The translations under genes and the position numbers were made by a program. From positions 352,001-416,000 of the forward strand of contig CAVPSB010000018.1 in NCBI GenBank assembly GCA_963708025.1: a DNA stretch of 64,000 nucleotides, written 5' to 3'. This DNA is from an uncultured Candidatus Rokubacteria bacterium. Lineage in GTDB: Bacteria > Methylomirabilota > Methylomirabilia > Rokubacteriales > DASRDR01. The stretch's first letter is position 1. The number at the start of each line of letters is the position of its first letter. Below the pieces are notes generated by a model. That model ran no database searches and was not told where the DNA came from. It saw only the letters and a list, made by a program, of their open reading frames with translations. This document shows, piece by piece, positions 1-64,000 of the stretch.

Positions 1-73
1 AGAAGCGAGCAGCGCCCAAAGGCCGAAGGCCGTCCGAAGGACGACGTGCTGCGAAGCTCATCGGCCCCGCCCG
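1..73 (+). repeat. Palindromic repeat family A, copy 1 (short variant, cut by window edge; carries unit B at 15-35)
   Basis: GAGCAGCG...CCCAAAGGCCGAAGGCCGTC...GACGACG.G.TGCGAAGCTCATCGGCCCCGCCC matches the copies at 19136-19192 and 23574-23633 (revcomp); followed by CTAG. Confidence 0.8.
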
Positions 74-137
74 CTAGATTCCTTGAGGGCCAGAAGTCGT
101 GCTGAATGAGTCAAGTTTCAGCAACACCGGCTCTCGT

Positions 138-260
138 GGCGTGGCCGAGACCCGAGCAGCCCTAGGACGCAGGGAGTCGCCGACCGGAAGCGTACCCCGG
201 GTACGCTGAGGATCGGCGACGACCGAGGACGACGGGATGCGACGGGTATCGGCCACGCCG
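138..260 (+). repeat. Palindromic repeat family A, copy 2
   Basis: Long imperfect hairpin GGCGTGGCCGA...GTCGCCGACC..GCGTAC-loop-GTACGC..GGATCGGCGAC...TCGGCCACGCC; homologous to 5147-5292, 19049-19215 and 23574-23722; abuts the stop codon (CTAG) of the radical SAM gene. Confidence 0.9.
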
Positions 261-1301
261 CTAGACTTTGACGAGCCGCCGCAGCCACCCGTACGACATC
301 ACGTGGTCGGAGAGGAACGCGCTCAGGTAGTCGGTCGGGACGCCCATCACCTGGCGCCGCCAGATCCGATCGCAGCTATAGCACGGGAGCTCCTTGGGGA
401 TGTCGCCGGTGGCCATCCGCTGGCGCAGCTCGACCAGCCGGTCGTCGTTCCAGATGGCGCGGAGGGGCTTGTCCTTGAGGTCGCCCATGCCCAGCTTGGA
501 GAAGAAGTCCTGCGGGCAGGCGGTGACGGTGCCGTCCCAGTAGATCGTCGACGAGTACCAGAGGAACGTGCACGGCGTGAACCGGCGGCCGTCGGCGAGC
601 AGGGCGTCTCGCGACAGATCCGGCATGAAGACGTCGCCCGCCCAGTTGTGCGGTGAGCGGAGAACGACCCGGTCGAGCGGGAGGCCCTTGAACTGGTCGA
701 GGAAGCCACGCCGCAGGCGCTTCAGCTCGTCGCGGTCCGGCGCCCCGATCTCCATCACCTGGAGCACGGTGTAGGGCCGCTTGGAGCGGAGCTCGCGCTT
801 GAGCTGGAGGAAGCGCTTGAGGTGGTCGAGGGCCCACTCGAATTTCGCCCCGACGCGGTTCTTCTCGTACATGTCCTTGTCGTAGCCGTCGAAGGAGCAG
901 GACATGAAGTCGAGACCGGATTCGATGAGCGCGCGGGCCTTCTTCTCGTTGAGCAGCGTGATGTTGGTGTGGATTCGGGTGTAGAGCCCTTGCGCGCGGG
1001 CGTAGGCGACCATCTCGGGGAGCTTCGGGTGCATCGTCGGCTCCCCGCGGTGGAAGAGGTTCACGTCGTAGGCGTAGTCCGCGACCTCGTCGATGATCCG
1101 CTTGAAGAGGTCGATGTCCATGAAGCCGTGGTCTTCCTTGACGATGTCCTTGTTCGGACAGTAGCCGCAGCGAAGGTTGCAGCGGCTCGTGGACTCGATC
1201 CACAGGCGCACCGGGAGCTGCGGGACCCACCTGGCTCCCGTTTTGTACGCCCAGAAGATCTTGACCAGGCGGACGAGGTGCTTGAGCTGGCGTCCGTCCA
1301 T
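261..1301 (-). CDS. Radical SAM protein with SPASM/Twitch domain
   Basis: CNLRCGYC (CX3CX2C) motif, HRGEP, C-terminal C...DGTVTACPQD...CYSC; start at ATG 1301 supported by TATAAT 7 nt upstream. Confidence 0.92.
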   Translation of the reverse strand: MDGRQLKHLVRLVKIFWAYKTGARWVPQLPVRLWIESTSRCNLRCGYCPNKDIVKEDHGFMDIDLFKRIIDEVADYAYDVNLFHRGEPTMHPKLPEMVAYARAQGLYTRIHTNITLLNEKKARALIESGLDFMSCSFDGYDKDMYEKNRVGAKFEWALDHLKRFLQLKRELRSKRPYTVLQVMEIGAPDRDELKRLRRGFLDQFKGLPLDRVVLRSPHNWAGDVFMPDLSRDALLADGRRFTPCTFLWYSSTIYWDGTVTACPQDFFSKLGMGDLKDKPLRAIWNDDRLVELRQRMATGDIPKELPCYSCDRIWRRQVMGVPTDYLSAFLSDHVMSYGWLRRLVKV

Positions 1302-1308
1302 CCCGCGC

Positions 1309-1314
1309 ATTATA
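1309..1314 (-). promoter_or_regulatory. -10 box TATAAT, probable leaderless promoter
   Basis: Perfect TATAAT on minus strand 7 nt before ATG 1301 in otherwise GC-rich DNA. Confidence 0.6.
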
Positions 1315-1319
1315 ACCGG

Positions 1320-2190
1320 TTATCCGCGGAGATGTCCCTTGGCGGCGAGGTACGCCCGGAGCGCCTCGGCCCACGGCCGCAGCGGCGGGAGGCCCAGCGC
1401 CGGGAGCCGCGTGTTCCGGAGCACGGAGTTCGCCGGCCGCCGGGCGGGCGCCCCGTACGCCTCGCTGGTGGTCGGCTCGAGATCCGGCGCGAGCCCGGTC
1501 AGCTCGAAGATGCGGCGGGCGAACTCGAACCACGAGCAGGCGCCGCCGTTGGTGAGGTGGTAGACGCCGCCGGGAGGGTCGGCGGCCAGGAGCCGCCCGA
1601 CCGCCTCGGCGAGATCCGCGGTGAAGGTCGGCGCCAGCACCTGATCGTCCACGACGCGCAGGCGCTTGCCGCTCGCGAGCCAGGCGGAGCATCGTCTCCA
1701 CGAAGTTGCCGCCCTTGCCGCTCGAGCCGGCGACGCCGTAGAGGCCCGAGCTGCGGATCACCAGGTGTCGCGGGCTGGCCTGTTGCACGAGGAATTCCCC
1801 GGCCAGCTTGGAGGCGCCGTAGGCGCTGACGGGGGCCGGCGGCGCGTCCTCGGCGTACGGCCCCGGCCCGCTGCCGCCGAAGACGTAGTCGGTGCTGACG
1901 TGGACGAGGCGGGCCGCGTGGCGCGCGCACGAACGGGCCAGGTGATGGACGGCGACGGCGTTGACGCGGAAGGCCGGCCCGGGGTCGGCCTCGATGTCGT
2001 CCACCCGGTGGAACGCCGCGGTGTTGACGACGACGCCCGGGCGGATCTCGCCGACGACGCGCTCGACCGCCGCGGCGTCGGTGACGTCCAGCTCGTGTCG
2101 CGTGAGGGCGACGAGCCGCGGTCCGGCCAGGACGCGCGCCAGGTCGCTCCCGAGCTGGCCGTTCGCCCCGATGAGCACGACGCGCTCCAT
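1320..2190 (-). CDS. rfbD: dTDP-4-dehydrorhamnose reductase (frameshift near 1671)
   Basis: GANGQLG, HVSTDYVF, YGASK and DDQVLAPT motifs split over two frames. Confidence 0.88.
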
Positions 2191-2200
2191 GCCGCGACTA

Positions 2201-5131
2201 TCACCAGATCCGGCCGAGGGCTCGGCTCGCGGCGTCTCCGACCGCGCTGCAGCCCGGCTCCGAGGAAGCTTCGACCACCTCGATCGTGCCAAGCTCGACG
2301 CTCGGGCTCCACGCCGGCAGGATGCCGGCGATCCAGCGGCGGAGCCGCTGCCCGGAGGCCGGACGCCAGACGCCGAGCACTATGCGGTAGGTCCCCGGGG
2401 GCGTCTCCGGCGGCACGACGACCCGCCGATGCTCCACGACGGCCTGCGGCCCCGCGGTGAGCCCGCGAATCCGCTCCGGGAGCCCATGGTCGTCGGCGAA
2501 GCGCCCGCGCTCGCCCCCGACGCGCACGAAGTGGACGTAGGCGGCGAGGCCGCTGGCGGGCTCGCGGAGCCGCCAGTGGGTAGGCGAGGTCGAGCGGCCT
2601 CGCCCGGGTGGAGGCGGCGTGGCGCGACCTGGTAGCCGACCAGCTCGACCGCGCGGCCGAAGGTCGCGGCGACCGGACGGGCCGGGGTGCCGGGCGGCCT
2701 GCGCCTCGGCCCGGAGCCGCGTCGCCTCCGCGGCGTCGCCCGCCGGCGGCGGCGACCGCGGCCCGGGCCTCGGCCAGGTCGGCGTACACGAGCTCGGGGC
2801 CGAGCCCGACGGCCAGTCGCGCGTAGATGAGCCGGGCCTCCTCGACGAGCCCGAGCCGGGCGTAGCGCGCCGCCCGCTCGGCCGGACAGCCGGCCAGGAC
2901 GTTCAGGTCACCGGCCAGCCGGAGGAACTCACGCGTAGCCCTCGGGGTCGTCGGGCGCGTCGCGCATCGCCTCGCGGTACCGCGTGAGCGCCGGCCCCGA
3001 GCGCGCCGGCTGCTTCGAGCCGGCGCCCCGCGTCGATCGCCTCGCCGGCCGGCGCCGGCCCCGGCGGCCGGTCCGAGCACGAACAGCTCCGACACCGCCC
3101 AGTTCCCCGCCGGCGCCACCTCGGTCAGCCGGAGCCGGCGCGCCTCGACCGGGCGGAAAGCGGACGGTCATCGCCCGCGTCGGCACGGCGCGGAGCGCGC
3201 CGTTCGCGCCAGAAGGGCGTGAAGCCGCCGGTCTCGACCCGGGTCACGGTGCGGGCCGGTCCCGCGCCGTCGGCGGCGTCCACGACGAGCCCCTGGACGA
3301 CGTGCTCCGGCTGGTCCGTCAGGAGCGTCAGGCCCGCGACCGCGTGGGTCTGGCCGAGGTCGACCTCGACCCAGGCCGTGCCCGGCGGCCCGGGCGCGCT
3401 CGACCAGCCCGACTCGATCTGCGTCGTCGGTCAGCGTGGCCGTCTCCCCCGTCCCGCGCTGGTGCGCACCGTCCACCCCGCGCGCGGGAGGCCGACGACG
3501 GCCGGCGGCGGCGTGAAGTCCCAGAAGAGGGTGAAGCCGCCGACCTGGCTCGCGCTGGCTCCGGACCTGGAGCATCTTGAGCCAGTTCTCGAAGAGTCGC
3601 GACGCCGCCGCGGACCAGGTGGACGGGACGGGGCGACGTCGTCCACGGCCTTCGTGTAGGGCCGGCTGCTTGTCGTTGAACGGCTCGGCGATGATGATCC
3701 GCTCGCCGGAGTCGAAGGTCAGGCGCGGGGCGACCCAGTACTCGTAGGCGTAGGCCCGGCGGAGCCCGCGCGCCTCGCAGGAAGGCGAAGAGGGCCCGGT
3801 CCTGGGCGCGCTCGGCCCGGTAGGCGGCCCGGCTCGTCCGGCCACAGCACCGTGACGTCGCGGACCAGCGGGATGCCGACGGCGACGAGGTAGGCGGCGG
3901 CGCCGGCGACGGCCACGAGGCGACTGCGGCGCCAGGTGAGCTGGCAGGCGCGCGCCAGGATGAGCGCCAGCGGCGGGGCCAGCGGGACGAGGTAGCGCGG
4001 CACCGCCAGGAAGCGGCCGTACCACACCATGCCGACGGTGATCGCCGCGGCGGCCAGCACGAGCGCCTCCCCGGCAAGCGCGGGGTCGCGCCGGAGGCGC
4101 CGCCACCCCCACAGGACCCGTACGGCGAGCAGGCGGTGGCGGCCCCCGGCCACGACCGGGATGACGAGGAAGAACGGCCACGGGAGGTACGGGCGGCGTG
4201 TTGACGTAGTCCTGGACCCCGAGGATGACCGGCAGGTGGTTGAGGAGGAGGCTCCGGGCGGCCGTCGCGGCCGGACTCCGCGCCCTGGAAGCGGACGCCG
4301 ACGTCGAAGGTGGCCCAGCCGTGGGTCAGGTTGTAGATCCAGAACGGCAGGCTGCCGAGGAGGAAGGCGCCGAGCCCGAGCCAGGCGCCGCGCCGCGGGG
4401 GAGCCCGGGATCGACGAGCAGCAGGGCGAGGGCCGCGGGGACGAGCGCGTCCACGATCTGGAAGCCGAAGTAGAGGCCGAGGCCGCCGGCCAGCCCCATC
4501 GCGACGAGCGCCCGGGCCCGGGCGGCCTCGAGGCGCGAGGCCGACAGCGGTGCCGAGGGCGTCCGACCCCCAGGTGGGGGGGGTCCAGGGGGGGGACCGC
4601 CGGAGGGACCGGACGTCCGAGGGCCGCAGGCCCGAGGCGTCCGGGCGACTCGACACTTGGGACTCCCGCCCCTGATGACAGCCGGGCGAGCCAGAGCGCG
4701 GCGCCGAGGAGGACGATCTGACCGACCAGGAGGTGCTCGATGTAGTAGGCGCGGGCGCGCACGTAGTGGGCGACGACGTACGGCGAGACGACCGTCGCGA
4801 AGAGGATCGCCAGCAGGCCGGCGCCGCGGCCGAAGAGGAGCGCGCCCGTCCGGTAGAGGGCCAGGACGAGGCCGAGGGCGGCCAGGGCCGGGACCAGGCT
4901 GAGCGCGGTGCGCGAGATGCCGAAGAGGAAGAAGGTCACGGCGGCGCCGTACGACTCGGGGATGCCGGCGTGGTGCTGGCCCCAGAAGAAGATCGGGAAC
5001 TCGCCGCGGAGGATGTGGACGCCCATCAGCCCCGTGATGGCCTGGTCGGAGTCCAGCCGGGGCGCCGCCAGGTGGAGCCCGAGGAGCAGCGCGAAGACGG
5101 CGAGGAGGGCCCAGAGCCTCCAGTCCCGCAC
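2201..5131 (-). CDS. Large ArnT/PMT-like (GT-C) membrane glycosyltransferase with discoidin-like, TPR-like and C-terminal Ig-like segments; multiple frameshifts and a repeat insertion
   Basis: N-terminal LDSDQAITGLMG...PIFFWGQ and TM helices; later frames give YEYWVAPRLTFDSGE, a VDLGQ-type F5/8 segment, and PPETPPGTYRIVLGVW. Confidence 0.7.
4564..4674 (+). repeat. Repeat family D (G-tract palindrome) with inner hairpin, inserted in the GT-C gene
   Basis: CGACCCCCAGGTG8TCCAG8...TTGGGACTCCC.CCCCTG matches revcomp of 14499-14550; GACAGC direct repeats at 4543-4548 and 4677-4682. Confidence 0.85.
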
Positions 5132-5146
5132 TGGCTAGCGGTTGAG

Positions 5147-5292
5147 GTGCCGGGCCGAGAACCGAGCAGCCCGCACAGGCCGAAGGCCGTCCAATGGACG
5201 CAGGGCGGCGCCCACCGCAGACGTACGCCCTGGTACGTCGAGGATGGGCGCCGCCCGAGGACGACGGGATGCGACGGTTATCGGCACGGCAC
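5147..5292 (+). repeat. Palindromic repeat family A, copy 3 (unit B in left arm, 5174-5194)
   Basis: Same architecture with compensatory changes; CTAGCG on both sides (5135, 5292). Confidence 0.9.
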
Positions 5293-5993
5293 TAGCGACC
5301 GGTGAAGCGGAGGCGGAAGACGGAGCCCAGGTAGGTCCAGAAGTAGGCGAAGAAGCGCGTCTTGGACTCGCCGCCCTTCCGGAAGCGGTAGACGGTGGGG
5401 ATCTCCAGGACGCGGCCACCCCGCTGCACCACCTGGTAGAGGAGGCGGATCGCGTAGTCGCCGTAGCCGTAGAAGATCCGCCCGGCGTCGAGCCCGTCGA
5501 GCAGCGACCGCCGGAAGGCGAGGTAGCCGGACAGGTTGTCGTGGATGCGGAGCCCGAGGACGACCCGGATCAGGATGTTGAAGGCGTAGGAGGCCCAGTA
5601 GCGGAACGCCGAGGTGAGCATGCCGCCGCCCAGGACGTAGCGGGAGCCGATCACGACGTCGAACTCCTCGGCGCAGCGGAGCATGAGCGGCAGGAGCGCC
5701 GGGTCGTGGTTCCCGTCGGAGTCCATGACGACCACGAAGTCGCCCCGCGCCTCGACGATGCCCCGGTGGATGGCGGAGGCGAGCCCCCGCTCGCCGCGGC
5801 GGACGTGAACCCGCACCGCCGGCTCGGCCCGGAACGCCTCCTCGACGTGGGCGCCGGTGCCGTCGGGCGAGTCGTCGTCCACGACGAGGACCTCGAAGTC
5901 GAGCCGGGCCGCCCGGGCGATGGCGACGATCTCCGCCACCAGCTCGGCGATGCCGTCGCGCTCGTTGTAGGTCGGCAGGATCACCGAGACCAA
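5292..5993 (-). CDS. GT2 polyprenol-phosphate glycosyltransferase (DPM1-like)
   Basis: SVILPTYNE, VDDDSPDGT, MDSDGNH, GSRY and GESK motifs; probable TTG start. Confidence 0.88.
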   Translation of the reverse strand: MVSVILPTYNERDGIAELVAEIVAIARAARLDFEVLVVDDDSPDGTGAHVEEAFRAEPAVRVHVRRGERGLASAIHRGIVEARGDFVVVMDSDGNHDPALLPLMLRCAEEFDVVIGSRYVLGGGMLTSAFRYWASYAFNILIRVVLGLRIHDNLSGYLAFRRSLLDGLDAGRIFYGYGDYAIRLLYQVVQRGGRVLEIPTVYRFRKGGESKTRFFAYFWTYLGSVFRLRFTGR

Positions 5994-5998
5994 CGCGT

Positions 5999-7093
5999 CT
6001 ACCTCTTGGCCAGCTCGTGGAGCGCGCGGCACACGGTCGCGATCTCCTCCGTCGTCAGGCCGGTGCCCGAGGGCAGGTTGATCCCGGTCCGGCTGAGCCG
6101 CGTGGCGACGGGGAACGGGGCGTCCGTCCGGTAGGGCGGCTGCTCGTGCAGCGGCACGAAGAACGGCCGCGAGTCCACCCCGCGCGCCCGGAGCCCTTCG
6201 CGGACCGCGTCGCGATCGCAGCCGAAGCCCGACTCGATCAGCACCGAGTACATCCAGTACACGCTCTCGGCCCACGGCTCGGCCGGGGGCCGGACCAGGC
6301 CCGGGAGGTCCGCGAGCCCGGCCTCGTAGGCGGAGGCGATCACCTTCCGGCGCTGGAGGATGCTCTCGGCCTGCTCGAGCTGGGCGCAGCCGATCGCCGC
6401 CTGGATGTTCGTCATCCGGTAGTTGAAGCCCACCTCGGGGTGGTAGTACCGGCGCTGGGGATCCATCGCGTGGTCCCGCAGGAACCGCGCGCGCTCGGCC
6501 AGGGCGCCATCGTTGGTCACCACCATCCCGCCCTCCCCGGTGGTGATGATCTTGTTTCCGTAGAACGAGAACGCCCCGATCTCGCCGAGCGCGCCGACCC
6601 GGCGGCCGTGGTACCGGGCGCCGTGGGCCTCCGCCGCGTCCTCGACCACCGCGAGGCCGTGGCGCCGGCCGAGATCCAGGAGCGGATCGAGATCCACCGG
6701 GTGGCCGTAGACGTGGACCGGGATGATGGCCCGGGTCCGCGAGGTGACCTTCCGGGCGGTGTCGGCCGGGTCCAGGCCCCAGGTCACGGGGTGGGCGTCG
6801 ACGAGGACGGGGGTGGCTCCGGTGTAGCGGACGACGTTGGCGGTGGCGATGAAGGTGAGATCGGGCACCAGCACCTCGTCCCCCGGGCCGATCCCGAGCG
6901 TGACCAGCGCCAGGTGGAGCGCGGTCGTCCCGTTCGAGGTGGCCACCGCGTGCCGGGCCTCGCAGAAGCGGGCGAAGTCACGCTCGAATCGCGGGACGTA
7001 CTCGCCGAGCGAGGAGATCCAGCCCGTGTTGACGCAGTCGAGCACGTAGCGGCGCACGTTCTCGGACAGCCAGGGGGCGAAGACCGGGATCAC
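5999..7093 (-). CDS. DegT/DnrJ/StrS aminotransferase (perosamine synthase-like)
   Basis: GWISSLG, SNGTTALHL, EDAAEAHG, FSFYGNKIITTGEGG and GFNYRM motifs. Confidence 0.93.
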   Translation of the reverse strand: MIPVFAPWLSENVRRYVLDCVNTGWISSLGEYVPRFERDFARFCEARHAVATSNGTTALHLALVTLGIGPGDEVLVPDLTFIATANVVRYTGATPVLVDAHPVTWGLDPADTARKVTSRTRAIIPVHVYGHPVDLDPLLDLGRRHGLAVVEDAAEAHGARYHGRRVGALGEIGAFSFYGNKIITTGEGGMVVTNDGALAERARFLRDHAMDPQRRYYHPEVGFNYRMTNIQAAIGCAQLEQAESILQRRKVIASAYEAGLADLPGLVRPPAEPWAESVYWMYSVLIESGFGCDRDAVREGLRARGVDSRPFFVPLHEQPPYRTDAPFPVATRLSRTGINLPSGTGLTTEEIATVCRALHELAKR

Positions 7094-8328
7094 CGCGCCT
7101 CCTCGCGCACTTCGCGCACCATGTCGCACACGTAGGCGATCTCGGCATCGGTCAGGGTCGCCCCCGACGGCAGGTACAGGCCCCGCCGGCACAGCTCCTC
7201 GGACACCGGGTAGCGCTGGCCCTGGAAGGCCGCGTAGTAGATCGGCTGGAGATGGATCGGGATGAAGAAGGTCCGGGTCTCGATGCCGCGCCGGGCCAGC
7301 CGGCGGCGCAGCTCGTCGCGCGACATGCCGAACTCGTCCTCGACCAGGAGCCCGTACATCCAGTAGACGTTGCGCACCCAGGGGCGCTCGATCGGCAGGG
7401 TCAGCCCCGGGATCCGGGAGAGCATCTTCGTGTAGCGCCGGGCGTTCGTGCGGCGGATCTCGACCAGCTCGTCGAGCCGCTCGGTCTGGGCGAGCCCGAT
7501 GGCCGCCTGCAGGTTGGTCATCCGGTAGTTGAAGCCGAGGTACTTGTGCCAGAAGTGGCGCTCGTCCGAGAAGGCGTGGTCCCGGAGTCGCCGGGCCACC
7601 CGCGCCAGCTCGGCGTCGTTGGTGGTGACCATGCCGCCCTCGCCGGTCGTGATGATCTTGTTGGCGTAGAACGAGAACGACGCGGCCCGTCCGAGGCTCC
7701 CGATCGGGCGATCCCGGTAGCGGGCCCCGTGGGCCTCGGCGGCGTCCTCCACCACCCACAGCCCCCGCCGCTCGGCCAGCTCCAGCAGGGGATCCATCTC
7801 GACCGGGTGGCCGTAGGTGTGGATGAGGAGGATGCCCCGGGTCTTCGGCGTGATCGTCCGCTCGATCTGCGCCACGTCGAAGTTCCAGGTCTCCCGCTCG
7901 GAGTCGACCAGGACCGGCGACGCCCCCGTGTAGCGGACGGCGTTGGCGGTGGCGATCATGGTGAAGGTGGGGATGATGACCTCGTCCCCCGGCCCGACGC
8001 CGAGCGTGGCCAGGGCCAGGTGGAGCGAGGTCGTCCCGTTCGAGGTGGCGATGCCGTAGCGGCAGCCCATGGCGCCGGCGAAGGCCTCCTCGAACTCCCG
8101 GATGAAGCGCCCGGCCGAGGAGATCCAGTTGGACTGGATGCACTGGGTCACGTAGCGGAGCTCGTTCCCGTCGAGCCGGGGGTCGGAGACCGGGATGATC
8201 CGGCGCGTCGGGGATTCCTCGACCACCGGGATCCGCTGGATGCGGACCTCGAGGGCCGGCTCCGGCCCGGGGATGATGTCGCCCAGCTCGGCCAGCACCG
8301 AGTCTGGCAGTCGGGTTTCCTCGATCAT
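7090..8328 (-). CDS. DegT/DnrJ/StrS aminotransferase (perosamine synthase-like), paralog 2
   Basis: NWISSAG, SFSFYANKIITTGEGG and GFNYRMTNLQAAIG motifs. Confidence 0.93.
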   Translation of the reverse strand: MIEETRLPDSVLAELGDIIPGPEPALEVRIQRIPVVEESPTRRIIPVSDPRLDGNELRYVTQCIQSNWISSAGRFIREFEEAFAGAMGCRYGIATSNGTTSLHLALATLGVGPGDEVIIPTFTMIATANAVRYTGASPVLVDSERETWNFDVAQIERTITPKTRGILLIHTYGHPVEMDPLLELAERRGLWVVEDAAEAHGARYRDRPIGSLGRAASFSFYANKIITTGEGGMVTTNDAELARVARRLRDHAFSDERHFWHKYLGFNYRMTNLQAAIGLAQTERLDELVEIRRTNARRYTKMLSRIPGLTLPIERPWVRNVYWMYGLLVEDEFGMSRDELRRRLARRGIETRTFFIPIHLQPIYYAAFQGQRYPVSEELCRRGLYLPSGATLTDAEIAYVCDMVREVREEAR

Positions 8329-9068
8329 GAGCGGTCCCTCCCGGTGACGGTGTCCCAGCGGAGCTGCAGGATCGTGCCCACGTAGCGCAGGCCCAGGGCC
8401 GTGAAGCGGCCGAGATCCGGGCTGGTCTTGGTCTCGCCGGCCCGCCGCTCGACGTTCACGTACGGGACCTCGACCACCCGGAGCCCGGCCCGGCAGGCGC
8501 GGTAGAGGAAGTCGATGCAGTAGTCCCCGTAGACGTAGTGCGTGCGGAGCGGCACCCGCTCCAGCGCCGCCCGGCGCGCCGCGACGAAGCCCGAGGTCCA
8601 GTCACGCACGGGCCCGCCCAGGCAGAGGGTGGCGACCAGGTTGATGGCCTGCGAGGCCCGGATGCGGAGCCGCGAGTCCCGCGCGTCCGAGCCGCCCGGC
8701 GCGTACCGCGAGGCGACCGCGACGTCGGCGGCCCGCGAGGCGTCCGCCAGCCGGGTGATGACCTCGGCCGGCATCGAGCCGTCGGCGTCCAGCCACACGA
8801 CCACCTCACCCTTGGTCTCGGCGACGCCCTCGGCGAGCGCGGAGGGAAGCCCGCGCCGTCCGATCCGGCGCCGGACGCGGACCCGCCCGTCGCCGCGGAA
8901 GGCGTCCTCGACCGCTTGCCAGGTGCGATCGGGGGAGTCGTCGTCGACCACGAGCACCTCGGCGTCCGGCACCGCGTCGAGGATCTCCCGCACGACGCCG
9001 ACGATGACGAGGCCCTCGTTGTAGGTCGGCAGGATGACGGAGGTCTGTCCGACACCTGGGTTGTTCAT
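8325..9068 (-). CDS. GT2 polyprenol-phosphate glycosyltransferase
   Basis: SVILPTYNE, VDDDSPD, LDADGS and DWTSGF motifs. Confidence 0.88.
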   Translation of the reverse strand: MNNPGVGQTSVILPTYNEGLVIVGVVREILDAVPDAEVLVVDDDSPDRTWQAVEDAFRGDGRVRVRRRIGRRGLPSALAEGVAETKGEVVVWLDADGSMPAEVITRLADASRAADVAVASRYAPGGSDARDSRLRIRASQAINLVATLCLGGPVRDWTSGFVAARRAALERVPLRTHYVYGDYCIDFLYRACRAGLRVVEVPYVNVERRAGETKTSPDLGRFTALGLRYVGTILQLRWDTVTGRDRS

Positions 9069-9826
9069 CACGCGTGCCTCAGTGACGCGCTCGCCTGTTT
9101 CCGGGCCACGCAGAGGACCGAGCTGCCGAACGGCAGCGGGATCCAGCGGAGCAGGACTCGCTCGACCGCCTGGACCGCGAGCAGGACGGCGGTGAGCGCC
9201 CGCGGGAGCGGGAAGACGTCCGAGCCCTCGCCCGCCTCCGGGCCCCGGAGCCGCCGGGCCAGCCGGAAGGCGGCCACCGCCGGGAAGACCAGGCAGTAGG
9301 TGTAGGAGGCGAAGAGCGGCGTGAAGCCGGCGGCCCGGACGCGGGCCACCAGCTCGCCCCGCGTGTAGCGCCGGCGGCCGTGGACCGCCTCGTCGTGGGC
9401 GGAGCGGAGCCAGGCGAAAGCGGAGTCGGTGACGACCAGGAGCCCGCCCCCGGCCAGCACGCGGTGACACTCGGCGAGGGCGGCGGCGTCCGAGCCGACC
9501 GCGCGGTGGTAGAGGACGTCGAGGCACAGGCAGGCGTCGAAGGCGCCGCTCTCGAAGGGCAGGGCCAGGGCATCCGCGGTCACCAGCCGGGCCAGGCCGC
9601 GCTTCCGGGCGAAGGCGAGGGCGAGCGGCTCGGCGTCGGTCCCCACCCATCGACCGTGACCGGCCAGGGTCTGCAGCATCCCGCCGGTGCCGCAGCCGAC
9701 GTCGAGCCCGCGCCGGCCGGTCCGGCCATGGCGCATGATCATCGAGAGGACCAGGGCCCGCTTGGCGCGGAACCACCAGTGCTCTCCCTCGAAGGCGAAG
9801 CTCCGCTCGTACTCTCGCCGGTCCAT
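9068..9826 (-). CDS. Class I SAM-dependent methyltransferase
   Basis: HWWFRAKR, LDVGCGTG, LDVLYH and SAHDEAVHGRRRY motifs. Confidence 0.9.
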   Translation of the reverse strand: MDRREYERSFAFEGEHWWFRAKRALVLSMIMRHGRTGRRGLDVGCGTGGMLQTLAGHGRWVGTDAEPLALAFARKRGLARLVTADALALPFESGAFDACLCLDVLYHRAVGSDAAALAECHRVLAGGGLLVVTDSAFAWLRSAHDEAVHGRRRYTRGELVARVRAAGFTPLFASYTYCLVFPAVAAFRLARRLRGPEAGEGSDVFPLPRALTAVLLAVQAVERVLLRWIPLPFGSSVLCVARKQASASLRHA

Positions 9827-11049
9827 TATCCGGGCCGCTCGCGACGCTCCGCGCCTTCGTCGCTCACTCGGGAGAACACCCGCTCGAGGAAGTCGAGGTA
9901 CCGCTGCGTGATGCTCGGCCAGCGATACCGCGCCTCGACGTAGGCCCGCCCGCGCTCGCCGAGAGCCTTGCGGAGCCCCTCGTCGGCGACGAGGGCGTCC
10001 AGGCGCGTCGCGAAGTCGGCGGGGCTACCGTCGTAGAGCAGGCCCCCGCCCGAGCGCTCGACGTGGCCGCGGAGGACCGGCGAGCGCGACGTCGCCAGGA
10101 CCGGCGTCCCCTGGGCCCAGGCCTCGAGGAGCACGAAGGAGAAGCTCTCGTGGGGCGACGGCATGACGAGGGCGGTGGCGCCCGTCAGCGCATCCCACTT
10201 CTCCGCCTCCGGGCGGAAGCCGAGCGCCCGCAGGTCGGGGTGGCGCGGGAGCCGCATGGCGGCGGTGCCCATGAGCACCAGCGAGAGCGGCTCCCGGCTG
10301 CGGGCGCGCCAGGCCAGGAACGCGTCGGCCAGCGCTCCGCAGCCTTTCTCGACGTCGACCCGGCCCACGTACAGGAGGTACGGCCCGGCCAGCCCCGTCT
10401 GCCGGCGGAACCGGTCGGGCTGGGCGTCGGGGACCGGGTCCACGCCGCCGCCGATGACGGCGGACGGGATGTGGCCGGTGCGGAATCGGGACTCCACGAA
10501 CGCCTTCTCCTCCTCGACCTGGAACACGAAGGCGCGCGGGAGCCGGAAGAGGCCCCGGAAGAGGTCGAGGTAGATCGGGCGCTCGTCGTGGGCGGTCGGC
10601 ACCAGCACGGCCTTGTGGGCGACCAGCGGGAGGCCGAGGACCGTGGGCAGGTAGAGGTAGGTGAAGAAGAGGAAGCCGTCGTGGTCGTCGGCGTGGTCCC
10701 GGATCCAGTCGACCAGCGAGAGGGCGAGCGGGCCCTGGCGGCGCACCCACTCCGCCTCGTCGAACCAGGTGTGCGGACGGGCGTAGAGCCGGTCGGCGTA
10801 GCGCCCGAACGCGCGGACGCGGCGCGGGCGTTCGACGGGGAATCGCCGCACCCGAACCCCGTGCACGGTCTCGACCCCGGGCCGGTAGACGTTCCGCCAG
10901 GTCGGGTAGTCGCGGGCGCAGGTGGTGAGGACCTCGACGTCGTGATGCGGAGCCAGGGCCTCGGCCACGCGGCGGCACTCGTACTCGGCGCCCCCGTCGA
11001 TCTCGGGGCCGTAGCGCTGCACCACGAAGGCGAGCTTGAGCCGCTTCAT
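9826..11049 (-). CDS. GT4 glycosyltransferase
   Basis: AFVVQRYG...GGAE, YVGRVDVEKG and ESFSFVLLEAW motifs. Confidence 0.9.
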   Translation of the reverse strand: MKRLKLAFVVQRYGPEIDGGAEYECRRVAEALAPHHDVEVLTTCARDYPTWRNVYRPGVETVHGVRVRRFPVERPRRVRAFGRYADRLYARPHTWFDEAEWVRRQGPLALSLVDWIRDHADDHDGFLFFTYLYLPTVLGLPLVAHKAVLVPTAHDERPIYLDLFRGLFRLPRAFVFQVEEEKAFVESRFRTGHIPSAVIGGGVDPVPDAQPDRFRRQTGLAGPYLLYVGRVDVEKGCGALADAFLAWRARSREPLSLVLMGTAAMRLPRHPDLRALGFRPEAEKWDALTGATALVMPSPHESFSFVLLEAWAQGTPVLATSRSPVLRGHVERSGGGLLYDGSPADFATRLDALVADEGLRKALGERGRAYVEARYRWPSITQRYLDFLERVFSRVSDEGAERRERPG

Positions 11050-12113
11050 GGCCCGGTCAGCGCGTCGAGGTGAGCCCGGAACCCGGCGCCGATCACCGCG
11101 GTGTCGAATGCCTTCAGCCGCTCGCGCTGGCCGGCGACGACGGCGTCCCTCAGCACCGGCTCGGCCACCACCCGGTGGATCAGCTCGGCGATCATCGGGA
11201 AGTCCGCCTCCTCGACCAGGAGGCCGGCGCCGCCCAGGGTTCCCGGGACGCCGGCGGCCGCGTAGGCGACGATGGGCACCCCGAAGTGCATCGCCTCCAG
11301 CAGGGGCACGCAGAAGCCCTCGTGCTCGGACATCGACAGGTAGACGGCGGCGAGGCGGTAGTAGGTGCAGAGCTCCGCCTGCGGCACCGAGCCCGTGAAC
11401 ACCACGCCGTCCAGGACTCCCAGCTCGGCCGCCAGCTTCTGCAAGCCGGCCAGGTACCCCTCGGTGTCGACGGCCGAGCCGACGACGATGAGGCGGCTCC
11501 CGGGATCGAGGCGCCGGTAGAAGTAGTAGATCTTGATCAGGTGCTCGATGCGCTTGTTGGGGGCGATCCGGCCGACGTAGAGGAGGTTCGTCCCCTGACG
11601 ATAGCTCTGCTCCAGGGCGCGGACCGGCGGGTGGCCGTAGCTGGGCCAGTCGAGCAGGATGGGCAGGACGCCGGTCCGCCGGAAGCCGGCCGCCTCCAGC
11701 TCCCGCCGGTTGAACTCGGAGACCCCGAGGGCGAGGTCCGTGACCGCGGCCAGGCGCTGGAGCTCCCACCGTCCCCGGCGGCAGCGGTCGGCGACGCGGG
11801 CGTTGACACCGACGAAGTACTCGGGCGGCGTGATGTTGTGGTACACGAGCACCTTGCGGTCGGGGAGCCCGGCGAAGAAGCTGGTGACCTCGGAGCCGAT
11901 CGAGAAGTGGAACAGCACGACGTTCCGCGGATCGGCGAGGTCGCGGTAGCGGGTGAAGAAGCGGGTGTCCCGGACGAGGCTCTCGTGGATGTACTGCGCG
12001 AAGACCTCGGAGGCGTAGCCCCAGCCGCGCAGGAGCCCGCGGAGCGCCCGGATGTGGTTGCCGATGGCGTCGCCGACGTCGAAGTTGGAGGTGAGCTGGT
12101 GGACGGCGCTCAT
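11046..12113 (-). CDS. GT4 glycosyltransferase
   Basis: GDAIGN, YHNITPPEYF, VGRIAPNK and SEHEGFCVPLLEAM motifs. Confidence 0.92.
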   Translation of the reverse strand: MSAVHQLTSNFDVGDAIGNHIRALRGLLRGWGYASEVFAQYIHESLVRDTRFFTRYRDLADPRNVVLFHFSIGSEVTSFFAGLPDRKVLVYHNITPPEYFVGVNARVADRCRRGRWELQRLAAVTDLALGVSEFNRRELEAAGFRRTGVLPILLDWPSYGHPPVRALEQSYRQGTNLLYVGRIAPNKRIEHLIKIYYFYRRLDPGSRLIVVGSAVDTEGYLAGLQKLAAELGVLDGVVFTGSVPQAELCTYYRLAAVYLSMSEHEGFCVPLLEAMHFGVPIVAYAAAGVPGTLGGAGLLVEEADFPMIAELIHRVVAEPVLRDAVVAGQRERLKAFDTAVIGAGFRAHLDALTGP

Positions 12114-13309
12114 CCGAGCTTCGCCCCCAGGCGGTTCAGGACGTCCAGGTAGTTGCCGGTCACCCGCTCCCAGGTGAAGTTCGCCAGCACGTACGCGCGC
12201 CCGTTCTCGGCCATCCGCCGGCGGAGGGTCTCGTCGCCCAGGAGCAGCTCGACCGCCTCGACGAACTCGAAGTAGTCGCCGAAGAAGAGCCCGCCGTTCG
12301 ACGCCAGGCAGTGCTCGCGGGTCACCGGGCAGCCGGCAGTGGACCAGGACGGGGGCGCCGGCCGAGCCAGGCCTCCATCATGACGATGGAGAAGCTCTCC
12401 AGCAGCGAGGGCTGGCAGAGGGCCAGGGCCGCCGCGTAGGCGTCGAGCTTGTCCTGGGCCGGCACGAAGCCGAGGTCGAGGACGTCCCGGCCGAGGCGCT
12501 CGGGAACGCGGACGCCGCCCGCGCCGATCAGCACGAGCTTGAGCGGGCTGCTCCGGGTGCGTGAAGCGATACCGGGCGTAGTACTCGACCAGCAGCGGCG
12601 TGTTCTTCTCGCGCGCCTTCCGGCCGGCGTAGAGCAGGAAGGGGTCGCGGATGCCGTACTTCCGCCGGAACCGCGCGCCGTCGCCGGCGAGGTCGGTGTC
12701 CACGCCCTCGCCGACCAGGACGGAAGTTCCCGGACTCGCGACCGGCCACCGCCTCCCCGAGCGCCCGCTCGGCCGGGACGTGGAAGCACACGGCCCGGAC
12801 CGCGCGCAGGACCCGGCGCGTCCAGCGCGAGGTGGGCGAACGGCTCGTCGTGGAGGCAGGGGATCAGGAGCGAGCGGTCCGGCGCGACCAGCGCCCCCTC
12901 CCAGGTCGTGCCGAAGCAGTAGGGGATGAAGGCGTACCAGTAGCGATCGCGCTCGGCGGCCAGGTAGGCGTAGAGGTCGTTCGAGTTGACCGACTCCCGG
13001 ACGAAGTCCTCCTCCTCGAAGGAGGTGAGGCGGCCCCCGAGCTGGAGCCGCCAGTGGAGGCGCACGTAGCGCTCCGGATCGCGCGGCCGGACCTTGAAGC
13101 GGCGGACGGTCAGGCCGTCCTCCTCGGTCACGCCCTCCGGGTGGTGGTCGCTCCACTCCGAGGCGTGGTCCCGCGCGCAGGTGGTCAGGATCTCCACCGG
13201 CACCCCGCGGGCGGCCAGCGCCCGGGCGGTGGCCCGGCACTCGGCCTCGGCGCCGCCGGCGATGCCGGCGCCCGTACCAGGGGGTGACGAAGGCGAGGGT
13301 GTCAGGCAA
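12110..13309 (-). CDS. GT4 glycosyltransferase (frameshifted)
   Basis: AFVTPWYG, GGAEAEC, IPCLHDEP and QPSLLESFSIVMMEAW pieces in different frames. Confidence 0.8.
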   Translation of the reverse strand: MPDTLAFVTPWYGRRHRRRRRGRVPGHRPGAGRPRGAGGDPDHLRAGPRLGVERPPPGGRDRGGRPDRPPLQGPAARSGALRAPPLAAPARGPPHLLRGGGLRPGVGQLERPLRLPGRRARSLLVRLHPLLLRHDLGGGAGRAGPLAPDPLPPRRAVRPPRAGRAGSCARSGPCASTSRPSGRSGRRWPVASPGTSVLVGEGVDTDLAGDGARFRRKYGIRDPFLLYAGRKAREKNTPLLVEYYARYRFTHPEQPAQARADRRGRRPRSRAPRPGRPRPRLRAGPGQARRLRGGPGPLPALAAGELLHRHDGGLARPAPPSWSTAGCPVTREHCLASNGGLFFGDYFEFVEAVELLLGDETLRRRMAENGRAYVLANFTWERVTGNYLDVLNRLGAKLG

Positions 13310-14487
13310 CCAGCTTCTCCAGCGTGTCGCGGAGCCGCGCGGTCACGGCGGGCCAGGCGTACTCCGTCTCCACGTACGTCCGGCCCTGGGCGGCCAGCCG
13401 CGCGCGCAGCGGGGCGTCCTCGAGGAGGCGGGTCAGCGCCTCGGCGAACTCGTAGAAGTCGCCGAAGGCGAGACCGCCGCCGGCCTGGAAGACGTGGTGG
13501 GTCGTGACCGGACAGTCGGCGTGGACGAGCACGGGCGTCCCGGCCAGCCAGGCCTCCATGAGCACGATCGAGAACGACTCGTTGAGCGACGGCTGGCAGA
13601 CGACCGTGGCCGCGGCGTAGGCCGCGGCCTTGTCGGCCGGCTCCAGGTAGCCCAGGTCGCGGCACACCCTCGGCGCCGGGGGGCACCGTCACCGGCCCGT
13701 CCCCGGCCAGGACGAGGGTGAGGTCGCGGCGGTGGGTCTCGCGGTAGCGGCGGACGTACTCGATCAGGAGGTGCGACGTTCTTGCCCAGCTCCTTCCGGC
13801 CGAGATAGAGGAGGAGCGGGCCCTCGAGGCGGTGCCGTCGCCGGAAGCGCGCCGGGACGCTCGGGTCCGGCGGCGGGCGGCGGGTCGAAGCCGAGGCCGA
13901 CCACGCCCGACGGCCGGTCGCCGATGTCGTAGAGCTTCGCGGGCCAGCGCGGCCTCGGGCGCCGAGTTGAAGATGAAGCCACGGCAGGCCTCGACCATCG
14001 CCCGGACGACGCCCAGGTAGGCGAACGGCTCGTCGTGGAGACACGGGATGAGCGCGGCGCGCTCGGGCACGAGCTGGACGCCCCAGAGCGTGGTGCCGAA
14101 GAGGTAGGGGGCGAAGCAGACGACGTCGTAGGCGGCGCGGTGGCGGACCAGGTGGGCGTAGAGGTCGGGGCTCGAGACCGACTCCTCGGCCCAGGCGAGC
14201 TCGTCGTCCACGCTGAGGCGCCCCCCCATCAGGATGCGCTTCTGGAGCCAGCCGAAGCGCCGCTCGTTCCGCGGCTTGACCGGGAACCGGTGGACGGTGA
14301 CGCCGCCCTCCCGGGCGGCGCCGGGGCGGTGCGTGTTCTTCCAGGTGAGGTGATCGCGGGCGCAGGTGGTCAGCACCTCGACCCGGGTGCCGGCGACGGC
14401 CAGGTGCTCGGCGAGGCCGCGGGTCAGGGTCTCGGCGCCCCCGACGATGCCCTCCCCGTAGCGCGGCACGACGAACGCGACGTTCAC
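13302..14487 (-). CDS. GT4 glycosyltransferase (frameshifted)
   Basis: AFVVPRYG...GGAETL, IPCLHDEP and QPSLNESFSIVLMEAW; paralog of its neighbour. Confidence 0.8.
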
Positions 14488-14498
14488 GGACTGTCCAA

Positions 14499-14550
14499 CA
14501 GGGGGGGAGTCCCAACCACTCCCCCCCTGGACCCCCCCACCTGGGGGTCG
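14499..14550 (-). repeat. Repeat family D, short intergenic copy
   Basis: CAGGGGGGGAGTCCCAACCACTCCCCCCCTGGACCCCCCCACCTGGGGGTCG; hairpin; matches 4564-4674. Confidence 0.85.
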
Positions 14551-14575
14551 CTCGGCCACGCGGGCGATCTCGGGC

Positions 14576-15950
14576 TCATCGCTTGCGGCCGATCACGGCG
14601 TAGTCCTGGGCGCCCCACAGGAGGTCGTTCAGCCGCGCGAAGTTGTCGTTGAGGGCCTGGAGGAACGCCTCCTCGTAGCGGCGCATGTACCAGAGCGGCT
14701 CCAGCGGCTGGAGCTTCATGTCCGGCGGGTACGGGTTCACGTACCGCACCTCGACCTCGCGGAAGCCGGCCGCCTCCAGGACGAAGCGGGCCGCCTCCGG
14801 GTGGATCGGCTTGATGTGGGTCAGATCGACGTAGAAGGCGCCCGAGAAGACGGTGAGGCACGCCGGATTCGGCGTCTCGCAGAGGAGGACGCCGCCCGGC
14901 CGGAGCTTCTGGCGTGGGCCAGCCGGACGAGGGCGACCAGGGCCTCCGGCGGCAGGTGCTCGATGACCTGGGCGCAGAAGATGCCGCCCAGCGTCCCGTC
15001 GGGCAGCTGCCGGCCGAGGTAGGCGAGCGCGTCGGCCTGCTCGACGTCGAGCCCGGCCTCGCGGCAGGTCGCCACCATGCCGGCGTCGGTGTCGATCCCG
15101 CGGGCCTCCATCTTGGCCTCGCCGGCAGAGCTCCAGGAACTCGCCCCGGCCGCAGCCGACGTCCAGCACGGGACCGGCCGGGAAGAGGTCGAGGTAGGCG
15201 CGCTGGCGCTGCCGGATCTGCTCGCGGCTTCCCCGGTGGCGATCCTCGAACCGGAGGTACGCCTCGCCGGAGCAGGCGGCCGGCGTCCGGCGGGACGACC
15301 GGCCGGGGGGCCAGCGCGATCGCGCCGCCCGGGGCCCGGGCCCGGTCGACGGCGGCTCTGCAGCCGAGCCAGCTCGCCGCCCATCGCCTCGATGCGCTCC
15401 GGCCAGCTCGCGGTGGCGCTTCTGCTCCTCGGCGTGCGTCGACGGTCAGCCGCTCGTGCGTCGCCAGCGACAGCTCCTCGAGCTGGCGCGGAGACCCGAC
15501 CAGCCCGTCCTGGAGCTGGTCGCGCACCGGCAGGACGAAGGCGTTCAGGAGGTGGAGGAGCGTGCGTGTTGAACTCGACCTGCGGGCGCAGGACCATGGC
15601 GGTGTAGGGCCGGGTGGCCTGGCGGAGGAGCCGCTTGGCGCCGACGATGACCGGGCCCAGGCCCCGCCCGGTGCGAGGTGATGGCCGGCGTCGCGGTGGT
15701 GTCCCAGACGTCGTTCAGGGCGGCCAGGTGGTGACTCGACCTCCTCGTGGAAGCCGGGCAGGACCTCGGTGACCTCCAGCTCCATCTGGGCGATGCGCCG
15801 GACCTCGTCCTCGGAGTAGAAGCCGGAGGCGCGCCGCTCCCGGACCCGCGTCTTGATCTCCTCCATCAGCCGGGCGACGTCGACCGCGCCCGTCCCTGTC
15901 GTCTGGTCGGCCACGCGGGCGGCGTCGGGGCTCGGGGTGCGCACGCTCAC
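14576..15950 (-). CDS. Coiled-coil plus class I methyltransferase (glycan chain-terminating type; frameshifted)
   Basis: DVARLMEEIKTRV N-terminus; LDVGCGRGEFLE, QVIEHL, ETPNP and FYVDLTH; adjacent to wzt. Confidence 0.75.
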
Positions 15951-17215
15951 GGCGGCACCCCCGCCCTCCACCCGGCGTCCGCCAGGTGTGCGCCAGCCGC
16001 GCCACGCCGGTGTCCTTGACCCGCGACCGCACCGCGAAGGCGTAGAGGCGGCAGTGGTAGTCGTACGGGTGGCCGTCCCGGGCGTGGGCGGCGACGTCCA
16101 GCAGGTACTCGCCCTCGATCAGGTCCAGCCGCTGGATCTCCATGGCGAGGTCGCCCTCCCCCGCCAGCTTGCCGAGATGGAGCCCGTCGATCGCGGTGTT
16201 GGTGCCGTAGCAGCAGACGCCGTCCTTCCGGAACACGCCGATCCCGAACACCGGGTCCTCGATCGGTCGCGGTGGCCCGCCAGTCGAGGTGGACCGTGCA
16301 GGCCTCGCCGGCGTCGTAGAGATAGCGCTCGGCGCCGGCGGCGTCGAGCAGGCGGACCCGGGTGATCTCGACCTCGCGGCTGCCCCAGCGCTGCGCGGTG
16401 CCGGCGGCGGCCTGCGCCTCGGCCTCCCGGTGGTCGGCGCCCAGCGCCTGGGCCTCTTCGCTGGCCACGTGGTTCAGGTACCCGTCGATGACCTGGCGTG
16501 TCCCGCCGTGGGCCATGAGTCGCCCCTGGTGCAGCCACACCGCCTCGTCGCACAGCCGCTCGACGCTGCCCAGGTCGTGGGTGACGAGGACGATGGTCTT
16601 GCCCCGCGCCTTGAACTCCTGGATCTTGCCCACGCACTTGTGCTGGAAGGCCTCGTCGCCGACCGCCAGGACCTCGTCGATCAGGAGGATGTCGGGATCC
16701 ACGGTGACGGCGATGGCGAAGCCGAGCCGCATGTACATGCCCGACGAGTAGGTCTTGACGGGGTTGTCGATGAAGGCGTCGAGCCCGGCGAAGGTCACGA
16801 TCTCGTCGAAGCGCTCCCGGATCTCGGTCCGGGAGAGCCCGAGCAGGATCCCGTTGACGTAGATGTTCTCCCGCCCGGTGAACTCCGGGTGGAACCCCGC
16901 CCCCAGCTCGATCAGGGCCGAGACCCGGCCCGCGACCGCGATGGAGCCGCTGGTGGGCTTCAGGATCCCGCCGACCAGCTTGAGCAGGGTCGACTTGCCG
17001 GAGCCGTTCGAGCCGATGATGCCGACCATCCGCCCCCGCGCCAGCTCGAGGCTCACGTCCCGGACGGCCCACAGCTCCTCGCCGCCGAACAGGCGGCCAC
17101 GGCCGCCCCGGACGAACAGGTCCTTCACGGTGAAGACCTCCCGGCCCCGGTGGAGCCGGAAGCGCTTGGAGACACCGCGGACGGCAACGGCGATGTCGGG
17201 AGACGGCGCGGCCAC
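15947..17215 (-). CDS. wzt: Polysaccharide ABC exporter ATPase with Wzt C-terminal domain (frameshift near 16262)
   Basis: GSNGSGKSTLLK, YSSGMYMRLGFA and DEVLAVGD motifs; C-terminal FGIGVFRKDG...YGTNT in a second frame. Confidence 0.9.
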   Translation of the reverse strand: MAAPSPDIAVAVRGVSKRFRLHRGREVFTVKDLFVRGGRGRLFGGEELWAVRDVSLELARGRMVGIIGSNGSGKSTLLKLVGGILKPTSGSIAVAGRVSALIELGAGFHPEFTGRENIYVNGILLGLSRTEIRERFDEIVTFAGLDAFIDNPVKTYSSGMYMRLGFAIAVTVDPDILLIDEVLAVGDEAFQHKCVGKIQEFKARGKTIVLVTHDLGSVERLCDEAVWLHQGRLMAHGGTRQVIDGYLNHVASEEAQALGADHREAEAQAAAGTAQRWGSREVEITRVRLLDAAGAERYLYDAGEACTVHLDWRATATDRGPGVRDRRVPEGRRLLLRHQHRDRRAPSRQAGGGGRPRHGDPAAGPDRGRVPAGRRRPRPGRPPVRLPLPPLRLRGAVAGQGHRRGAAGAHLADAGWRAGVPP

Positions 17216-17222
17216 GGGTCGC

Positions 17223-18029
17223 CTACACCTCCTCGGCCAGGCCGTCGCGGAGCCGCTCGAAGATCTGGTAGCCGCCCCAGAACGTGACGACGGCCATGAT
17301 CGTCACCATGCCGAGGTGGATCCAGTGCGGCTCCCGGCCGAAGAAGATCACGTTCTGGTATCCCTGGACGAGCCCGGCCACCGGGTTCAGGAAGTAGAGC
17401 GGGCGGAGGGGGATGGTCAGCGCCTCGCCGAGCCGCAGGTGGACCGGGACCGTCGAGACGGGGTAGAGGATCGGCGAGAGGAAGAACAGCAGCACGAGGC
17501 CGTTGGCCAGGATCTGCTCGATGTCGCGGAGGTGGACGTTGAGCGCGGCGAGCGGCAAGGCCAGGCCGACCGTGAGCAGGAGCTGGATCGCGAGCAGCAG
17601 CGGCAGGAAGGCCAGCATGGCGGTGGGGCGGATGCCGAAGACGAGGAGAAAGACGAGGAGGAGAGGCAGCGTCAGCACCAGGTTCACCAGGTTCGATAGC
17701 ACCGAGACCAGCGGCAGGATCTCGGCCGGGAACAGGATCCGCTTGACCAGGGACCCGGAGCCGACGATCACACCGGTGGCATGCCCGAGGGAGGAGGAGA
17801 ACCAGAGCCAGGGCAGGAGGCCCGTGATCAGGAAGACGGCGTAGTTCTCCATGGGGACGCGGAGGTACACCGCGAAGACCAGGACGTAGACGAGCATCAG
17901 CATCAAGGGGTTGAGGAACGACCAGAGGAAGCCCAGGACGGAGCCCCGGTAGCGCGCGCGCAGCTCCCGGAGGACCAGGGTGACGATGAGCGTGCGGAAG
18001 CGGTACAGCTCGGTGAGTCGTGCTGCCAT
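17223..18029 (-). CDS. wzm: Polysaccharide ABC exporter permease
   Basis: RELRARYRGSVLGFLWSFLNPL, SPILYP, LNPV; six TM segments. Confidence 0.93.
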   Translation of the reverse strand: MAARLTELYRFRTLIVTLVLRELRARYRGSVLGFLWSFLNPLMLMLVYVLVFAVYLRVPMENYAVFLITGLLPWLWFSSSLGHATGVIVGSGSLVKRILFPAEILPLVSVLSNLVNLVLTLPLLLVFLLVFGIRPTAMLAFLPLLLAIQLLLTVGLALPLAALNVHLRDIEQILANGLVLLFFLSPILYPVSTVPVHLRLGEALTIPLRPLYFLNPVAGLVQGYQNVIFFGREPHWIHLGMVTIMAVVTFWGGYQIFERLRDGLAEEV

Positions 18030-18075
18030 GACCTTCAATCTTAACGCGGAGACGGGCGGTTGCCCGCCTGGGAAG

Positions 18076-19020
18076 TTAGACCCGGGATCGCCAATCCGTC
18101 AGCACGTCGGCGAGGCTCTGCTCGAGGGGAATTTCGGGCTTCCAGCCGGTCAGGGCGCGGAGGCGACCGGCGTCCCCGAGCAACAGCGGCAGATCGATGG
18201 GTCGAACGCGCTCCGGCGCCACCCGCACCTCGATGGGACGCCCGGCCAGCGCCAGGAAGGCGTCCACCACCTCGCGGATGGCGACCGCCCGCCCGGATGC
18301 CGCGTTGTAGACCTCGCCGGGCGTGGCGTGCTCGAGGCAGAGCCAGTAGGCGCGGACCATGTCCCGCACGTCGGTGAAGTCGCGGCGGGTCGTCAAGGTT
18401 CCGACCTCGAGCACGGGGGGGGCGAGCCCCTTGTCGATCGCCGCCACCTGGCGGCCGATGTCACTGCAGACGAAGCCCGGTCCCTGCCGGGGGCCGATGT
18501 GATTGAAGGCGCGCACGATCGCGATGGGCAGCCTCTCGGCCCGGACGTAGTAGGAGGCGTAGGCCTCCTGGCAGGCTTTCGAGAGCGCGTAGGGCGATAG
18601 CGGCCTCACCGGCTGGGCCTCGGTGATCGGCTGGGCGCCCTCGGGGACGGCGCCGTACAGCTCCGCCGACGAGACGAGCAGGCAGGGGGCGGGCATCGCC
18701 CGGAGCCCCTCGAAGAGCTGAAAGGTTCCTTCCAGGTTCTGGCGGAGGACGTCGGCCCGCTGGGCCCAGGACGTTCCCACCACGCTGGCTCCGGCCAGGT
18801 GGAAGACCCGGTCGGGTCGGATCTCGGCCAGCACGGCTGCCGCCTCGCCCGGCTCGGTCAGGTCGCAGGGAATGGCTTGGACGGACGTCTGGATCGCCGC
18901 CAGGTTGGTGACCGGCGCGCCGGGGAGGGTGGTCCCCACCACCTCGGCGCCTTCGTCGAGGGCCAGCCTGGCCAGGTGACTGCCGGCGAAACCCGCGATC
19001 CCGGTAATGAACACCTTCAC
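18076..19020 (-). CDS. GDP-sugar SDR (Rmd/GDP-mannose dehydratase-like)
   Basis: ITGIAGFAGSHL, SPYALSK, RAFNHIGPRQ and RDFTDVRD motifs. Confidence 0.88.
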   Translation of the reverse strand: MKVFITGIAGFAGSHLARLALDEGAEVVGTTLPGAPVTNLAAIQTSVQAIPCDLTEPGEAAAVLAEIRPDRVFHLAGASVVGTSWAQRADVLRQNLEGTFQLFEGLRAMPAPCLLVSSAELYGAVPEGAQPITEAQPVRPLSPYALSKACQEAYASYYVRAERLPIAIVRAFNHIGPRQGPGFVCSDIGRQVAAIDKGLAPPVLEVGTLTTRRDFTDVRDMVRAYWLCLEHATPGEVYNAASGRAVAIREVVDAFLALAGRPIEVRVAPERVRPIDLPLLLGDAGRLRALTGWKPEIPLEQSLADVLTDWRSRV

Positions 19021-19048
19021 CGGAACGCTCCTTCGACTAGAGGTCTAT

Positions 19049-19215
19049 GGGCCGGGCCGAGAACCGAGCAGCCCTAGGACGCAGGGAGTCCCCGACCGCA
19101 GGCGTACTCCTAGTACGCCGAGGATCGGGGACGACCCCAAAGGCCGAAGGCCGTCCGAACGACGACGCGATGCGACGCTCATCGGCCCCGCCCGAGGACG
19201 AACGGATGCGAAGGC
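19049..19215 (+). repeat. Palindromic repeat family A, copy 4 (unit B at 19136-19156 plus a duplicated right arm)
   Basis: Homologous to copies 2, 3 and 5; abuts the CTA stop at 19216. Confidence 0.9.
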
Positions 19216-20169
19216 CTACACACGCTCACGCCAGTAGTCGAGCAGGTCCTTCATGGTCACCTCGAACGGGATCGTCGGCTGCCAGCCGGTGGCCCGCTGG
19301 AAGCGCGTGCAGTCCCCCAGCAGGACCTCGACGTCCGAGGGCCGCAGTCGGTCCGGGTCCTCGCGGACCTCGACCTGGGCGGGGGTCAGGCTCAGCAAGA
19401 TGTCGAGCACGCTCCGGACCGTGTAAGCGCGACCCGCACAGATATTGTAAACCTCGCCCGGCTCTCCGTGCTCCAGGGCCAGCCAGTAGGCGCGCACCAT
19501 GTCGCGGACGTCCGTGAAGTCCCGCGTGGCTCCCAGGTTTCCGACCCAGACCACCGGCTCCCGGCGCCCCTTCTCGATCGCCGCGATCTGGCGGGCGAAG
19601 TTCGAGGTCACGAAGACCTCGCCGCGCCGGGGACCGGTATGGTTGAACCCGCGCGTCCGCACGGCGTGCAGCCGGTGGCTCATCCAGTACTGGTAGGCCA
19701 GGTAGTCCTGCGCGACCTTCGACACGGCGTAGGGTGACAGCGGCCGGAGCGGGTTCTCCTCCCGGATCGGCACCTCGTCCTTGTGGACGAGGCCGTATTC
19801 CTCGCTGGACCCGGCGATCTGCACCCGCGTCGGGAGGCCCAGCTCGCGGATGGCCTCGAAGAGGTTGAGCTGACAGGTCAGGTTGCCGGTGATGGTCTCG
19901 CTGGGGGAGGACCAGGACGTCAGGACGTAGCTCTGCGCGGCCAGGTGGAAGATCCGATCCGGGTGGACCGCGCTCAGCATCCGGCGGACGCCGCCGGCGT
20001 CGCGGAGATCGCACTCGACGAGCCTGATCCCGTCCCGCAGGTGCTCGATGTTATCCATCCGGCTCCGCCAGCGGTGGGTGCCAACGACCTCGACGTCGCC
20101 GCGAGCCACCAGGTAGTCGGCCAGGTGGCTGCCGACGAAGCCCGTGACGCCCGTGATCAGCACTCGCAT
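19216..20169 (-). CDS. GDP-sugar SDR (Rmd/GDP-mannose dehydratase-like), paralog 2
   Basis: ITGVTGFVGSHL, HLAAQSYV, GSSEEYG, SPYAVSK and RGFNHTGPRRG motifs. Confidence 0.9.
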   Translation of the reverse strand: MRVLITGVTGFVGSHLADYLVARGDVEVVGTHRWRSRMDNIEHLRDGIRLVECDLRDAGGVRRMLSAVHPDRIFHLAAQSYVLTSWSSPSETITGNLTCQLNLFEAIRELGLPTRVQIAGSSEEYGLVHKDEVPIREENPLRPLSPYAVSKVAQDYLAYQYWMSHRLHAVRTRGFNHTGPRRGEVFVTSNFARQIAAIEKGRREPVVWVGNLGATRDFTDVRDMVRAYWLALEHGEPGEVYNICAGRAYTVRSVLDILLSLTPAQVEVREDPDRLRPSDVEVLLGDCTRFQRATGWQPTIPFEVTMKDLLDYWRERV

Positions 20170-21288
20170 TCCGGATCTCCTCGAAAGAACTCCTGGATCT
20201 GTTCGATCACCGCGCCGGTCTCCGCGTCCCGGAGCTCGGGGAAGCAGGGCAGGGAGAGCACCTCCTGCGATGCGGCCCAGGCGACCGGGAAGCGCGTCGG
20301 ATCCCAGCCGAGCGCCCGGAAGACCGGCTGCCCGGGAATCGGCTGCGGATAGTGGCACGCGGTGCCGATGCCGGCGCCCGGCCAGGTGCTTGGCCAGGGC
20401 GTCCCGGCGGGGCGTACGGATCGTGTACTGGTGGAAGACGTGCCGGGTGCCGGCCGGCTCCGCCGGCAGCCCGAGCGGGAGGCCGCGCAGGGCGGCGGTG
20501 TAGCGAGCCGCGATGCCGCGGCGGGCCTCGGTCCAGGCCCCGGCGTGGCGCAGCTTGACCCGGAGGATGGCGGCCTGCAGCTCGTCGAGCCGGCTGTTCC
20601 AGCCGAGCTCGACGTGATCGTACTTCTGCACCTGGCCGTGATTGCGGTGCCGCCGCATCGCCGCCGCCAGCGCGCCGTCGCCGGTCGTGACGAGACCGGC
20701 ATCGCCGTACGCGCCGAGCGGCTTGGTCGGGTAGAAGCTGAAGGCCGCCGCCGTCCCGAAGCTCCCGACCGCGCGACCCTCGAGGGTGGCGCCGAAGGCC
20801 TGGGCCGCGTCCTCGAGCACCACGAGGCCCCGCGCGTCGGCCAGCCGCTGGAGCGCCGGCATCGGCGCCGGCAGCCCGTAGAGGTGGACCGCCACGATGG
20901 CCCGGGTGCGGGGGGTGATCGCCGGCGCCGCCTGCTCGGGCCCGAGGGTCAGGGTCACCGGATCGACGTCGGCGAAGACCGGCCGGGCGCCGACCTGGAG
21001 GACCGCGGTGGCCGAGGCCACGAACGAGAACGCCGGGGTCACGACCTCGTCGCCCGGACCGATGCCCAGGGCCGAGAGGCCCAGCAGGAGCGCGTCCGAT
21101 CCCGAGCCGACCGCGATCGCGTGGTCGACGCCGAGCGCGGCCGCGCACTCGGCTTCGAACGCCTCGCCCTCGGAAGAGAGAATGAACCGGCCGCTCCGCA
21201 GAACGCGGCGGAGGGCCGCCTCGATCTCCGGCTCGATCGTGGCGTACTGCCGGGCGAGGTCGAACTGGGGAATGGACGTGACCGTCAC
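20157..21288 (-). CDS. DegT/DnrJ/StrS aminotransferase (frameshift near 20380)
   Basis: PQFDLARQY, GSGSDAL, EDAAQAFG, FSFYPTKPLGAYGDAG and NSRLDELQA motifs. Confidence 0.88.
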
Positions 21289-23468
21289 TGCGTCGTCGCC
21301 CCGAACGCCTGGCCGAAGCCGAGCTGTCCGAGCTCTAGCAGGTTGACGGTGACGTGGAACTCGTCCTCGTTGATCCGGTCGATGAAGGCGGCGGTGATCC
21401 CCCAGCACTGCTCGCGGAAGTTCACCTCGAGCCGGTTCTCGACCACCGTCCCGCTCACGTAGTCGTAGTTGCTGGAGAACCGGACCGCCCAGCGGGGCGA
21501 GAGCCGGGCCGCCAGCTCGCCCTGGATGAACTGGAGCTCGCCCCCCACGCCGTGTCGCGTCCCGAGGGTGGCGCGGAACGCCTCCGTCACGTAGGAGGCG
21601 TCGATCGTGGCGGAGCGGACGTCCCGCTCGTACGGATCGAAGACGGCCGTCCCCCGGAACCGGAGGCCATAGACCGGCTCCAGGATCAGGTCGCCGACGA
21701 GGTCCGACAGCCGGTTGACCTTGAACGTCGTGGCGGTGCCGGGTGTGATGGGACCGGGCGGTGCCGGCAGGTTGATCCCCGAGAACGGCGACAGCAGGAA
21801 CTGATCCTCCAGGCTGTAGGTCTGGCTGAACGTGAGCCGGGCCAGCTCCCACACCCGCCCGCTGGGGAAGGCCTCGGAGGCGACGCTCCGGGCCTTGATG
21901 CGGTTGGTGAGGGAGTAGGTGAAGCTGTTCACGGGGCGAATCAGATCGATGCTGTCGTACTGCGGCAGGTCGTCCTGGTCGGTGCCGGTGCTGTAGAGGT
22001 AGCTGATCCGCGGCTCGATGGCGTGCTGGATCTTCTCGATGCCGAGGACGCCGCCCAGCTCGAACGTCCGGTAGGCGCGGGCCTCCAGGTCCACACCGGC
22101 CTCGAACAGGGAGCGGGCCGTGAACTCCTTCTCGGTGTCCTCGACCAGGAAGCCGCGGTCAACCGTGGCCCCGACCACCCGGGTGTCGTAGAGGGTCTCG
22201 CGCACGCCGATCCGGGGGGTCATCGTGAAGTATCCCCCGGGGGAGAACGGATAGGAGACGCTGGGGTGGAGGTCGAAGCGCTGGCCATTCGATCCCACGT
22301 CCCGGACGAAGTTGTTGTACGAGGTCTCCAGGTCGAACAGGATGTCGGTGCCGGCGATCCGCTGGGAGAACCCGGTCAGGCGCAGCTCGGGGAGGCGCTG
22401 CAGCTCGATCGGCTGGGTGGTGGTCAGGTCCTGATAGAAGAAGAGCCGGCCGAACAGGTTCCACTTGTCCCACCGCTGGGTCAGGGAGATGTTCGACTCG
22501 AGCCGCTGGCGACTGCGCTCGTCCAGCGTGTCGCCGAAGTCCTGGAAGAAGGTGATGTCGCTGACCCGGGCCACGTCCACCTTCAGGGTGAGCCCGGGGG
22601 TGATCAGCTCCTCGTGCCGCAGCCCGAACACTCCGCGCAGCTTGTCCTGCTCGGTGTCGTAGATCCCGAAGCCTTCCAGCTCCCCGCGGGAGGTCTCCTT
22701 CCGGATGTAGCGGTACAACGCCCCCATCGCGAGCCCGCGCTTCTCGAAGACCGTGGGGACCAGTGTGAGGTCCTGGCTGTCCGAGAGCACCAAGAAGATC
22801 GGCTGGCGATAGGTGAAGCCCTTGTCGTTGCTGGAGCCGAAGCTCGGGGTCAGGAGCCCCGACTGGCGCTCTCTCCGGAGGGTGGCGGCGAAGATCGGGA
22901 TGAACGGGATCAGCGGCACGCGGCCGACCCAGAAGGAGGCGTTGGTGCCCCAGATCCAGTCGTCGAGGTAGGCCGTGGCTTGACCCCAGCGCACGTGCCA
23001 GGCGGGCGACTCGTCCTCGCAGGTGGTGAACCAGCCCCCGGTGAGGCGGTAGGCTTTCTCGCCGAAGCGCTCCATCTTGTCGCCCCGGAAGAAGAAGTGG
23101 GGCTCGGCGGCGGCCTGCCCCTTGTACACGACTCCGGTGCCGGTGCGGAAGTTGTACTCCAGGCGCTCGCCGACGAGCCGGTCCCGGCCGTCGAAGAAGA
23201 CCACCCGCCCGACCGCCACCGCTTCCCCGGTCTCGGTGTTGACCTCGACGCGGTCGGCCTCCAGGCGCACCTCGCCCTGCTCGATCTCCACGCGGCCCTC
23301 GGCGATGAGGAGGCGCTCCCGCTCGAGGTTCTCGATGCGATCCGCGAACACCGCGACGGGCGCCTCGGGGGTGCCGAAGGTCACATCTTTGCGCTCCTGG
23401 GCCAGGACCACGGCCGGGAAGAGCGCGAGCCACGCGACGATCAGCCCGATCAGGCGCGTCCCGGGCAC
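21285..23468 (-). CDS. lptD: LPS-assembly outer-membrane protein LptD
   Basis: Signal peptide, OstA-like N-terminus, FTTC...PAW, RQSGLLTP, beta-barrel pattern, QCWG near the C-terminus. Confidence 0.88.
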   Translation of the reverse strand: MPGTRLIGLIVAWLALFPAVVLAQERKDVTFGTPEAPVAVFADRIENLERERLLIAEGRVEIEQGEVRLEADRVEVNTETGEAVAVGRVVFFDGRDRLVGERLEYNFRTGTGVVYKGQAAAEPHFFFRGDKMERFGEKAYRLTGGWFTTCEDESPAWHVRWGQATAYLDDWIWGTNASFWVGRVPLIPFIPIFAATLRRERQSGLLTPSFGSSNDKGFTYRQPIFLVLSDSQDLTLVPTVFEKRGLAMGALYRYIRKETSRGELEGFGIYDTEQDKLRGVFGLRHEELITPGLTLKVDVARVSDITFFQDFGDTLDERSRQRLESNISLTQRWDKWNLFGRLFFYQDLTTTQPIELQRLPELRLTGFSQRIAGTDILFDLETSYNNFVRDVGSNGQRFDLHPSVSYPFSPGGYFTMTPRIGVRETLYDTRVVGATVDRGFLVEDTEKEFTARSLFEAGVDLEARAYRTFELGGVLGIEKIQHAIEPRISYLYSTGTDQDDLPQYDSIDLIRPVNSFTYSLTNRIKARSVASEAFPSGRVWELARLTFSQTYSLEDQFLLSPFSGINLPAPPGPITPGTATTFKVNRLSDLVGDLILEPVYGLRFRGTAVFDPYERDVRSATIDASYVTEAFRATLGTRHGVGGELQFIQGELAARLSPRWAVRFSSNYDYVSGTVVENRLEVNFREQCWGITAAFIDRINEDEFHVTVNLLELGQLGFGQAFGATTQ

Positions 23469-23573
23469 CAACCCCCCTGAGTAGTCGTGTCGGTTCGGCA
23501 ATCGTGGAGCCGTAGCGCGCGAAGATCGCGGGCATCGTACCAGATGCCACGGCGAAGGCGCAACGCCTTGCGA

Positions 23574-23722
23574 GGGGGCGGGGCCGATGAGCTTCGCATC
23601 GCGTCGTCGTTCGGACGGCCTTCGGCCTTTGGGGTCGTCGCCGATCCTCGGCGTACTCGGAGTACGCCTGCGGTCGGCGACTCCCTGCGTCCTAGCGCTG
23701 CTCGCTCCTCGGCCCCGCCCCC
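23574..23722 (-). repeat. Palindromic repeat family A, copy 5 (opposite orientation; unit B at 23613-23633)
   Basis: Reverse complement aligns over nearly its full length with copy 4. Confidence 0.9.
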
Positions 23723-23792
23723 CCCGGGGGGAACGTGGCTCGTCGGCCATGCTGTTGGCGCTTCGAGAGCCTGCCCGCCCGCCTGGCTGGCT

Positions 23793-24842
23793 TCAGTCCG
23801 CGTCTTCGGGCTCCGGCTCCGCTTCGAATAGGTCCCCGCTGGCCGCGCTCGGGGCCTGCCGCCGCCGGCCGGATTCCATGGCGGCGGTGGCTGGGACGGT
23901 AGGGAGCGCCGGCGCATCGAGGCCGAGCAGCCGCTTGAGGTCGAGCCCGTTCCGGACGGGGTAGTCGAGGTTGTTGTTGTTGAACGTGACCGCCACCCGG
24001 CTGGCGTGGCCGCCGAAGGCGCGGACGCGCCGGGCGATCGCCTGCATCTCGTCGGGGCCGTAGAGGTAGTCGTACTTCTCGGCCACGCTGGGCTCCTTGC
24101 CGGCCAGCTGATCGAGCCAGCCCTTGACGTTCTGACCGTGGAGACGGATGACGACCCAGCCGGGGGCCGTGGCGGCGGGGATGTAGGGCTGCCAGGGCGC
24201 GTCGAGACAGACGAAGACGAGCCCGTGGTCGGCGAGGAAGCGCAGGACCTCGTCGGCGCGCTCGGGGATCCAGGAGGCGTTCCGGAACTCGACCGCCACC
24301 GTCCAGCCCGGCAGGCGGCGCGGCAAGGAGGCCAGGTACTCGAGCGCCGCGTCCCCGTAGCGGACCCAGGGGGCGAGCTGGAAGAGGACGTAGCCGAGCT
24401 TCCCGGCCGCCGCCAGCGACGCCAGGCCCGCGCGGAACAGCTCGAAGCACCGGTCGAGCGCCTCGGCCGGGAAGCGCTCGCGCTCCACCTCGCCGCGGCG
24501 CGTCAGCGGCAGGGCCTCGGGGAGCATCAGACGGAGGTCGGCCGGCAGGCTGTCGGCGCGCGGATGGTGGCCGGTCATCAGGCTGTAGGCCTTGACGTGG
24601 AAGACGAACCCGGGCGGGGTCCGCGCCACCCAGAGCTCCGAGTTCCGGGGCGAGGGCAGGGCATAGTACGTCGCGTTGACCTCGACCACGTCGAAGAAGC
24701 GCGCGTACCAGCGGAGGCGATCCTCGGCCGACATCCGGCTCCGCGGGAAGAAGCGCCCGGAGGCGATCAGCGACCGGTCGAGCCAGGAGGCGCAGCCGAT
24801 GCGATACTCGGTCGCGCCCGTGGGCGCCGGCGCGAGCACCAC
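23793..24842 (-). CDS. DUF72 (YecE-like) protein
   Basis: IGCASW, VEVNATYY, FHVKA, LFQLAP, VEFRN, RLHG and FNNN motifs; start approximate. Confidence 0.88.
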   Translation of the reverse strand: MVLAPAPTGATEYRIGCASWLDRSLIASGRFFPRSRMSAEDRLRWYARFFDVVEVNATYYALPSPRNSELWVARTPPGFVFHVKAYSLMTGHHPRADSLPADLRLMLPEALPLTRRGEVERERFPAEALDRCFELFRAGLASLAAAGKLGYVLFQLAPWVRYGDAALEYLASLPRRLPGWTVAVEFRNASWIPERADEVLRFLADHGLVFVCLDAPWQPYIPAATAPGWVVIRLHGQNVKGWLDQLAGKEPSVAEKYDYLYGPDEMQAIARRVRAFGGHASRVAVTFNNNNLDYPVRNGLDLKRLLGLDAPALPTVPATAAMESGRRRQAPSAASGDLFEAEPEPEDAD

Positions 24843-24855
24843 CGGGCTGTCGGGG

Positions 24856-26250
24856 TCAGGCGTCCGGAGGATCGAGGGCTCCCCGGGCCTCGAGCCACGC
24901 CAGGGCATCGCCGATGAGGAAGAGCGAGCCGGCGACGCAGACGACGTCGGCGGCCGGCTCCGCGAGCGCAGCGGCCAGCCCCTCGCCGACGCCGGGCGTC
25001 AGCGTGACCCGGGCCTCCAGGGGCGGAAGCGCGGCCGCCAGCTCGGCCGGCGGCGCGGCCCGCGGGTTGGTGGCCGCGGTCAGCACCACGTGCCCGGCCA
25101 GCGGCGCCAGGGCCTTCAGGATGCCGGCCCGGTCCTTGTCGGCCGAGACCCCGAGCACCAGCGTGACGCGGGCCCCCGGGAAGTAGTGGGTGAGCGAGGC
25201 GGCGAGGGCGGCGGCCCCGCCGGGGTTGTGGGCGCCGTCCAGGACGATCGTCGGTCGCGAGCCCCGTCCGGGAATGACCTGGAACCGGCCGGGCCACCGG
25301 ACCGTCGCGCACCCGGCCCGGATGGCGGCGTCGGGCAGCTCGATGCCGGCCCGCTCCGCCAGCGCGCGGACGGCGCCGACGGCGAGGACGGCGTTCCCGG
25401 GCTGGAAGCGCCCGAGCAGCGCCAGCTCGACGTCGCGGAGGGTCCAGCCGGGCCCGCCCCAGGAGGGAGCGGCGTCCCCCAAAGGCCGAAGGCCGTCGGC
25501 AGACCCGGAGGCCGGAGGCGCCGCGACCTGATGAAGATGAATTCGCTGGCCCTGGAGGTCGGAAGCGACCTCCTCGACACGGAGGTCGCGTCGCTCCACC
25601 AGGAGCGGGACGCCGAGCGCGCGGCAGCGGGCCTCGATGACCGCCATCGCCTCGGGCGGCTGGACGGCCGACAGCGCCACACCGCCGGGATTCCGGATGA
25701 TCGCCGCCTTCTCGGCGGCAATCTCCTCGAGCCGATGGCCCAGGTACTCCTGGTGGTCGTAGTCGATGCGCGTGATCACCGAGCAGAGTGCCGCCCCCAC
25801 GTTGGTCGCGTCCCAGCGCCCGCCGAGCCCCACCTCGAGCACGGCCACCTCGACGCCCGCGTCCCGGAAGGCCCCCAGCGCCACCGCCGTCATGGCCTCG
25901 AAGAAGGTGACGGCGCCGGCCTCGAGCGGGCCGGCTAGGCGCTCGACCTGCCGGGCCAGCGCCTCGCGGGTGATCACCGCGCCGTCGATCCGGATCCGCT
26001 CCGCCAGGTCGCGGAGGTGCGGCGAGGTGTAGAGGCCGGTGCGCCGGCCGGCCGCGCGGAGGATCGCTTCGGCCAGCGCCGAGACGGAGCCCTTCCCGTT
26101 GGTGCCGGCGACGTGGAGGATGCGGAGCGCGGCCTCGGGATGGTCGAGCCGGTCGAGGAGCGCCTCGATGCGCTCCAGGCCCGGCCGCATGCCGGATCGC
26201 TCGAACGGCTGGAGGCGGCGCAGGAGCCCGACGGCGGCGTCGGTCGTCAC
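24856..26250 (-). CDS. folC: Dihydrofolate/folylpolyglutamate synthase
   Basis: HVAGTNGKGS, YTSPHL, EVGLGGRWDATN, WPGRF, DGAHN and GSLFLIG motifs. Confidence 0.96.
   Translation of the reverse strand: MTTDAAVGLLRRLQPFERSGMRPGLERIEALLDRLDHPEAALRILHVAGTNGKGSVSALAEAILRAAGRRTGLYTSPHLRDLAERIRIDGAVITREALARQVERLAGPLEAGAVTFFEAMTAVALGAFRDAGVEVAVLEVGLGGRWDATNVGAALCSVITRIDYDHQEYLGHRLEEIAAEKAAIIRNPGGVALSAVQPPEAMAVIEARCRALGVPLLVERRDLRVEEVASDLQGQRIHLHQVAAPPASGSADGLRPLGDAAPSWGGPGWTLRDVELALLGRFQPGNAVLAVGAVRALAERAGIELPDAAIRAGCATVRWPGRFQVIPGRGSRPTIVLDGAHNPGGAAALAASLTHYFPGARVTLVLGVSADKDRAGILKALAPLAGHVVLTAATNPRAAPPAELAAALPPLEARVTLTPGVGEGLAAALAEPAADVVCVAGSLFLIGDALAWLEARGALDPPDA
25460..25530 (+). repeat. Palindromic insert inside folC carrying unit B (25478-25498)
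   Basis: CAGG..GCGGCGTC...GCGCCGC..CCTG hairpin; encodes QVAAPPASGSADGLRPLGDAAPSW in frame. Confidence 0.75.
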
Positions 26251-27101
26251 GGGATGGCGGGGTCGGCGGGCGCCTCCGCGAAGAACCCCAGCAGCCGCCG
26301 CAGCAGCTCACGCTGCTCCTTCCGCTCGATCACGAGGTCCACCATGCCGTGCTCGAGGAGGAACTCGGAGCGCTGGAACCCCTCGGGGAGCGGCTGCCGG
26401 ATCGTCTCCTGGATGACCCGGGGGCCGGCGAACCCGATCAGGGCGCGCGGCTCGGCCAGGATGATGTCCCCCAGCATCGCGAACGAGGCGGTGACCCCGC
26501 CGGTGGTCGGGTCGGTGAGCAGGGCGAAGTAGGGGACGCGCTCCTCCGCGAGCCGGCCGAGCGCCGCGCAGGTCTTGGCCATCTGCATGAGGGACAGCAC
26601 GCCCTCCTGCATGCGGGCGCCACCCGAGCAGGTGACGATCAGCAGCGGCGTCCGCTTGCGCGCGGCCAGCTCGATGGCGCGGGTGATCTTCTCGCCGACC
26701 ACCGAGGCCATGCTGCCCCCCATGAAGGCGAACTCGAAGACGCAGATCACCACCGGGTAGCCGCCGATGCGGCCGAGCCCCGAGAGGACGGCATCCTCGC
26801 TCCCGGTCTTCTCGCGGGAGGCGATCAGGCGGTCGCGATAGCGCCCACGGCTGTCCTTGAACCCGAGGGGATCGGTGGAGCGCAGCCCCGCGTCCCGCTC
26901 CTCGAAGGAGTCGGGGTCCAGGAGGAGGGCCAGGCGGTCCCGGGCGGAGAGGCGGAACGGGACGCCGCAGCGGGGGCAGGTGCGTGCGTTCTTCTCGACG
27001 TCGGGGCGGTAGACGATTTCCCGGCAGGCCTCGCACTTGATCCAGAGGCCCTGGGTGATGACGACTTTCCGGTCCTTCTTACCGCCGAACAGCCAGGCCA
27101 C
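26247..27101 (-). CDS. accD: Acetyl-CoA carboxylase carboxyltransferase beta subunit
   Basis: LWIKCEAC...CPRC zinc finger, FMGGSM, SGGARMQEG and PTTGGVTASFA motifs. Confidence 0.97.
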   Translation of the reverse strand: MAWLFGGKKDRKVVITQGLWIKCEACREIVYRPDVEKNARTCPRCGVPFRLSARDRLALLLDPDSFEERDAGLRSTDPLGFKDSRGRYRDRLIASREKTGSEDAVLSGLGRIGGYPVVICVFEFAFMGGSMASVVGEKITRAIELAARKRTPLLIVTCSGGARMQEGVLSLMQMAKTCAALGRLAEERVPYFALLTDPTTGGVTASFAMLGDIILAEPRALIGFAGPRVIQETIRQPLPEGFQRSEFLLEHGMVDLVIERKEQRELLRRLLGFFAEAPADPAIP

Positions 27102-27110
27102 AGCCTGATT

Positions 27111-27918
27111 TTACTCCTGTGGGGCGGGCGGGCTCCCGGGCCGGGTGGCAGCCTTGAGCTGGGCGATGAAGTCGCCGACCTTCCGGACGAGGGCGGGGTC
27201 GCCGGCGAGCGTCTCGATGAGCCGCACGATGGCGCTGCCGACGATGGCGGCATCGGCGTAGCGCACCACCTCGGTCACGTGAGCCGGCGTCGAGATGCCG
27301 AAGCCGACGCCGATCGGCTTGGTGGTGACCGCCCGCAGGTCGCGGACGAGGGCGACCAGGTCCGGCGGCAGCTCGGCCCGCTCGCCGGTGATGCCGGTCA
27401 GGGCGACCAGGTACACGAACCCGCGGCTCTGCCGGGCGATCCGCCGGAGGCGGTCTCCGCCGCTGGTCGGCGCCGCCAGGTACACGAGGTCGAGGCCGGC
27501 CGCGTGGGCCGCCCGGTCCACGGGCGGGCTCTCCTCCAGCGGGAGATCGGGGACGATGAGGCCGGCGAAGCCGGCCGCGGCCAGATCCCGAACCGCCGCC
27601 TCCAGGCCGTATCGGTAGAGCGGGTTCAGGTACGTCATGAGCACGAGCGGCGCCGCCACGTGCCCCCGGAGCGAGGCGACCATGGACAGGAGCTTGGCCA
27701 GGCTCACGCCCCCGGCCAGGGCGCGGGCCCCGGCCCGCTGGATCGTCGGCCCGTCGGCGAGGGGATCGGAGAAGGGGAGGCCCAGCTCGATCACGTCCGC
27801 ACCCCGGGCCGCCGCCTCCTCGACGAGGAGGCGCGTCACCTCGAGGCTCGGGTCCCCGGCGGCGAAGTACGGGATGAGGGCCCGCCCCCCCTCGGCCCGG
27901 AGCCGGGCGAAGGTGTCC

Positions 27919-27932
<14 letters not shown>
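27111..27932 (-). CDS. trpA: Tryptophan synthase alpha
   Basis: [26 protein letters not shown] and IVGSA motifs. Confidence 0.97.
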
Positions 27933-29105
<1,173 letters not shown>

Positions 29106-29109
<4 letters not shown>

Positions 29110-29729
29110 GCCGCCCTCCGGACTTCGGCCACGAACCGCCACACCCGGTCCGGGTCCTTCTGCCCGGGCCGCGCCTCGACCCCGGAGTTGACGTTGACCC
29201 CGTAGGGGCGCGCGATCCCCACCGCCCGCGCCACGTTGTCGGGCGTCAGGCCGGCGGAGAGGATGATGCGCCCGGAGCCGGAGGCCAGCCGGGCCAGCTG
29301 CCACTCGATGGGCTGGCGCGGCTCGCCCTCGCTCCAGCGCGCGGCGCTGTCCAGGAGAAAGGCGGCGACCGCGTCCCGGTAACCCGGCAGGCGGGCGAGG
29401 TCCTGGGGGCCGCTGACCTTGATCGTCTTGATCACCGGCAGGCCGTACTGCCGCGCGTCCTCCGGGGACTCGTCGCCGTGGAGCTGGAGAGCGCGCAGCC
29501 CGCACGTCTCGGCCATCGCCTTCACGTGGGCGCTCGCGTGGTCCCAGAAGACGCCGACCGGGGTGACGAACGGCGGCAGGATCCGGATGATCGCGGCGGC
29601 GGCGCTGGGCGTGACGTAACGGGGCGTCCCCTCCACGAAGATGAAGCCGAGGGCGTCGGCGCCCGCCTCGACGGCCAGGAGCGCGTCCTCGGGGTTCGTG
29701 ATGCCGCAGATCTTGACCCGGACGCTCAT
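29106..29729 (-). CDS. trpF: Phosphoribosylanthranilate isomerase
   Basis: [14 protein letters not shown] and NSGVE motifs. Confidence 0.95.
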
Positions 29730-30505
29730 GCCAGGAGCTCCCGGATCTTCGCCGCCGGGTCCCCGCTGCGGGACAGCGCCTCGCCGACGAGGATCGCGTG
29801 AGCGCCGGCGGCCGCCACCCGCCGGACGTCGGCGGCCGTCGCGATGCCGCTTTCCGAGACCAGGCGGACGCCGGCCGGCGCCCGGGGCGCCAGCCGCTCC
29901 GTGGTGGCGACGTCGGTCCGGAAGGTCTTGAGGTCGCGGTTGTTGATCCCGACGAGGCGCGCGCCGAGCGCGGCCGCCTGGTCGAGCTCCCCCTCGTCGT
30001 GCACCTCGACCAGCACCGAGAGCCCGAGCCCCCGGGCCACGCGGTACAGCTCGGCCAGCCGGGCCGGCTCCAGGATCGCCACGATCAATAGGATAGCGTC
30101 CGCCGCGTGGGCGCGCGCCTCCCAGAGCTGGTAGGCGTCGATGACGAAGTCCTTCTGGAGGACGGGGCAGGCCACGGCCGATCGGACGACGCCGAGGTCG
30201 GCGAGGCTCCCCTGGAAGTGGGGATCGGTGAGGACCGAGAGCGCGGCGGCGCCGGCCACGGCGTACTCGGGGGCGCGGGCGATCGGGTCGAAGCCCTGGG
30301 CGAGGACACCGGCCACCGGCGAGGCGCGCTTCAGCTCGGCGAGCAGCCGGACGCGCCCCGGCTCGGCCGGCGCCAGCGCGGCCACGAGGTCGCGCGGGGC
30401 GGGGACGCCGGCCGCCCGCGCCTCCAGGTCGCGCAGGGGCACGGCCGTCCGCCGCTCGGTGACGGCGATCCGCTTCCGGGCGACGATGTCGTCGAGAAGG
30501 CCCAT
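29726..30505 (-). CDS. trpC: Indole-3-glycerol phosphate synthase
   Basis: [25 protein letters not shown] and SESGI motifs. Confidence 0.96.
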
Positions 30506-30641
30506 GGGACCCTTAGACTAGCACCACGACTCGTCTTCGTCATCCGGCGCGGCGCCTCGCCCCGGATATCGTCGCGGTCGCTCGGCGCCTTGTGTATGAT
30601 GGGCGCGTCCGCAGACGCCACGGCCGACGGAGAGCCGGGCA

Positions 30642-32564
30642 GTGGAGGGCGACGCGGCGGAAACCGTTCGTGATCTGATCGACCGGATGGCGGCGCTCCG
30701 GGGTGACGCCCCGTTCCTGATCGCCCCCGGAACCGGACGCGTCGTGACCTTCGCGCAGCTCCGGGAGCACTCGCGCGAGTTCGCCGGCCGGCTGGCGGAC
30801 CGCGGCGTGGCTCCCGGCGAGCGCGTGGCCTTCCTCCTGGAGAGCGGGGTCTTCACCGTCCAGGCGGTGCTGGGGACGCTCTACGCGGGGCGGGTCCCGG
30901 TCCCCCTCAACGCCGACGCGGCGCCGTCCGAGATCGCTCGCACCGTAGGCCACTCGGATGCCCGCCTGGTCTTCGTCGCGCCACAGGGCGTCGAGGCGCG
31001 GGACGGGGAGTTCGCGTGGGACCGGCCGATCCAGGTGGTCCACGCCGACCCCGACGCCGGCGTGGACCGGGACGGCGCCCCGGTCCCGGCCGCCGTCCTG
31101 CCGCCGATCCAGCCAGACGACGACGGGCTGCAGATCTACACCTCGGGCACGACCGGCCGGCCGAAGGCCGTGGTGATCTCCCACCGCGGCCTCCTGGCGG
31201 CCGGGGCCAGCACGGCCGAGGCCCACCGACTCGGCGCCGAGGACCGCGCGCTGTGCGCCCTGCCCCTCTACCACACGAACGCCCAGAACTTCGTCCTGAT
31301 GCCGATCCTCGTGAGCGGGGGCTCGGTCGTCATCCCGCGGCACTTCGACGCCAGCGCGTTCTGGGCCCTGGTGGCTCGCCATCGCTGCACCTGGCTGCCC
31401 CTGGTCCCGGCCATCATCGGCCAGCTCCTGAGCCGGACGGAGCGGCCGGCCGAGGCGCTCGGACACGTGCGCTTCGTGCGCTCGTCGTCGGCCCCGCTGG
31501 CGCCGGCCCGGCACCGGGAGTTCGAGGCCCGGTTCGGCCTGCCTCTGATCGAGGGGATGGGATCGAGCGAGGGTGGGGCCGGATACTTCGCCACCCCGCC
31601 CCCGCCCGCGCTCCGCAAGATCGGGTCGCCCGGCCTGCCGATCGGCATCGAGGCCCGGGTGGTCAACGGGACGGGACGGGTGCTGCCCGCCGGCCAGACC
31701 GGCGAGATCGCCGTCCGGGGCCCGTCCGTGATGAAGGGCTACTACAAGGATCCCGCCGCCACCGCCGCGGTGCTGGGGTCGGACGGCTGGCTCCGGACCG
31801 GCGACCTCGGCTACCTCGACGCGGACGGGTACGTCTTCGTGGTCGGTCGCGCGAAGGAGATCATCAACAAGGCGGGCGAGAAGATCGTGCCGCGCGAGAT
31901 CGACGAGCTGCTGGCGGCGCACCCGGCGGTCGTCGAGGCGGCGGCGGTCGGCGTCCCCCACCCGGACCTCGGCGAGGACGTCGTGGCGTACGTCGTCTTG
32001 AGCCCGGGCCTGACGGTCCCGGAGGACGATCTGTCGGACCTGTGCGAGCGGGAGCTCGGGCACTTCAAGGCGCCGACGCGCATTCACGTCATCGAGCGTC
32101 TGCCGCGGGGGCCATCCGGCAAGGTGGACCGGCTCCGGCTGATCGAGGATGCGGGCCGGCGGAGCGCGGCGGCCGCCGGTGCGCGTCGGTCCCGGCCGCG
32201 GCCGCCCGCTGGATACCTCGCCCCGCGGACGCCGGTGGAGCGCATCATCGCGAAGAGCTGGAGCGCGATGCTGGGCCGGGAGCGAATCGGGGTTCACGAC
32301 GACTTTCTCGAGCTGGGTGGGGGCTCGCTGCTGGCGGTGCGCATCCTGGCGCGGCTCGACCGGCTGCTGCCGGTAAGCCTCTCGCTCGGCAGCTTCCTCG
32401 ACCACCCGACGATCGCCGAGCAAGCGGCGCTCATCGACCGGGAGCTGCTGAGCGGCGACGAGGCGACACGCCTCCTGGCCGAGGTCGAGGCGCTGCCGGA
32501 CGAGGAGGTGACGCGCCGGTTGTCCGACGGGAGCGGCGAACCCGCCGGCGACCGAGCCGAGTGA
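30642..32564 (+). CDS. Acyl/aryl-AMP ligase fused to a carrier (T) domain; NRPS starter
   Basis: YTSGTTGRPK, WLRTGDLG, GRAKEII, PSGK; C-terminal DDFLELGGGSLLA phosphopantetheine motif and acidic docking tail. Confidence 0.9.
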   Translation: MEGDAAETVRDLIDRMAALRGDAPFLIAPGTGRVVTFAQLREHSREFAGRLADRGVAPGERVAFLLESGVFTVQAVLGTLYAGRVPVPLNADAAPSEIARTVGHSDARLVFVAPQGVEARDGEFAWDRPIQVVHADPDAGVDRDGAPVPAAVLPPIQPDDDGLQIYTSGTTGRPKAVVISHRGLLAAGASTAEAHRLGAEDRALCALPLYHTNAQNFVLMPILVSGGSVVIPRHFDASAFWALVARHRCTWLPLVPAIIGQLLSRTERPAEALGHVRFVRSSSAPLAPARHREFEARFGLPLIEGMGSSEGGAGYFATPPPPALRKIGSPGLPIGIEARVVNGTGRVLPAGQTGEIAVRGPSVMKGYYKDPAATAAVLGSDGWLRTGDLGYLDADGYVFVVGRAKEIINKAGEKIVPREIDELLAAHPAVVEAAAVGVPHPDLGEDVVAYVVLSPGLTVPEDDLSDLCERELGHFKAPTRIHVIERLPRGPSGKVDRLRLIEDAGRRSAAAAGARRSRPRPPAGYLAPRTPVERIIAKSWSAMLGRERIGVHDDFLELGGGSLLAVRILARLDRLLPVSLSLGSFLDHPTIAEQAALIDRELLSGDEATRLLAEVEALPDEEVTRRLSDGSGEPAGDRAE

Positions 32565-35500
32565 CCGACCACCTCTGGTCCCGCCTCGAACGGCTCTCCC
32601 AGGAGAAGCGGGCGCTGCTGGAGCGGCTGCTCCTGGGGCGACCGCGGGCATCCGCGACCCCCGCCGGGATCCCGCCGCGCGACCGATCCCGCCCGTGCCC
32701 CCTGTCACCCCTCCAGGAGCGGATCTGGTTCCTCGAGCAGCTCCATCCGGGCCTGCCCACCTACCACGAGCCGTCGGCCGTGCGCCTGCGGGGTCCGCTC
32801 GATCTCGGCGCCCTGGAGGCCGCGCTCGACGCCGTCGTGGCCCGGCACGAGGTCTTGCGGCTGGCGATCCAGGTGGTCGACGGGACCCCGACCCAGGTGT
32901 TCCATCCGAGCCGGCCCGTGCGGATCAGCGCGGTCGATCTGTCCGACCGGGCCGGGGAGGCGCGGGAGTCCGCCATCCGCGATGTGCTGCGCGAGGAAGC
33001 GCGCCGGCCCTTCGACCTCGAGACGGATCCACTCCTGCGGGCGGTGGTCCTCCGCCTGGGCGAGGCCGAGCACGTGTTCGCGCTCACGCTGCATCACCTG
33101 GTGTGCGACCGCCCGTCGCTGGGCGTGCTGTTCCGGGAGCTCGAGCGGCTGTACGCCGCGGCGGTCCCGGGAACCCCCGTCAGGCTCCCGCCGCCGCCCC
33201 TTCAGTTCGGGGACGTCGCCGCCTGGCAGCGCGAGCGCGTCGAGAAGGCATCGCTGGAAGCCGACCTCGCCTACTGGACGGCGCAGCTCCGGTCCGTCCC
33301 CGCGGTTCTCGACCTCCCCGCCGATCGGCCACGACCGCCCGAGATGTCCCATCGGGGCGCAACGCGCGCCGTCCGGCTCGGCGCCTCGCTGTCCGGTCGG
33401 CTGCGGGAGATGAGCCGATCCGAAGGGGTCACCCTCTTCACCCTGCTGCTGGCGGCCTTCGCCACGCTCCTCTCCCGCCTCACGGGCCGCGAGGACATCG
33501 TGCTCGGGATCCCGATCGCGAGCCGCGACCGGCCGGAGCTGGAGCCGCTCATCGGACCGCTGGTCGGCACCGTGCCGCTTTGGCTGGACCTCTCGGGAGC
33601 GCCCTCCTTCCGCGAGCTGCTCGGACGCGTCCGGACGGTCGTGGCGGACGCCCACGCCCACCGGGCGGTGCCGTTCGAGCGGCTCGTCGATCTCCTGCGG
33701 CCGGTCCGGGCCCTCGACCACACGCCGGTGTTCCAGGTGATGCTGACGTGGCGTGAGCCGGAGAACCTGATGGCGGCGCTGCGACTTCCCGGGCTGTCGG
33801 TGTCGCCGCTCGACGTCGACCGGGGGGCGTCGAAGCTCGACCTGACCCTGTTCCTCACCGAGGCCGCGGGGGAGATCGTCTGCGAGGCCGAGTACGCCAC
33901 GGATCTCTACGACGCCGGCACCATCGACCGGACGCTGGGCCACTTCCGGGCGGTGCTCGACGGGGCTGCCCGGAGCCCCGAGGAGCGGCTCTCGCGGCTG
34001 CCCGTGCTGACGCCGGACGAGCGCCGCCGGCTTCTGGTCGAGTGGAACGACACCGCGATCGACTACCCGCGGGACGTCTCCATTCCCGACCTCGTTCGGG
34101 AGCAGTGCCGGCGGACCCCCGGGGCCATCGCGGTCGAGCACGGCGACGAGCGGCTGACCTACGGGGAGCTGGAGGAGCGCGCCGCCCGGCTGGCCGGCCG
34201 CCTGAGGCGCCACGGGGTCCGGCCGGAGGTGGTGGTCGGCATCTGCCTCGAGCGCTCGATCGAGATGGTCGTCGGGCTCCTCGGCATCCTCGAGGCCGGC
34301 GGCGCGTACCTGCCGCTCGATCCCCGCGATCCGCCGGACCGCCTGGCGTTCCTGGTGCGCGACGCCGGCGCGCCCGTGATCCTGACGCGGCGATCGTGGC
34401 GGGCGCGACTGGAGAGGTCAGGCGCCCGGCTGCTCTGCGTGGACGAGGCCGAAGCGCCGGCCTCGCGCGACACCGTGGACGGCACCGGCGCCGGCGCCGG
34501 AGGCGACAGCCTCGCCTACGTCGTGTACACGTCCGGCTCGACCGGCCGGCCCAAGGGCGTGGAGATCCCGCACCGGGCCGTGGTCCGGCTGCTCTTCGGG
34601 GTGGACTACGTCCGGCTCGGCCCCGGGGAGAAGATCCTCCAGCTCGGCCCGCTCGGCTTCGACGCGTCGACCTTCGAGGTCTGGGCCGCCCTCCTACACG
34701 GGGGGTGCTGCGTGCTCTACCCGGAGTGCGTGCCCAGCGCCGAGCGCCTCGGCGAGATCGTCGAGCGGCACGGGGTGACGACGCTCTTCCTCACGACGGC
34801 CCTGTTCAACCACGTGGTGGACGAGCTTCCGTCCGGCCTGGCCGGCGTCAGCCAGCTCCTGACGGGAGGCGAGACCGTGTCGGTCGAGCACATGGCGCGC
34901 GCGGTGGCCCGGCTGCCGGCGACCCGGATCGTCCACTGCTACGGACCGACCGAGGCCACCACCTTCACGACGTGCTACCCGGTTCCCCGGTCACTGGCGG
35001 CGACCGCGAGCACGGTCCCGATCGGACGGCCGATCGCCAACACCCGCGTCTACATCCTCGACCGGCACGGCGAGCCGGTGCCGGTCGGCGTCCCCGGAGA
35101 GATCTTCATCGGAGGGGACGGGCTGGCCCGCGGCTACCGCCAGCGCCCCGAGCTGACCCGCGAGCGGTTCGGGCCGGACCCGTTCCCGGGCGGCGGCGGC
35201 GGTCGGCTGTACCGCACCGGCGATCTGGCCCGCTACCGCGCCGACGGCGCCATCGAGTTCCTGGGCAGGGCTGACGACCAGGTCAAGCTGCGGGGCTTCC
35301 GCATCGAGCCGGCAGAAGTCGAAGCCGCGCTGGCCTCGCATCCGGGAGTGACCCGGGCGGTCGTGGTCGTTCGCCGGGACGGGCCAGGCGATCGGCGCCT
35401 GGTGGCCTACGTGGTTCCCGAGGGGAGCCCGGCGCCCGCCGCGGCCGAGCTGCGAGCCCACCTCGGGGCGATGCTGCCGGAGCACATGATCCCCACGGCA

Positions 35501-37200
35501 TTCGTCTCGATCACGCGACTCCCGCTCACCGCCAGCGGGAAGGTCGATCGCGCCGCGCTGCCGCCGCCCGAGACCGATCCCGGTCGCCCCGGCGCCCGGG
35601 AGTTGGCCCGGACCCCCGTGGAGGAGCTCGTCGCCGGCATCTGGGCCGACGTCCTGAGCGTCCCGAGCGTCGGCCGCCACGAGGACTTCTTCGAGCTGGG
35701 GGGGCACTCCCTTCTGGCGGCCCAGGCGATGGCTCGGCTGCGCCAGGTCCTGGGGCTGGACCTTCCGGTCCGGGTGCTCTTCGAGGCGCCGACGGTGGCG
35801 CGGCTCGGCGCCCACGTCGACGGATCCCGCTTCGGCGGGGCGGCGCCGGCGCCCGTCCGCCTCGCCCGGCGCGAGAGTCCGCTGCCCCTCGCGCCGCTGC
35901 AGGAGCGGATCTGGCGCCACTGCCAGATGCCTAACGGCGCCGGGTACACGCTGGTGCGGGCCTTCCATGTGCGAGGGGCGCTCGACGTCGGCGCGCTGGA
36001 GCGGAGCCTCGCCGAGATGGTGCGCCGCCACGAGATCCTCCGGACGACCTACGTCCTGGTCGGCCGGGAGCCCCGGCAGGTCATCGGTCCGTCCGGAGCG
36101 ACGCCGGTGCCCGTTCTCGATCTCCGGGGCCGGCCGCACGAGGCGGAGCGGATCACCCGGGAAGAGATGACGCGCGGCCTGGATCTCACGCGCAGCCCCC
36201 TGCTCCGCGCGGTCGTCCTGCGCCTCGACGAGACGGAGTACCGGCTGCTCCTGCTGATGCACCACATCACGTACGACGCCGAGTCCATCGAGATCTTCTT
36301 CCGCGAGCTGCGCGCGCTCTACGAAGGGTTCGCGCGGCGGCGGTCCCCGCGGCTGCCCGAGCCCCGGCTGCAGTACGCGGACTACGCGGCGTGGCAGCGC
36401 CAGCGGATGCGTCCCGGCGGGGATGTCCACCGCCGCCAGCTCGCCGACTGGATGGATCGGCTGGGAACGGGCGGGAGACGCCTGGAGCTGCCGTTCCGGA
36501 GGCCGATCCCCGTGGCGGCGAGCCTCGACGAGGCCGAGCAGACGGTCCCGTTCACCGACGACCTGCGCGGCCGCGTGGAGGCGCTGAGCCGGCGCGAGCG
36601 GGTGACGCCGTTCATGACCATGCTGGCCGCCTTCGAGGTGCTGCTCTTCCACTACACGGGACGCCGTGACCTCCTGGTCGGCACCTACGCGGCGAACCGC
36701 GGCCGTGGGGAGCTCGACGACGTGATGGGATGCTTCGTCAACCTCCTGGTGCTGCGGGTCAACCTCCACGGGGGCCTGTCGTTCCGGGACGTGCTGCACC
36801 GGGTTCGCGCGGTCGTGCTGCGGGCCTTCGCGAGCCCGGACGTGCTGTACGAGGAGGTCGGGGTCGCGCTGCGGGCCGCGGGGCGGCCCGTCCCCGAGGT
36901 CGAGGTGATCTTCAACACCGTGCGCCGGCGCCCCGATGCCTCGCTGACACTTCCCGGCCTGGACGTGAGCATGCTCACGCTACCCCCGCCGCGGATGCCG
37001 TGGGGGCTGACCCTCTTCGTCAACGAGAGGCTCGGCCGCCTCGCCTGCCCGTTCGACGCCGGGCTCTACGACCCGGCCGGCGTGCGCCGGATGCTTGCCG
37101 GGTTCACGGCGGTGCTCGAGCGCGTGACGGCCGACCCGATGCTCGGCGTCCCGGACCTGGCGCCGGACGCCTCGATCTGCGCGGCCATCCACCCGCGTGG
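32561..37200 (+). CDS. NRPS C-A-T-C (no TE); reading frame continues without a stop to 37846, so the end is approximate
   Basis: HHLVCD, YTSGSTGRPKG, YGPTE, LYRTGD, FFELGGHSL, second C domain HHITYD; GTG overlaps the upstream TGA. Confidence 0.92.
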
Positions 37201-37453
37201 CTCACGCGTAGCTGTCAGGAAGGCGGTCGAGGTTCCGTTCCTGACCCGAGGTGTGCGCCGCCGTCGGGCGGTCACGATCATCCCCACGCCGCTCGCCGTC
37301 GCCGCTCGCACCGGCCCGGACTGCGTACGGCCGGGCGTACCGCCGCGCTTGACAGCGCCATGGCCTACACTCCCGAGCCACCAGTCGTCGTCCGGCCCCG
37401 GGAGGCCGCGATGCCCACCGCCCTGCACCGCTTCACCCGATGGAGGGACCGCC

Positions 37454-37846
37454 ATGCCGAAGACCACCCAGCTCGTCCTGTCCCTGGCCTCGAAGCCGGG
37501 TGTCCTCGCCGAGATCGGCTCGACGCTGGCCCAGGCCGGCGTGAACATCACCGCGATCTGCGCCGGCGAGGCCAGCGGCGGTCGCGGGAAGGTCCGCCTC
37601 CTGGTGGACAACCCCGCCCGCGCGACGGAAGCCCTCAAGGCGGCCAAGCTCCGGGTCGCCCAGGAGGACGCTCTCTCGCTGACCCTCGACAACCGGCCCG
37701 GCGCCCTGGCCGACGTGGCCCGAAAGCTGGCCCGCGCGAAGGTGAACGTGAAGTGCGCGTACGCGACGACGAGCGGGAGCGGGCCGGCCCAGGTGGTCCT
37801 GACGGTGTCGAACGTGGCGAAGGCGGAGGCCGCCCTGGGCGCTTAG
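37454..37846 (+). CDS. Tandem ACT-domain protein
   Basis: Two repeats SKPGVLAEIG...GVNI and NRPGALADVA...KVNV; own SD GGAGGG at 37442. Confidence 0.85.
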   Translation: MPKTTQLVLSLASKPGVLAEIGSTLAQAGVNITAICAGEASGGRGKVRLLVDNPARATEALKAAKLRVAQEDALSLTLDNRPGALADVARKLARAKVNVKCAYATTSGSGPAQVVLTVSNVAKAEAALGA

Positions 37847-38355
37847 CCCGATCGCCGGCGGGTCAGGCGCCCGGCGGCCCCGAGGTGCGCGTCGCGCCGG
37901 GCCTGGAGCCCGGTGTCCACGTAGCTCATCAGGTCGGGCCGGGCCCGGCCGAGCATCACCTGGATGTAGGCGGGCTCGAGGCCGACGTTCTCGAAGCCGT
38001 GGATGACCCCCGCCGGCGCCGAGACGCAGTCCCAGCGCCCGAGCACCGTCTCGACCCGGCGCCCGGCGTCGTCGTCGAAGAAGACCCGGACCTTCCCGTC
38101 GAGGACGAAGAAGACCTCCTCGACCTCGTGGGTGTGGGGCGCGTTCCCCTGGCCGGGCGGCACGAACATCACGCTGAGCGTGAAGTGCTCGGCCGCGATC
38201 GCGCGGGGATCGGCCTTCCCGGACGCCCCGGCGCCGATGTAGCGATGCTGGGCGCGCCGGTAGCCCTCGACCCGGGCGTCGGCGAAGGCGTCCCAGTCGG
38301 CCACCCGGTCCACGAACCGCGCCACCCGGCTGCCCAGCAGCTCCTCGTGCGTCAT
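37843..38355 (-). CDS. Cupin domain protein
   Basis: PPGQGNAPHTHEVEEVFFVLDG and PAGVIHGFEN motifs. Confidence 0.88.
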   Translation of the reverse strand: MTHEELLGSRVARFVDRVADWDAFADARVEGYRRAQHRYIGAGASGKADPRAIAAEHFTLSVMFVPPGQGNAPHTHEVEEVFFVLDGKVRVFFDDDAGRRVETVLGRWDCVSAPAGVIHGFENVGLEPAYIQVMLGRARPDLMSYVDTGLQARRDAHLGAAGRLTRRRSG

Positions 38356-38408
38356 CGCAGGATCCTCCGTCCGACATGCTTGCATCGGGGGTAGAGGTCA
38401 TCGACGAA

Positions 38409-38477
38409 GCCCACGATCAGGTTCAGCGGTGGCGCCGAGCAACGCGAAGTGCCGACCGCTGCAAGCTGCAATCAGAC
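38409..38477 (+). mobile_element. Degenerate attC-like integron cassette site
   Basis: TTCAGCGG...CCGCTGCAA inverted pair with a single extrahelical base; central CGAGCAACGCGA shared with the site at 39027-39106; R boxes decayed (ATCAGAC). Confidence 0.55.
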
Positions 38478-38778
38478 GTCACCACGGAGACGAGGACGTA
38501 TCCCCCGAGGGTCTCGCCTGCCGTGAACGCATGCGAGGACAACCACCAATGTCTCGAGCGGCCGGTACCAAAGGACGTAGGGGAAACGTCGGAGCAGGGC
38601 TCGACGGGCCCCTCGGTAACGCTCTGGATACGCGAGTGGGTTGTCGGCGATGCGAGCGATAACGATGTTGACGGCTTCGCGGGTCGCCGCCGAGACCTCG
38701 CCGCTGACTTTCGTACCAGTCCTCGATCGCCTCCAGGTCGAGCTCCGCAGCTCGACGAAGCAGGACAGGTACCGTCAA
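38472..38778 (-). pseudogene. RelE/ParE family toxin, frameshifted near 38682
   Basis: AELDLEAIEDWYESQRRGLG then, in the next frame, REAVNIVIARIADNPLAYP...LLRRFPYVLWY...LACVHGRRDP. Confidence 0.8.
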
Positions 38779-38993
38779 CGACGCCGCTGCTCGAGGCGGG
38801 CTCTAACTTCTGGCCAGGGGCTTTGGTCTTTCGGATTGGCCTCGAGATCCGCAAGCCGAGCGTCGAGAAGGGCACGTTCCTCGGACGTGACAGGAATGTC
38901 ATCATCCGAGAGCGTGTCCCACAGAGCCTCGATCAGCCGTAGCCGCTCACTCGGGTCGAGCCTCAAGGCTTCTGCCAGCAGATCCGCGTTCAT
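38775..38993 (-). CDS. Putative addiction module antitoxin component
   Basis: LDPSERLRLIEALWDTL...LLDARL...PWPEVRARL pattern; overlaps the toxin start. Confidence 0.85.
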   Translation of the reverse strand: MNADLLAEALRLDPSERLRLIEALWDTLSDDDIPVTSEERALLDARLADLEANPKDQSPWPEVRARLEQRRR

Positions 38994-38999
38994 GGCACG

Positions 39000-39005
39000 A
39001 GTATA
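39000..39005 (-). promoter_or_regulatory. -10 box TATACT, leaderless TA promoter
   Basis: 6 nt upstream of ATG 38993. Confidence 0.55.
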
Positions 39006-39026
39006 CCGCTATCCCGCCCGAAATGA

Positions 39027-39106
39027 GCCCGGACGGCAGCGCGTGCACTGAGCGGCCGGTAGGCGAGCAACGCGAGCCGTCGGCCCGCTGCACTGCAAGG
39101 TTCGAC
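39027..39106 (+). mobile_element. attC-like integron cassette site
   Basis: TGAGCGG...CCGCTGCA pair with one bulge, inner GGCGAGCAACGCGAGCC, ends in GTTCGAC (R'-like). Confidence 0.6.
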
Positions 39107-39211
39107 GGTTTTCGCCGCGTCACTCAACGACCTTTGGTACCGAGGGCCGGACGTCAATGAAGATCTCGGCGACGTATCGCGGCATCCGCCCGCGCACCAG
39201 TCTCGCCGCCG

Positions 39212-39643
39212 TCATGGCAGCAGCTCGAGCGCCCGCGTGAGACGCGGGCCGACACGGATGGCGGCGAAATCACGGCGATCCGTCGTCAGCACCCGGTAGA
39301 TGCGCCGTCGCTCAGCTACAGCGACGACTGTTCCGTCGACGAGCCCCAGGTTGAGCTTCGCGAATCTGGCGTCGAGTTCGAGGGCACGAACAATGTCGGA
39401 GGGTAGCGGCAGCTCATACTCGTACCGTGTCGCCGGATCGAAAATCTCAGCGACGAGTGTCCGCATCGCGACCCTGTTCTCCCGGAGAAAGTAGTCCACC
39501 TCGGCTAGAACGAGTCCGGGCACGATAACCAGACTCGCGGATGTCAGGATCTTCTCGTACTCAGGAAAACTCGGCTTGCCGTCTCTCGTGCTGGCGAGGC
39601 CGCGGAGGAGCCCGCCGGTGTCTGCGACGATCGGCGGACTCAA
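39212..39643 (-). CDS. PIN-domain (VapC-like) toxin
   Basis: IVADTG, VLAEVDY, LGLVDG and LTTDRRDF acidic PIN motifs. Confidence 0.88.
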   Translation of the reverse strand: MSPPIVADTGGLLRGLASTRDGKPSFPEYEKILTSASLVIVPGLVLAEVDYFLRENRVAMRTLVAEIFDPATRYEYELPLPSDIVRALELDARFAKLNLGLVDGTVVAVAERRRIYRVLTTDRRDFAAIRVGPRLTRALELLP

Positions 39644-39790
39644 GCCTCGAGATCTCGGAAGAGTTCGGATTCATCGCCGAGTTTGTTGTCCGTCAACTCG
39701 AAGAGGCGTGTAGAGGGCGGGCGGCGGCCGGTGTAGTAGCGGGACGCCACCACCCGCAGACCCTTGCGAATGAGGGCCGAGGCATGGGCA
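39640..39790 (-). pseudogene. Probable antitoxin C-terminal remnant lacking a start codon
   Basis: ASALIRKGLRVVASRYY...LGDESELFRDLEA* overlaps the PIN start; no in-frame start before the end of the tctA gene. Confidence 0.5.
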
Positions 39791-39794
39791 CCGG

Positions 39795-41819
39795 TCAGCC
39801 GCCGTAGCCGAGCCAGGCGAAGAGGTGGCCGGGCGGGAAGGGGACGCCGAGGGCCTTCTCGAAGAAGCCGTAGACGAAGACGAAGTTGAACGCGGTGAGC
39901 GCCACCGTGATCGGCCAGCGCTCCCGGGCCCCGAGCCGGAGACAGGCGAGCGTCATCACCGTGGTCCCGATCGCGAAGCCGAGCAGCCAGATCGCTGCGA
40001 AGAACCCGAGGATCCACGCGCAGACCCGGAGCCCGCGGCGCCACGCCTCTCCCGGCGCCAGGTCGGCGGTGCCGCCGGCCGCGTCGAGCGCGACGCCGCT
40101 CCGCCGGCCGGTGAGGTCGCGCGCGAGCTGCACGATCGCCAGGGCCAGGGTGGGCACGACGATTGCCCAGGGGAAGAGCCCGGCCCGGGGGCCGAACCCG
40201 CGGCTCTGCCAGAGCGCCCAGGCGAAGAGGAGCACGATCCCCAGGCCGAACGCGGTGGTGGCGTCGAGCCGCGGTCCCGGGCGCGCGAGGGCCGGCGGCC
40301 CTGCCGCGTCCGGCGCGGTGCGGGGCGCCCTCCGCCGGCGCCGGCGCTCGTTCCAGAAGGGGACGACCAAGCCGGCCGCGATCACCGCCATGAGGGCCAG
40401 CACGCCCGGACGGACGAGCCAGGCGGCGCCGTAGTTGTCGGTGGAGAGGAAGAGCTTGTTCTCGGCCAGCGGCCCCAGCACCAGGCCGAGCAGGAGCGGG
40501 GGCCGGGGCCAGCCGAGCCGCGCCATCACCCAGCCCAGCCCGCCGAACAGCAGGACCACCGCCAGGTCCTGGAAGACGTTCTTTTCGGCGAAGGCGCCGA
40601 CGTAGATCAGCGTCAGGATGAACGGCGTCAGCAGTGTCCCCCGGATCTGCGTGACCCGCGCGAGCTGGTTCATGAAGGCCAGGCAGATGGCGACGGTGAT
40701 GACGTTCGAGACCACGATCGTCCACACCATCGAGAAGGTCACCGCCAGGTGGCCCTTGGGAGCCGGCGTGAGCATCGCGGGCCCCGGGACGAGACCCTGG
40801 ATCAGGAAGGCGCCCATCAGGATCGCGGTGCCGACGCTGGCCGGCACGCCGAACGCGACCGTGGTGACGAGGCTGCCGCCCAGGGTCGAGTTGTTGGCGG
40901 CGCCGGGCCCGAGCACGCCCTCCACCCGCCCCCGGCCGAATTGCTCCCGGTTGGGTGAGCTCTGGACGGCGTGCGCGTAGGCCAGCCACTGGGTCGTCGC
41001 GGCCCCCATCCCCGGGATGATCGCGATGAACGTGCCGAGGGCGCTGCACCGGAGGACCAGCCACCAGTGGACGAACGTGTCGCGGACCCCCTGCCAGACG
41101 CCACCGAGCTTGCCGACCTCGAGCCGGGCGATGCTCGAGCCCTGGACGGCCAGGTCGATGACCTCGGGGATGGCGTAGAAGCCGATGGTGACCGGGACCA
41201 GCCCGATCCCGTCCCAGAGGAAGAGCTGACCGAAGGTGTAGCGCTGGATGCCCGAGACCGGGTCGAGGCCGATCGTCGCCAGCCACAGCCCGAGCCCGCC
41301 GGCCACCAGCCCCCGGAGGAGGGCCTCGCCGCTGAGCGAGGCGACGAACGTGATGCCGACCACGGCCAGCATGAAGAACTCCGGCGAGCCGAAGGTGAGG
41401 ACCAGCGGGCGCACGACCGGGATCGCCAGGCCGAGAACGAGGGCGCCGAAGACGGCGCCGACCAGCGAGCTCATCATCGCCGCCCCCAGCGCCCGGCCGG
41501 CCTCGCCGTTCTTGGCCATGGCGTGGCCGTCGACGATGGTGGCGGCCGAGGTCGGCTCGCCGGGAATGCCGAAGAGGATGGAGGTGATGTCGCCGGTCGT
41601 GTTGGTGACCGCGAACATGCCGAGCAGGAACGCGAACGCCTCGACGGGGTTCATCTTGAAGACGAAGGGCAGCATGAGGGCGAGCGTGGTGGGGCCACCC
41701 AGGCCGGGCAGAATCCCGACCGCGAAGCCGATGGCGATCCCGACCAGCATCAGGCCGAAGGTGGGCCAGGCGAAGACCTGGACCAGCCCCGACCAGCTGG
41801 CCTGGGCGAACTCGACTAT
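39795..41819 (-). CDS. tctA: Tripartite tricarboxylate transporter permease TctA fused to a TctB-like C-terminus
   Basis: GILPGLG, GIPGEP, GIQRYTFG, GAANNS, GLVPGP; extra 4-TM C-terminus ending LGVPFPPG; start uncertain (ATA 41819 or ATG 41750). Confidence 0.88.
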   Translation of the reverse strand: MVEFAQASWSGLVQVFAWPTFGLMLVGIAIGFAVGILPGLGGPTTLALMLPFVFKMNPVEAFAFLLGMFAVTNTTGDITSILFGIPGEPTSAATIVDGHAMAKNGEAGRALGAAMMSSLVGAVFGALVLGLAIPVVRPLVLTFGSPEFFMLAVVGITFVASLSGEALLRGLVAGGLGLWLATIGLDPVSGIQRYTFGQLFLWDGIGLVPVTIGFYAIPEVIDLAVQGSSIARLEVGKLGGVWQGVRDTFVHWWLVLRCSALGTFIAIIPGMGAATTQWLAYAHAVQSSPNREQFGRGRVEGVLGPGAANNSTLGGSLVTTVAFGVPASVGTAILMGAFLIQGLVPGPAMLTPAPKGHLAVTFSMVWTIVVSNVITVAICLAFMNQLARVTQIRGTLLTPFILTLIYVGAFAEKNVFQDLAVVLLFGGLGWVMARLGWPRPPLLLGLVLGPLAENKLFLSTDNYGAAWLVRPGVLALMAVIAAGLVVPFWNERRRRRRAPRTAPDAAGPPALARPGPRLDATTAFGLGIVLLFAWALWQSRGFGPRAGLFPWAIVVPTLALAIVQLARDLTGRRSGVALDAAGGTADLAPGEAWRRGLRVCAWILGFFAAIWLLGFAIGTTVMTLACLRLGARERWPITVALTAFNFVFVYGFFEKALGVPFPPGHLFAWLGYGG

Positions 41820-42838
41820 CGGAGGAGCCCCTTGAGCTTGGCGGCCACGGCCGGGTCGAGGCGGAACAGCTCCTCGACCAGACGCTCCAGCTCCTCCCCG
41901 CCGACCGGGTCAACGTCCAGCTTGGCCTGCCGGGCGTCGGCGAGGAACTCGGGGTCGCGCAGCGTCTCGATGAAGGCGGTCCGGAGCACCTGCACCCGGT
42001 CGGGCGGGGTGCCGGGCGGGAGCGCGTAGAGGCGGCTGATCGTGGTGGGGACGATGACCGCCGCCCGCAGGAGCTGCCGGGCCTCCTCGGTCCGGACCAG
42101 GTCGAGCGCCAGCGGGACCCGGGGCAGGTCGGGCAGCGGCTTCTCGGTGACCTGGAGCACGATGGTGATCTCGCCGGCGTCCAGCGCCTTGCGCCAGGTG
42201 ACCTTGACCGACTCCCACTGCCAGCAGCCGCCAGAGACCTCGCCGGACTCGGCGGCCAGCCGGATCTCGGCGGTGCCCTTGTATCCCCGCACGAGCTGGA
42301 TGGGCAGGCCGGCGGCCTGGAGGACGCGCGCGGTGTCGTGCGTGGTGTCTCCCGGGCCGACCCCGCCGAGCTTCACCGGCGTCTTGGCCGCCATCCACTG
42401 CTCGGCCGTCGCGATCCCGCTCGCCCGGGTCAGGGCGCAGACCGTGTTGTCTCGCACCGGGATGCCGAGCCACTGGAACTTCCGGGCGTCGAACTCGATC
42501 CCGTCGCGCCCGAGGAGCTGGCCGACGAGCTGGTTGCCGTGGAAGTTGACGATGGTGAGGCCGTCGGGCCGGGCGACCTTGAAGGCGTGGTTGGCGGCGA
42601 TCAGGCTGGCCGCCCCCGGCATGTTCTCCACGACGACGGCGGGCCGGCCGGCGACGTGCTTGGCGAGGTGCCGGCCGATGGTCCGGGAGTAGGTGTCGAA
42701 GCCGCCGCCGGCCGTGAACCCGACGACGATGCGAATGGTCTTGCCCTCGAAGAAGCTGGGCTGGGGCTCGGCCGGCCGGACGGCGGCGAGGGCGGCGAGC
42801 AGCGCGACGACGGCGGTGGCGCGAGCGGGCCTAGTCAT
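41816..42838 (-). CDS. TctC/Bug substrate-binding protein
   Basis: IVVGFTAGGGFD, ENMPGA, PDGLT and GYKGTAEIRLA motifs. Confidence 0.92.
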   Translation of the reverse strand: MTRPARATAVVALLAALAAVRPAEPQPSFFEGKTIRIVVGFTAGGGFDTYSRTIGRHLAKHVAGRPAVVVENMPGAASLIAANHAFKVARPDGLTIVNFHGNQLVGQLLGRDGIEFDARKFQWLGIPVRDNTVCALTRASGIATAEQWMAAKTPVKLGGVGPGDTTHDTARVLQAAGLPIQLVRGYKGTAEIRLAAESGEVSGGCWQWESVKVTWRKALDAGEITIVLQVTEKPLPDLPRVPLALDLVRTEEARQLLRAAVIVPTTISRLYALPPGTPPDRVQVLRTAFIETLRDPEFLADARQAKLDVDPVGGEELERLVEELFRLDPAVAAKLKGLLR

Positions 42839-43862
42839 AGAGGATCGTCCTCAGCCGGGCGATGACCGGCGCTTCCAGGGTGAACAGCCGCTGAACGACG
42901 CGCTCGAGCTCGTCTCCCGGCACCGGCTCGATCTCGAGCTTGGCCTTCTCGGCCTCGGCGAGGAAGGCCGGGTCCCGGAGGGTGGCGGCGAACGCCTGGC
43001 GCACGAGCTGCACGCGGTCCTTCGGCGTCCCCGGCGGCAGGGTGAGCGAGCGGACGATCGCGCTGTCGGTGTGGACCGCGACCTCCAGGGTGCGGCGCGC
43101 CTCGTCGGTCTTCGCGAGGTCGATGGCGAGCGGGACGCCGGTCAGCTCGGGATGACTTTTTGGCGCGACCTGCAGCACCACCGCCACCTCGCCGGTGTCC
43201 AGCGCCTTCCGCCAGGTGGCGCGGATCGAGCCCCAGTTGAAGCACACGCCGGCCAGCTCGCCGGACTCGATGGCGAGCCGGATGTCGGCGGTGCCCTTGT
43301 AGCCGGTGACGAGCTGGATCGGCAGCCCGAGGGCGGCCTTGACCGCGCGCGTCCCGTTGTCGGGCGTGCTGGCGCCCGGCGCGACCCCGCCCATCTTGAC
43401 CGGGGTCGGCGCCGCCATCCACTTGTCCACGCTCGTGATCCCGCTGGCCTTCGCCATCGCGCACACGACGTGGTCGAAGGCGGGGGCGCCGACGAACTCG
43501 AACTTCCGGGCGTCGAACTCGATCCCCTTCTGGCCCAGGACCTGACCGAGGAACAGGCCGCCGATGAAGTGGCCGATGGTCAGCCCGTCGGGCTTCGCCA
43601 CCTTGTAGAGGTGGTTGGCCGCGATGAGGCTGCCGGCGCCCGGCATGTTCTCGACGATGACGGTGGGGGCGCCGGGGAGATGCCGGCCGAGGTGGCGGCC
43701 GAGCGTGCGCGCGAACGCGTCGAAGCCGCCGCCGGCCGAGAAGCCGACGATGATCCGGACCGTCTTGCCGCGGTAGAAGTCGTCCTGGGCGAGCGCGGCG
43801 CCCGGGGCGACGCCGAGCGTCAGGATCAGGAGCCGCAGCCATCCGAGCCCTCGTCTCCTCAT
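42831..43862 (-). CDS. TctC/Bug substrate-binding protein, paralog 2
   Basis: Signal peptide, IIVGFSAGGGFD, ENMPGAGS and KPDGLT motifs. Confidence 0.92.
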   Translation of the reverse strand: MRRRGLGWLRLLILTLGVAPGAALAQDDFYRGKTVRIIVGFSAGGGFDAFARTLGRHLGRHLPGAPTVIVENMPGAGSLIAANHLYKVAKPDGLTIGHFIGGLFLGQVLGQKGIEFDARKFEFVGAPAFDHVVCAMAKASGITSVDKWMAAPTPVKMGGVAPGASTPDNGTRAVKAALGLPIQLVTGYKGTADIRLAIESGELAGVCFNWGSIRATWRKALDTGEVAVVLQVAPKSHPELTGVPLAIDLAKTDEARRTLEVAVHTDSAIVRSLTLPPGTPKDRVQLVRQAFAATLRDPAFLAEAEKAKLEIEPVPGDELERVVQRLFTLEAPVIARLRTILYD

Positions 43863-46138
43863 CGGATCTCTCCCTTCGCGGCCTGGATCGCCCGCCACAC
43901 CCGCTCGGCCGTGAGCGGCAGGTCCGTGACCCGCACGCCCACCGCCCGGGTGACCGCGTTGGCGATGGCCGGGGCGGTGGGGAGCAGGCCGCTCTCCCCG
44001 ATGCCCTTGGCGCCATACGGCCCCGGCCCGTCGCCGTTCTCGATCAGGATGCTCCGGTACTCCGCCGGCAGGTCCCCCATGACCGGCACCCGGTAGTCGA
44101 TGAGCGAGGGGTTCAGGAGCTGGCCGTCCTCGTACACCATCTGCTCGTAGAAGGTGTGGCCGAGCCCCATCATCGCCCCCCCCTCCTCCTGGGCGTGGCA
44201 CTCGCGCGGGTTGATGGCCCGGCCGATGTCCGCCACCGAGACGTAGCGCAGCACCGTCACCACCCCCGTCGCCTCGTCCACCTCGACCTCGGCCGCCGCC
44301 ATCCCGACCTCCCAGAACGGTGCCTCGCCGCCGAGCGGCGCGTGCCCCCGCTCGCCGCGGTAGGTCCCGCGCCCGATCAGCTCGCCGCCCGGCATGCCGA
44401 AGTGTCCGGCCAGCGCCTGGGCGTACGCCAGCTCGCCGGCCGCGCCGACGATCCGCCCGTCGAGGAGCGCCAGCGCCGCCCGGTCGCTCCCGAGCTGGCG
44501 CGCGCCCAGGGCCAGGAGCTGGTCCCGCACGTCGCGGGCAGCGGCGAGGACGGCGAGGCCCATCAAGGTCGTCGAGCGGCTCGCGCTCGTCGCCTGATCG
44601 TAGGGGCTCATGCCCAGCTCCGAGGCGGCGACGCGCACCCAGCCGAGCGGGAGCGCCAGCTCCTCGGCCACGATCTGGGAGAGGACGGTGCGGCCGCCCT
44701 GGCCGCACTCCACGGTGCCGGTGAGGAGCGTCGCGCTCCCGTCGGCGTGGAGCCGCACCATCGCGCTCGACACCGAGGGGGCCAGCGGCGCCTTGATGAC
44801 GCAGGCGAGTCCCTTGCCGCGGCCGGGCGCCGGGGCGGGGTCGTGCCAGCCGACGGCGGCGGCGGCTGTACGGAGGCCTTCCGCGAAGTCGCAGTCGATC
44901 GGGAGGTCGCCCGCGATGAACGTCTCGCCGCGCCCGAGGAGGTTCCGGAGGCGCAGCTCGAGCGGGTCGAGGCCGAGCCGCTCGGCGATCACGTCCATCT
45001 GCGACTCGTAGGCCCAGGCGAGCTGGGGGACGCCGTAGCCGCGGAAGGCCACGCTGACCACCGTGTTGGTGTAGACGCCGTAGGCGGTGATGCGGACGTG
45101 GGGGATGCGGTAGGGGCCGGTCGCGGTGTAGGCCGACTTCTGCACGACGCGGGGACCGACGTCGGCGTAGGCGCCGAGCTGGTAGTGGATCTCGGCCTCG
45201 CGCGCCACCAGCCGGCCGTCGCGCCGGACGCCGGTCCGGAGCCGGTAGCGGACGGCGGCCCGCCGGACCGACTTGAACGCCTCCTCCGCGGTGAGGGCCA
45301 GCCGCACCGGCCGCTTGACGGCGGTGGCGAGGGCGATCACCAGCGGCTCGATCTTGGTGTAGGACTTGTTGCCGTAGGCGGCCCCCAGGTACGGCACGAT
45401 GATCTGGAGGCGTGCCAGCGGCAGCCCGAACATCTCCGCCAGCTCCTTCCGGACGGGGAACGGGTGCTGGGTGGAGGCCCACAGGGTGACCCCCTGGCTG
45501 TCGACGCGCGCGATCGCGCAGTGGGGCTCCAGCGAGACGTGGTGGGCCATCGGGAAGGTGTAGGTCTGCTCCACCACCAGGTCGGCCTCGGCGAAGGCCC
45601 GGTCCGGCTCCCCGCGCTCGTAGCGGTAGTGGTGGCAGACGTTGGTCCCCGCGATGGGGCGGAGGGCCCCGAGGTCCCGGAAATGCCCGGCCGGCCGGGG
45701 CCGCTCGTGGAGCAGGGGCGCGCCGGGGGCGAGTGCCTCGTCGAGGGTGGTCACGGAGGGCAGCTCCGCGTACCGGACGTCGATCAGCCCGAGCGCCGCC
45801 TCGGCGGCCGCCGCGGTGTCGGCCACGACGGCGACGACCGGCTCGCCCGCGTAGCGGATCACGCCGTCGGCCAGGAGCGGCTGGTCCTTGAACGCGGGAC
45901 CGTAGTAGAGGTCCCGGACGGGCAGGTCGGCCGCGGCCAGGACCGCGAGGACGCCGGGGGCGCGGGCCGCGCGGGTCGGGTCCACGCCGAGGAGCCGCGC
46001 GTGGGGCACGGGGCTCCGCCACAGCTTGGCGTGGACCATGCCCGGCACCGCCAGGTCGGTGATGAAGCGCGCGCGCCCGGTGGCCTTGGCCGGGGTGTCA
46101 ACGCGCGGGGCGTCGGTGCCGACGGTCCCGAGGCTCAC
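43859..46138 (-). CDS. Xanthine dehydrogenase family molybdopterin-binding large subunit
   Basis: RSPVPHA, STQHPF, AFRGYG, ECGQG, ASRST and GAKGIGE motifs. Confidence 0.93.
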   Translation of the reverse strand: MSLGTVGTDAPRVDTPAKATGRARFITDLAVPGMVHAKLWRSPVPHARLLGVDPTRAARAPGVLAVLAAADLPVRDLYYGPAFKDQPLLADGVIRYAGEPVVAVVADTAAAAEAALGLIDVRYAELPSVTTLDEALAPGAPLLHERPRPAGHFRDLGALRPIAGTNVCHHYRYERGEPDRAFAEADLVVEQTYTFPMAHHVSLEPHCAIARVDSQGVTLWASTQHPFPVRKELAEMFGLPLARLQIIVPYLGAAYGNKSYTKIEPLVIALATAVKRPVRLALTAEEAFKSVRRAAVRYRLRTGVRRDGRLVAREAEIHYQLGAYADVGPRVVQKSAYTATGPYRIPHVRITAYGVYTNTVVSVAFRGYGVPQLAWAYESQMDVIAERLGLDPLELRLRNLLGRGETFIAGDLPIDCDFAEGLRTAAAAVGWHDPAPAPGRGKGLACVIKAPLAPSVSSAMVRLHADGSATLLTGTVECGQGGRTVLSQIVAEELALPLGWVRVAASELGMSPYDQATSASRSTTLMGLAVLAAARDVRDQLLALGARQLGSDRAALALLDGRIVGAAGELAYAQALAGHFGMPGGELIGRGTYRGERGHAPLGGEAPFWEVGMAAAEVEVDEATGVVTVLRYVSVADIGRAINPRECHAQEEGGAMMGLGHTFYEQMVYEDGQLLNPSLIDYRVPVMGDLPAEYRSILIENGDGPGPYGAKGIGESGLLPTAPAIANAVTRAVGVRVTDLPLTAERVWRAIQAAKGEIR

Positions 46139-48528
46139 GGCGGCGGCGCTCCTCGGCGTGCTTCCCGCAGGGCGCGCCAGACCCGCTCCGGTGTCATCGG
46201 CAGCTCAGTGAGGCGCACGCCCGTCGCGTGGGCGATCGCGTTGCCGATGGCGGGCGCGACGCAGAAGGTCCCGCTCTCCCCGACGCCCTTGGCGCCGAAG
46301 GGGCCGGGCCCGTCGGCGTTCTCGACCAGGATCGTCTCGAAGGCGTCCGGCAGGTCGGCGAAGGTCGGGAGCCGGTAGTCGATCAGGCCGGGGTTCAGGA
46401 GCTGGCCCTGCTCGCCGGCGCGCGCCTCGAAGAGGGCGGGGCCGAGCCCCATGATCGCCGCGCCCTCGTCCTGGGCCGCGCACTCGCGGGGGTTGATGGC
46501 CTGCCCCACGTCGGCCGCCGACACGTAGCGGCGGACCCGGACCGTCCCGGTCTCCGGATCGACCTCGACCTCCGCGGCGCCCATGCCGGTCTCCCAGAAG
46601 GCGGTGGCGCCGCCCAGGCTCCCCGACCACCGGGTCGGCACGAACGACCCGACCCCGGTCACCTCGCCGCCGACCAGGCCGAAGTGGCCGCGGATCACCT
46701 CGGCCACCGTGAGCGCGCCGACCCGGCCCTCGCGAAGGTCGAGGCCAGCGGGGTCCGTCCCGAGCAGCCCGGCCGCCAGCCCCAGGAGCTGCCCGCGCGC
46801 GTCGCGGGCGGCGGCCTGGACGGCCAGCCCCATCAGGGTCGTCGAGCGGCTCGCGCTCGTGCCGTGGTCGAACGGCGTGAGGGAGGTGTCGGGGGCCCCG
46901 ACGACGACGGCCTCGAACGGGACGCCGAGCGTCTCGGCGGCGATCTGGGCCAGCGCGGTCCGCGCCCCCTGGCCCACCTCCACGGTCCCGGCCAGGAGGC
47001 TCACGCTGCCGTCGGCGTGGACGCGGACGATGGCGGTCGAGACCGTGTGCGTCCCGCCGCCGTCCTTCATCGCGCACGCCAGCCCCCGGCCGCGCCCGGG
47101 GGCGCCTGTCGCGCCCCGGTCGAGCGCGCGCGCCACCGCCAGGAGGCCCTCGGCCATGTCGCCGTCCATCGGGGTGTCGCCGGCCACGTACTCCTCGCCG
47201 CGCTCGAGGAGGTTCCGGAGGCGCAGCTCGAGCGGATCGAGGCCGAGCCGCTCGGCGATCGCGTCCATCTGCGACTCCGAGGCCCAGGTCACCTGGGGGA
47301 CGCCGTACCCGCGGTAGGCGCCGGCCGGCACGTTGTTGGTGTAGACGCATCGGGCGCCGATGCGGAGCCCGGGGATGCGGTACGGCCCGAGGGCGCGGGA
47401 GCCGGCCTTGGTGGCCACGCGGGGCCCGATGTCCGCGTAGGCGCCGGTGTCGAGGACGACGTCGGACTCGCGCCCGAGGAGCGTCCCGTCCCGCCGGACG
47501 GCGGTCCGGAGCCGCACCGTCACCGCGTGGCGGCTGATCGTCCGGGCGCTCTCCTCCAGGGAGAGCGCGAGCCGCACGGGCCGCTGGACGCGCGCGGCGA
47601 GCGCGGCGGCGAGCGGCTCGATCTTGGTGTAGCACTTCCCTCCGAAGGCGCCGCCGATCAGCGGGACCACCACCTGGACGTGAGAGAGCGGCAGCCCGAA
47701 GACCTCCGCCAGCTCCTTCCGGACCGGGAACGGGTGCTGGGTCCCAGCCCAGACCGTGACGCCGTCCGCGTCCACCCGCGCGAGGGCGCAGTGGGGCTCG
47801 AGGGCGTGGTGCGACAGCGCCGGGTAGCGGTAGACGTCCTCCACGACGAGGTCGGCCTCGGCGAACGCCCGCACCAGGTCGCCGCGCTCGTACTGGTAGT
47901 ACTGGCAGACGTTGGTGCCGGGGACGGGCCGGAGCCCGGACAGGTCGCGGAAGTGGCCGGCGCGGTCCAGCGTGGGATGGATCAGCGGGGCGTCCGCCGC
48001 CAGCGCCGCCTCCGCGGTCGTCGCGGCCGGCAGCTCCCGGTACCGGACGTCGAGCACCCCCAGCGCGGCCGCGGCGCGGGCCTCCGTCTCGGCGACGACG
48101 GCGACCACCGGCTCGCCGGCGTAGCGGATCACCTCGTGGGCGAGGATCGGCTGGTCCTTGAAGGCGGGCCCGTAGTGAAGGCGCGTCACGGGCAGGTCGG
48201 CCGCCGTGCAGACGGCTACCACGCCGGGCATCGCGGCCGCGCGGGCGGCGTCGACGCCGAGGAGCCGGGCGTGCGGCACGGGGCTCCGCCAGAGGCGGGC
48301 GTGGACCATCCCGGGCAGCGCGAGGTCGGTGACGTAGCGGGCGGCGCCCGTCACCTTGTCGCCGGCGTCGAGCCGGGGGACCGAGCGCCCGACGATCGAG
48401 ACCCCCCCGACTCTTCGACGGCCTTCGGCCTTTGGCGGCCCCTCCCCACCGGTCGACGGCCTCCGGCCTTTGGCCGGGGGGAGGGGCGGCGTGCTTGCCG
48501 CCGACTGACGGCCAGGCGATAGCGTCAC
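46135..48528 (-). CDS. Xanthine dehydrogenase family molybdopterin-binding large subunit, paralog 2 (repeat-derived N-terminus)
   Basis: KVTGAARY, GGAFGGK, AYRGYG, EVGQG and GAKGVGE motifs. Confidence 0.93.
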   Translation of the reverse strand: MTLSPGRQSAASTPPLPPAKGRRPSTGGEGPPKAEGRRRVGGVSIVGRSVPRLDAGDKVTGAARYVTDLALPGMVHARLWRSPVPHARLLGVDAARAAAMPGVVAVCTAADLPVTRLHYGPAFKDQPILAHEVIRYAGEPVVAVVAETEARAAAALGVLDVRYRELPAATTAEAALAADAPLIHPTLDRAGHFRDLSGLRPVPGTNVCQYYQYERGDLVRAFAEADLVVEDVYRYPALSHHALEPHCALARVDADGVTVWAGTQHPFPVRKELAEVFGLPLSHVQVVVPLIGGAFGGKCYTKIEPLAAALAARVQRPVRLALSLEESARTISRHAVTVRLRTAVRRDGTLLGRESDVVLDTGAYADIGPRVATKAGSRALGPYRIPGLRIGARCVYTNNVPAGAYRGYGVPQVTWASESQMDAIAERLGLDPLELRLRNLLERGEEYVAGDTPMDGDMAEGLLAVARALDRGATGAPGRGRGLACAMKDGGGTHTVSTAIVRVHADGSVSLLAGTVEVGQGARTALAQIAAETLGVPFEAVVVGAPDTSLTPFDHGTSASRSTTLMGLAVQAAARDARGQLLGLAAGLLGTDPAGLDLREGRVGALTVAEVIRGHFGLVGGEVTGVGSFVPTRWSGSLGGATAFWETGMGAAEVEVDPETGTVRVRRYVSAADVGQAINPRECAAQDEGAAIMGLGPALFEARAGEQGQLLNPGLIDYRLPTFADLPDAFETILVENADGPGPFGAKGVGESGTFCVAPAIGNAIAHATGVRLTELPMTPERVWRALREARRGAPPP
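48400..48490 (-). repeat. Repeat family C (CCCCTCCCC...GGGGAGGGG hairpin with two B units)
   Basis: Colinear with 49933-50017; B units at 48417-48435 and 48455-48473. Confidence 0.85.
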
Positions 48529-48534
48529 TTGCGT

Positions 48535-49032
48535 TCAGCCGCCATCGCCTGTCCCCGCGCCGGGTGCCAGGCGCCGGGAGGCGGCCAGGATCGCGTCCAG
48601 GATGCGCTGGTAGCCGGTGCACCGGCAGATGTTGCCGCGCATGTAGTGCTTGACCTCGGCCGGGGTCGGCGCCGGGATCTCGCCGAGCAGGGCGACGGTG
48701 GCCATGATCATGCCCGGCGTGCAGAAGCCGCACTGGAGCGCGCCGTGCTCGACGAACGCCTCCTGGATGGGGTGGAGCTCCTCGCCGCGGGCCAGGCCCT
48801 CGACGGTGCGGACGTGCTTCCCCCGCGCCTCGAAGGCCAGGGTCGTGCAGGCGCTCACCGGCTGATCGTCGAGGAGCACGGTGCAGGCGCCGCAGACCTG
48901 GACGTCGCACGACTTCTTCACACCCAGGAGTCCGAGGCGATCGCGGAGACACTCGATCAGCGTCTCCCAGGCCGGCACGGTCAGCTCGTGCCGCTCCCCG
49001 TTGACCGTCACCGTCATCGCCACCTCTCTCAT
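48535..49032 (-). CDS. (2Fe-2S)-binding small subunit (CoxS-like)
   Basis: [18 protein letters not shown] and GNICRCTGY motifs. Confidence 0.95.
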
Positions 49033-49910
49033 CGGGACTCTTCGCGGACGCCGAGCCCGGCCAGGGCCTGGTGGAACGCGCGCGCCAGGAGGACGCCGAC
49101 CAGGTGCGCCTTGTACTCCGCCGAGCCGTGGAGGTCGGTGACGGCGTCGGCCGCGCGACCGGCGACCCGGCCCGCCTCGGCGAGGGCCGCCCGGCTCTCG
49201 CCGAGGGCCTTGCCCTCGAGGAGCGCCTCGGCCTCGCGCATCCGGCGCGGCACCGGACCGACGCAGCCCACCGCGATCCGGACGCCGGCGACGCGCCCGT
49301 CGTCGACCGTCACGGCGACCGCGACCCCGACCGAGGGCCGCTCGAGGATGCCGAGCTTGAGGTAGGCGGCGGCCGACCGCGGCGGGGGCGGCGGCACCAC
49401 GACCTCGGTCAGGATCTCGTCACCCTCCAGGCAGGTCTCGAAGGGGCCGACGAAGAGGGCTTCCAGCGGGATCGTCCGCTCGCCGCCGGCCCGCTCGATG
49501 CGCGCCGTCGCGTCGAAGACCTCCAGCAGGGTCCCGGGGTCCGCGTGCGGCTCGGCGAAGCAGAGGTTGCCGGCCAGCGTCCCCATGGTGCGCACCCGGA
49601 CGTTGGCCACGTCCCCTTCCATCCGGGCGAGGGCCGGGAAGTGCTCGCGCACGATCGGGTCCCGCTCGATGGCGCGATGGGTGGTGGCGCCGCCGATCCG
49701 GAGGCTGCCGTCGGGGCCGAGGCGAAGGCCGGCCAGGCCGGCGATGGTCTTCACGTTGACGAGGTAGTCGTAGTGAGCCAGCCCTTCCTTCATCACCAGG
49801 AGCAGCTCGGTGCCCCCCGCGTAGAGCCGGGCGGCGTCGCCGTGCCGCGCCAGCAGCTCCGAGGCCTCGGCCACCGAGGCCGGCTCGACCAGATCGAACG
49901 GTCTCAGCAT
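49029..49910 (-). CDS. FAD-binding medium subunit (CoxM-like)
   Basis: AGGTELL, LRIGGATT and TLAGNLCFAEPHAD motifs. Confidence 0.93.
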   Translation of the reverse strand: MLRPFDLVEPASVAEASELLARHGDAARLYAGGTELLLVMKEGLAHYDYLVNVKTIAGLAGLRLGPDGSLRIGGATTHRAIERDPIVREHFPALARMEGDVANVRVRTMGTLAGNLCFAEPHADPGTLLEVFDATARIERAGGERTIPLEALFVGPFETCLEGDEILTEVVVPPPPPRSAAAYLKLGILERPSVGVAVAVTVDDGRVAGVRIAVGCVGPVPRRMREAEALLEGKALGESRAALAEAGRVAGRAADAVTDLHGSAEYKAHLVGVLLARAFHQALAGLGVREESR

Positions 49911-49929
49911 GTTGTTCGGGACCTCCCGC

Positions 49930-50499
49930 CTACCCGATCCTTCGACGGCCTTCGGCCTCTGGCCCCCCTCCCCCGACCGTTGGACGGCCTTCGGCCTGTG
50001 GCGGGGGGGAGGGGGGTGCCGGAGAGACCGATTCCTTTACGGGCTGTCTGTCCTGGCCTTCGAGCTGCGACCGCATCGCCGCTGCGAAGCGGTCCACGAT
50101 CTCCGCCCCCTTGCGCACGATGACGCTATGCCCGAGCGTCCCCAGCTTTCCCAGCACGGCGATCTCGGCGGCCAGTCGCAGCACGGTCCCGCCCTCGGCG
50201 GCGTCGAGCGATACGTCGAGGTCGACCTTGACGATGCCGTCGACGCTGGCGTCGCGGCCGCCGGCCCGCGCGCGCAGGCGCTCCGGCGGCTGGACGTCCA
50301 GGACCTCGATCTCCAGCGGGAACTGGACCTTGAACGGCCCCACCCGCTCGGCGACGACGGCGGCGTAGCGCTTCCCGTCCTCGAGGACGCGCACCTCCCG
50401 CGCCCCCGGGAGGCACGCCGCCAGCCGCGGCACGTCCCAGAGAAACGCCCAGACCGCCTCCCGCGGCGCTCCGATCCGGATCTCGCGCTCGACCTTCAC
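49930..50499 (-). CDS. CoxG/SRPBCC protein (in frame with upstream EutA-like ORF; repeat-derived C-terminus)
   Basis: APREAVWAFLWD...CLPG, VGPFK and GKLGTLG motifs. Confidence 0.85.
   Translation of the reverse strand: MKVEREIRIGAPREAVWAFLWDVPRLAACLPGAREVRVLEDGKRYAAVVAERVGPFKVQFPLEIEVLDVQPPERLRARAGGRDASVDGIVKVDLDVSLDAAEGGTVLRLAAEIAVLGKLGTLGHSVIVRKGAEIVDRFAAAMRSQLEGQDRQPVKESVSPAPPSPPPQAEGRPTVGGGGPEAEGRRRIG
49933..50017 (-). repeat. Repeat family C, copy 2
   Basis: B units at 49944-49962 and 49980-50000; the latter is identical (21/21) to revcomp of 5174-5194. Confidence 0.85.
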
Positions 50500-52023
50500 G
50501 GCTTCCCGGGACTCCGGGAGCGGCGCCGGGCGGAAGACGAGCGACTTGATCACCACGGGGACGATGCCCGAGACCGGCAGGGGCTCGCCGACGTCGATGT
50601 AGTCGAAGGTGGAGAGGTCCAGCTCGTCCACGGCCACCAGGTCCGGGCCGGCGCCCAGCTCCTCGACCAGGAGCCGCCCCACGAGGCGGGCGATGTCCCG
50701 GTCGAAGGCGAGCACGAGCGGCGCCGCCCGGCGCCCCAGCGCCGCCACCAGGCCCTCGCCGAGCGCCCGCAGCTCCTCGTAGCTCACCCCGAACCCCCAC
50801 CGGATCGCCAGCGCGATCGGGCCCTCGAGCCGCTCGGGGTCGTGGCCGTCCATCGCCGCCCGCACCGCCGCGGCGACCCCGGCCGCGCTCAGCGGGTCGC
50901 CCAGGCGGACCGGGAAGACCGGCAGGTTCCGGAGCTCGAGGCGGCCCGGTCCCGGGTGGAAGATCGTGCTGCCGCTGACCTGGACCGTGTACTGCGCGGC
51001 CCCGATGACCGTGGCGCGGATCCCCTCGTCGGGCTGGACCACGAGCGTGCCGAGCGAGTGCCCGTCGAGGCGCCGCCGGATCGCCTCGCCGAGCGGCCGG
51101 CCCAGGTCGCCGAAGCCGGCGCGCTCCCGGCCGTAGACGTACTCGGCGACGCCGCCGGAGAACATCAGGGCGGCGCTCGCCGCCGGGCCGGAGAGCGGCT
51201 CGGTGTGCATGAGGCGCCGGGTCAGGGGCGAGAGCGGGCGGCCCTCGATCACCTCGAAGAGGCAGTCGACCATCCGGGCGACCATGCCCTGGGCGAGCGG
51301 CGGGTCGACGCGGCCACCGACCGCGAGACGCCCGCCGGCGGCCTCGGCCAGCCAGGCGCCGGCCTCCTCGAGGCGGGCGACGCGGCCGTCCTCGTGGGCG
51401 AGGAGGCGGCCGCCCACGTTGAGCACGGCCGTGTCGACGACCTCCCCGCCCCGGCAGACCGCCAGCTTGGTCGTTCCCCCGCCGACGTCAACGTTGAGCA
51501 CGGTGCCGCCCTCCCGCGAGCGGGCGACGGCGCCGGAGCCGTGGGCGGCCATGATGGCCTCCAGCCGGGGGCCGGCGGCCGCGCACACGAACCGGCCGCC
51601 GTCCCGCGCGAAGAGCCGGAGGATCGCCTCGGCGTTCGTCTTCTTCGCCGCCTCCCCGGTGACGATCACGGCGCCGGTGTCCACCGCCTCGCGGGCGAGA
51701 CCGGCCTCCCGGTACGTCGCGTCGATGAACGCGCCCAGCCCCTCGGCGTCGATGGTGAGGGGATCGCGGTAGGGGGTCAGGAGGATCGGCGACTGGTGGA
51801 CGACCTCGCGCTCGACGACGCGGAACCGGCTGGAGAGGCTCATCCCCAGCCGGCGGAGGACGAGGCGCGAGAAGGTGAGGTGCGAGGTCGAGGAGCCGAT
51901 GTCGATACCGACGCTCGAGAGCTCGATCCGCTCCGCCGCCCAGACCGGATCCGACTCGTCCGGCAGCCCGTGGGGATCGCCCTCGTGGTCCCCGTGCTCG
52001 TGGGGATGGGGGAAGTCGTGCAT
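50500..52023 (-). CDS. EutA-like (ASKHA-fold reactivating factor) protein with His-rich N-terminus
   Basis: SVGIDIGSSTSHL, TGAVIVTGEAA, NVDVGGGTT, FSGGVAE, IRATVIGA and VPVVIKSLVF motifs. Confidence 0.88.
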
Positions 52024-53087
52024 CAGCGACGCGCGACGGCCGGCATGCGGCTCTTCACCCCCACCTTGCCGAGCTCGGTCTCGAACAGCTCGCGGACCGC
52101 CGGGTCCTCGTCCTCGTACTCGATCTGGTTGCCGCCGGTGGCCCGGTCCTGGGCGAGCGTGTCGTGCTTGTCGTCCATCTTGTGCTTGACGCTCCCCCAG
52201 CGGATCGCCAGGTAGCGGGCAGGGGCGGCCCCGGCGTTGAAGTGCTGGTGCCACCAGTAGTCGGGCGGCACGAAGACGCTCCCCTCGTGCCAGTCCACCT
52301 TCGTCCACCGGGCACCGTCCGGCCAGAGCAGGGAATAGCCGGTGCCGCTCAGGGTGATCACGTTGGCCCCCGGCCCGTGGCGGTGCGCCTTCTTGTAGGT
52401 CCCGACCGGGAACTCCGAGATGTGGGCGATCAGCGTGTTGTTGGCCAGCTCGAACATGACGTTGCTGCCGCCGGCGCCGCGCTCCTTCCACTCCATCAGC
52501 TGGAACCGCGCGACGTCGGGGATGAAGTTCGCCTCCCAGATCCGGCTGGCCAGGAACGTGCCCTTGCCGCTGAACGTCTCGGCCTCTCCGGTGAAGCGGT
52601 CGCGGAAGACGAAGGGGTTGTCGAAGACGAACTCCTGGTTGTGGAAGAGGTTCATGACCAGCGGCGCCGTGGTCACCGCGTAGTAGCGGGCGGCCTCCGC
52701 TCCCGAGGCGTTGAAGTGCTGGTAGAACGCGTTCAGGGGGATCGCGAAGAGGCTGCCGGCCTGCCACTCGAAGGTGACCCGGGGGCCATTCTCGATCCAC
52801 ACCGCGGTGGCGCCCCGCCCGGCCAGGACGTAGACGACCTCTTCGTAGAGGTGGCGCTGCGGCGCCAGCTTGCCGCCGGGGGGGATCTCGCACACGTAGG
52901 CGGCGTTGGTCCCCCCGGTGCCCTCCATGTCGATGAAGGCCGCGCGTCCGCCGGTGCGCGCCCACGGCTGGACCTTCACCGTGCGGAGGTCCTCGACGTG
53001 GAAGCCGCTCACCACCGGCAGCCCTTCGGCAGCCTGCCACTGCTGATAGCTGGTGCGCATCGTGGCCGGGCTGTTCGAGATCGGCAT
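52023..53087 (-). CDS. Bicupin protein
   Basis: EIPPGG..PQRHLYEE, YKKAHRHGPG and WWHQHFN motifs. Confidence 0.88.
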   Translation of the reverse strand: MPISNSPATMRTSYQQWQAAEGLPVVSGFHVEDLRTVKVQPWARTGGRAAFIDMEGTGGTNAAYVCEIPPGGKLAPQRHLYEEVVYVLAGRGATAVWIENGPRVTFEWQAGSLFAIPLNAFYQHFNASGAEAARYYAVTTAPLVMNLFHNQEFVFDNPFVFRDRFTGEAETFSGKGTFLASRIWEANFIPDVARFQLMEWKERGAGGSNVMFELANNTLIAHISEFPVGTYKKAHRHGPGANVITLSGTGYSLLWPDGARWTKVDWHEGSVFVPPDYWWHQHFNAGAAPARYLAIRWGSVKHKMDDKHDTLAQDRATGGNQIEYEDEDPAVRELFETELGKVGVKSRMPAVARR

Positions 53088-53171
53088 GCACGCCTCCCGA
53101 GGCTGACTGGTCGGAGCCGAGCGCTTTATGGTAGGGTACTGCGCGCGAAAGCGTCAAGGCGACCCCGACCC

Positions 53172-54140
53172 ATGGCGACACTCCATCTGACGCTGGCCTG
53201 TGGCGACTACGACCGCGCGCTCGCGCTCAAGACCGGCGCCGTGCGGCCGGACGGCGTCGAGCTCGAGGTGCTGAATCTCACCCCGGAAGAGACGTTCTAT
53301 CGCATGGGTCGGTTCCGCGAGTTCGACGTCTCGGAGTTCTCGCTGTCCACCTACACCGTGCTCCGGGGTCGTGGCGAACCCATCGTCGCCATCCCGGTGT
53401 TCCCGTCGTTCATGTTCCGCCACGGCGCCGTCTTCGTGCGCGACGACGCGGGCATCCGGGAGCCCGGCGACCTCCGCGGCAAGCGCGTCGGCGTGCCGAA
53501 GTACCACATGACCGCCGCGGTGTGGGTGCGGGGCATCCTCGAGGACGAGTACGGGCTGGCGCCCAGGGACTGCCTCTGGTTCGAGGGCGGCGAGGGAACG
53601 AAGGTCAAGGAGGTGGACGTGACGCTGCCGCCGGAGATCCGGCGGGAGACGGTGGCTGGCGACCGGAACCTCGGGGACATGGTGGCCGCGGGCGAGCTGG
53701 ACGCCTTCATCGGCGCCCGCCGGCCCGCCGCCTTCGGCACCGGGCGCGTCCGCCGGCTCTTCCCCGATTTTCGGCGGGCCGAGCGGGCGTACTACGAGAA
53801 GACCAGGATCTTTCCGATCATGCACACCGTCGTGCTGCGGGAGGAGCTGGCCCGGGAGCATCCGTGGCTCCCCCAGAGCCTCTACCGCGCCTTCGTCGAG
53901 GCCAAGCTCCGCGCCTACCGGCGCCTGGACGAGTCGGCCGCCCTGCCGTACGCGGTGCCGTGGCTCATGGCCGAGGTCGAGGAAACGCGGGCGCTCATGG
54001 GCGACGACCCGTTCCCCTACGGCGTCGCCCGGAACCGCAAGACCCTGGAGACGCTGGCCGGCTACACCTTCCGCCAGGGGCTCGCCCCGCGCCGCCTGAC
54101 GATCGAGGAGATGTTCTCGGAGTCGACCCTCGGCACCTAA
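53172..54140 (+). CDS. 4,5-dihydroxyphthalate decarboxylase-like (PhtD/OphC-like, SBP-fold) protein
   Basis: LACGDYDR, FDVSEFSLS, PVFP, TAAVWVRGIL, IFPIMH and DPFPYG motifs. Confidence 0.8.
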   Translation: MATLHLTLACGDYDRALALKTGAVRPDGVELEVLNLTPEETFYRMGRFREFDVSEFSLSTYTVLRGRGEPIVAIPVFPSFMFRHGAVFVRDDAGIREPGDLRGKRVGVPKYHMTAAVWVRGILEDEYGLAPRDCLWFEGGEGTKVKEVDVTLPPEIRRETVAGDRNLGDMVAAGELDAFIGARRPAAFGTGRVRRLFPDFRRAERAYYEKTRIFPIMHTVVLREELAREHPWLPQSLYRAFVEAKLRAYRRLDESAALPYAVPWLMAEVEETRALMGDDPFPYGVARNRKTLETLAGYTFRQGLAPRRLTIEEMFSESTLGT

Positions 54141-54235
54141 GATCCGGCGTCCCAGTGCCGGCGCCTCCGATTCCCCCGCCGGTCGGTTTCTCGCAACCCT
54201 CTGGCTCTGGTCGCGCGGCCCTGGTGTTCCGCTTC

Positions 54236-54307
54236 GAGCCGCGGCTTCGCCGCGGCCTCCGAGGGGGGGGCATCGGGGGGGTCTTCCGAGACCCCTCCGA
54301 AGGTCTC
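54236..54307. repeat. GC-rich double hairpin between convergent genes (REP-like or terminator)
   Basis: CCGCGGC-TTC-GCCGCGG followed by TCGGGGGGGTCT-TCCG-AGACCCCTCCGA. Confidence 0.55.
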
Positions 54308-55136
54308 AGCCGCTCAGCGACTCGATCGCCCGGACCTCGTCGTCGGAGAGCGTCAGCTCGTGGCTGGCCAGGTCCTGCTGCATGTGCTCGGCGTCGGTGG
54401 TGCCGGTCAGCGGCAGCATCCCGACCGCCTGCGCGAAGCGGAACACGACCTGGGCCCGCGTGGCCCGGCCTCGCGCGGCGATGCCGCCGACCAGCGGGTG
54501 GCCCAGCACCTCCGGGTTGGCGGTGAGCAGCGAGAAGCCCTGGTAGACGATCTGCCGATCCTCGCAGAACGATCGAACGTCGCGGTCCCAGCCGAGGCGG
54601 GCGAAGCAGCGGTTCTGCACGAAGGTGGGGGCCTCGGCGCCGGTCCGCGCCATCTGCTCGAGGTGTCGCAGGGAGACGTTGCTCACGCCGAGGAACCTCG
54701 TGCGCCCGGCGTCGCGCTCCCGTAGCATCGCCTTCCAGACCTGCCCGTCGTCCTCGGTCCAGCCGCGTCCGGACGCGGGCCCATGCAGCACGTAGCTGTC
54801 GACGTGGTCGGTTCCGAGGTGCTCCAGCGAGCTGGCCATCGACTGGGCGACCTGGGTGGCGAGGTCGGCCGCGGGATCGTAGGGCAGCCGGTGGTCCTGG
54901 CCGGCCTGATAGGTGAATTTCGATTGCAGGAAGAGATCCGCGCGCGTGACGACGCCGGCGCGGTACGCCGCGGCCAGCCCCTGGCCGACGCCGGCCTCGA
55001 AGTAGTGTCGCCGCTGATTCGCGGTGTCGATGCCCCGGAAGCCCGTCCGGAGCGCGAGCTCGGTCAGCGCCGGGGTCCGGTCCTCCTTCCACGCGGTGCC
55101 GTAGAGGAAACGGACGGCAGGTGGGGTCGGAGCCAT
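54306..55136 (-). CDS. Aldo/keto reductase
   Basis: YGTAW, GFRGIDTA, FLQSKF, DSYVLHGP and LGVSN motifs. Confidence 0.9.
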   Translation of the reverse strand: MAPTPPAVRFLYGTAWKEDRTPALTELALRTGFRGIDTANQRRHYFEAGVGQGLAAAYRAGVVTRADLFLQSKFTYQAGQDHRLPYDPAADLATQVAQSMASSLEHLGTDHVDSYVLHGPASGRGWTEDDGQVWKAMLRERDAGRTRFLGVSNVSLRHLEQMARTGAEAPTFVQNRCFARLGWDRDVRSFCEDRQIVYQGFSLLTANPEVLGHPLVGGIAARGRATRAQVVFRFAQAVGMLPLTGTTDAEHMQQDLASHELTLSDDEVRAIESLSG

Positions 55137-55228
55137 GGCTGCAGATCCTAGCAGCAGCGCGGAGGTGACACCAGGGCCCTCGGCCGGCCCCCCTCGGCGG
55201 CTATAATCGCCGCGGGACTGGGTCAGGA

Positions 55229-56221
55229 ATGGCCGAGCGCGTGCGCGTTGACATCCGTGTCCCGGTGGGCTTGCCGATGGGGCCGCTCGCCGACTTCATC
55301 GCGCGCTGCGAGGACGCCGGCTTCGACGGGGTGGGCGTCCACGATCACCCCCACAGCGGCCGCGACGCCTACGTGACCCTGGCACTCGCCGCCGCCCGGA
55401 CCCGGCGGCTCCGGCTCTATCCGGCGACCTCGAGCCCCGTCGTGCGCCACCCGGTGCTGCTCGCGTCCCTGGTCCAGAGTCTCGACGAGATCGCGCCCGG
55501 GCGGATCTGCCTGACGCTCGCGCCGGGCTTCCTTTCGGCGCGCAGCGTCGGCCGGCCGCGCGCCACGCTGGCGACGATGCGCGAGGCCGTCCTGTCGGTC
55601 CGCCGGCTCCTGGCCGGGGAGGCGATGTCGATCGGCGCCTCCGCGACCCGGCTCCGGAACGTTCCCTCCCGGCCCGTTCCCGTGTACCTGCTGGCCGCGG
55701 GCCCACGCATGGTCGAGCTGGCGGGAGAGGTCGCCGACGGCGCGTTGATCCTGGCCGGCGTTCACGCCGGCGCGGTCCGGGCGGCGCGGGAGCACCTCCA
55801 GGAAGGGGCGCGACGGGCGGGACGCTCGCTGACCGGGTTTCCGCTCGTCTTCATCGTTCCCATCGCCCTGGAGGCGACGGTCGAGGCGGCCCGTCAGTGG
55901 CCGCGCCGGTGGTTCGCCCCGGGACACCCGTGGCTGACCTACCCGAGCGCGTCCAACCTGTACTGGCTGCGCCGCGCCGGGCTCGAGCTCCCGGCCGCGC
56001 CGGAGCCCGAGGCGATCTCCGAGGACCTCGCCGCCCGCGTCGCCGACGCCTTCGGGCTCTTCGGCCCGCCCGAGCACTGCCGCGAGCGGCTCTTGCGGGC
56101 CCGGGAGGAGGCGGGGATCGAGCACGTCTTCCTCTTCCCGGCCCACACCCTGGAGGGGGGCTACGACATGCCCGCCCGCGAGGTCGAGGCGTTCCAGCGC
56201 GTGATCCGGCCGGGGCTCTAG
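55229..56221 (+). CDS. LLM-class flavin/F420-dependent oxidoreductase
   Basis: EDAGFDGV, RHPVLLAS and PVYLLAAGPRMVELAGEVADG; TATAAT at 55202-55207. Confidence 0.88.
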   Translation: MAERVRVDIRVPVGLPMGPLADFIARCEDAGFDGVGVHDHPHSGRDAYVTLALAAARTRRLRLYPATSSPVVRHPVLLASLVQSLDEIAPGRICLTLAPGFLSARSVGRPRATLATMREAVLSVRRLLAGEAMSIGASATRLRNVPSRPVPVYLLAAGPRMVELAGEVADGALILAGVHAGAVRAAREHLQEGARRAGRSLTGFPLVFIVPIALEATVEAARQWPRRWFAPGHPWLTYPSASNLYWLRRAGLELPAAPEPEAISEDLAARVADAFGLFGPPEHCRERLLRAREEAGIEHVFLFPAHTLEGGYDMPAREVEAFQRVIRPGL

Positions 56222-56292
56222 CTGCCCGCTCGGCCAGGACGCCGCCCGTCCGATCTTCCGGGCGCTGCTCCCGGCCGACGGACGCGCGGGGC

Positions 56293-56859
56293 CTATTCCG
56301 TGGCTCTCACCTCTCCGAGGCGCTGGCGCAGAGGCTCCGGGAGCTGGGCTTCTAGCTCCTTCGTGATGAGCCCGACGGCATCCAGGTCCTGGACGTGGAC
56401 GCGGTCCTTCAGACGATAGCTCGTGAGCTTCATTCGAACGAGGTCCGCCACGGGTGCGAGGAGAACGCCTTCCCGGGTCCGGACGGGCGGCGAGAAGCCA
56501 GGGACCGGCTCGAGGTAGTCGGGACGCACTTTCTCGCGCACGAAGACCAGGTGCACGGCGCTCCGCGCACTCGGCTCCCTGGCGTCGACGAGCATGTCCA
56601 CGCCGGCGGCGTGACGATACGCGAAGCCGGAGGGCCGGACAGCCTCGATGATCGCTCCGAGTTGCGCACGGTCGACGGCGACGTCGACGTCCCGGGTCGA
56701 CCGCGCGGCGAGGGGGTCGCGATCGGACACGTGGAAGAAGACCGCCAGGCCGCCGATCAGCCGATATTCGATCCGCGCCTGGTCCAAGGCCCGGGCCAGG
56801 CGTCGTACGGTGTCGAAGAGTTGCTCCACGTGTCGATCGTAAGCGGCGATTGTCGGCAC
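56293..56859 (-). CDS. Nucleotidyltransferase-fold hypothetical protein
   Basis: YRLIGGLAV...RSTRDVDV and LVRMKLTSYRLKDRVHVQDL; atypical codon usage. Confidence 0.7.
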   Translation of the reverse strand: MPTIAAYDRHVEQLFDTVRRLARALDQARIEYRLIGGLAVFFHVSDRDPLAARSTRDVDVAVDRAQLGAIIEAVRPSGFAYRHAAGVDMLVDAREPSARSAVHLVFVREKVRPDYLEPVPGFSPPVRTREGVLLAPVADLVRMKLTSYRLKDRVHVQDLDAVGLITKELEAQLPEPLRQRLGEVRATE

Positions 56860-56911
56860 GGCGTCAGGGCGATTATCTCATGGTTACGCTGGGCTCCCCG
56901 ACCGAGCAGGG

Positions 56912-57472
56912 TCACTTGTCCAGCCAGACCTCCTGCATGCGGCCGTAGTTGTAGATCGACTGGTGGGGGACCAGGTTCTTCAGCCGGACGCCCACGGCCG
57001 CCAGCGCCTCGAAGTCGTCCTCCACGAGCCCCGGCACCAGGAGGAGGGTGCCGGCGTGCACCCTGACGCCGGACGGGCGGTGGTTGTCCCAGCAGCGCCT
57101 GGCCAGGTGGGCGAGCGCGACGGCCGTGCGGGCGTCGGGCGGCGTCGGCAGCCCGGGCAGGTGGAGCTCGCCCGCCGAGACGAGCGCGGTGACCCCGCCG
57201 TGGAGGTAGTGCGTGATCCAGCCGAGCGCGTTCTGGGCCGGGGTGAAGTCGCCGAACGTCGGATGGGAGTGGGAGTCGATCAGCCCCGGGATGGCGGTGG
57301 TGCCGCGGGCGTCGATGACGACGCCGGCGGTCCGGCTCAGGCTCGATCCGATCTCGCGGATCCGGCCGTCCTCGATGAAGATCGAGTCGGCGCGCCGGAG
57401 GGGGCGGGTGTGGTCCCCCGTCACCAGCGCGCCGATGTTCCGGATCAGGCAGGTGGGGGCGGCCGGGCTCAC
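56912..57472 (-). pseudogene. Truncated enamidase-like amidohydrolase fused to a foreign C-terminal tail
   Basis: IRNIGALVTGD, PGLIDSHSH and LHGGVT; only ~186 aa; ends KNLVPHQSIYNYGRMQEVWLDK. Confidence 0.7.
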
Positions 57473-58479
57473 GACGTGACGGCGCCGGCCGGGCGCAGGA
57501 TCTCCTCGGCGATCATCTGGAGGTACTCGACGCGCGCCTTGACCTCGCGCGGCAGGCTGTAGATCGTGAAGCCGACCCCGTTGACGCCCATGGCCCGGGC
57601 CCGCGCCAGCGTCTCCACGCAGTCGGCCGGGGTCCCAGCGACGGTCCAGCTCTCGAGCGGGACGTCGAAGCCGAGCTGGAGCTCCATCATCGTCGGCTCC
57701 TGCATCTCCCACGCGCGGTACATGGCGAAGGTCTTCTCGAGGTAGGCCCGGGCGGTGGCCGCCGCCGCCTCCCGGCTCGGGCCGACGATCAGGGCGCGGG
57801 ACGCGCACACGGTCCCCGGCGTCGCCGCGCCCGCGGCCTGCCGCGCCTCGCGGAAGACCGGGGTCAGCGTGGCGACCGCGTCCCAGGCGAGCTGGGGGCC
57901 GAAGAAGACGCCGTCGGTCAGCCGCGCCGCGCGGCGGGTGGCGCCGACGCTCTGGGCGCCCATCTCGAGCGGCGGGTGGGGACGCTGGCAGGGCGTGAAG
58001 CCGAGCCGCCCGGCGGTCACGCGGGTGTACCGGCCCTCGAACGTCACCTCCTCGCCCGCCCAGAGCCGCTTCATCAGCCCGAGCGATTCCTCGAGCTTCG
58101 GCACCCGGTCCTTGCGGTCGAGCCCGGCGGCCTCCAGCTCCTTCTCGCGGTAGCCGATGGCCACGCCCACGTCCAGCCGCCCGTGGGTGATGTGGTCGAG
58201 GGTGACGATGTTCTCCGCGGCCTCCACCGGGTTCACGAGCGGCAGCAGGAGCATCGAGGTCTTCAGGCGCATCCGGCCCGTCTCCGGCGCCAGCCGCGCC
58301 AGCACCGGGAACGGCTGCGGCCACACGGTCGGATGCGAGAGGGCGTGGTGGCCGATCGAGACCCAGGCGAAGCCCATCGGGGCCGCGGCGGCGACGACCT
58401 CGATCGCCTCGTCGATGATCCGGGTGGGGTGACGGTCGGTCGGGCTCCAGAACGGCGTGAGGTGGAAGCCGATGCGCAT
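57469..58479 (-). CDS. LLM-class flavin-dependent oxidoreductase
   Basis: GFAWVSIGHH, NPVEAAE...LDHITHGRL and PCQRPHPP motifs. Confidence 0.88.
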   Translation of the reverse strand: MRIGFHLTPFWSPTDRHPTRIIDEAIEVVAAAAPMGFAWVSIGHHALSHPTVWPQPFPVLARLAPETGRMRLKTSMLLLPLVNPVEAAENIVTLDHITHGRLDVGVAIGYREKELEAAGLDRKDRVPKLEESLGLMKRLWAGEEVTFEGRYTRVTAGRLGFTPCQRPHPPLEMGAQSVGATRRAARLTDGVFFGPQLAWDAVATLTPVFREARQAAGAATPGTVCASRALIVGPSREAAAATARAYLEKTFAMYRAWEMQEPTMMELQLGFDVPLESWTVAGTPADCVETLARARAMGVNGVGFTIYSLPREVKARVEYLQMIAEEILRPAGAVTS

Positions 58480-58495
58480 CGACTTCCCGAAGACG

Positions 58496-59725
58496 CTAGT
58501 AATCCTGGCGGGGGCCGTCGGCGCCCTTCGGGTCGAGCGAGACGCGCCGGAGCTGGTCGAGGACGTAGTCGCGGAGCGTCCGGGGCGGCGGCAGGTCGCG
58601 GACCAGCCGTCCCTGCGCGATCAGCGGCTTGAGGAGGCTCTCGTACTCGCCCCCGCACCCGCAGCGCGTCCGCGGCTGGTGGGCGGGCACCACGACCGTG
58701 CGCCAGCACGCCCGGCACCGGTAGACGAGCTTGGAGCCGGAGCGCTTCCCGCGCTTGGCCATGGGCCGCCCGTCGATCTCCATGATGTCGAGCGCGAAGT
58801 TCAGCACCGGCGCGTTGGCGATGGCGGTGCCCACCCCGTAGGCGTCCACGAGCGGGTTCAGGCGCGGCATCAGGTACTCGTCGATCCCGCCGGAGGCGAT
58901 CAGCTTCACGTGCCCGAACCCCCGGTAGTCCAGCTCCCAGCGCACCTCCTCGAGGATCCGGTAGAAGTCGCCGCGACGGGAGGACGGCGTGTCGAGGCGG
59001 ACCGCGTAGAGGTCGCGACCAAGGGCCTCGGCCACCCGGATGGCCTCGAACTTCTCGTCCTGGAGCGTGTCGATGAGGGCCACCCGGCGCACCTTCGGGT
59101 CGACCACCTCGTGGAAGGCGCGGAGGGCCTCCACCGTGTCCCCGATCATGAGGACCAGCGAGTGGGGGATCGTTCCCATCGGATCGGCCTCGATCAGCTC
59201 GGCGGCCTTCGTCACCGCCACCCCGTCGCAGCCGCCGACGAAGGCGTTGCGCTCGATCATGGGCGCGATCCCCGGGTGCATCCGGCGGGCGCCGAAGCTG
59301 ATCACCTGCCGGTCACCCGCCGCCTTCTTGCAGCGGGCGGCCTTGGTCGCGATGCCCGAGGCCTGGCAGACGAGCCCCAGCAGGGCGGTCTCGTACTCGG
59401 CCCAGTCGACGTACACGCCCTCGATCGTCAGGACGGGCTCGTAGGCGCCGAAGACGGTGCCCTCCTCCATCGTGGTGACGTCGACCGGCAGGCCCTGGAG
59501 GAGGCGGGCCACCTCCTCGATGCCGGCCAGGATGCCCCAGCTCCAGTCGTCGGGGAGGCTCTTGAGCCGGACCTCGGCCTTGACGCGCGTCCGGACGCCG
59601 CGTGCGCGCAGGATCTGGACGGTACGGTTGAAGTAGACGTCGGTGACGGCGCCGCTCTTGATCTCCTCCGGGCTGGCCAGGTGGAAGAGGGGCTTGGGCG
59701 GGTCCCCTCCGGGGCGGGCCGTCAT
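58496..59725 (-). CDS. pncB: Nicotinate phosphoribosyltransferase
   Basis: TDVYF, SFGARR, GTIPHS, LIDT, VRLDTPSSRRG, SGG and YGVGT motifs; C-terminal Cys cluster. Confidence 0.92.
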   Translation of the reverse strand: MTARPGGDPPKPLFHLASPEEIKSGAVTDVYFNRTVQILRARGVRTRVKAEVRLKSLPDDWSWGILAGIEEVARLLQGLPVDVTTMEEGTVFGAYEPVLTIEGVYVDWAEYETALLGLVCQASGIATKAARCKKAAGDRQVISFGARRMHPGIAPMIERNAFVGGCDGVAVTKAAELIEADPMGTIPHSLVLMIGDTVEALRAFHEVVDPKVRRVALIDTLQDEKFEAIRVAEALGRDLYAVRLDTPSSRRGDFYRILEEVRWELDYRGFGHVKLIASGGIDEYLMPRLNPLVDAYGVGTAIANAPVLNFALDIMEIDGRPMAKRGKRSGSKLVYRCRACWRTVVVPAHQPRTRCGCGGEYESLLKPLIAQGRLVRDLPPPRTLRDYVLDQLRRVSLDPKGADGPRQDY

Positions 59726-59874
59726 GGGCGCGCCCTGGGCAGGGGAACGGTGAGCATCGAGGAGCCGGGGGAGGTGGCGAAGAGATTCACGCGATGCTCA
59801 CGGTGCTCAGGGTGACAAGTAGACGGATTGTAGCAGAGGCTCCCCGACGCCAGCAAGCGCGCGCCCACGTTCGA

Positions 59875-60753
59875 TCAGCGGGCGCTCTTCGGCTCGAGCA
59901 CCGATTTCAGGTAGGCGCCGAAGGCCTCGGCCAGGTCGGGCCGGGCCAGCGCCATCTCCACCGTGGCCTTCAGGAATCCGAGCTTCTCGCCGGTGTCGTA
60001 GCGCCGCCCCGTGAACCGCACCGCGTAAAGCGGCCGACGCTCCCGGAGCCGGCGGAGGGCGTCGGTGACCTGGATCTCGCCGCGGTGATCGGGCGCCGTC
60101 TCGGCCAGGATGGGAAAGATGTCGGGTGTCAGCACGTAGCGCCCGATGATGGCGAGGTCGGACGGCGCCGCCTCGGCGGCCGGCTTCTCGACCAGGTCCT
60201 CGACCAGGTAGACGTTCTCGCTCACCGCCGAGCCCCGGATCACGCCGTAGCGTGACAGCTCCTCCCGCGGCACCCGCTCCACCGCCAGGACCGGGTCGCC
60301 GTACTGCGCGTGGACGGCGAGGAGCTGGGAGATGCAGGGCGGTTCCGCGACGATGATGTCGTCGCCCAGGAAGACCGCGAAGGGCTCCTCCCCCACCAGC
60401 GGCCAGGCGCACAGGATGGCGTGGCCGAGCCCGAGCGGCTCCTTCTGGCGGATGTAGGCGATCGGCGCCAGGTCCGAGATCGTCTTGATCTGGGCCAGCT
60501 CCTCCCACTTGCCGCGCTCCTGCAGGTAGAACTCGAGCTCCACCGATGCGTCGAAGTGGTCCTCGATCGCGCGCTTGCCCCGGCCGGTCACGATGATCAG
60601 CCGGTCCAGCCCGGCCTGGACCGCCTCCTCGACCACGTACTGGATCATCGGCTTGTCGACGAGCGGCAGCATCTCCTTCGGCTGGGCCTTGGTGGCCGGG
60701 AGGAAGCGCGTGCCCAGGCCGGCGGCGGGGAAGACGGCGGTGCGGACTGTCAT
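59875..60753 (-). CDS. galU: UTP-glucose-1-phosphate uridylyltransferase
   Basis: PAAGLGTRFLPATKAQPKEMLP, QKEPLGLGHA and VEKP motifs. Confidence 0.97.
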   Translation of the reverse strand: MTVRTAVFPAAGLGTRFLPATKAQPKEMLPLVDKPMIQYVVEEAVQAGLDRLIIVTGRGKRAIEDHFDASVELEFYLQERGKWEELAQIKTISDLAPIAYIRQKEPLGLGHAILCAWPLVGEEPFAVFLGDDIIVAEPPCISQLLAVHAQYGDPVLAVERVPREELSRYGVIRGSAVSENVYLVEDLVEKPAAEAAPSDLAIIGRYVLTPDIFPILAETAPDHRGEIQVTDALRRLRERRPLYAVRFTGRRYDTGEKLGFLKATVEMALARPDLAEAFGAYLKSVLEPKSAR

Positions 60754-61622
60754 GCTGGTGACTCCTTCCTGCGCTGGACGGTCCAGATTCCGGCGGCCTC
60801 GAGCGTCTCCTTGACGCGGCGGCGGAGCTCCAGCTCCAGGCTCTCCTTCGCCGGCGCGTCGACGCGCGCGTGCAGCCGCAACACCATGTCGTTGTCCCCG
60901 AAGGTGACGATGCCCTCCGCCACCGGCGGCTCCAGGACCCGGTCCCGGTGCGCCTCGCGGAACGCGCGGCCGGCCGCTTCCAGCACCTGGAGCGCGTACT
61001 CCGCGTCCTGATCCCGCGGGATCTTCACCTCCACCACGGCCCGGGCCCAGCCGGCGGTATGGTGGCCGAACGCGGTCAGGTCGCTGTTGGGGACGATCCG
61101 CAGCTCCCCGGTGAACTTCCGGATCTTCGTGATCCGGAGCCCCACCGACTCGACGACACCGACGTGGGGACCCACCTCGACGACGTCGCCGACGACCACC
61201 AGGCCCTCGAAGAGGAGGAAGAACCCGGTCAGGACGTCCTTGATGAGTCCCTGAGCCCCGAGGCTGATGGCCAGACCCACCACGCCGGCCGAGACGACCA
61301 GGGCGCGCACGTCGATCCCCAGCTCCTGGAGGACGACGACGCCGGCGATGAACGCCACCACGTACTTGGTGATGTTGGTCATCAGGGGATCGAGGGTCCG
61401 GGCCCGCTGGACGCGCGCGGTATAGTCGGTGGCGCCCTCCTGCGGCCGGAGGCCCCGGTGGATCAGCCCGGCCACCAGGCGGTAGGCGACCCAGGCCAGG
61501 AGCAGGGTGACCACGATCGTCACCAGCCGGGCCAGCGCGGCCGCGCCCTCGGGGCCCAGCCCCACCGCCCGGGCCACCAGTCGGGCCAGCTCGTCGAGGA
61601 GGGACTCGAAGCGCGGGATCAC
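60750..61622 (-). CDS. MscS mechanosensitive channel family protein
   Basis: SAGVVGLAISLGAQ, VGDVV, GLRITKIR and VPNS motifs. Confidence 0.9.
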   Translation of the reverse strand: MIPRFESLLDELARLVARAVGLGPEGAAALARLVTIVVTLLLAWVAYRLVAGLIHRGLRPQEGATDYTARVQRARTLDPLMTNITKYVVAFIAGVVVLQELGIDVRALVVSAGVVGLAISLGAQGLIKDVLTGFFLLFEGLVVVGDVVEVGPHVGVVESVGLRITKIRKFTGELRIVPNSDLTAFGHHTAGWARAVVEVKIPRDQDAEYALQVLEAAGRAFREAHRDRVLEPPVAEGIVTFGDNDMVLRLHARVDAPAKESLELELRRRVKETLEAAGIWTVQRRKESPA

Positions 61623-62182
61623 AGCCCCGGCTCCTGCGATGCCGGCGCCTCGCCCCGGGGGTTGGCGGACGGCTGCGAGAGGTGGCGCAGGCGGCGAACC
61701 TCCCGGATCGCCCCCAGGGCCAGGACGTACGTCGCCACGCCCGCCAGCGTGCCGACGATGGTGGTGCCCACGAAGAGCGGCCTGGACGCCACGAACAGCG
61801 TGTTCCAGATCATCTGTCCCAGGTTGCCGGCGTGCTCCCGGGCGCTGGTCTGGAGCAGGACGCCGGCGGCGTCGGCCAGCTCGCCGACGCTCCAGACGAG
61901 CCCGACATTGCCGCTCAGGACCGCTTCCCCCAGCGCGAGGCAGAAGGCGTACACGAACGGCGCGAACCAGGGCAGGTTGATCCAGGCGCCGGTGATCGTG
62001 GCCACCATGTTCAGGCGGAAGACCAGGGCGACGATGATCGCCAGGAGCGTGTGGAGAAAGAAGAACGGCGTGGTGCCGATGAAGACGCCGACCGCGATGC
62101 TGGCCGCCAGTCGCGACGGGCTCCCGTCGTGATGGAGCACCGCCGTGACGCGTTCACGAAATCGACGCCAGGAGAGGACCAC
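61619..62182 (-). CDS. DUF2062 membrane protein
   Basis: SPSRLAASIAVGVFIGTTP...RLN...WINLPW; start approximate. Confidence 0.8.
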   Translation of the reverse strand: MVLSWRRFRERVTAVLHHDGSPSRLAASIAVGVFIGTTPFFFLHTLLAIIVALVFRLNMVATITGAWINLPWFAPFVYAFCLALGEAVLSGNVGLVWSVGELADAAGVLLQTSAREHAGNLGQMIWNTLFVASRPLFVGTTIVGTLAGVATYVLALGAIREVRRLRHLSQPSANPRGEAPASQEPGL

Positions 62183-62208
62183 GTACCGCGGTTTCTCGGC
62201 CGCTCCCG

Positions 62209-63375
62209 CTACGACGGCGGCTGGCGCTCGGTGGGCGCTTCCGCGATCGTGACTGGCACGGAGACCTCCTTGCCGCCCCGGAGCACGCGGAGGGTGACGG
62301 CCTGATCGACCGGCGCGTCGAGGACGAGCCGCTGGAGGTGCTGGAGATCCTCGACCGGGACGTCGCCGAATTTCAGAATCACGTCGTTCGGCTGCAGCCC
62401 GCCCTTCTCGGCCGGGCCGCCCGGGAGGACGCGGGCGACCACCGCCCCCTTCTCCCCGGCGGCGCCCAGCGACTGGGCCAGCTCCTTGCTCAGCGGCTGG
62501 AGGGAGACGCCGAGCCAGCCTCGGACCACCTTGCCCTTGGAGACGAGAGTCGCCGCCACCCGCTGGGCGACGTTGATCGGGATGGCGAAGCCGATCCCCT
62601 GGCCAGTGGAGACGATGGCGGTGTTGATCCCGATGACCTCGCCCCGGAAGTTGAGCAGGGGGCCGCCCGAGTTGCCCGGGTTGATCGAGGCGTCGGTCTG
62701 GACGAAGTTCTCGTACGGCACGATCCCGACCTCGGACCGGCCGGTGGCGCTGATCACCCCGACGGTGACCGTCTGCTCGAGTCCGAACGGGCTCCCGATG
62801 GCGATTGCCCACTCGCCCACCTGGAGCTTGTCCGAGTCGCCGAGCGGCGCCGCGACGATCCCCTCGGAGGGGATCCGGATGACGGCCAGGTCGGTCTTGG
62901 CGTCGGTGCCGACGATCTTGCCGCGCACCTCGCGCTTGGGATAGAGCCGCACCATGATCTCGTCGGCACCCTTGATGACGTGGAGGTTGGTCAGGATGTG
63001 CCCCTGGTTGTCGATGATCACGCCCGAGCCCACGCCGGCCGACTCGCGGCCGGACGGCGCCGGCATCTGGCCGAAGTAGCGGTCATAGTAGTCCTTGAAG
63101 GAGGGGTCCCCGGAGAACGGGTCGGTGCCGGGCGGCCGCTGGCGCCGCAGGAAGTGCGAGGTCGCGATCGACACGACGGCCGGGCGCACGTGGTCGGCGA
63201 CCCGGATGAAGGCGCGCTGCATCTCCTCGGCGCTCGGCACCGCCGCTGCGCCCTGACCGCCGCGGCTCAGCCCGGGGAGCCGGAGCCCGCCGAGCTGCAC
63301 CCCGATTCCCAGGCCCACGCCGACGGCCACCGCCAGGAGGAGTCCGGCCCCCAAACGGGCGAAAAGACGGGTCAT
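62209..63375 (-). CDS. HtrA/DegP-family serine protease with one PDZ domain
   Basis: GSGVII, TNLHV, DLAV and QTDASINPGNSGGPL motifs. Confidence 0.95.
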   Translation of the reverse strand: MTRLFARLGAGLLLAVAVGVGLGIGVQLGGLRLPGLSRGGQGAAAVPSAEEMQRAFIRVADHVRPAVVSIATSHFLRRQRPPGTDPFSGDPSFKDYYDRYFGQMPAPSGRESAGVGSGVIIDNQGHILTNLHVIKGADEIMVRLYPKREVRGKIVGTDAKTDLAVIRIPSEGIVAAPLGDSDKLQVGEWAIAIGSPFGLEQTVTVGVISATGRSEVGIVPYENFVQTDASINPGNSGGPLLNFRGEVIGINTAIVSTGQGIGFAIPINVAQRVAATLVSKGKVVRGWLGVSLQPLSKELAQSLGAAGEKGAVVARVLPGGPAEKGGLQPNDVILKFGDVPVEDLQHLQRLVLDAPVDQAVTLRVLRGGKEVSVPVTIAEAPTERQPPS

Positions 63376-63444
63376 TGCGAGCGCCGCTCGAAAATAACCT
63401 TGACTTCCCGATCGGGCCGGCTATACATCGAGGCTGAGTCTGTC

Positions 63445-64000
63445 ATGCGGAGGCTGGGTACCCGATATACCCACGTGCCCCTCGGGCTCGTGAGCGTGCT
63501 GCTCGTGGTGACAATCATCGCGTGGCTCCTCGAGCGCCAGGTGGAGGTGTGGGATCCGGCCTTCCGGATCGCCGCGCCGGTGCCGGCCGCGGTGACCCTG
63601 GCCGCCGGGCCCTCGCCGGCCGCCGCCGCGCTGCCGGAGCCCGTCCCGGTCCCCGAGGCCGCCCCTCCAGCGCCTTCGTCCCCGCCCCCCGCTCTCGACG
63701 TCGCGCCCGTCGCCCCGCCCCCGCCGGCCCCGGCGGCGCCGGCCGAGCGCTACGCGCTCGAGAGCGGGCCGTTCGTCTCGGCGGAGGCGGCCGATCGGAT
63801 CGAGGATCAGCTCAATCACCTCGGCTACGCGACGGTCCGCTTCCGGAAACAGGAGGTGCGGCGTCTCTACGTGGTGAGCGTGGTGGGCCTGGGCTCGGCG
63901 CGGGACGCCCGGCGCGCCGCCGGCGAGATCGGCCGCGGCACCGTCGTGGAGGGTGAAGAGGGGGTGGTGATCCAGGTGGATCGGCTGCCCTCCCTGGGGG
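63445..64000 (+). CDS. Membrane-anchored SPOR-like protein (runs off window end)
   Basis: ATG 63445: TM helix, Pro/Ala linker, YALESGPFVSAEAADRIEDQLNHLGY; absent from the ORF track because it has no stop in the window. Confidence 0.65.
   Translation, partial: MRRLGTRYTHVPLGLVSVLLVVTIIAWLLERQVEVWDPAFRIAAPVPAAVTLAAGPSPAAAALPEPVPVPEAAPPAPSSPPPALDVAPVAPPPPAPAAPAERYALESGPFVSAEAADRIEDQLNHLGYATVRFRKQEVRRLYVVSVVGLGSARDARRAAGEIGRGTVVEGEEGVVIQVDRLPSLG

Follow-up and report, generated by a model that had tools for sequence, protein, structure and literature searches.

Results

Unit B and its host repeats in the window

The window, that is, the whole 64-kb stretch of DNA analysed here, contains 31 ORFs that matched only housekeeping families, apart from two ORFs without a match. 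The same stretch holds several copies of a 21-nt unit, which we call B. The consensus of B is CC-A-[A/C]-A-GGCC-GAA-GGCC-GTC-[C/G]-[A/G], and its core, AGGCCGNAGGCCGTC, consists of a 4-bp GGCC stem and a GAA triloop. We detected ten matches to the core in the window, compared to 0.17 expected (at most 3 in 100 shuffles). Nine of these are exact and are listed with their hosts:

15..37, plus strand: B copy 1 (core 20-34), which makes up the entire middle of a 71-nt derivative of family A, between its left and right termini
138..260, plus strand: family-A palindrome lacking B (empty; left site TA, right site CGAG)
5147..5292, plus strand: family-A element with B in the left arm (class A-left; core 5177-5191)
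19049..19192, plus strand: family-A element with B in the right arm (class A-right; core 19141-19155)
23575..23721, minus strand: family-A element with B in the right arm (class A-right; core 23614-23628)
25456..25530, plus strand: 75-nt folC insert carrying B (core 25483-25497)
48405..48492, minus strand: family-C element with two B units (loop core 48455-48469, with a GGA loop; second core 48417-48431)
49930..50016, minus strand: family-C element with two B units (loop core 49983-49997; second core 49944-49958, after the hairpin)

The tenth match, at 2438-2452 on the minus strand, has one mismatch, lies within a coding sequence and is probably due to chance.

The 71-nt derivative around copy 1 begins 5 nt ahead of the window and ends near 66-72. 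The empty palindrome at 138-260 folds as a single long hairpin (-47.9 kcal/mol, z -7.4). The family-C element at 48405..48492 is found in sense orientation in an intergenic spacer of a molybdopterin dehydrogenase operon; its hairpin is C-rich/G-rich and is directly followed by the second B unit. The element at 49930..50016 ends with a GGATCGGGT.GGCGGGAGGT module about 11 nt upstream of the ATG of the gene for the FAD-binding subunit. The gene folC lies on the minus strand (stop-to-stop frame 24856-26307), and the insert adds 25 codons in frame. This insert is missing from folC in all 12 relatives examined and has one related copy elsewhere in the genome. By eye, it resembles an E-type hairpin module joined to B (54+21).

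The first-pass annotation of this DNA had reported nine B copies, each within a larger repeat of family A or C or within the folC insert. Exact cores lie inside all nine intervals, and every copy is embedded in such a host. The net gain that it had read from the two arms of family A is also found: relative to the empty copy at 138-260, TA is replaced by 23 nt at the left site and CGAG by 25 nt at the right site, which is +21 nt each. It had furthermore seen no mobilising enzyme in the window, in agreement with the absence of any transposase family among the 31 ORFs.

We also searched public runs. Those listed as carrying the sequence were DNA runs from soil, wetland and sediment, in which up to 0.43 of the sampled words were present, with no RNA run among them. 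Among the contigs from four public runs, none joined across B or a host repeat; short contigs break off at the repeats (at 19051, about 23633-23672, and 25455/25456). Thus, filled and empty alleles are unreadable in these runs.

Copy number, hairpin and genomic placement

Across the whole genome under study (71% G+C; 49 contigs, 99.67% complete by markers), we found 544 exact copies of B, spread over all large contigs and in fixed contexts. The loop is GAA in 501 copies, GGA in 30, GCA in 11 and GTA in two. A 19-mer of B has 390 matches in the genome, whereas its reversed control has none; a search of viral contigs with the 19-mer also gave no matches. The unit is 21 nt long in this genome compared to 24 nt in the sister genus g5. 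Two genera share an identical 19-nt core, at an identity of about 74% in the flanking genes.

On its own, the B hairpin is weak (-3.4 kcal/mol, z -1.26, standard parameters). The GGCC stem is fixed by the search pattern and is also nearly invariant in unselected copies, and thus there is no covariation to count. Terminal inverted repeats are absent from B beyond its own stem. In a search of the window against Rfam, no family reached its gathering score. One family-A element has a sub-threshold match to Guanidine-II (19.3 bits compared to 32).

B is largely intergenic, with just three of 543 copies in coding sequence according to a crude GC3 test. Placement among the 543 copies is mostly between co-directional genes (440), followed by convergent (62) and divergent genes (23). 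The orientation relative to transcription depends on the family: A, D and E are mostly antisense whereas C is sense. Pairs of B less than 130 nt apart have the same orientation in 187 cases and are divergent in one and convergent in none.

Filled and empty sites differ by 21 nt

The host repeats of B fall into at least four families, in which we count six fixed sites; B lies there in the unpaired loops of larger hairpins, with one set orientation per site. Family A has three sites, family C two and family D one, in addition to the folC/E-type module. At every site, both filled and empty forms are present, and the empty/filled lengths are 2/23, 4/25, 6/27, 10/31, 7/28 and 6/27 nt. The difference is therefore exactly 21 nt at all six sites. 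For the loop of family D, the search expression is noisy (background 8-36 per length), and we relied on its two peaks alone, at 6 nt (76) and 27 nt (54). At five sites out of six, a further 2-7 nt of flank distinguish the filled from the empty form, so that these are no plain insertions. A seamless case is found in the C loop, where CGG^TGGGTG is empty in 143 copies and has CCAMAGGCCGAAGGCCGTCMA added in seven; reversed-pattern controls gave no matches. This 21-nt insert shows no target duplication.

The lengths of family A are quantised as 112/133/154 and 166/187/208/229 nt. In an alignment of 167 family-A elements, 11 of the 12 possible occupancy combinations were seen. The 71-nt form corresponds to the 154-nt form minus the 83 nt lying between its two B units. 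Inspection of the A-left consensus by eye revealed no microhomology for a 21-nt deletion.

Only 11 of 543 B copies have both flanks unclustered, and no copy in this genome lies in plainly unique, non-hairpin sequence. The B columns are no better conserved than the host columns (0.93-0.95 compared to 0.92-0.93) and thus give no sign of recent independent activity in this genome. Subtypes of B are tied to the site: CCAC in 52 of 91 copies at A-left, CCAA in 49 of 67 at A-right and CCCC in 25 of 53 at the E site. On the host tree, B status changes 25, 13 and 13 times, compared to shuffled means of 54, 45 and 15. The 13 changes of status B_R are close to the 12 of the E module (54 nt), which is not regarded as mobile. 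Given the host-like divergence, the site-specific subtypes and the E-like clustering on the host tree, most B copies in this genome look like passengers that were copied with their hosts.

Tandem arrays, self-nesting and relatives

Tandem arrays of the 21-nt unit occur in 12 cases in the genome under study. A 16-unit array is present on contig C15, and the genomes G008 and G017 have tandem arrays of 4-5 units. In the sister genus g5, the unit is stacked within its own loop, (CCACAGGCCG)n...(AAGGCCGTCCGATC)n. The nesting site is G^AA of the loop, which results in stacks of the form a^n b^n. We detected 86 stacked left halves in 10 of 13 g5 genomes, compared to none in the controls. Of 92 units or arrays, 87 have left and right unit numbers that differ by at most one (r 0.72). 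The right-hand layers show no age gradient, whereas the gradient in the left layers is partly imposed by the method used to find the arrays. At the same locus, G010 is one layer (24 nt) longer than G016 and G018. Stacked arrays were not found in the genome under study.

One orthologous operon junction could be compared across 12 genomes. Four genomes are empty at this junction, five have nested and two have tandem units, and the genome under study has a C-type element with B. The B-bearing element of g5, which differs from the hosts described above, lies exactly at operon stop/start overlaps and restores the start codon; the tandem 21-nt arrays at the operon junction stay in frame. Both family C and this intercistronic element are sense-oriented and end with a Shine-Dalgarno-like motif before start codons. 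Among the genera searched, some are rich in B and others poor, and related genera lack the unit; B is present in 12 g5 genomes and absent from 17 relatives searched with them.

Search for a mobilising enzyme

In the genome under study, we found no match to Y1_Tnp (PF01797; RAYT), RVT_1, the TnpB zinc-ribbon domain or DUF559. IS110 has seven matches, and B was absent within about 1.5 kb at all six IS110 loci inspected. Y1_Tnp matches are present in seven of 13 g5 genomes; at the four loci examined, B-like sequence was absent within about 1.5 kb of the gene. Adenine variation of the kind known from diversity-generating retroelements was considered and dropped: no reverse transcriptase was found, and the variable positions are the unpaired ones.

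Discussion

Comparison with known repeats

B belongs to a known but poorly understood kind of repeat. A close likeness is to SDR1-8 from Nostoc punctiforme and relatives, reported by Elhai and colleagues in 2008, which are said to be 21-27-nt units with a small hairpin that are embedded in other repeats or minitransposons, self-nested and without an associated gene, and whose mobility was reportedly deduced from locus comparison. B is similar to the SDRs in its 21-nt quantum (24-nt layers in g5) and predicted hairpin. It is likewise embedded in other repeats, although self-nested only in g5 and not in the genome under study, and differs in presence between related genomes at the one locus compared (12 genomes). 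Compared to the SDRs, B has an unrelated sequence and occurs in another phylum (Rokubacteria / Methylomirabilota) at 71% G+C; in the genome under study, it is furthermore limited to few fixed sites of few host families.

The BIMEs of E. coli, the pneumococcal BOX elements and ERIC with internal inserts are composites of optional modules, and their size classes differ by whole modules. The hosts of B are composites of the same kind with stepped sizes, but B is common to several otherwise unrelated hosts and forms its own stacks and tandem arrays. BIMEs combine palindromic units with other conserved motifs in few set patterns and alternating orientation; B hosts show the mosaic patterns but not the alternating orientation. 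MIRUs are mycobacterial intercistronic repeats, which the g5 element resembles in its position at stop/start overlaps, the restored start codon and the in-frame arrays. B is, however, far smaller, and its main mode in the genome under study is single units inside hairpin repeats. Different from MITEs, B has no terminal inverted repeats beyond its own stem, and its seamless insertion shows no target-site duplication.

REP/REPIN elements with RAYT transposases, in the part of the account drawn on here, are short, extragenic and palindromic, have hundreds of copies and occupy the spacers of co-directional and convergent gene pairs (Bertels and Rainey 2011, PMC3116915). As far as that part goes, B is similar as a short extragenic palindrome with 544 exact copies in co-directional and convergent spacers; it differs in that close pairs are direct (187 compared to one divergent) with no inverted doublet, that the stem has 4 bp and that the genome has no Y1_Tnp gene. 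In the sections used here, Di Nocera et al. 2013 (PMC3733652) describe CGTC-tagged REP families without a known transposase. The stems of these families measure 8-9 bp and begin with A-T pairs, their loops have 4-5 nt and their tail is CCA; they mostly form head-to-head dimers. Some REP families lie inside palindromes, such as GTAG-23 of T. roseum in CCGSSCC(n3,4)GGSSCGG, which has hundreds of empty targets. B likewise has CGTC and CCA at its opposite ends. Compared to these sections, however, its 4-bp G+C stem (GGCC), 3-nt loop and direct arrangement place it outside the super-family, and the order of CCA and CGTC along the strand, read from the text description, is opposite.

Is B a mobile element?

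Searches that the first-pass annotation had suggested, genome-wide, between filled and empty repeats and in relatives, yielded the 544 copies, the constant 21-nt step with both forms at each site, and the self-nesting together with presence and absence at one junction. Its view that B sits at different positions in unrelated hairpin repeats is borne out by the sites in families A, C and D and the folC/E-type module. The proposed link to an HUH/RAYT, IS110-like, DUF559 or RT gene flanked by B was not recovered; IS110 is present but not linked to B. Frame preservation does not stand as a selected property, with three of 543 copies coding and the folC insert a 75-nt composite rather than B alone. 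Overall, the first-pass interpretation holds in part. The discrete unit in several hosts, the seamless insertion and the differences between relatives speak for it. Independent mobility is the weaker point: within the genome under study we only infer it, and the copies there resemble passengers in divergence, subtypes and clustering.

Taken together, B is probably a non-autonomous micro-element of the REP or small-dispersed-repeat kind that enters hairpin loops. A trans-acting activity would recognise the B hairpin, probably as single-stranded DNA, and put copies into exposed loops. Most copies in the genome under study may afterwards have spread passively through the copying of their hosts in families A and C. 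Tandem arrays would lengthen by slippage, and recombination between two B units of one host would remove the intervening DNA, giving the 71- and 97-nt forms. We suggest only tentatively that the activity is novel, inserting hairpins of 21-24 nt into loops that are exposed, their own G^AA among them, without target duplication, and that it is, as far as searched, neither a Y1/RAYT HUH enzyme, a reverse transcriptase, TnpB nor IS110.

Alternatively, B might not be self-mobile but a module common to mosaic intergenic repeats resembling BIMEs, possibly recognised by a host or transposition factor. Occupancy would then result from recombination, gene conversion and deletion among hosts, and stacks from paired, hairpin-preserving slippage. 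Almost all copies lie inside a repeat family, B diverges as its hosts do, its subtypes are site-specific, its status clusters on the host tree as that of the E module does, the 71- and 97-nt forms show that hosts are reshaped by B-by-B recombination, and five of six sites are replacements with no clean insertion. Recombination at varied points, however, leaves the constant +21 at six sites unexplained, and independent slippage on two sides does not predict equal left and right stack numbers. The seamless insertion at the C loop also argues against this explanation, as does the fact that one 21-nt unit is shared by at least four families whose flanks are unrelated and by another host element in g5. 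We regard the explanation as rather unlikely.

It is improbable that B is primarily a functional motif under selection, either bound by a regulatory or nucleoid protein or acting as an RNA hairpin in transcript stability or processing, with spread as a by-product of favoured B-bearing repeats. A function would fit the core that is identical across two genera, the placement almost wholly in transcribed intergenic spacers with few copies in divergent promoter regions (23 of 543), and the sense orientation and Shine-Dalgarno-like end of family C and the g5 element. Yet the family-dependent orientation (A, D and E compared to C) argues against a single RNA-level role, the isolated hairpin is weak and has no Rfam matches, and the stacks, tandem arrays and 21-nt quantum are left unexplained. 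Chance, low-complexity G+C-rich sequence or simple local slippage might be suspected in a genome of such composition with tandem arrays, but is already refuted by the excess of matches in the window, the 19-mer counts compared to the reversed control and the dispersal over all large contigs in fixed contexts.

Significance

To our knowledge, it has been an open question since the report of the cyanobacterial SDRs how gene-less repeats of about 20 nt spread. Our literature search for such very small repeats found no case outside cyanobacteria, and a search on repeats in Rokubacteria returned nothing relevant. The B lineage, from a phylum that is distant and rich in G+C, adds an independent example whose traces are unusually easy to read: a 21-nt quantum at six sites, seamless insertion, self-nested stacks and an operon junction in four states. 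There are also related genera without the unit among those searched, and all of this brings the mechanism within reach of comparative genomics. If the tentatively suggested novel activity is real, it would be a form of transposition or templated insertion far below the size of any element whose mechanism is known, and, as this lineage combines genera that are rich in B, poor in B or free of it, the responsible gene should be findable by phylogenetic profiling. These repeats also reshape operon spacers, and through them folC has gained 25 codons; thus, they matter for annotation and for reading the intergenic regions in these soil genomes.

A 21-nt unit within other repeats

All nine copies of the 21-nt mini-hairpin unit B (GGCC stem, GAA triloop) that the first-pass annotation had claimed are present in the window, where a pattern search for the B core and the alignment of its family-A host repeats gave:

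20, 5177, 19141, 25483; plus strand; B core AGGCCGNAGGCCGTC, exact
23614, 48417, 48455, 49944, 49983; minus strand; B core AGGCCGNAGGCCGTC, exact
1-72, 138-260, 5147-5292, 19049-19192, 23575-23721; family-A elements

An extra match with one mismatch lies within coding sequence at 2438, and the window holds 10 matches to the core compared to 0.17 expected (100 shuffles). The genome-wide search proposed in the annotation detected 544 exact copies in the genome (G000, with the window at C18:352001-416000), a MAG of 8.17 Mb, 71% G+C and 49 contigs with an estimated contamination of 8.18%. These are distributed 274/270 over the strands, and their loops are GAA (501), GGA (30), GCA (11) or GTA (2). 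Profiled by position, 543 copies show a longer unit, SS-CC-A-[A/C]-A-GGCC-G-A-A-GGCC-GTC-[C/G]-[A/G]-A-N, in which the fourth base past GTC is almost random. The isolated hairpin is weak (-3.4 kcal/mol, z -1.26, standard DNA parameters); C-GNA-G loops have been reported as unusually stable in DNA (PMC13037366, PMC3201870).

Based on crude GC3 tests, which underlie all gene calls, only three of 543 copies in G000 lie in coding sequence. Co-directional genes flank 440 of the 543, against 62 copies between convergent and 23 between divergent genes. Both flanks are unclustered in only 11 of 543 copies, and by eye even these are located between short complementary arms. The nine window copies, described earlier as nested in other palindromes, all fall into host-context classes that recur genome-wide.

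Table. Context of B (659 copies with up to one mismatch, sorted by motif)
Family-C hairpin loop: 165/659
Directly after family-C hairpin: 112/659
Family-A left arm: 91/659
Family-A right arm: 67/659
E-module loop: 53/659
Other left-terminus contexts: 54/659
71-nt family-A derivative: 8/659
Tandem partners: 34/659
Family D: 5/659 by a too strict regular expression, about 27 by flank clustering
Other: 70/659

Neighbouring units less than 130 nt apart have the same orientation in 187 cases and are divergent in one; this makes B units direct repeats and sets them apart from REPIN doublets. Outside family A, the 54-nt E module also forms hairpin elements of its own whose loop holds B, for example in the spacer of a ribosomal-protein operon, between reading frames like rpmJ and rpsM (G000:C32:~84100-84260), and, diverged, in folC (window 25456-25530). 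The repeats thus nest hierarchically, with B inside E and E inside A.

The B copy at 25483 lies within folC (Mur ligase domains). The G000 gene is longer here by 25 codons (about 25456-25530), which none of the 12 aligned relatives has and which have one related copy elsewhere in G000. By eye, this insert is built like an E-type module plus B (54+21 = 75), so that it is a composite kept in frame and not B alone. The folC of one relative (L076, G012:C15), which has no insert, carries a one-base frame shift next to the G000 insert site, which may be real or an artefact of assembly.

Family A itself is a long imperfect palindrome of about 170-210 copies, mostly antisense to the flanking genes. 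Its central stem has compensatory variants, a conserved non-palindromic 'head' (..ATGGCAGATGAGTCA.GTTCTCG..) lies left of the left terminus, and the right end often adjoins CTA, the neighbouring gene's stop codon. Summed contig depth over two elements (18674-19340, 23343-24009) is 10-50x that of neighbouring bins in four soil metagenome runs; this is not copy number per cell, and it indicates that family-A-like repeats are abundant in those four communities. A further module, GGATCGGGTGGGCGGGAGGT (window 49905-49945, minus strand), has 266 matches in G000 at up to four mismatches and ends in Shine-Dalgarno-like GGGAGG. A plausible ORF start follows within 40 nt in 119 of the 266, mostly at 6-12 nt, and the module looks like a portable ribosome-binding site borne by family-C repeats. 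A family-C repeat also precedes the upstream one of two adjacent paralogous molybdopterin-dehydrogenase large-subunit genes (43859-48534, minus strand; about 75-79% identical over 2.3 kb).

Filled and empty sites differ by 21 nt

The spans between left and right family-A termini peak at 112 (46), 133 (21), 154 (22), 166 (13), 187 (15), 208 (11) and 229 (4) nt among 369 spans, some of them false. They equal 112 nt plus an optional 54-nt E module plus zero to three units of 21 nt. The 167 elements that could be aligned cover 11 of the 12 ways in which B-left, B-right, E and B-in-E can combine. The net gain of 21 nt per B, noted earlier in family A, holds at six sites.

Table. Length of empty and filled B sites (several junctions compared by eye on consensus sequences)
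A-left: empty 2 nt, filled 23 nt
A-right: empty 4 nt, filled 25 nt
E loop: empty 6 nt, filled 27 nt (by eye)
C loop: empty 10 nt (292 matches, both strands), filled 31 nt (86)
After C hairpin: empty 7 nt (144), filled 28 nt (45), two units 49 nt (5)
D loop: empty 6 nt (76), filled 27 nt (54); noisy background

At five of the six sites, 2-7 neighbouring nucleotides also differ, which makes these replacements and not plain insertions. The empty C loop, CCCC-SGG-TGGGTG-GGGRAGGGG, has 143 copies in G000, and seven copies have CCAMAGGCCGAAGGCCGTCMA between CGG and TGGGTG with the rest unchanged; reversed controls of both patterns had no matches. In these seven copies the 21 nt are inserted seamlessly, and no target sequence is duplicated.

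B is probably largely inherited with its host

The B copies in G000 are probably mostly not recent independent insertions. In the 167-element alignment, B columns are as conserved (0.93-0.95) as host columns (0.92-0.93), and subtypes are site-specific, with CCAC in 52/91 A-left, CCAA in 49/67 A-right and CCCC in 25/53 E sites. On a host tree (FastTree, 112 shared columns), which is short and poorly resolved so that minima are inflated by error, B-left requires at least 25 changes (shuffled mean 54), B-right 13 (45), B-in-E 13 (15; n=58) and the E module 12 (48). B status thus mostly follows the inheritance of the host copy and changes about as often as the E module, which nobody regards as mobile.

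Secondary events are also found. Left terminus, B and right terminus make up a 71-nt form (eight copies, one at the window start), which corresponds to the 154-nt form shortened by the 83 nt between its two B units; in a 97-nt form the left B is likewise fused to that of the E module. We infer recombination between direct B units as their simplest origin. Tandem pairs or triplets occur in 12 cases in G000, and 16 tandem 21-nt units of the variant GCCAGAGGCCGAAGGCCGGAT occupy the right-arm site of one family-A element (G000:C15:~314266-314667).

Stacks and an operon junction in relatives

G000 has 390 copies of the 19-mer CCAMAGGCCGAAGGCCGTC, and 12 of 13 genomes of the sister genus g5 have 6-62 copies each, with none in the 17 genomes searched from other genera and none in reversed controls throughout. 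Species-representative genomes contain at least 64 matching loci; among the matches listed, 43 are in records titled Rokubacteria, Methylomirabilota or Rokuibacteriota, three are from 'uncultured bacterium' and 18 are single matches in unrelated taxa. B was absent from viral contigs.

In g5 the host differs, being an intercistronic element, [A/G]TGAGC - CCACAGGCCGAAGGCCGTCCGATCAACTC.CGCGGAGCCAGGGTAGCCCA - GTGAGC, with a stop codon before it and a start codon at its end. Where it lies at a GTGA overlap (L092-L095), GTGAC precedes and GTGAGC follows it, keeping both the stop and a start codon; the flanks reflect either duplication of a 4-5-nt target or an element that brings its own start codon.

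B is often stacked in g5, where a run of several CCACAGGCCG left halves precedes as many right halves resembling AAGGCCGTCCGATC. Pairs of adjoining left halves number 86, spread over 10 of the 13 g5 genomes; controls, G000 and the other genera searched have none. In 92 units or arrays from the loci examined, 20 of which were chosen for stacked left halves so that the sample is biased towards arrays, left and right numbers correlate (r 0.72), being equal in 51/92 and within one in 87/92; for the 33 arrays with at least two left halves, these counts are 17 and 29. Such a pattern, a^n b^n, is expected if new units keep entering the innermost unit at its loop (G^AA). Slippage acting independently on the two sides would not hold the numbers equal; selection for a hairpin, however, might do so. 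Mean mismatches rise outward in left halves (0.06, 0.82, 0.70, 1.67, 1.5; the search itself fixes the first of these) and show no rise in right halves (1.28, 1.08, 1.33, 1.4, 1.5).

The comparison of orthologous loci suggested earlier yielded both empty and filled states at one gene pair with overlapping stop and start (GTGA) in 12 genomes. The junction is bare in G013, G009, G011 and G004. In G016, G018, G015, G012 and G010 it is occupied by the intercistronic element, in which B is stacked; G010 has one extra layer (spacer 113 nt vs 89 and 88). Four (G008, in frame with the downstream reading frame) and five (G017) tandem 21-nt units are found in two others, and G000 has a family-C hairpin whose loop is empty, together with one B and the Shine-Dalgarno-like module. 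This one locus shows B as apparently gained, lost and remodelled across species.

Mechanism and comparison with known repeats

The first-pass annotation saw no mobilising enzyme in the window, and the window's genes include no transposase family. Its proposal of an HUH/RAYT, IS110-like, DUF559 or RT gene flanked by B found no example: Y1_Tnp (RAYT-type transposase), RVT_1 (reverse transcriptase), TnpB and DUF559 domains were not found in G000, and none of six loci examined among its seven IS110-type matches has B within about 1.5 kb. Y1_Tnp occurs in 7/13 g5 genomes, 0/5 from the family's other genera and 4/12 from other families, with no B-like sequence at the four g5 loci examined. These g5 proteins (IS200-like, e.g. 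L083, G010:C8) are single-copy and of the common 313-aa type with a long C-terminal extension.

The anatomy of B is read directly from its copies; behind it we infer a trans-acting activity, which would recognise the single-stranded B hairpin and place it in exposed loops. B would then spread passively with its host repeats, accompanied by slippage and B-by-B recombination.

The closest match is the small dispersed repeats (SDRs) of Nostoc, which reportedly have a similar unit size, are embedded in other repeats, nest in themselves and lack an associated gene; B resembles them in size, embedding, self-nesting and having no gene of its own. It differs from REPIN/RAYT systems in its direct arrangement and the lack of a RAYT in G000, and from CGTC REPs in stem size, loop size and dimer arrangement. 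Di Nocera et al. (PMC3733652) describe REPs located within palindromes, with many of these targets empty, as well as CGTC REPs that lack a known transposase. We file B as an SDR-like element in a new phylum.
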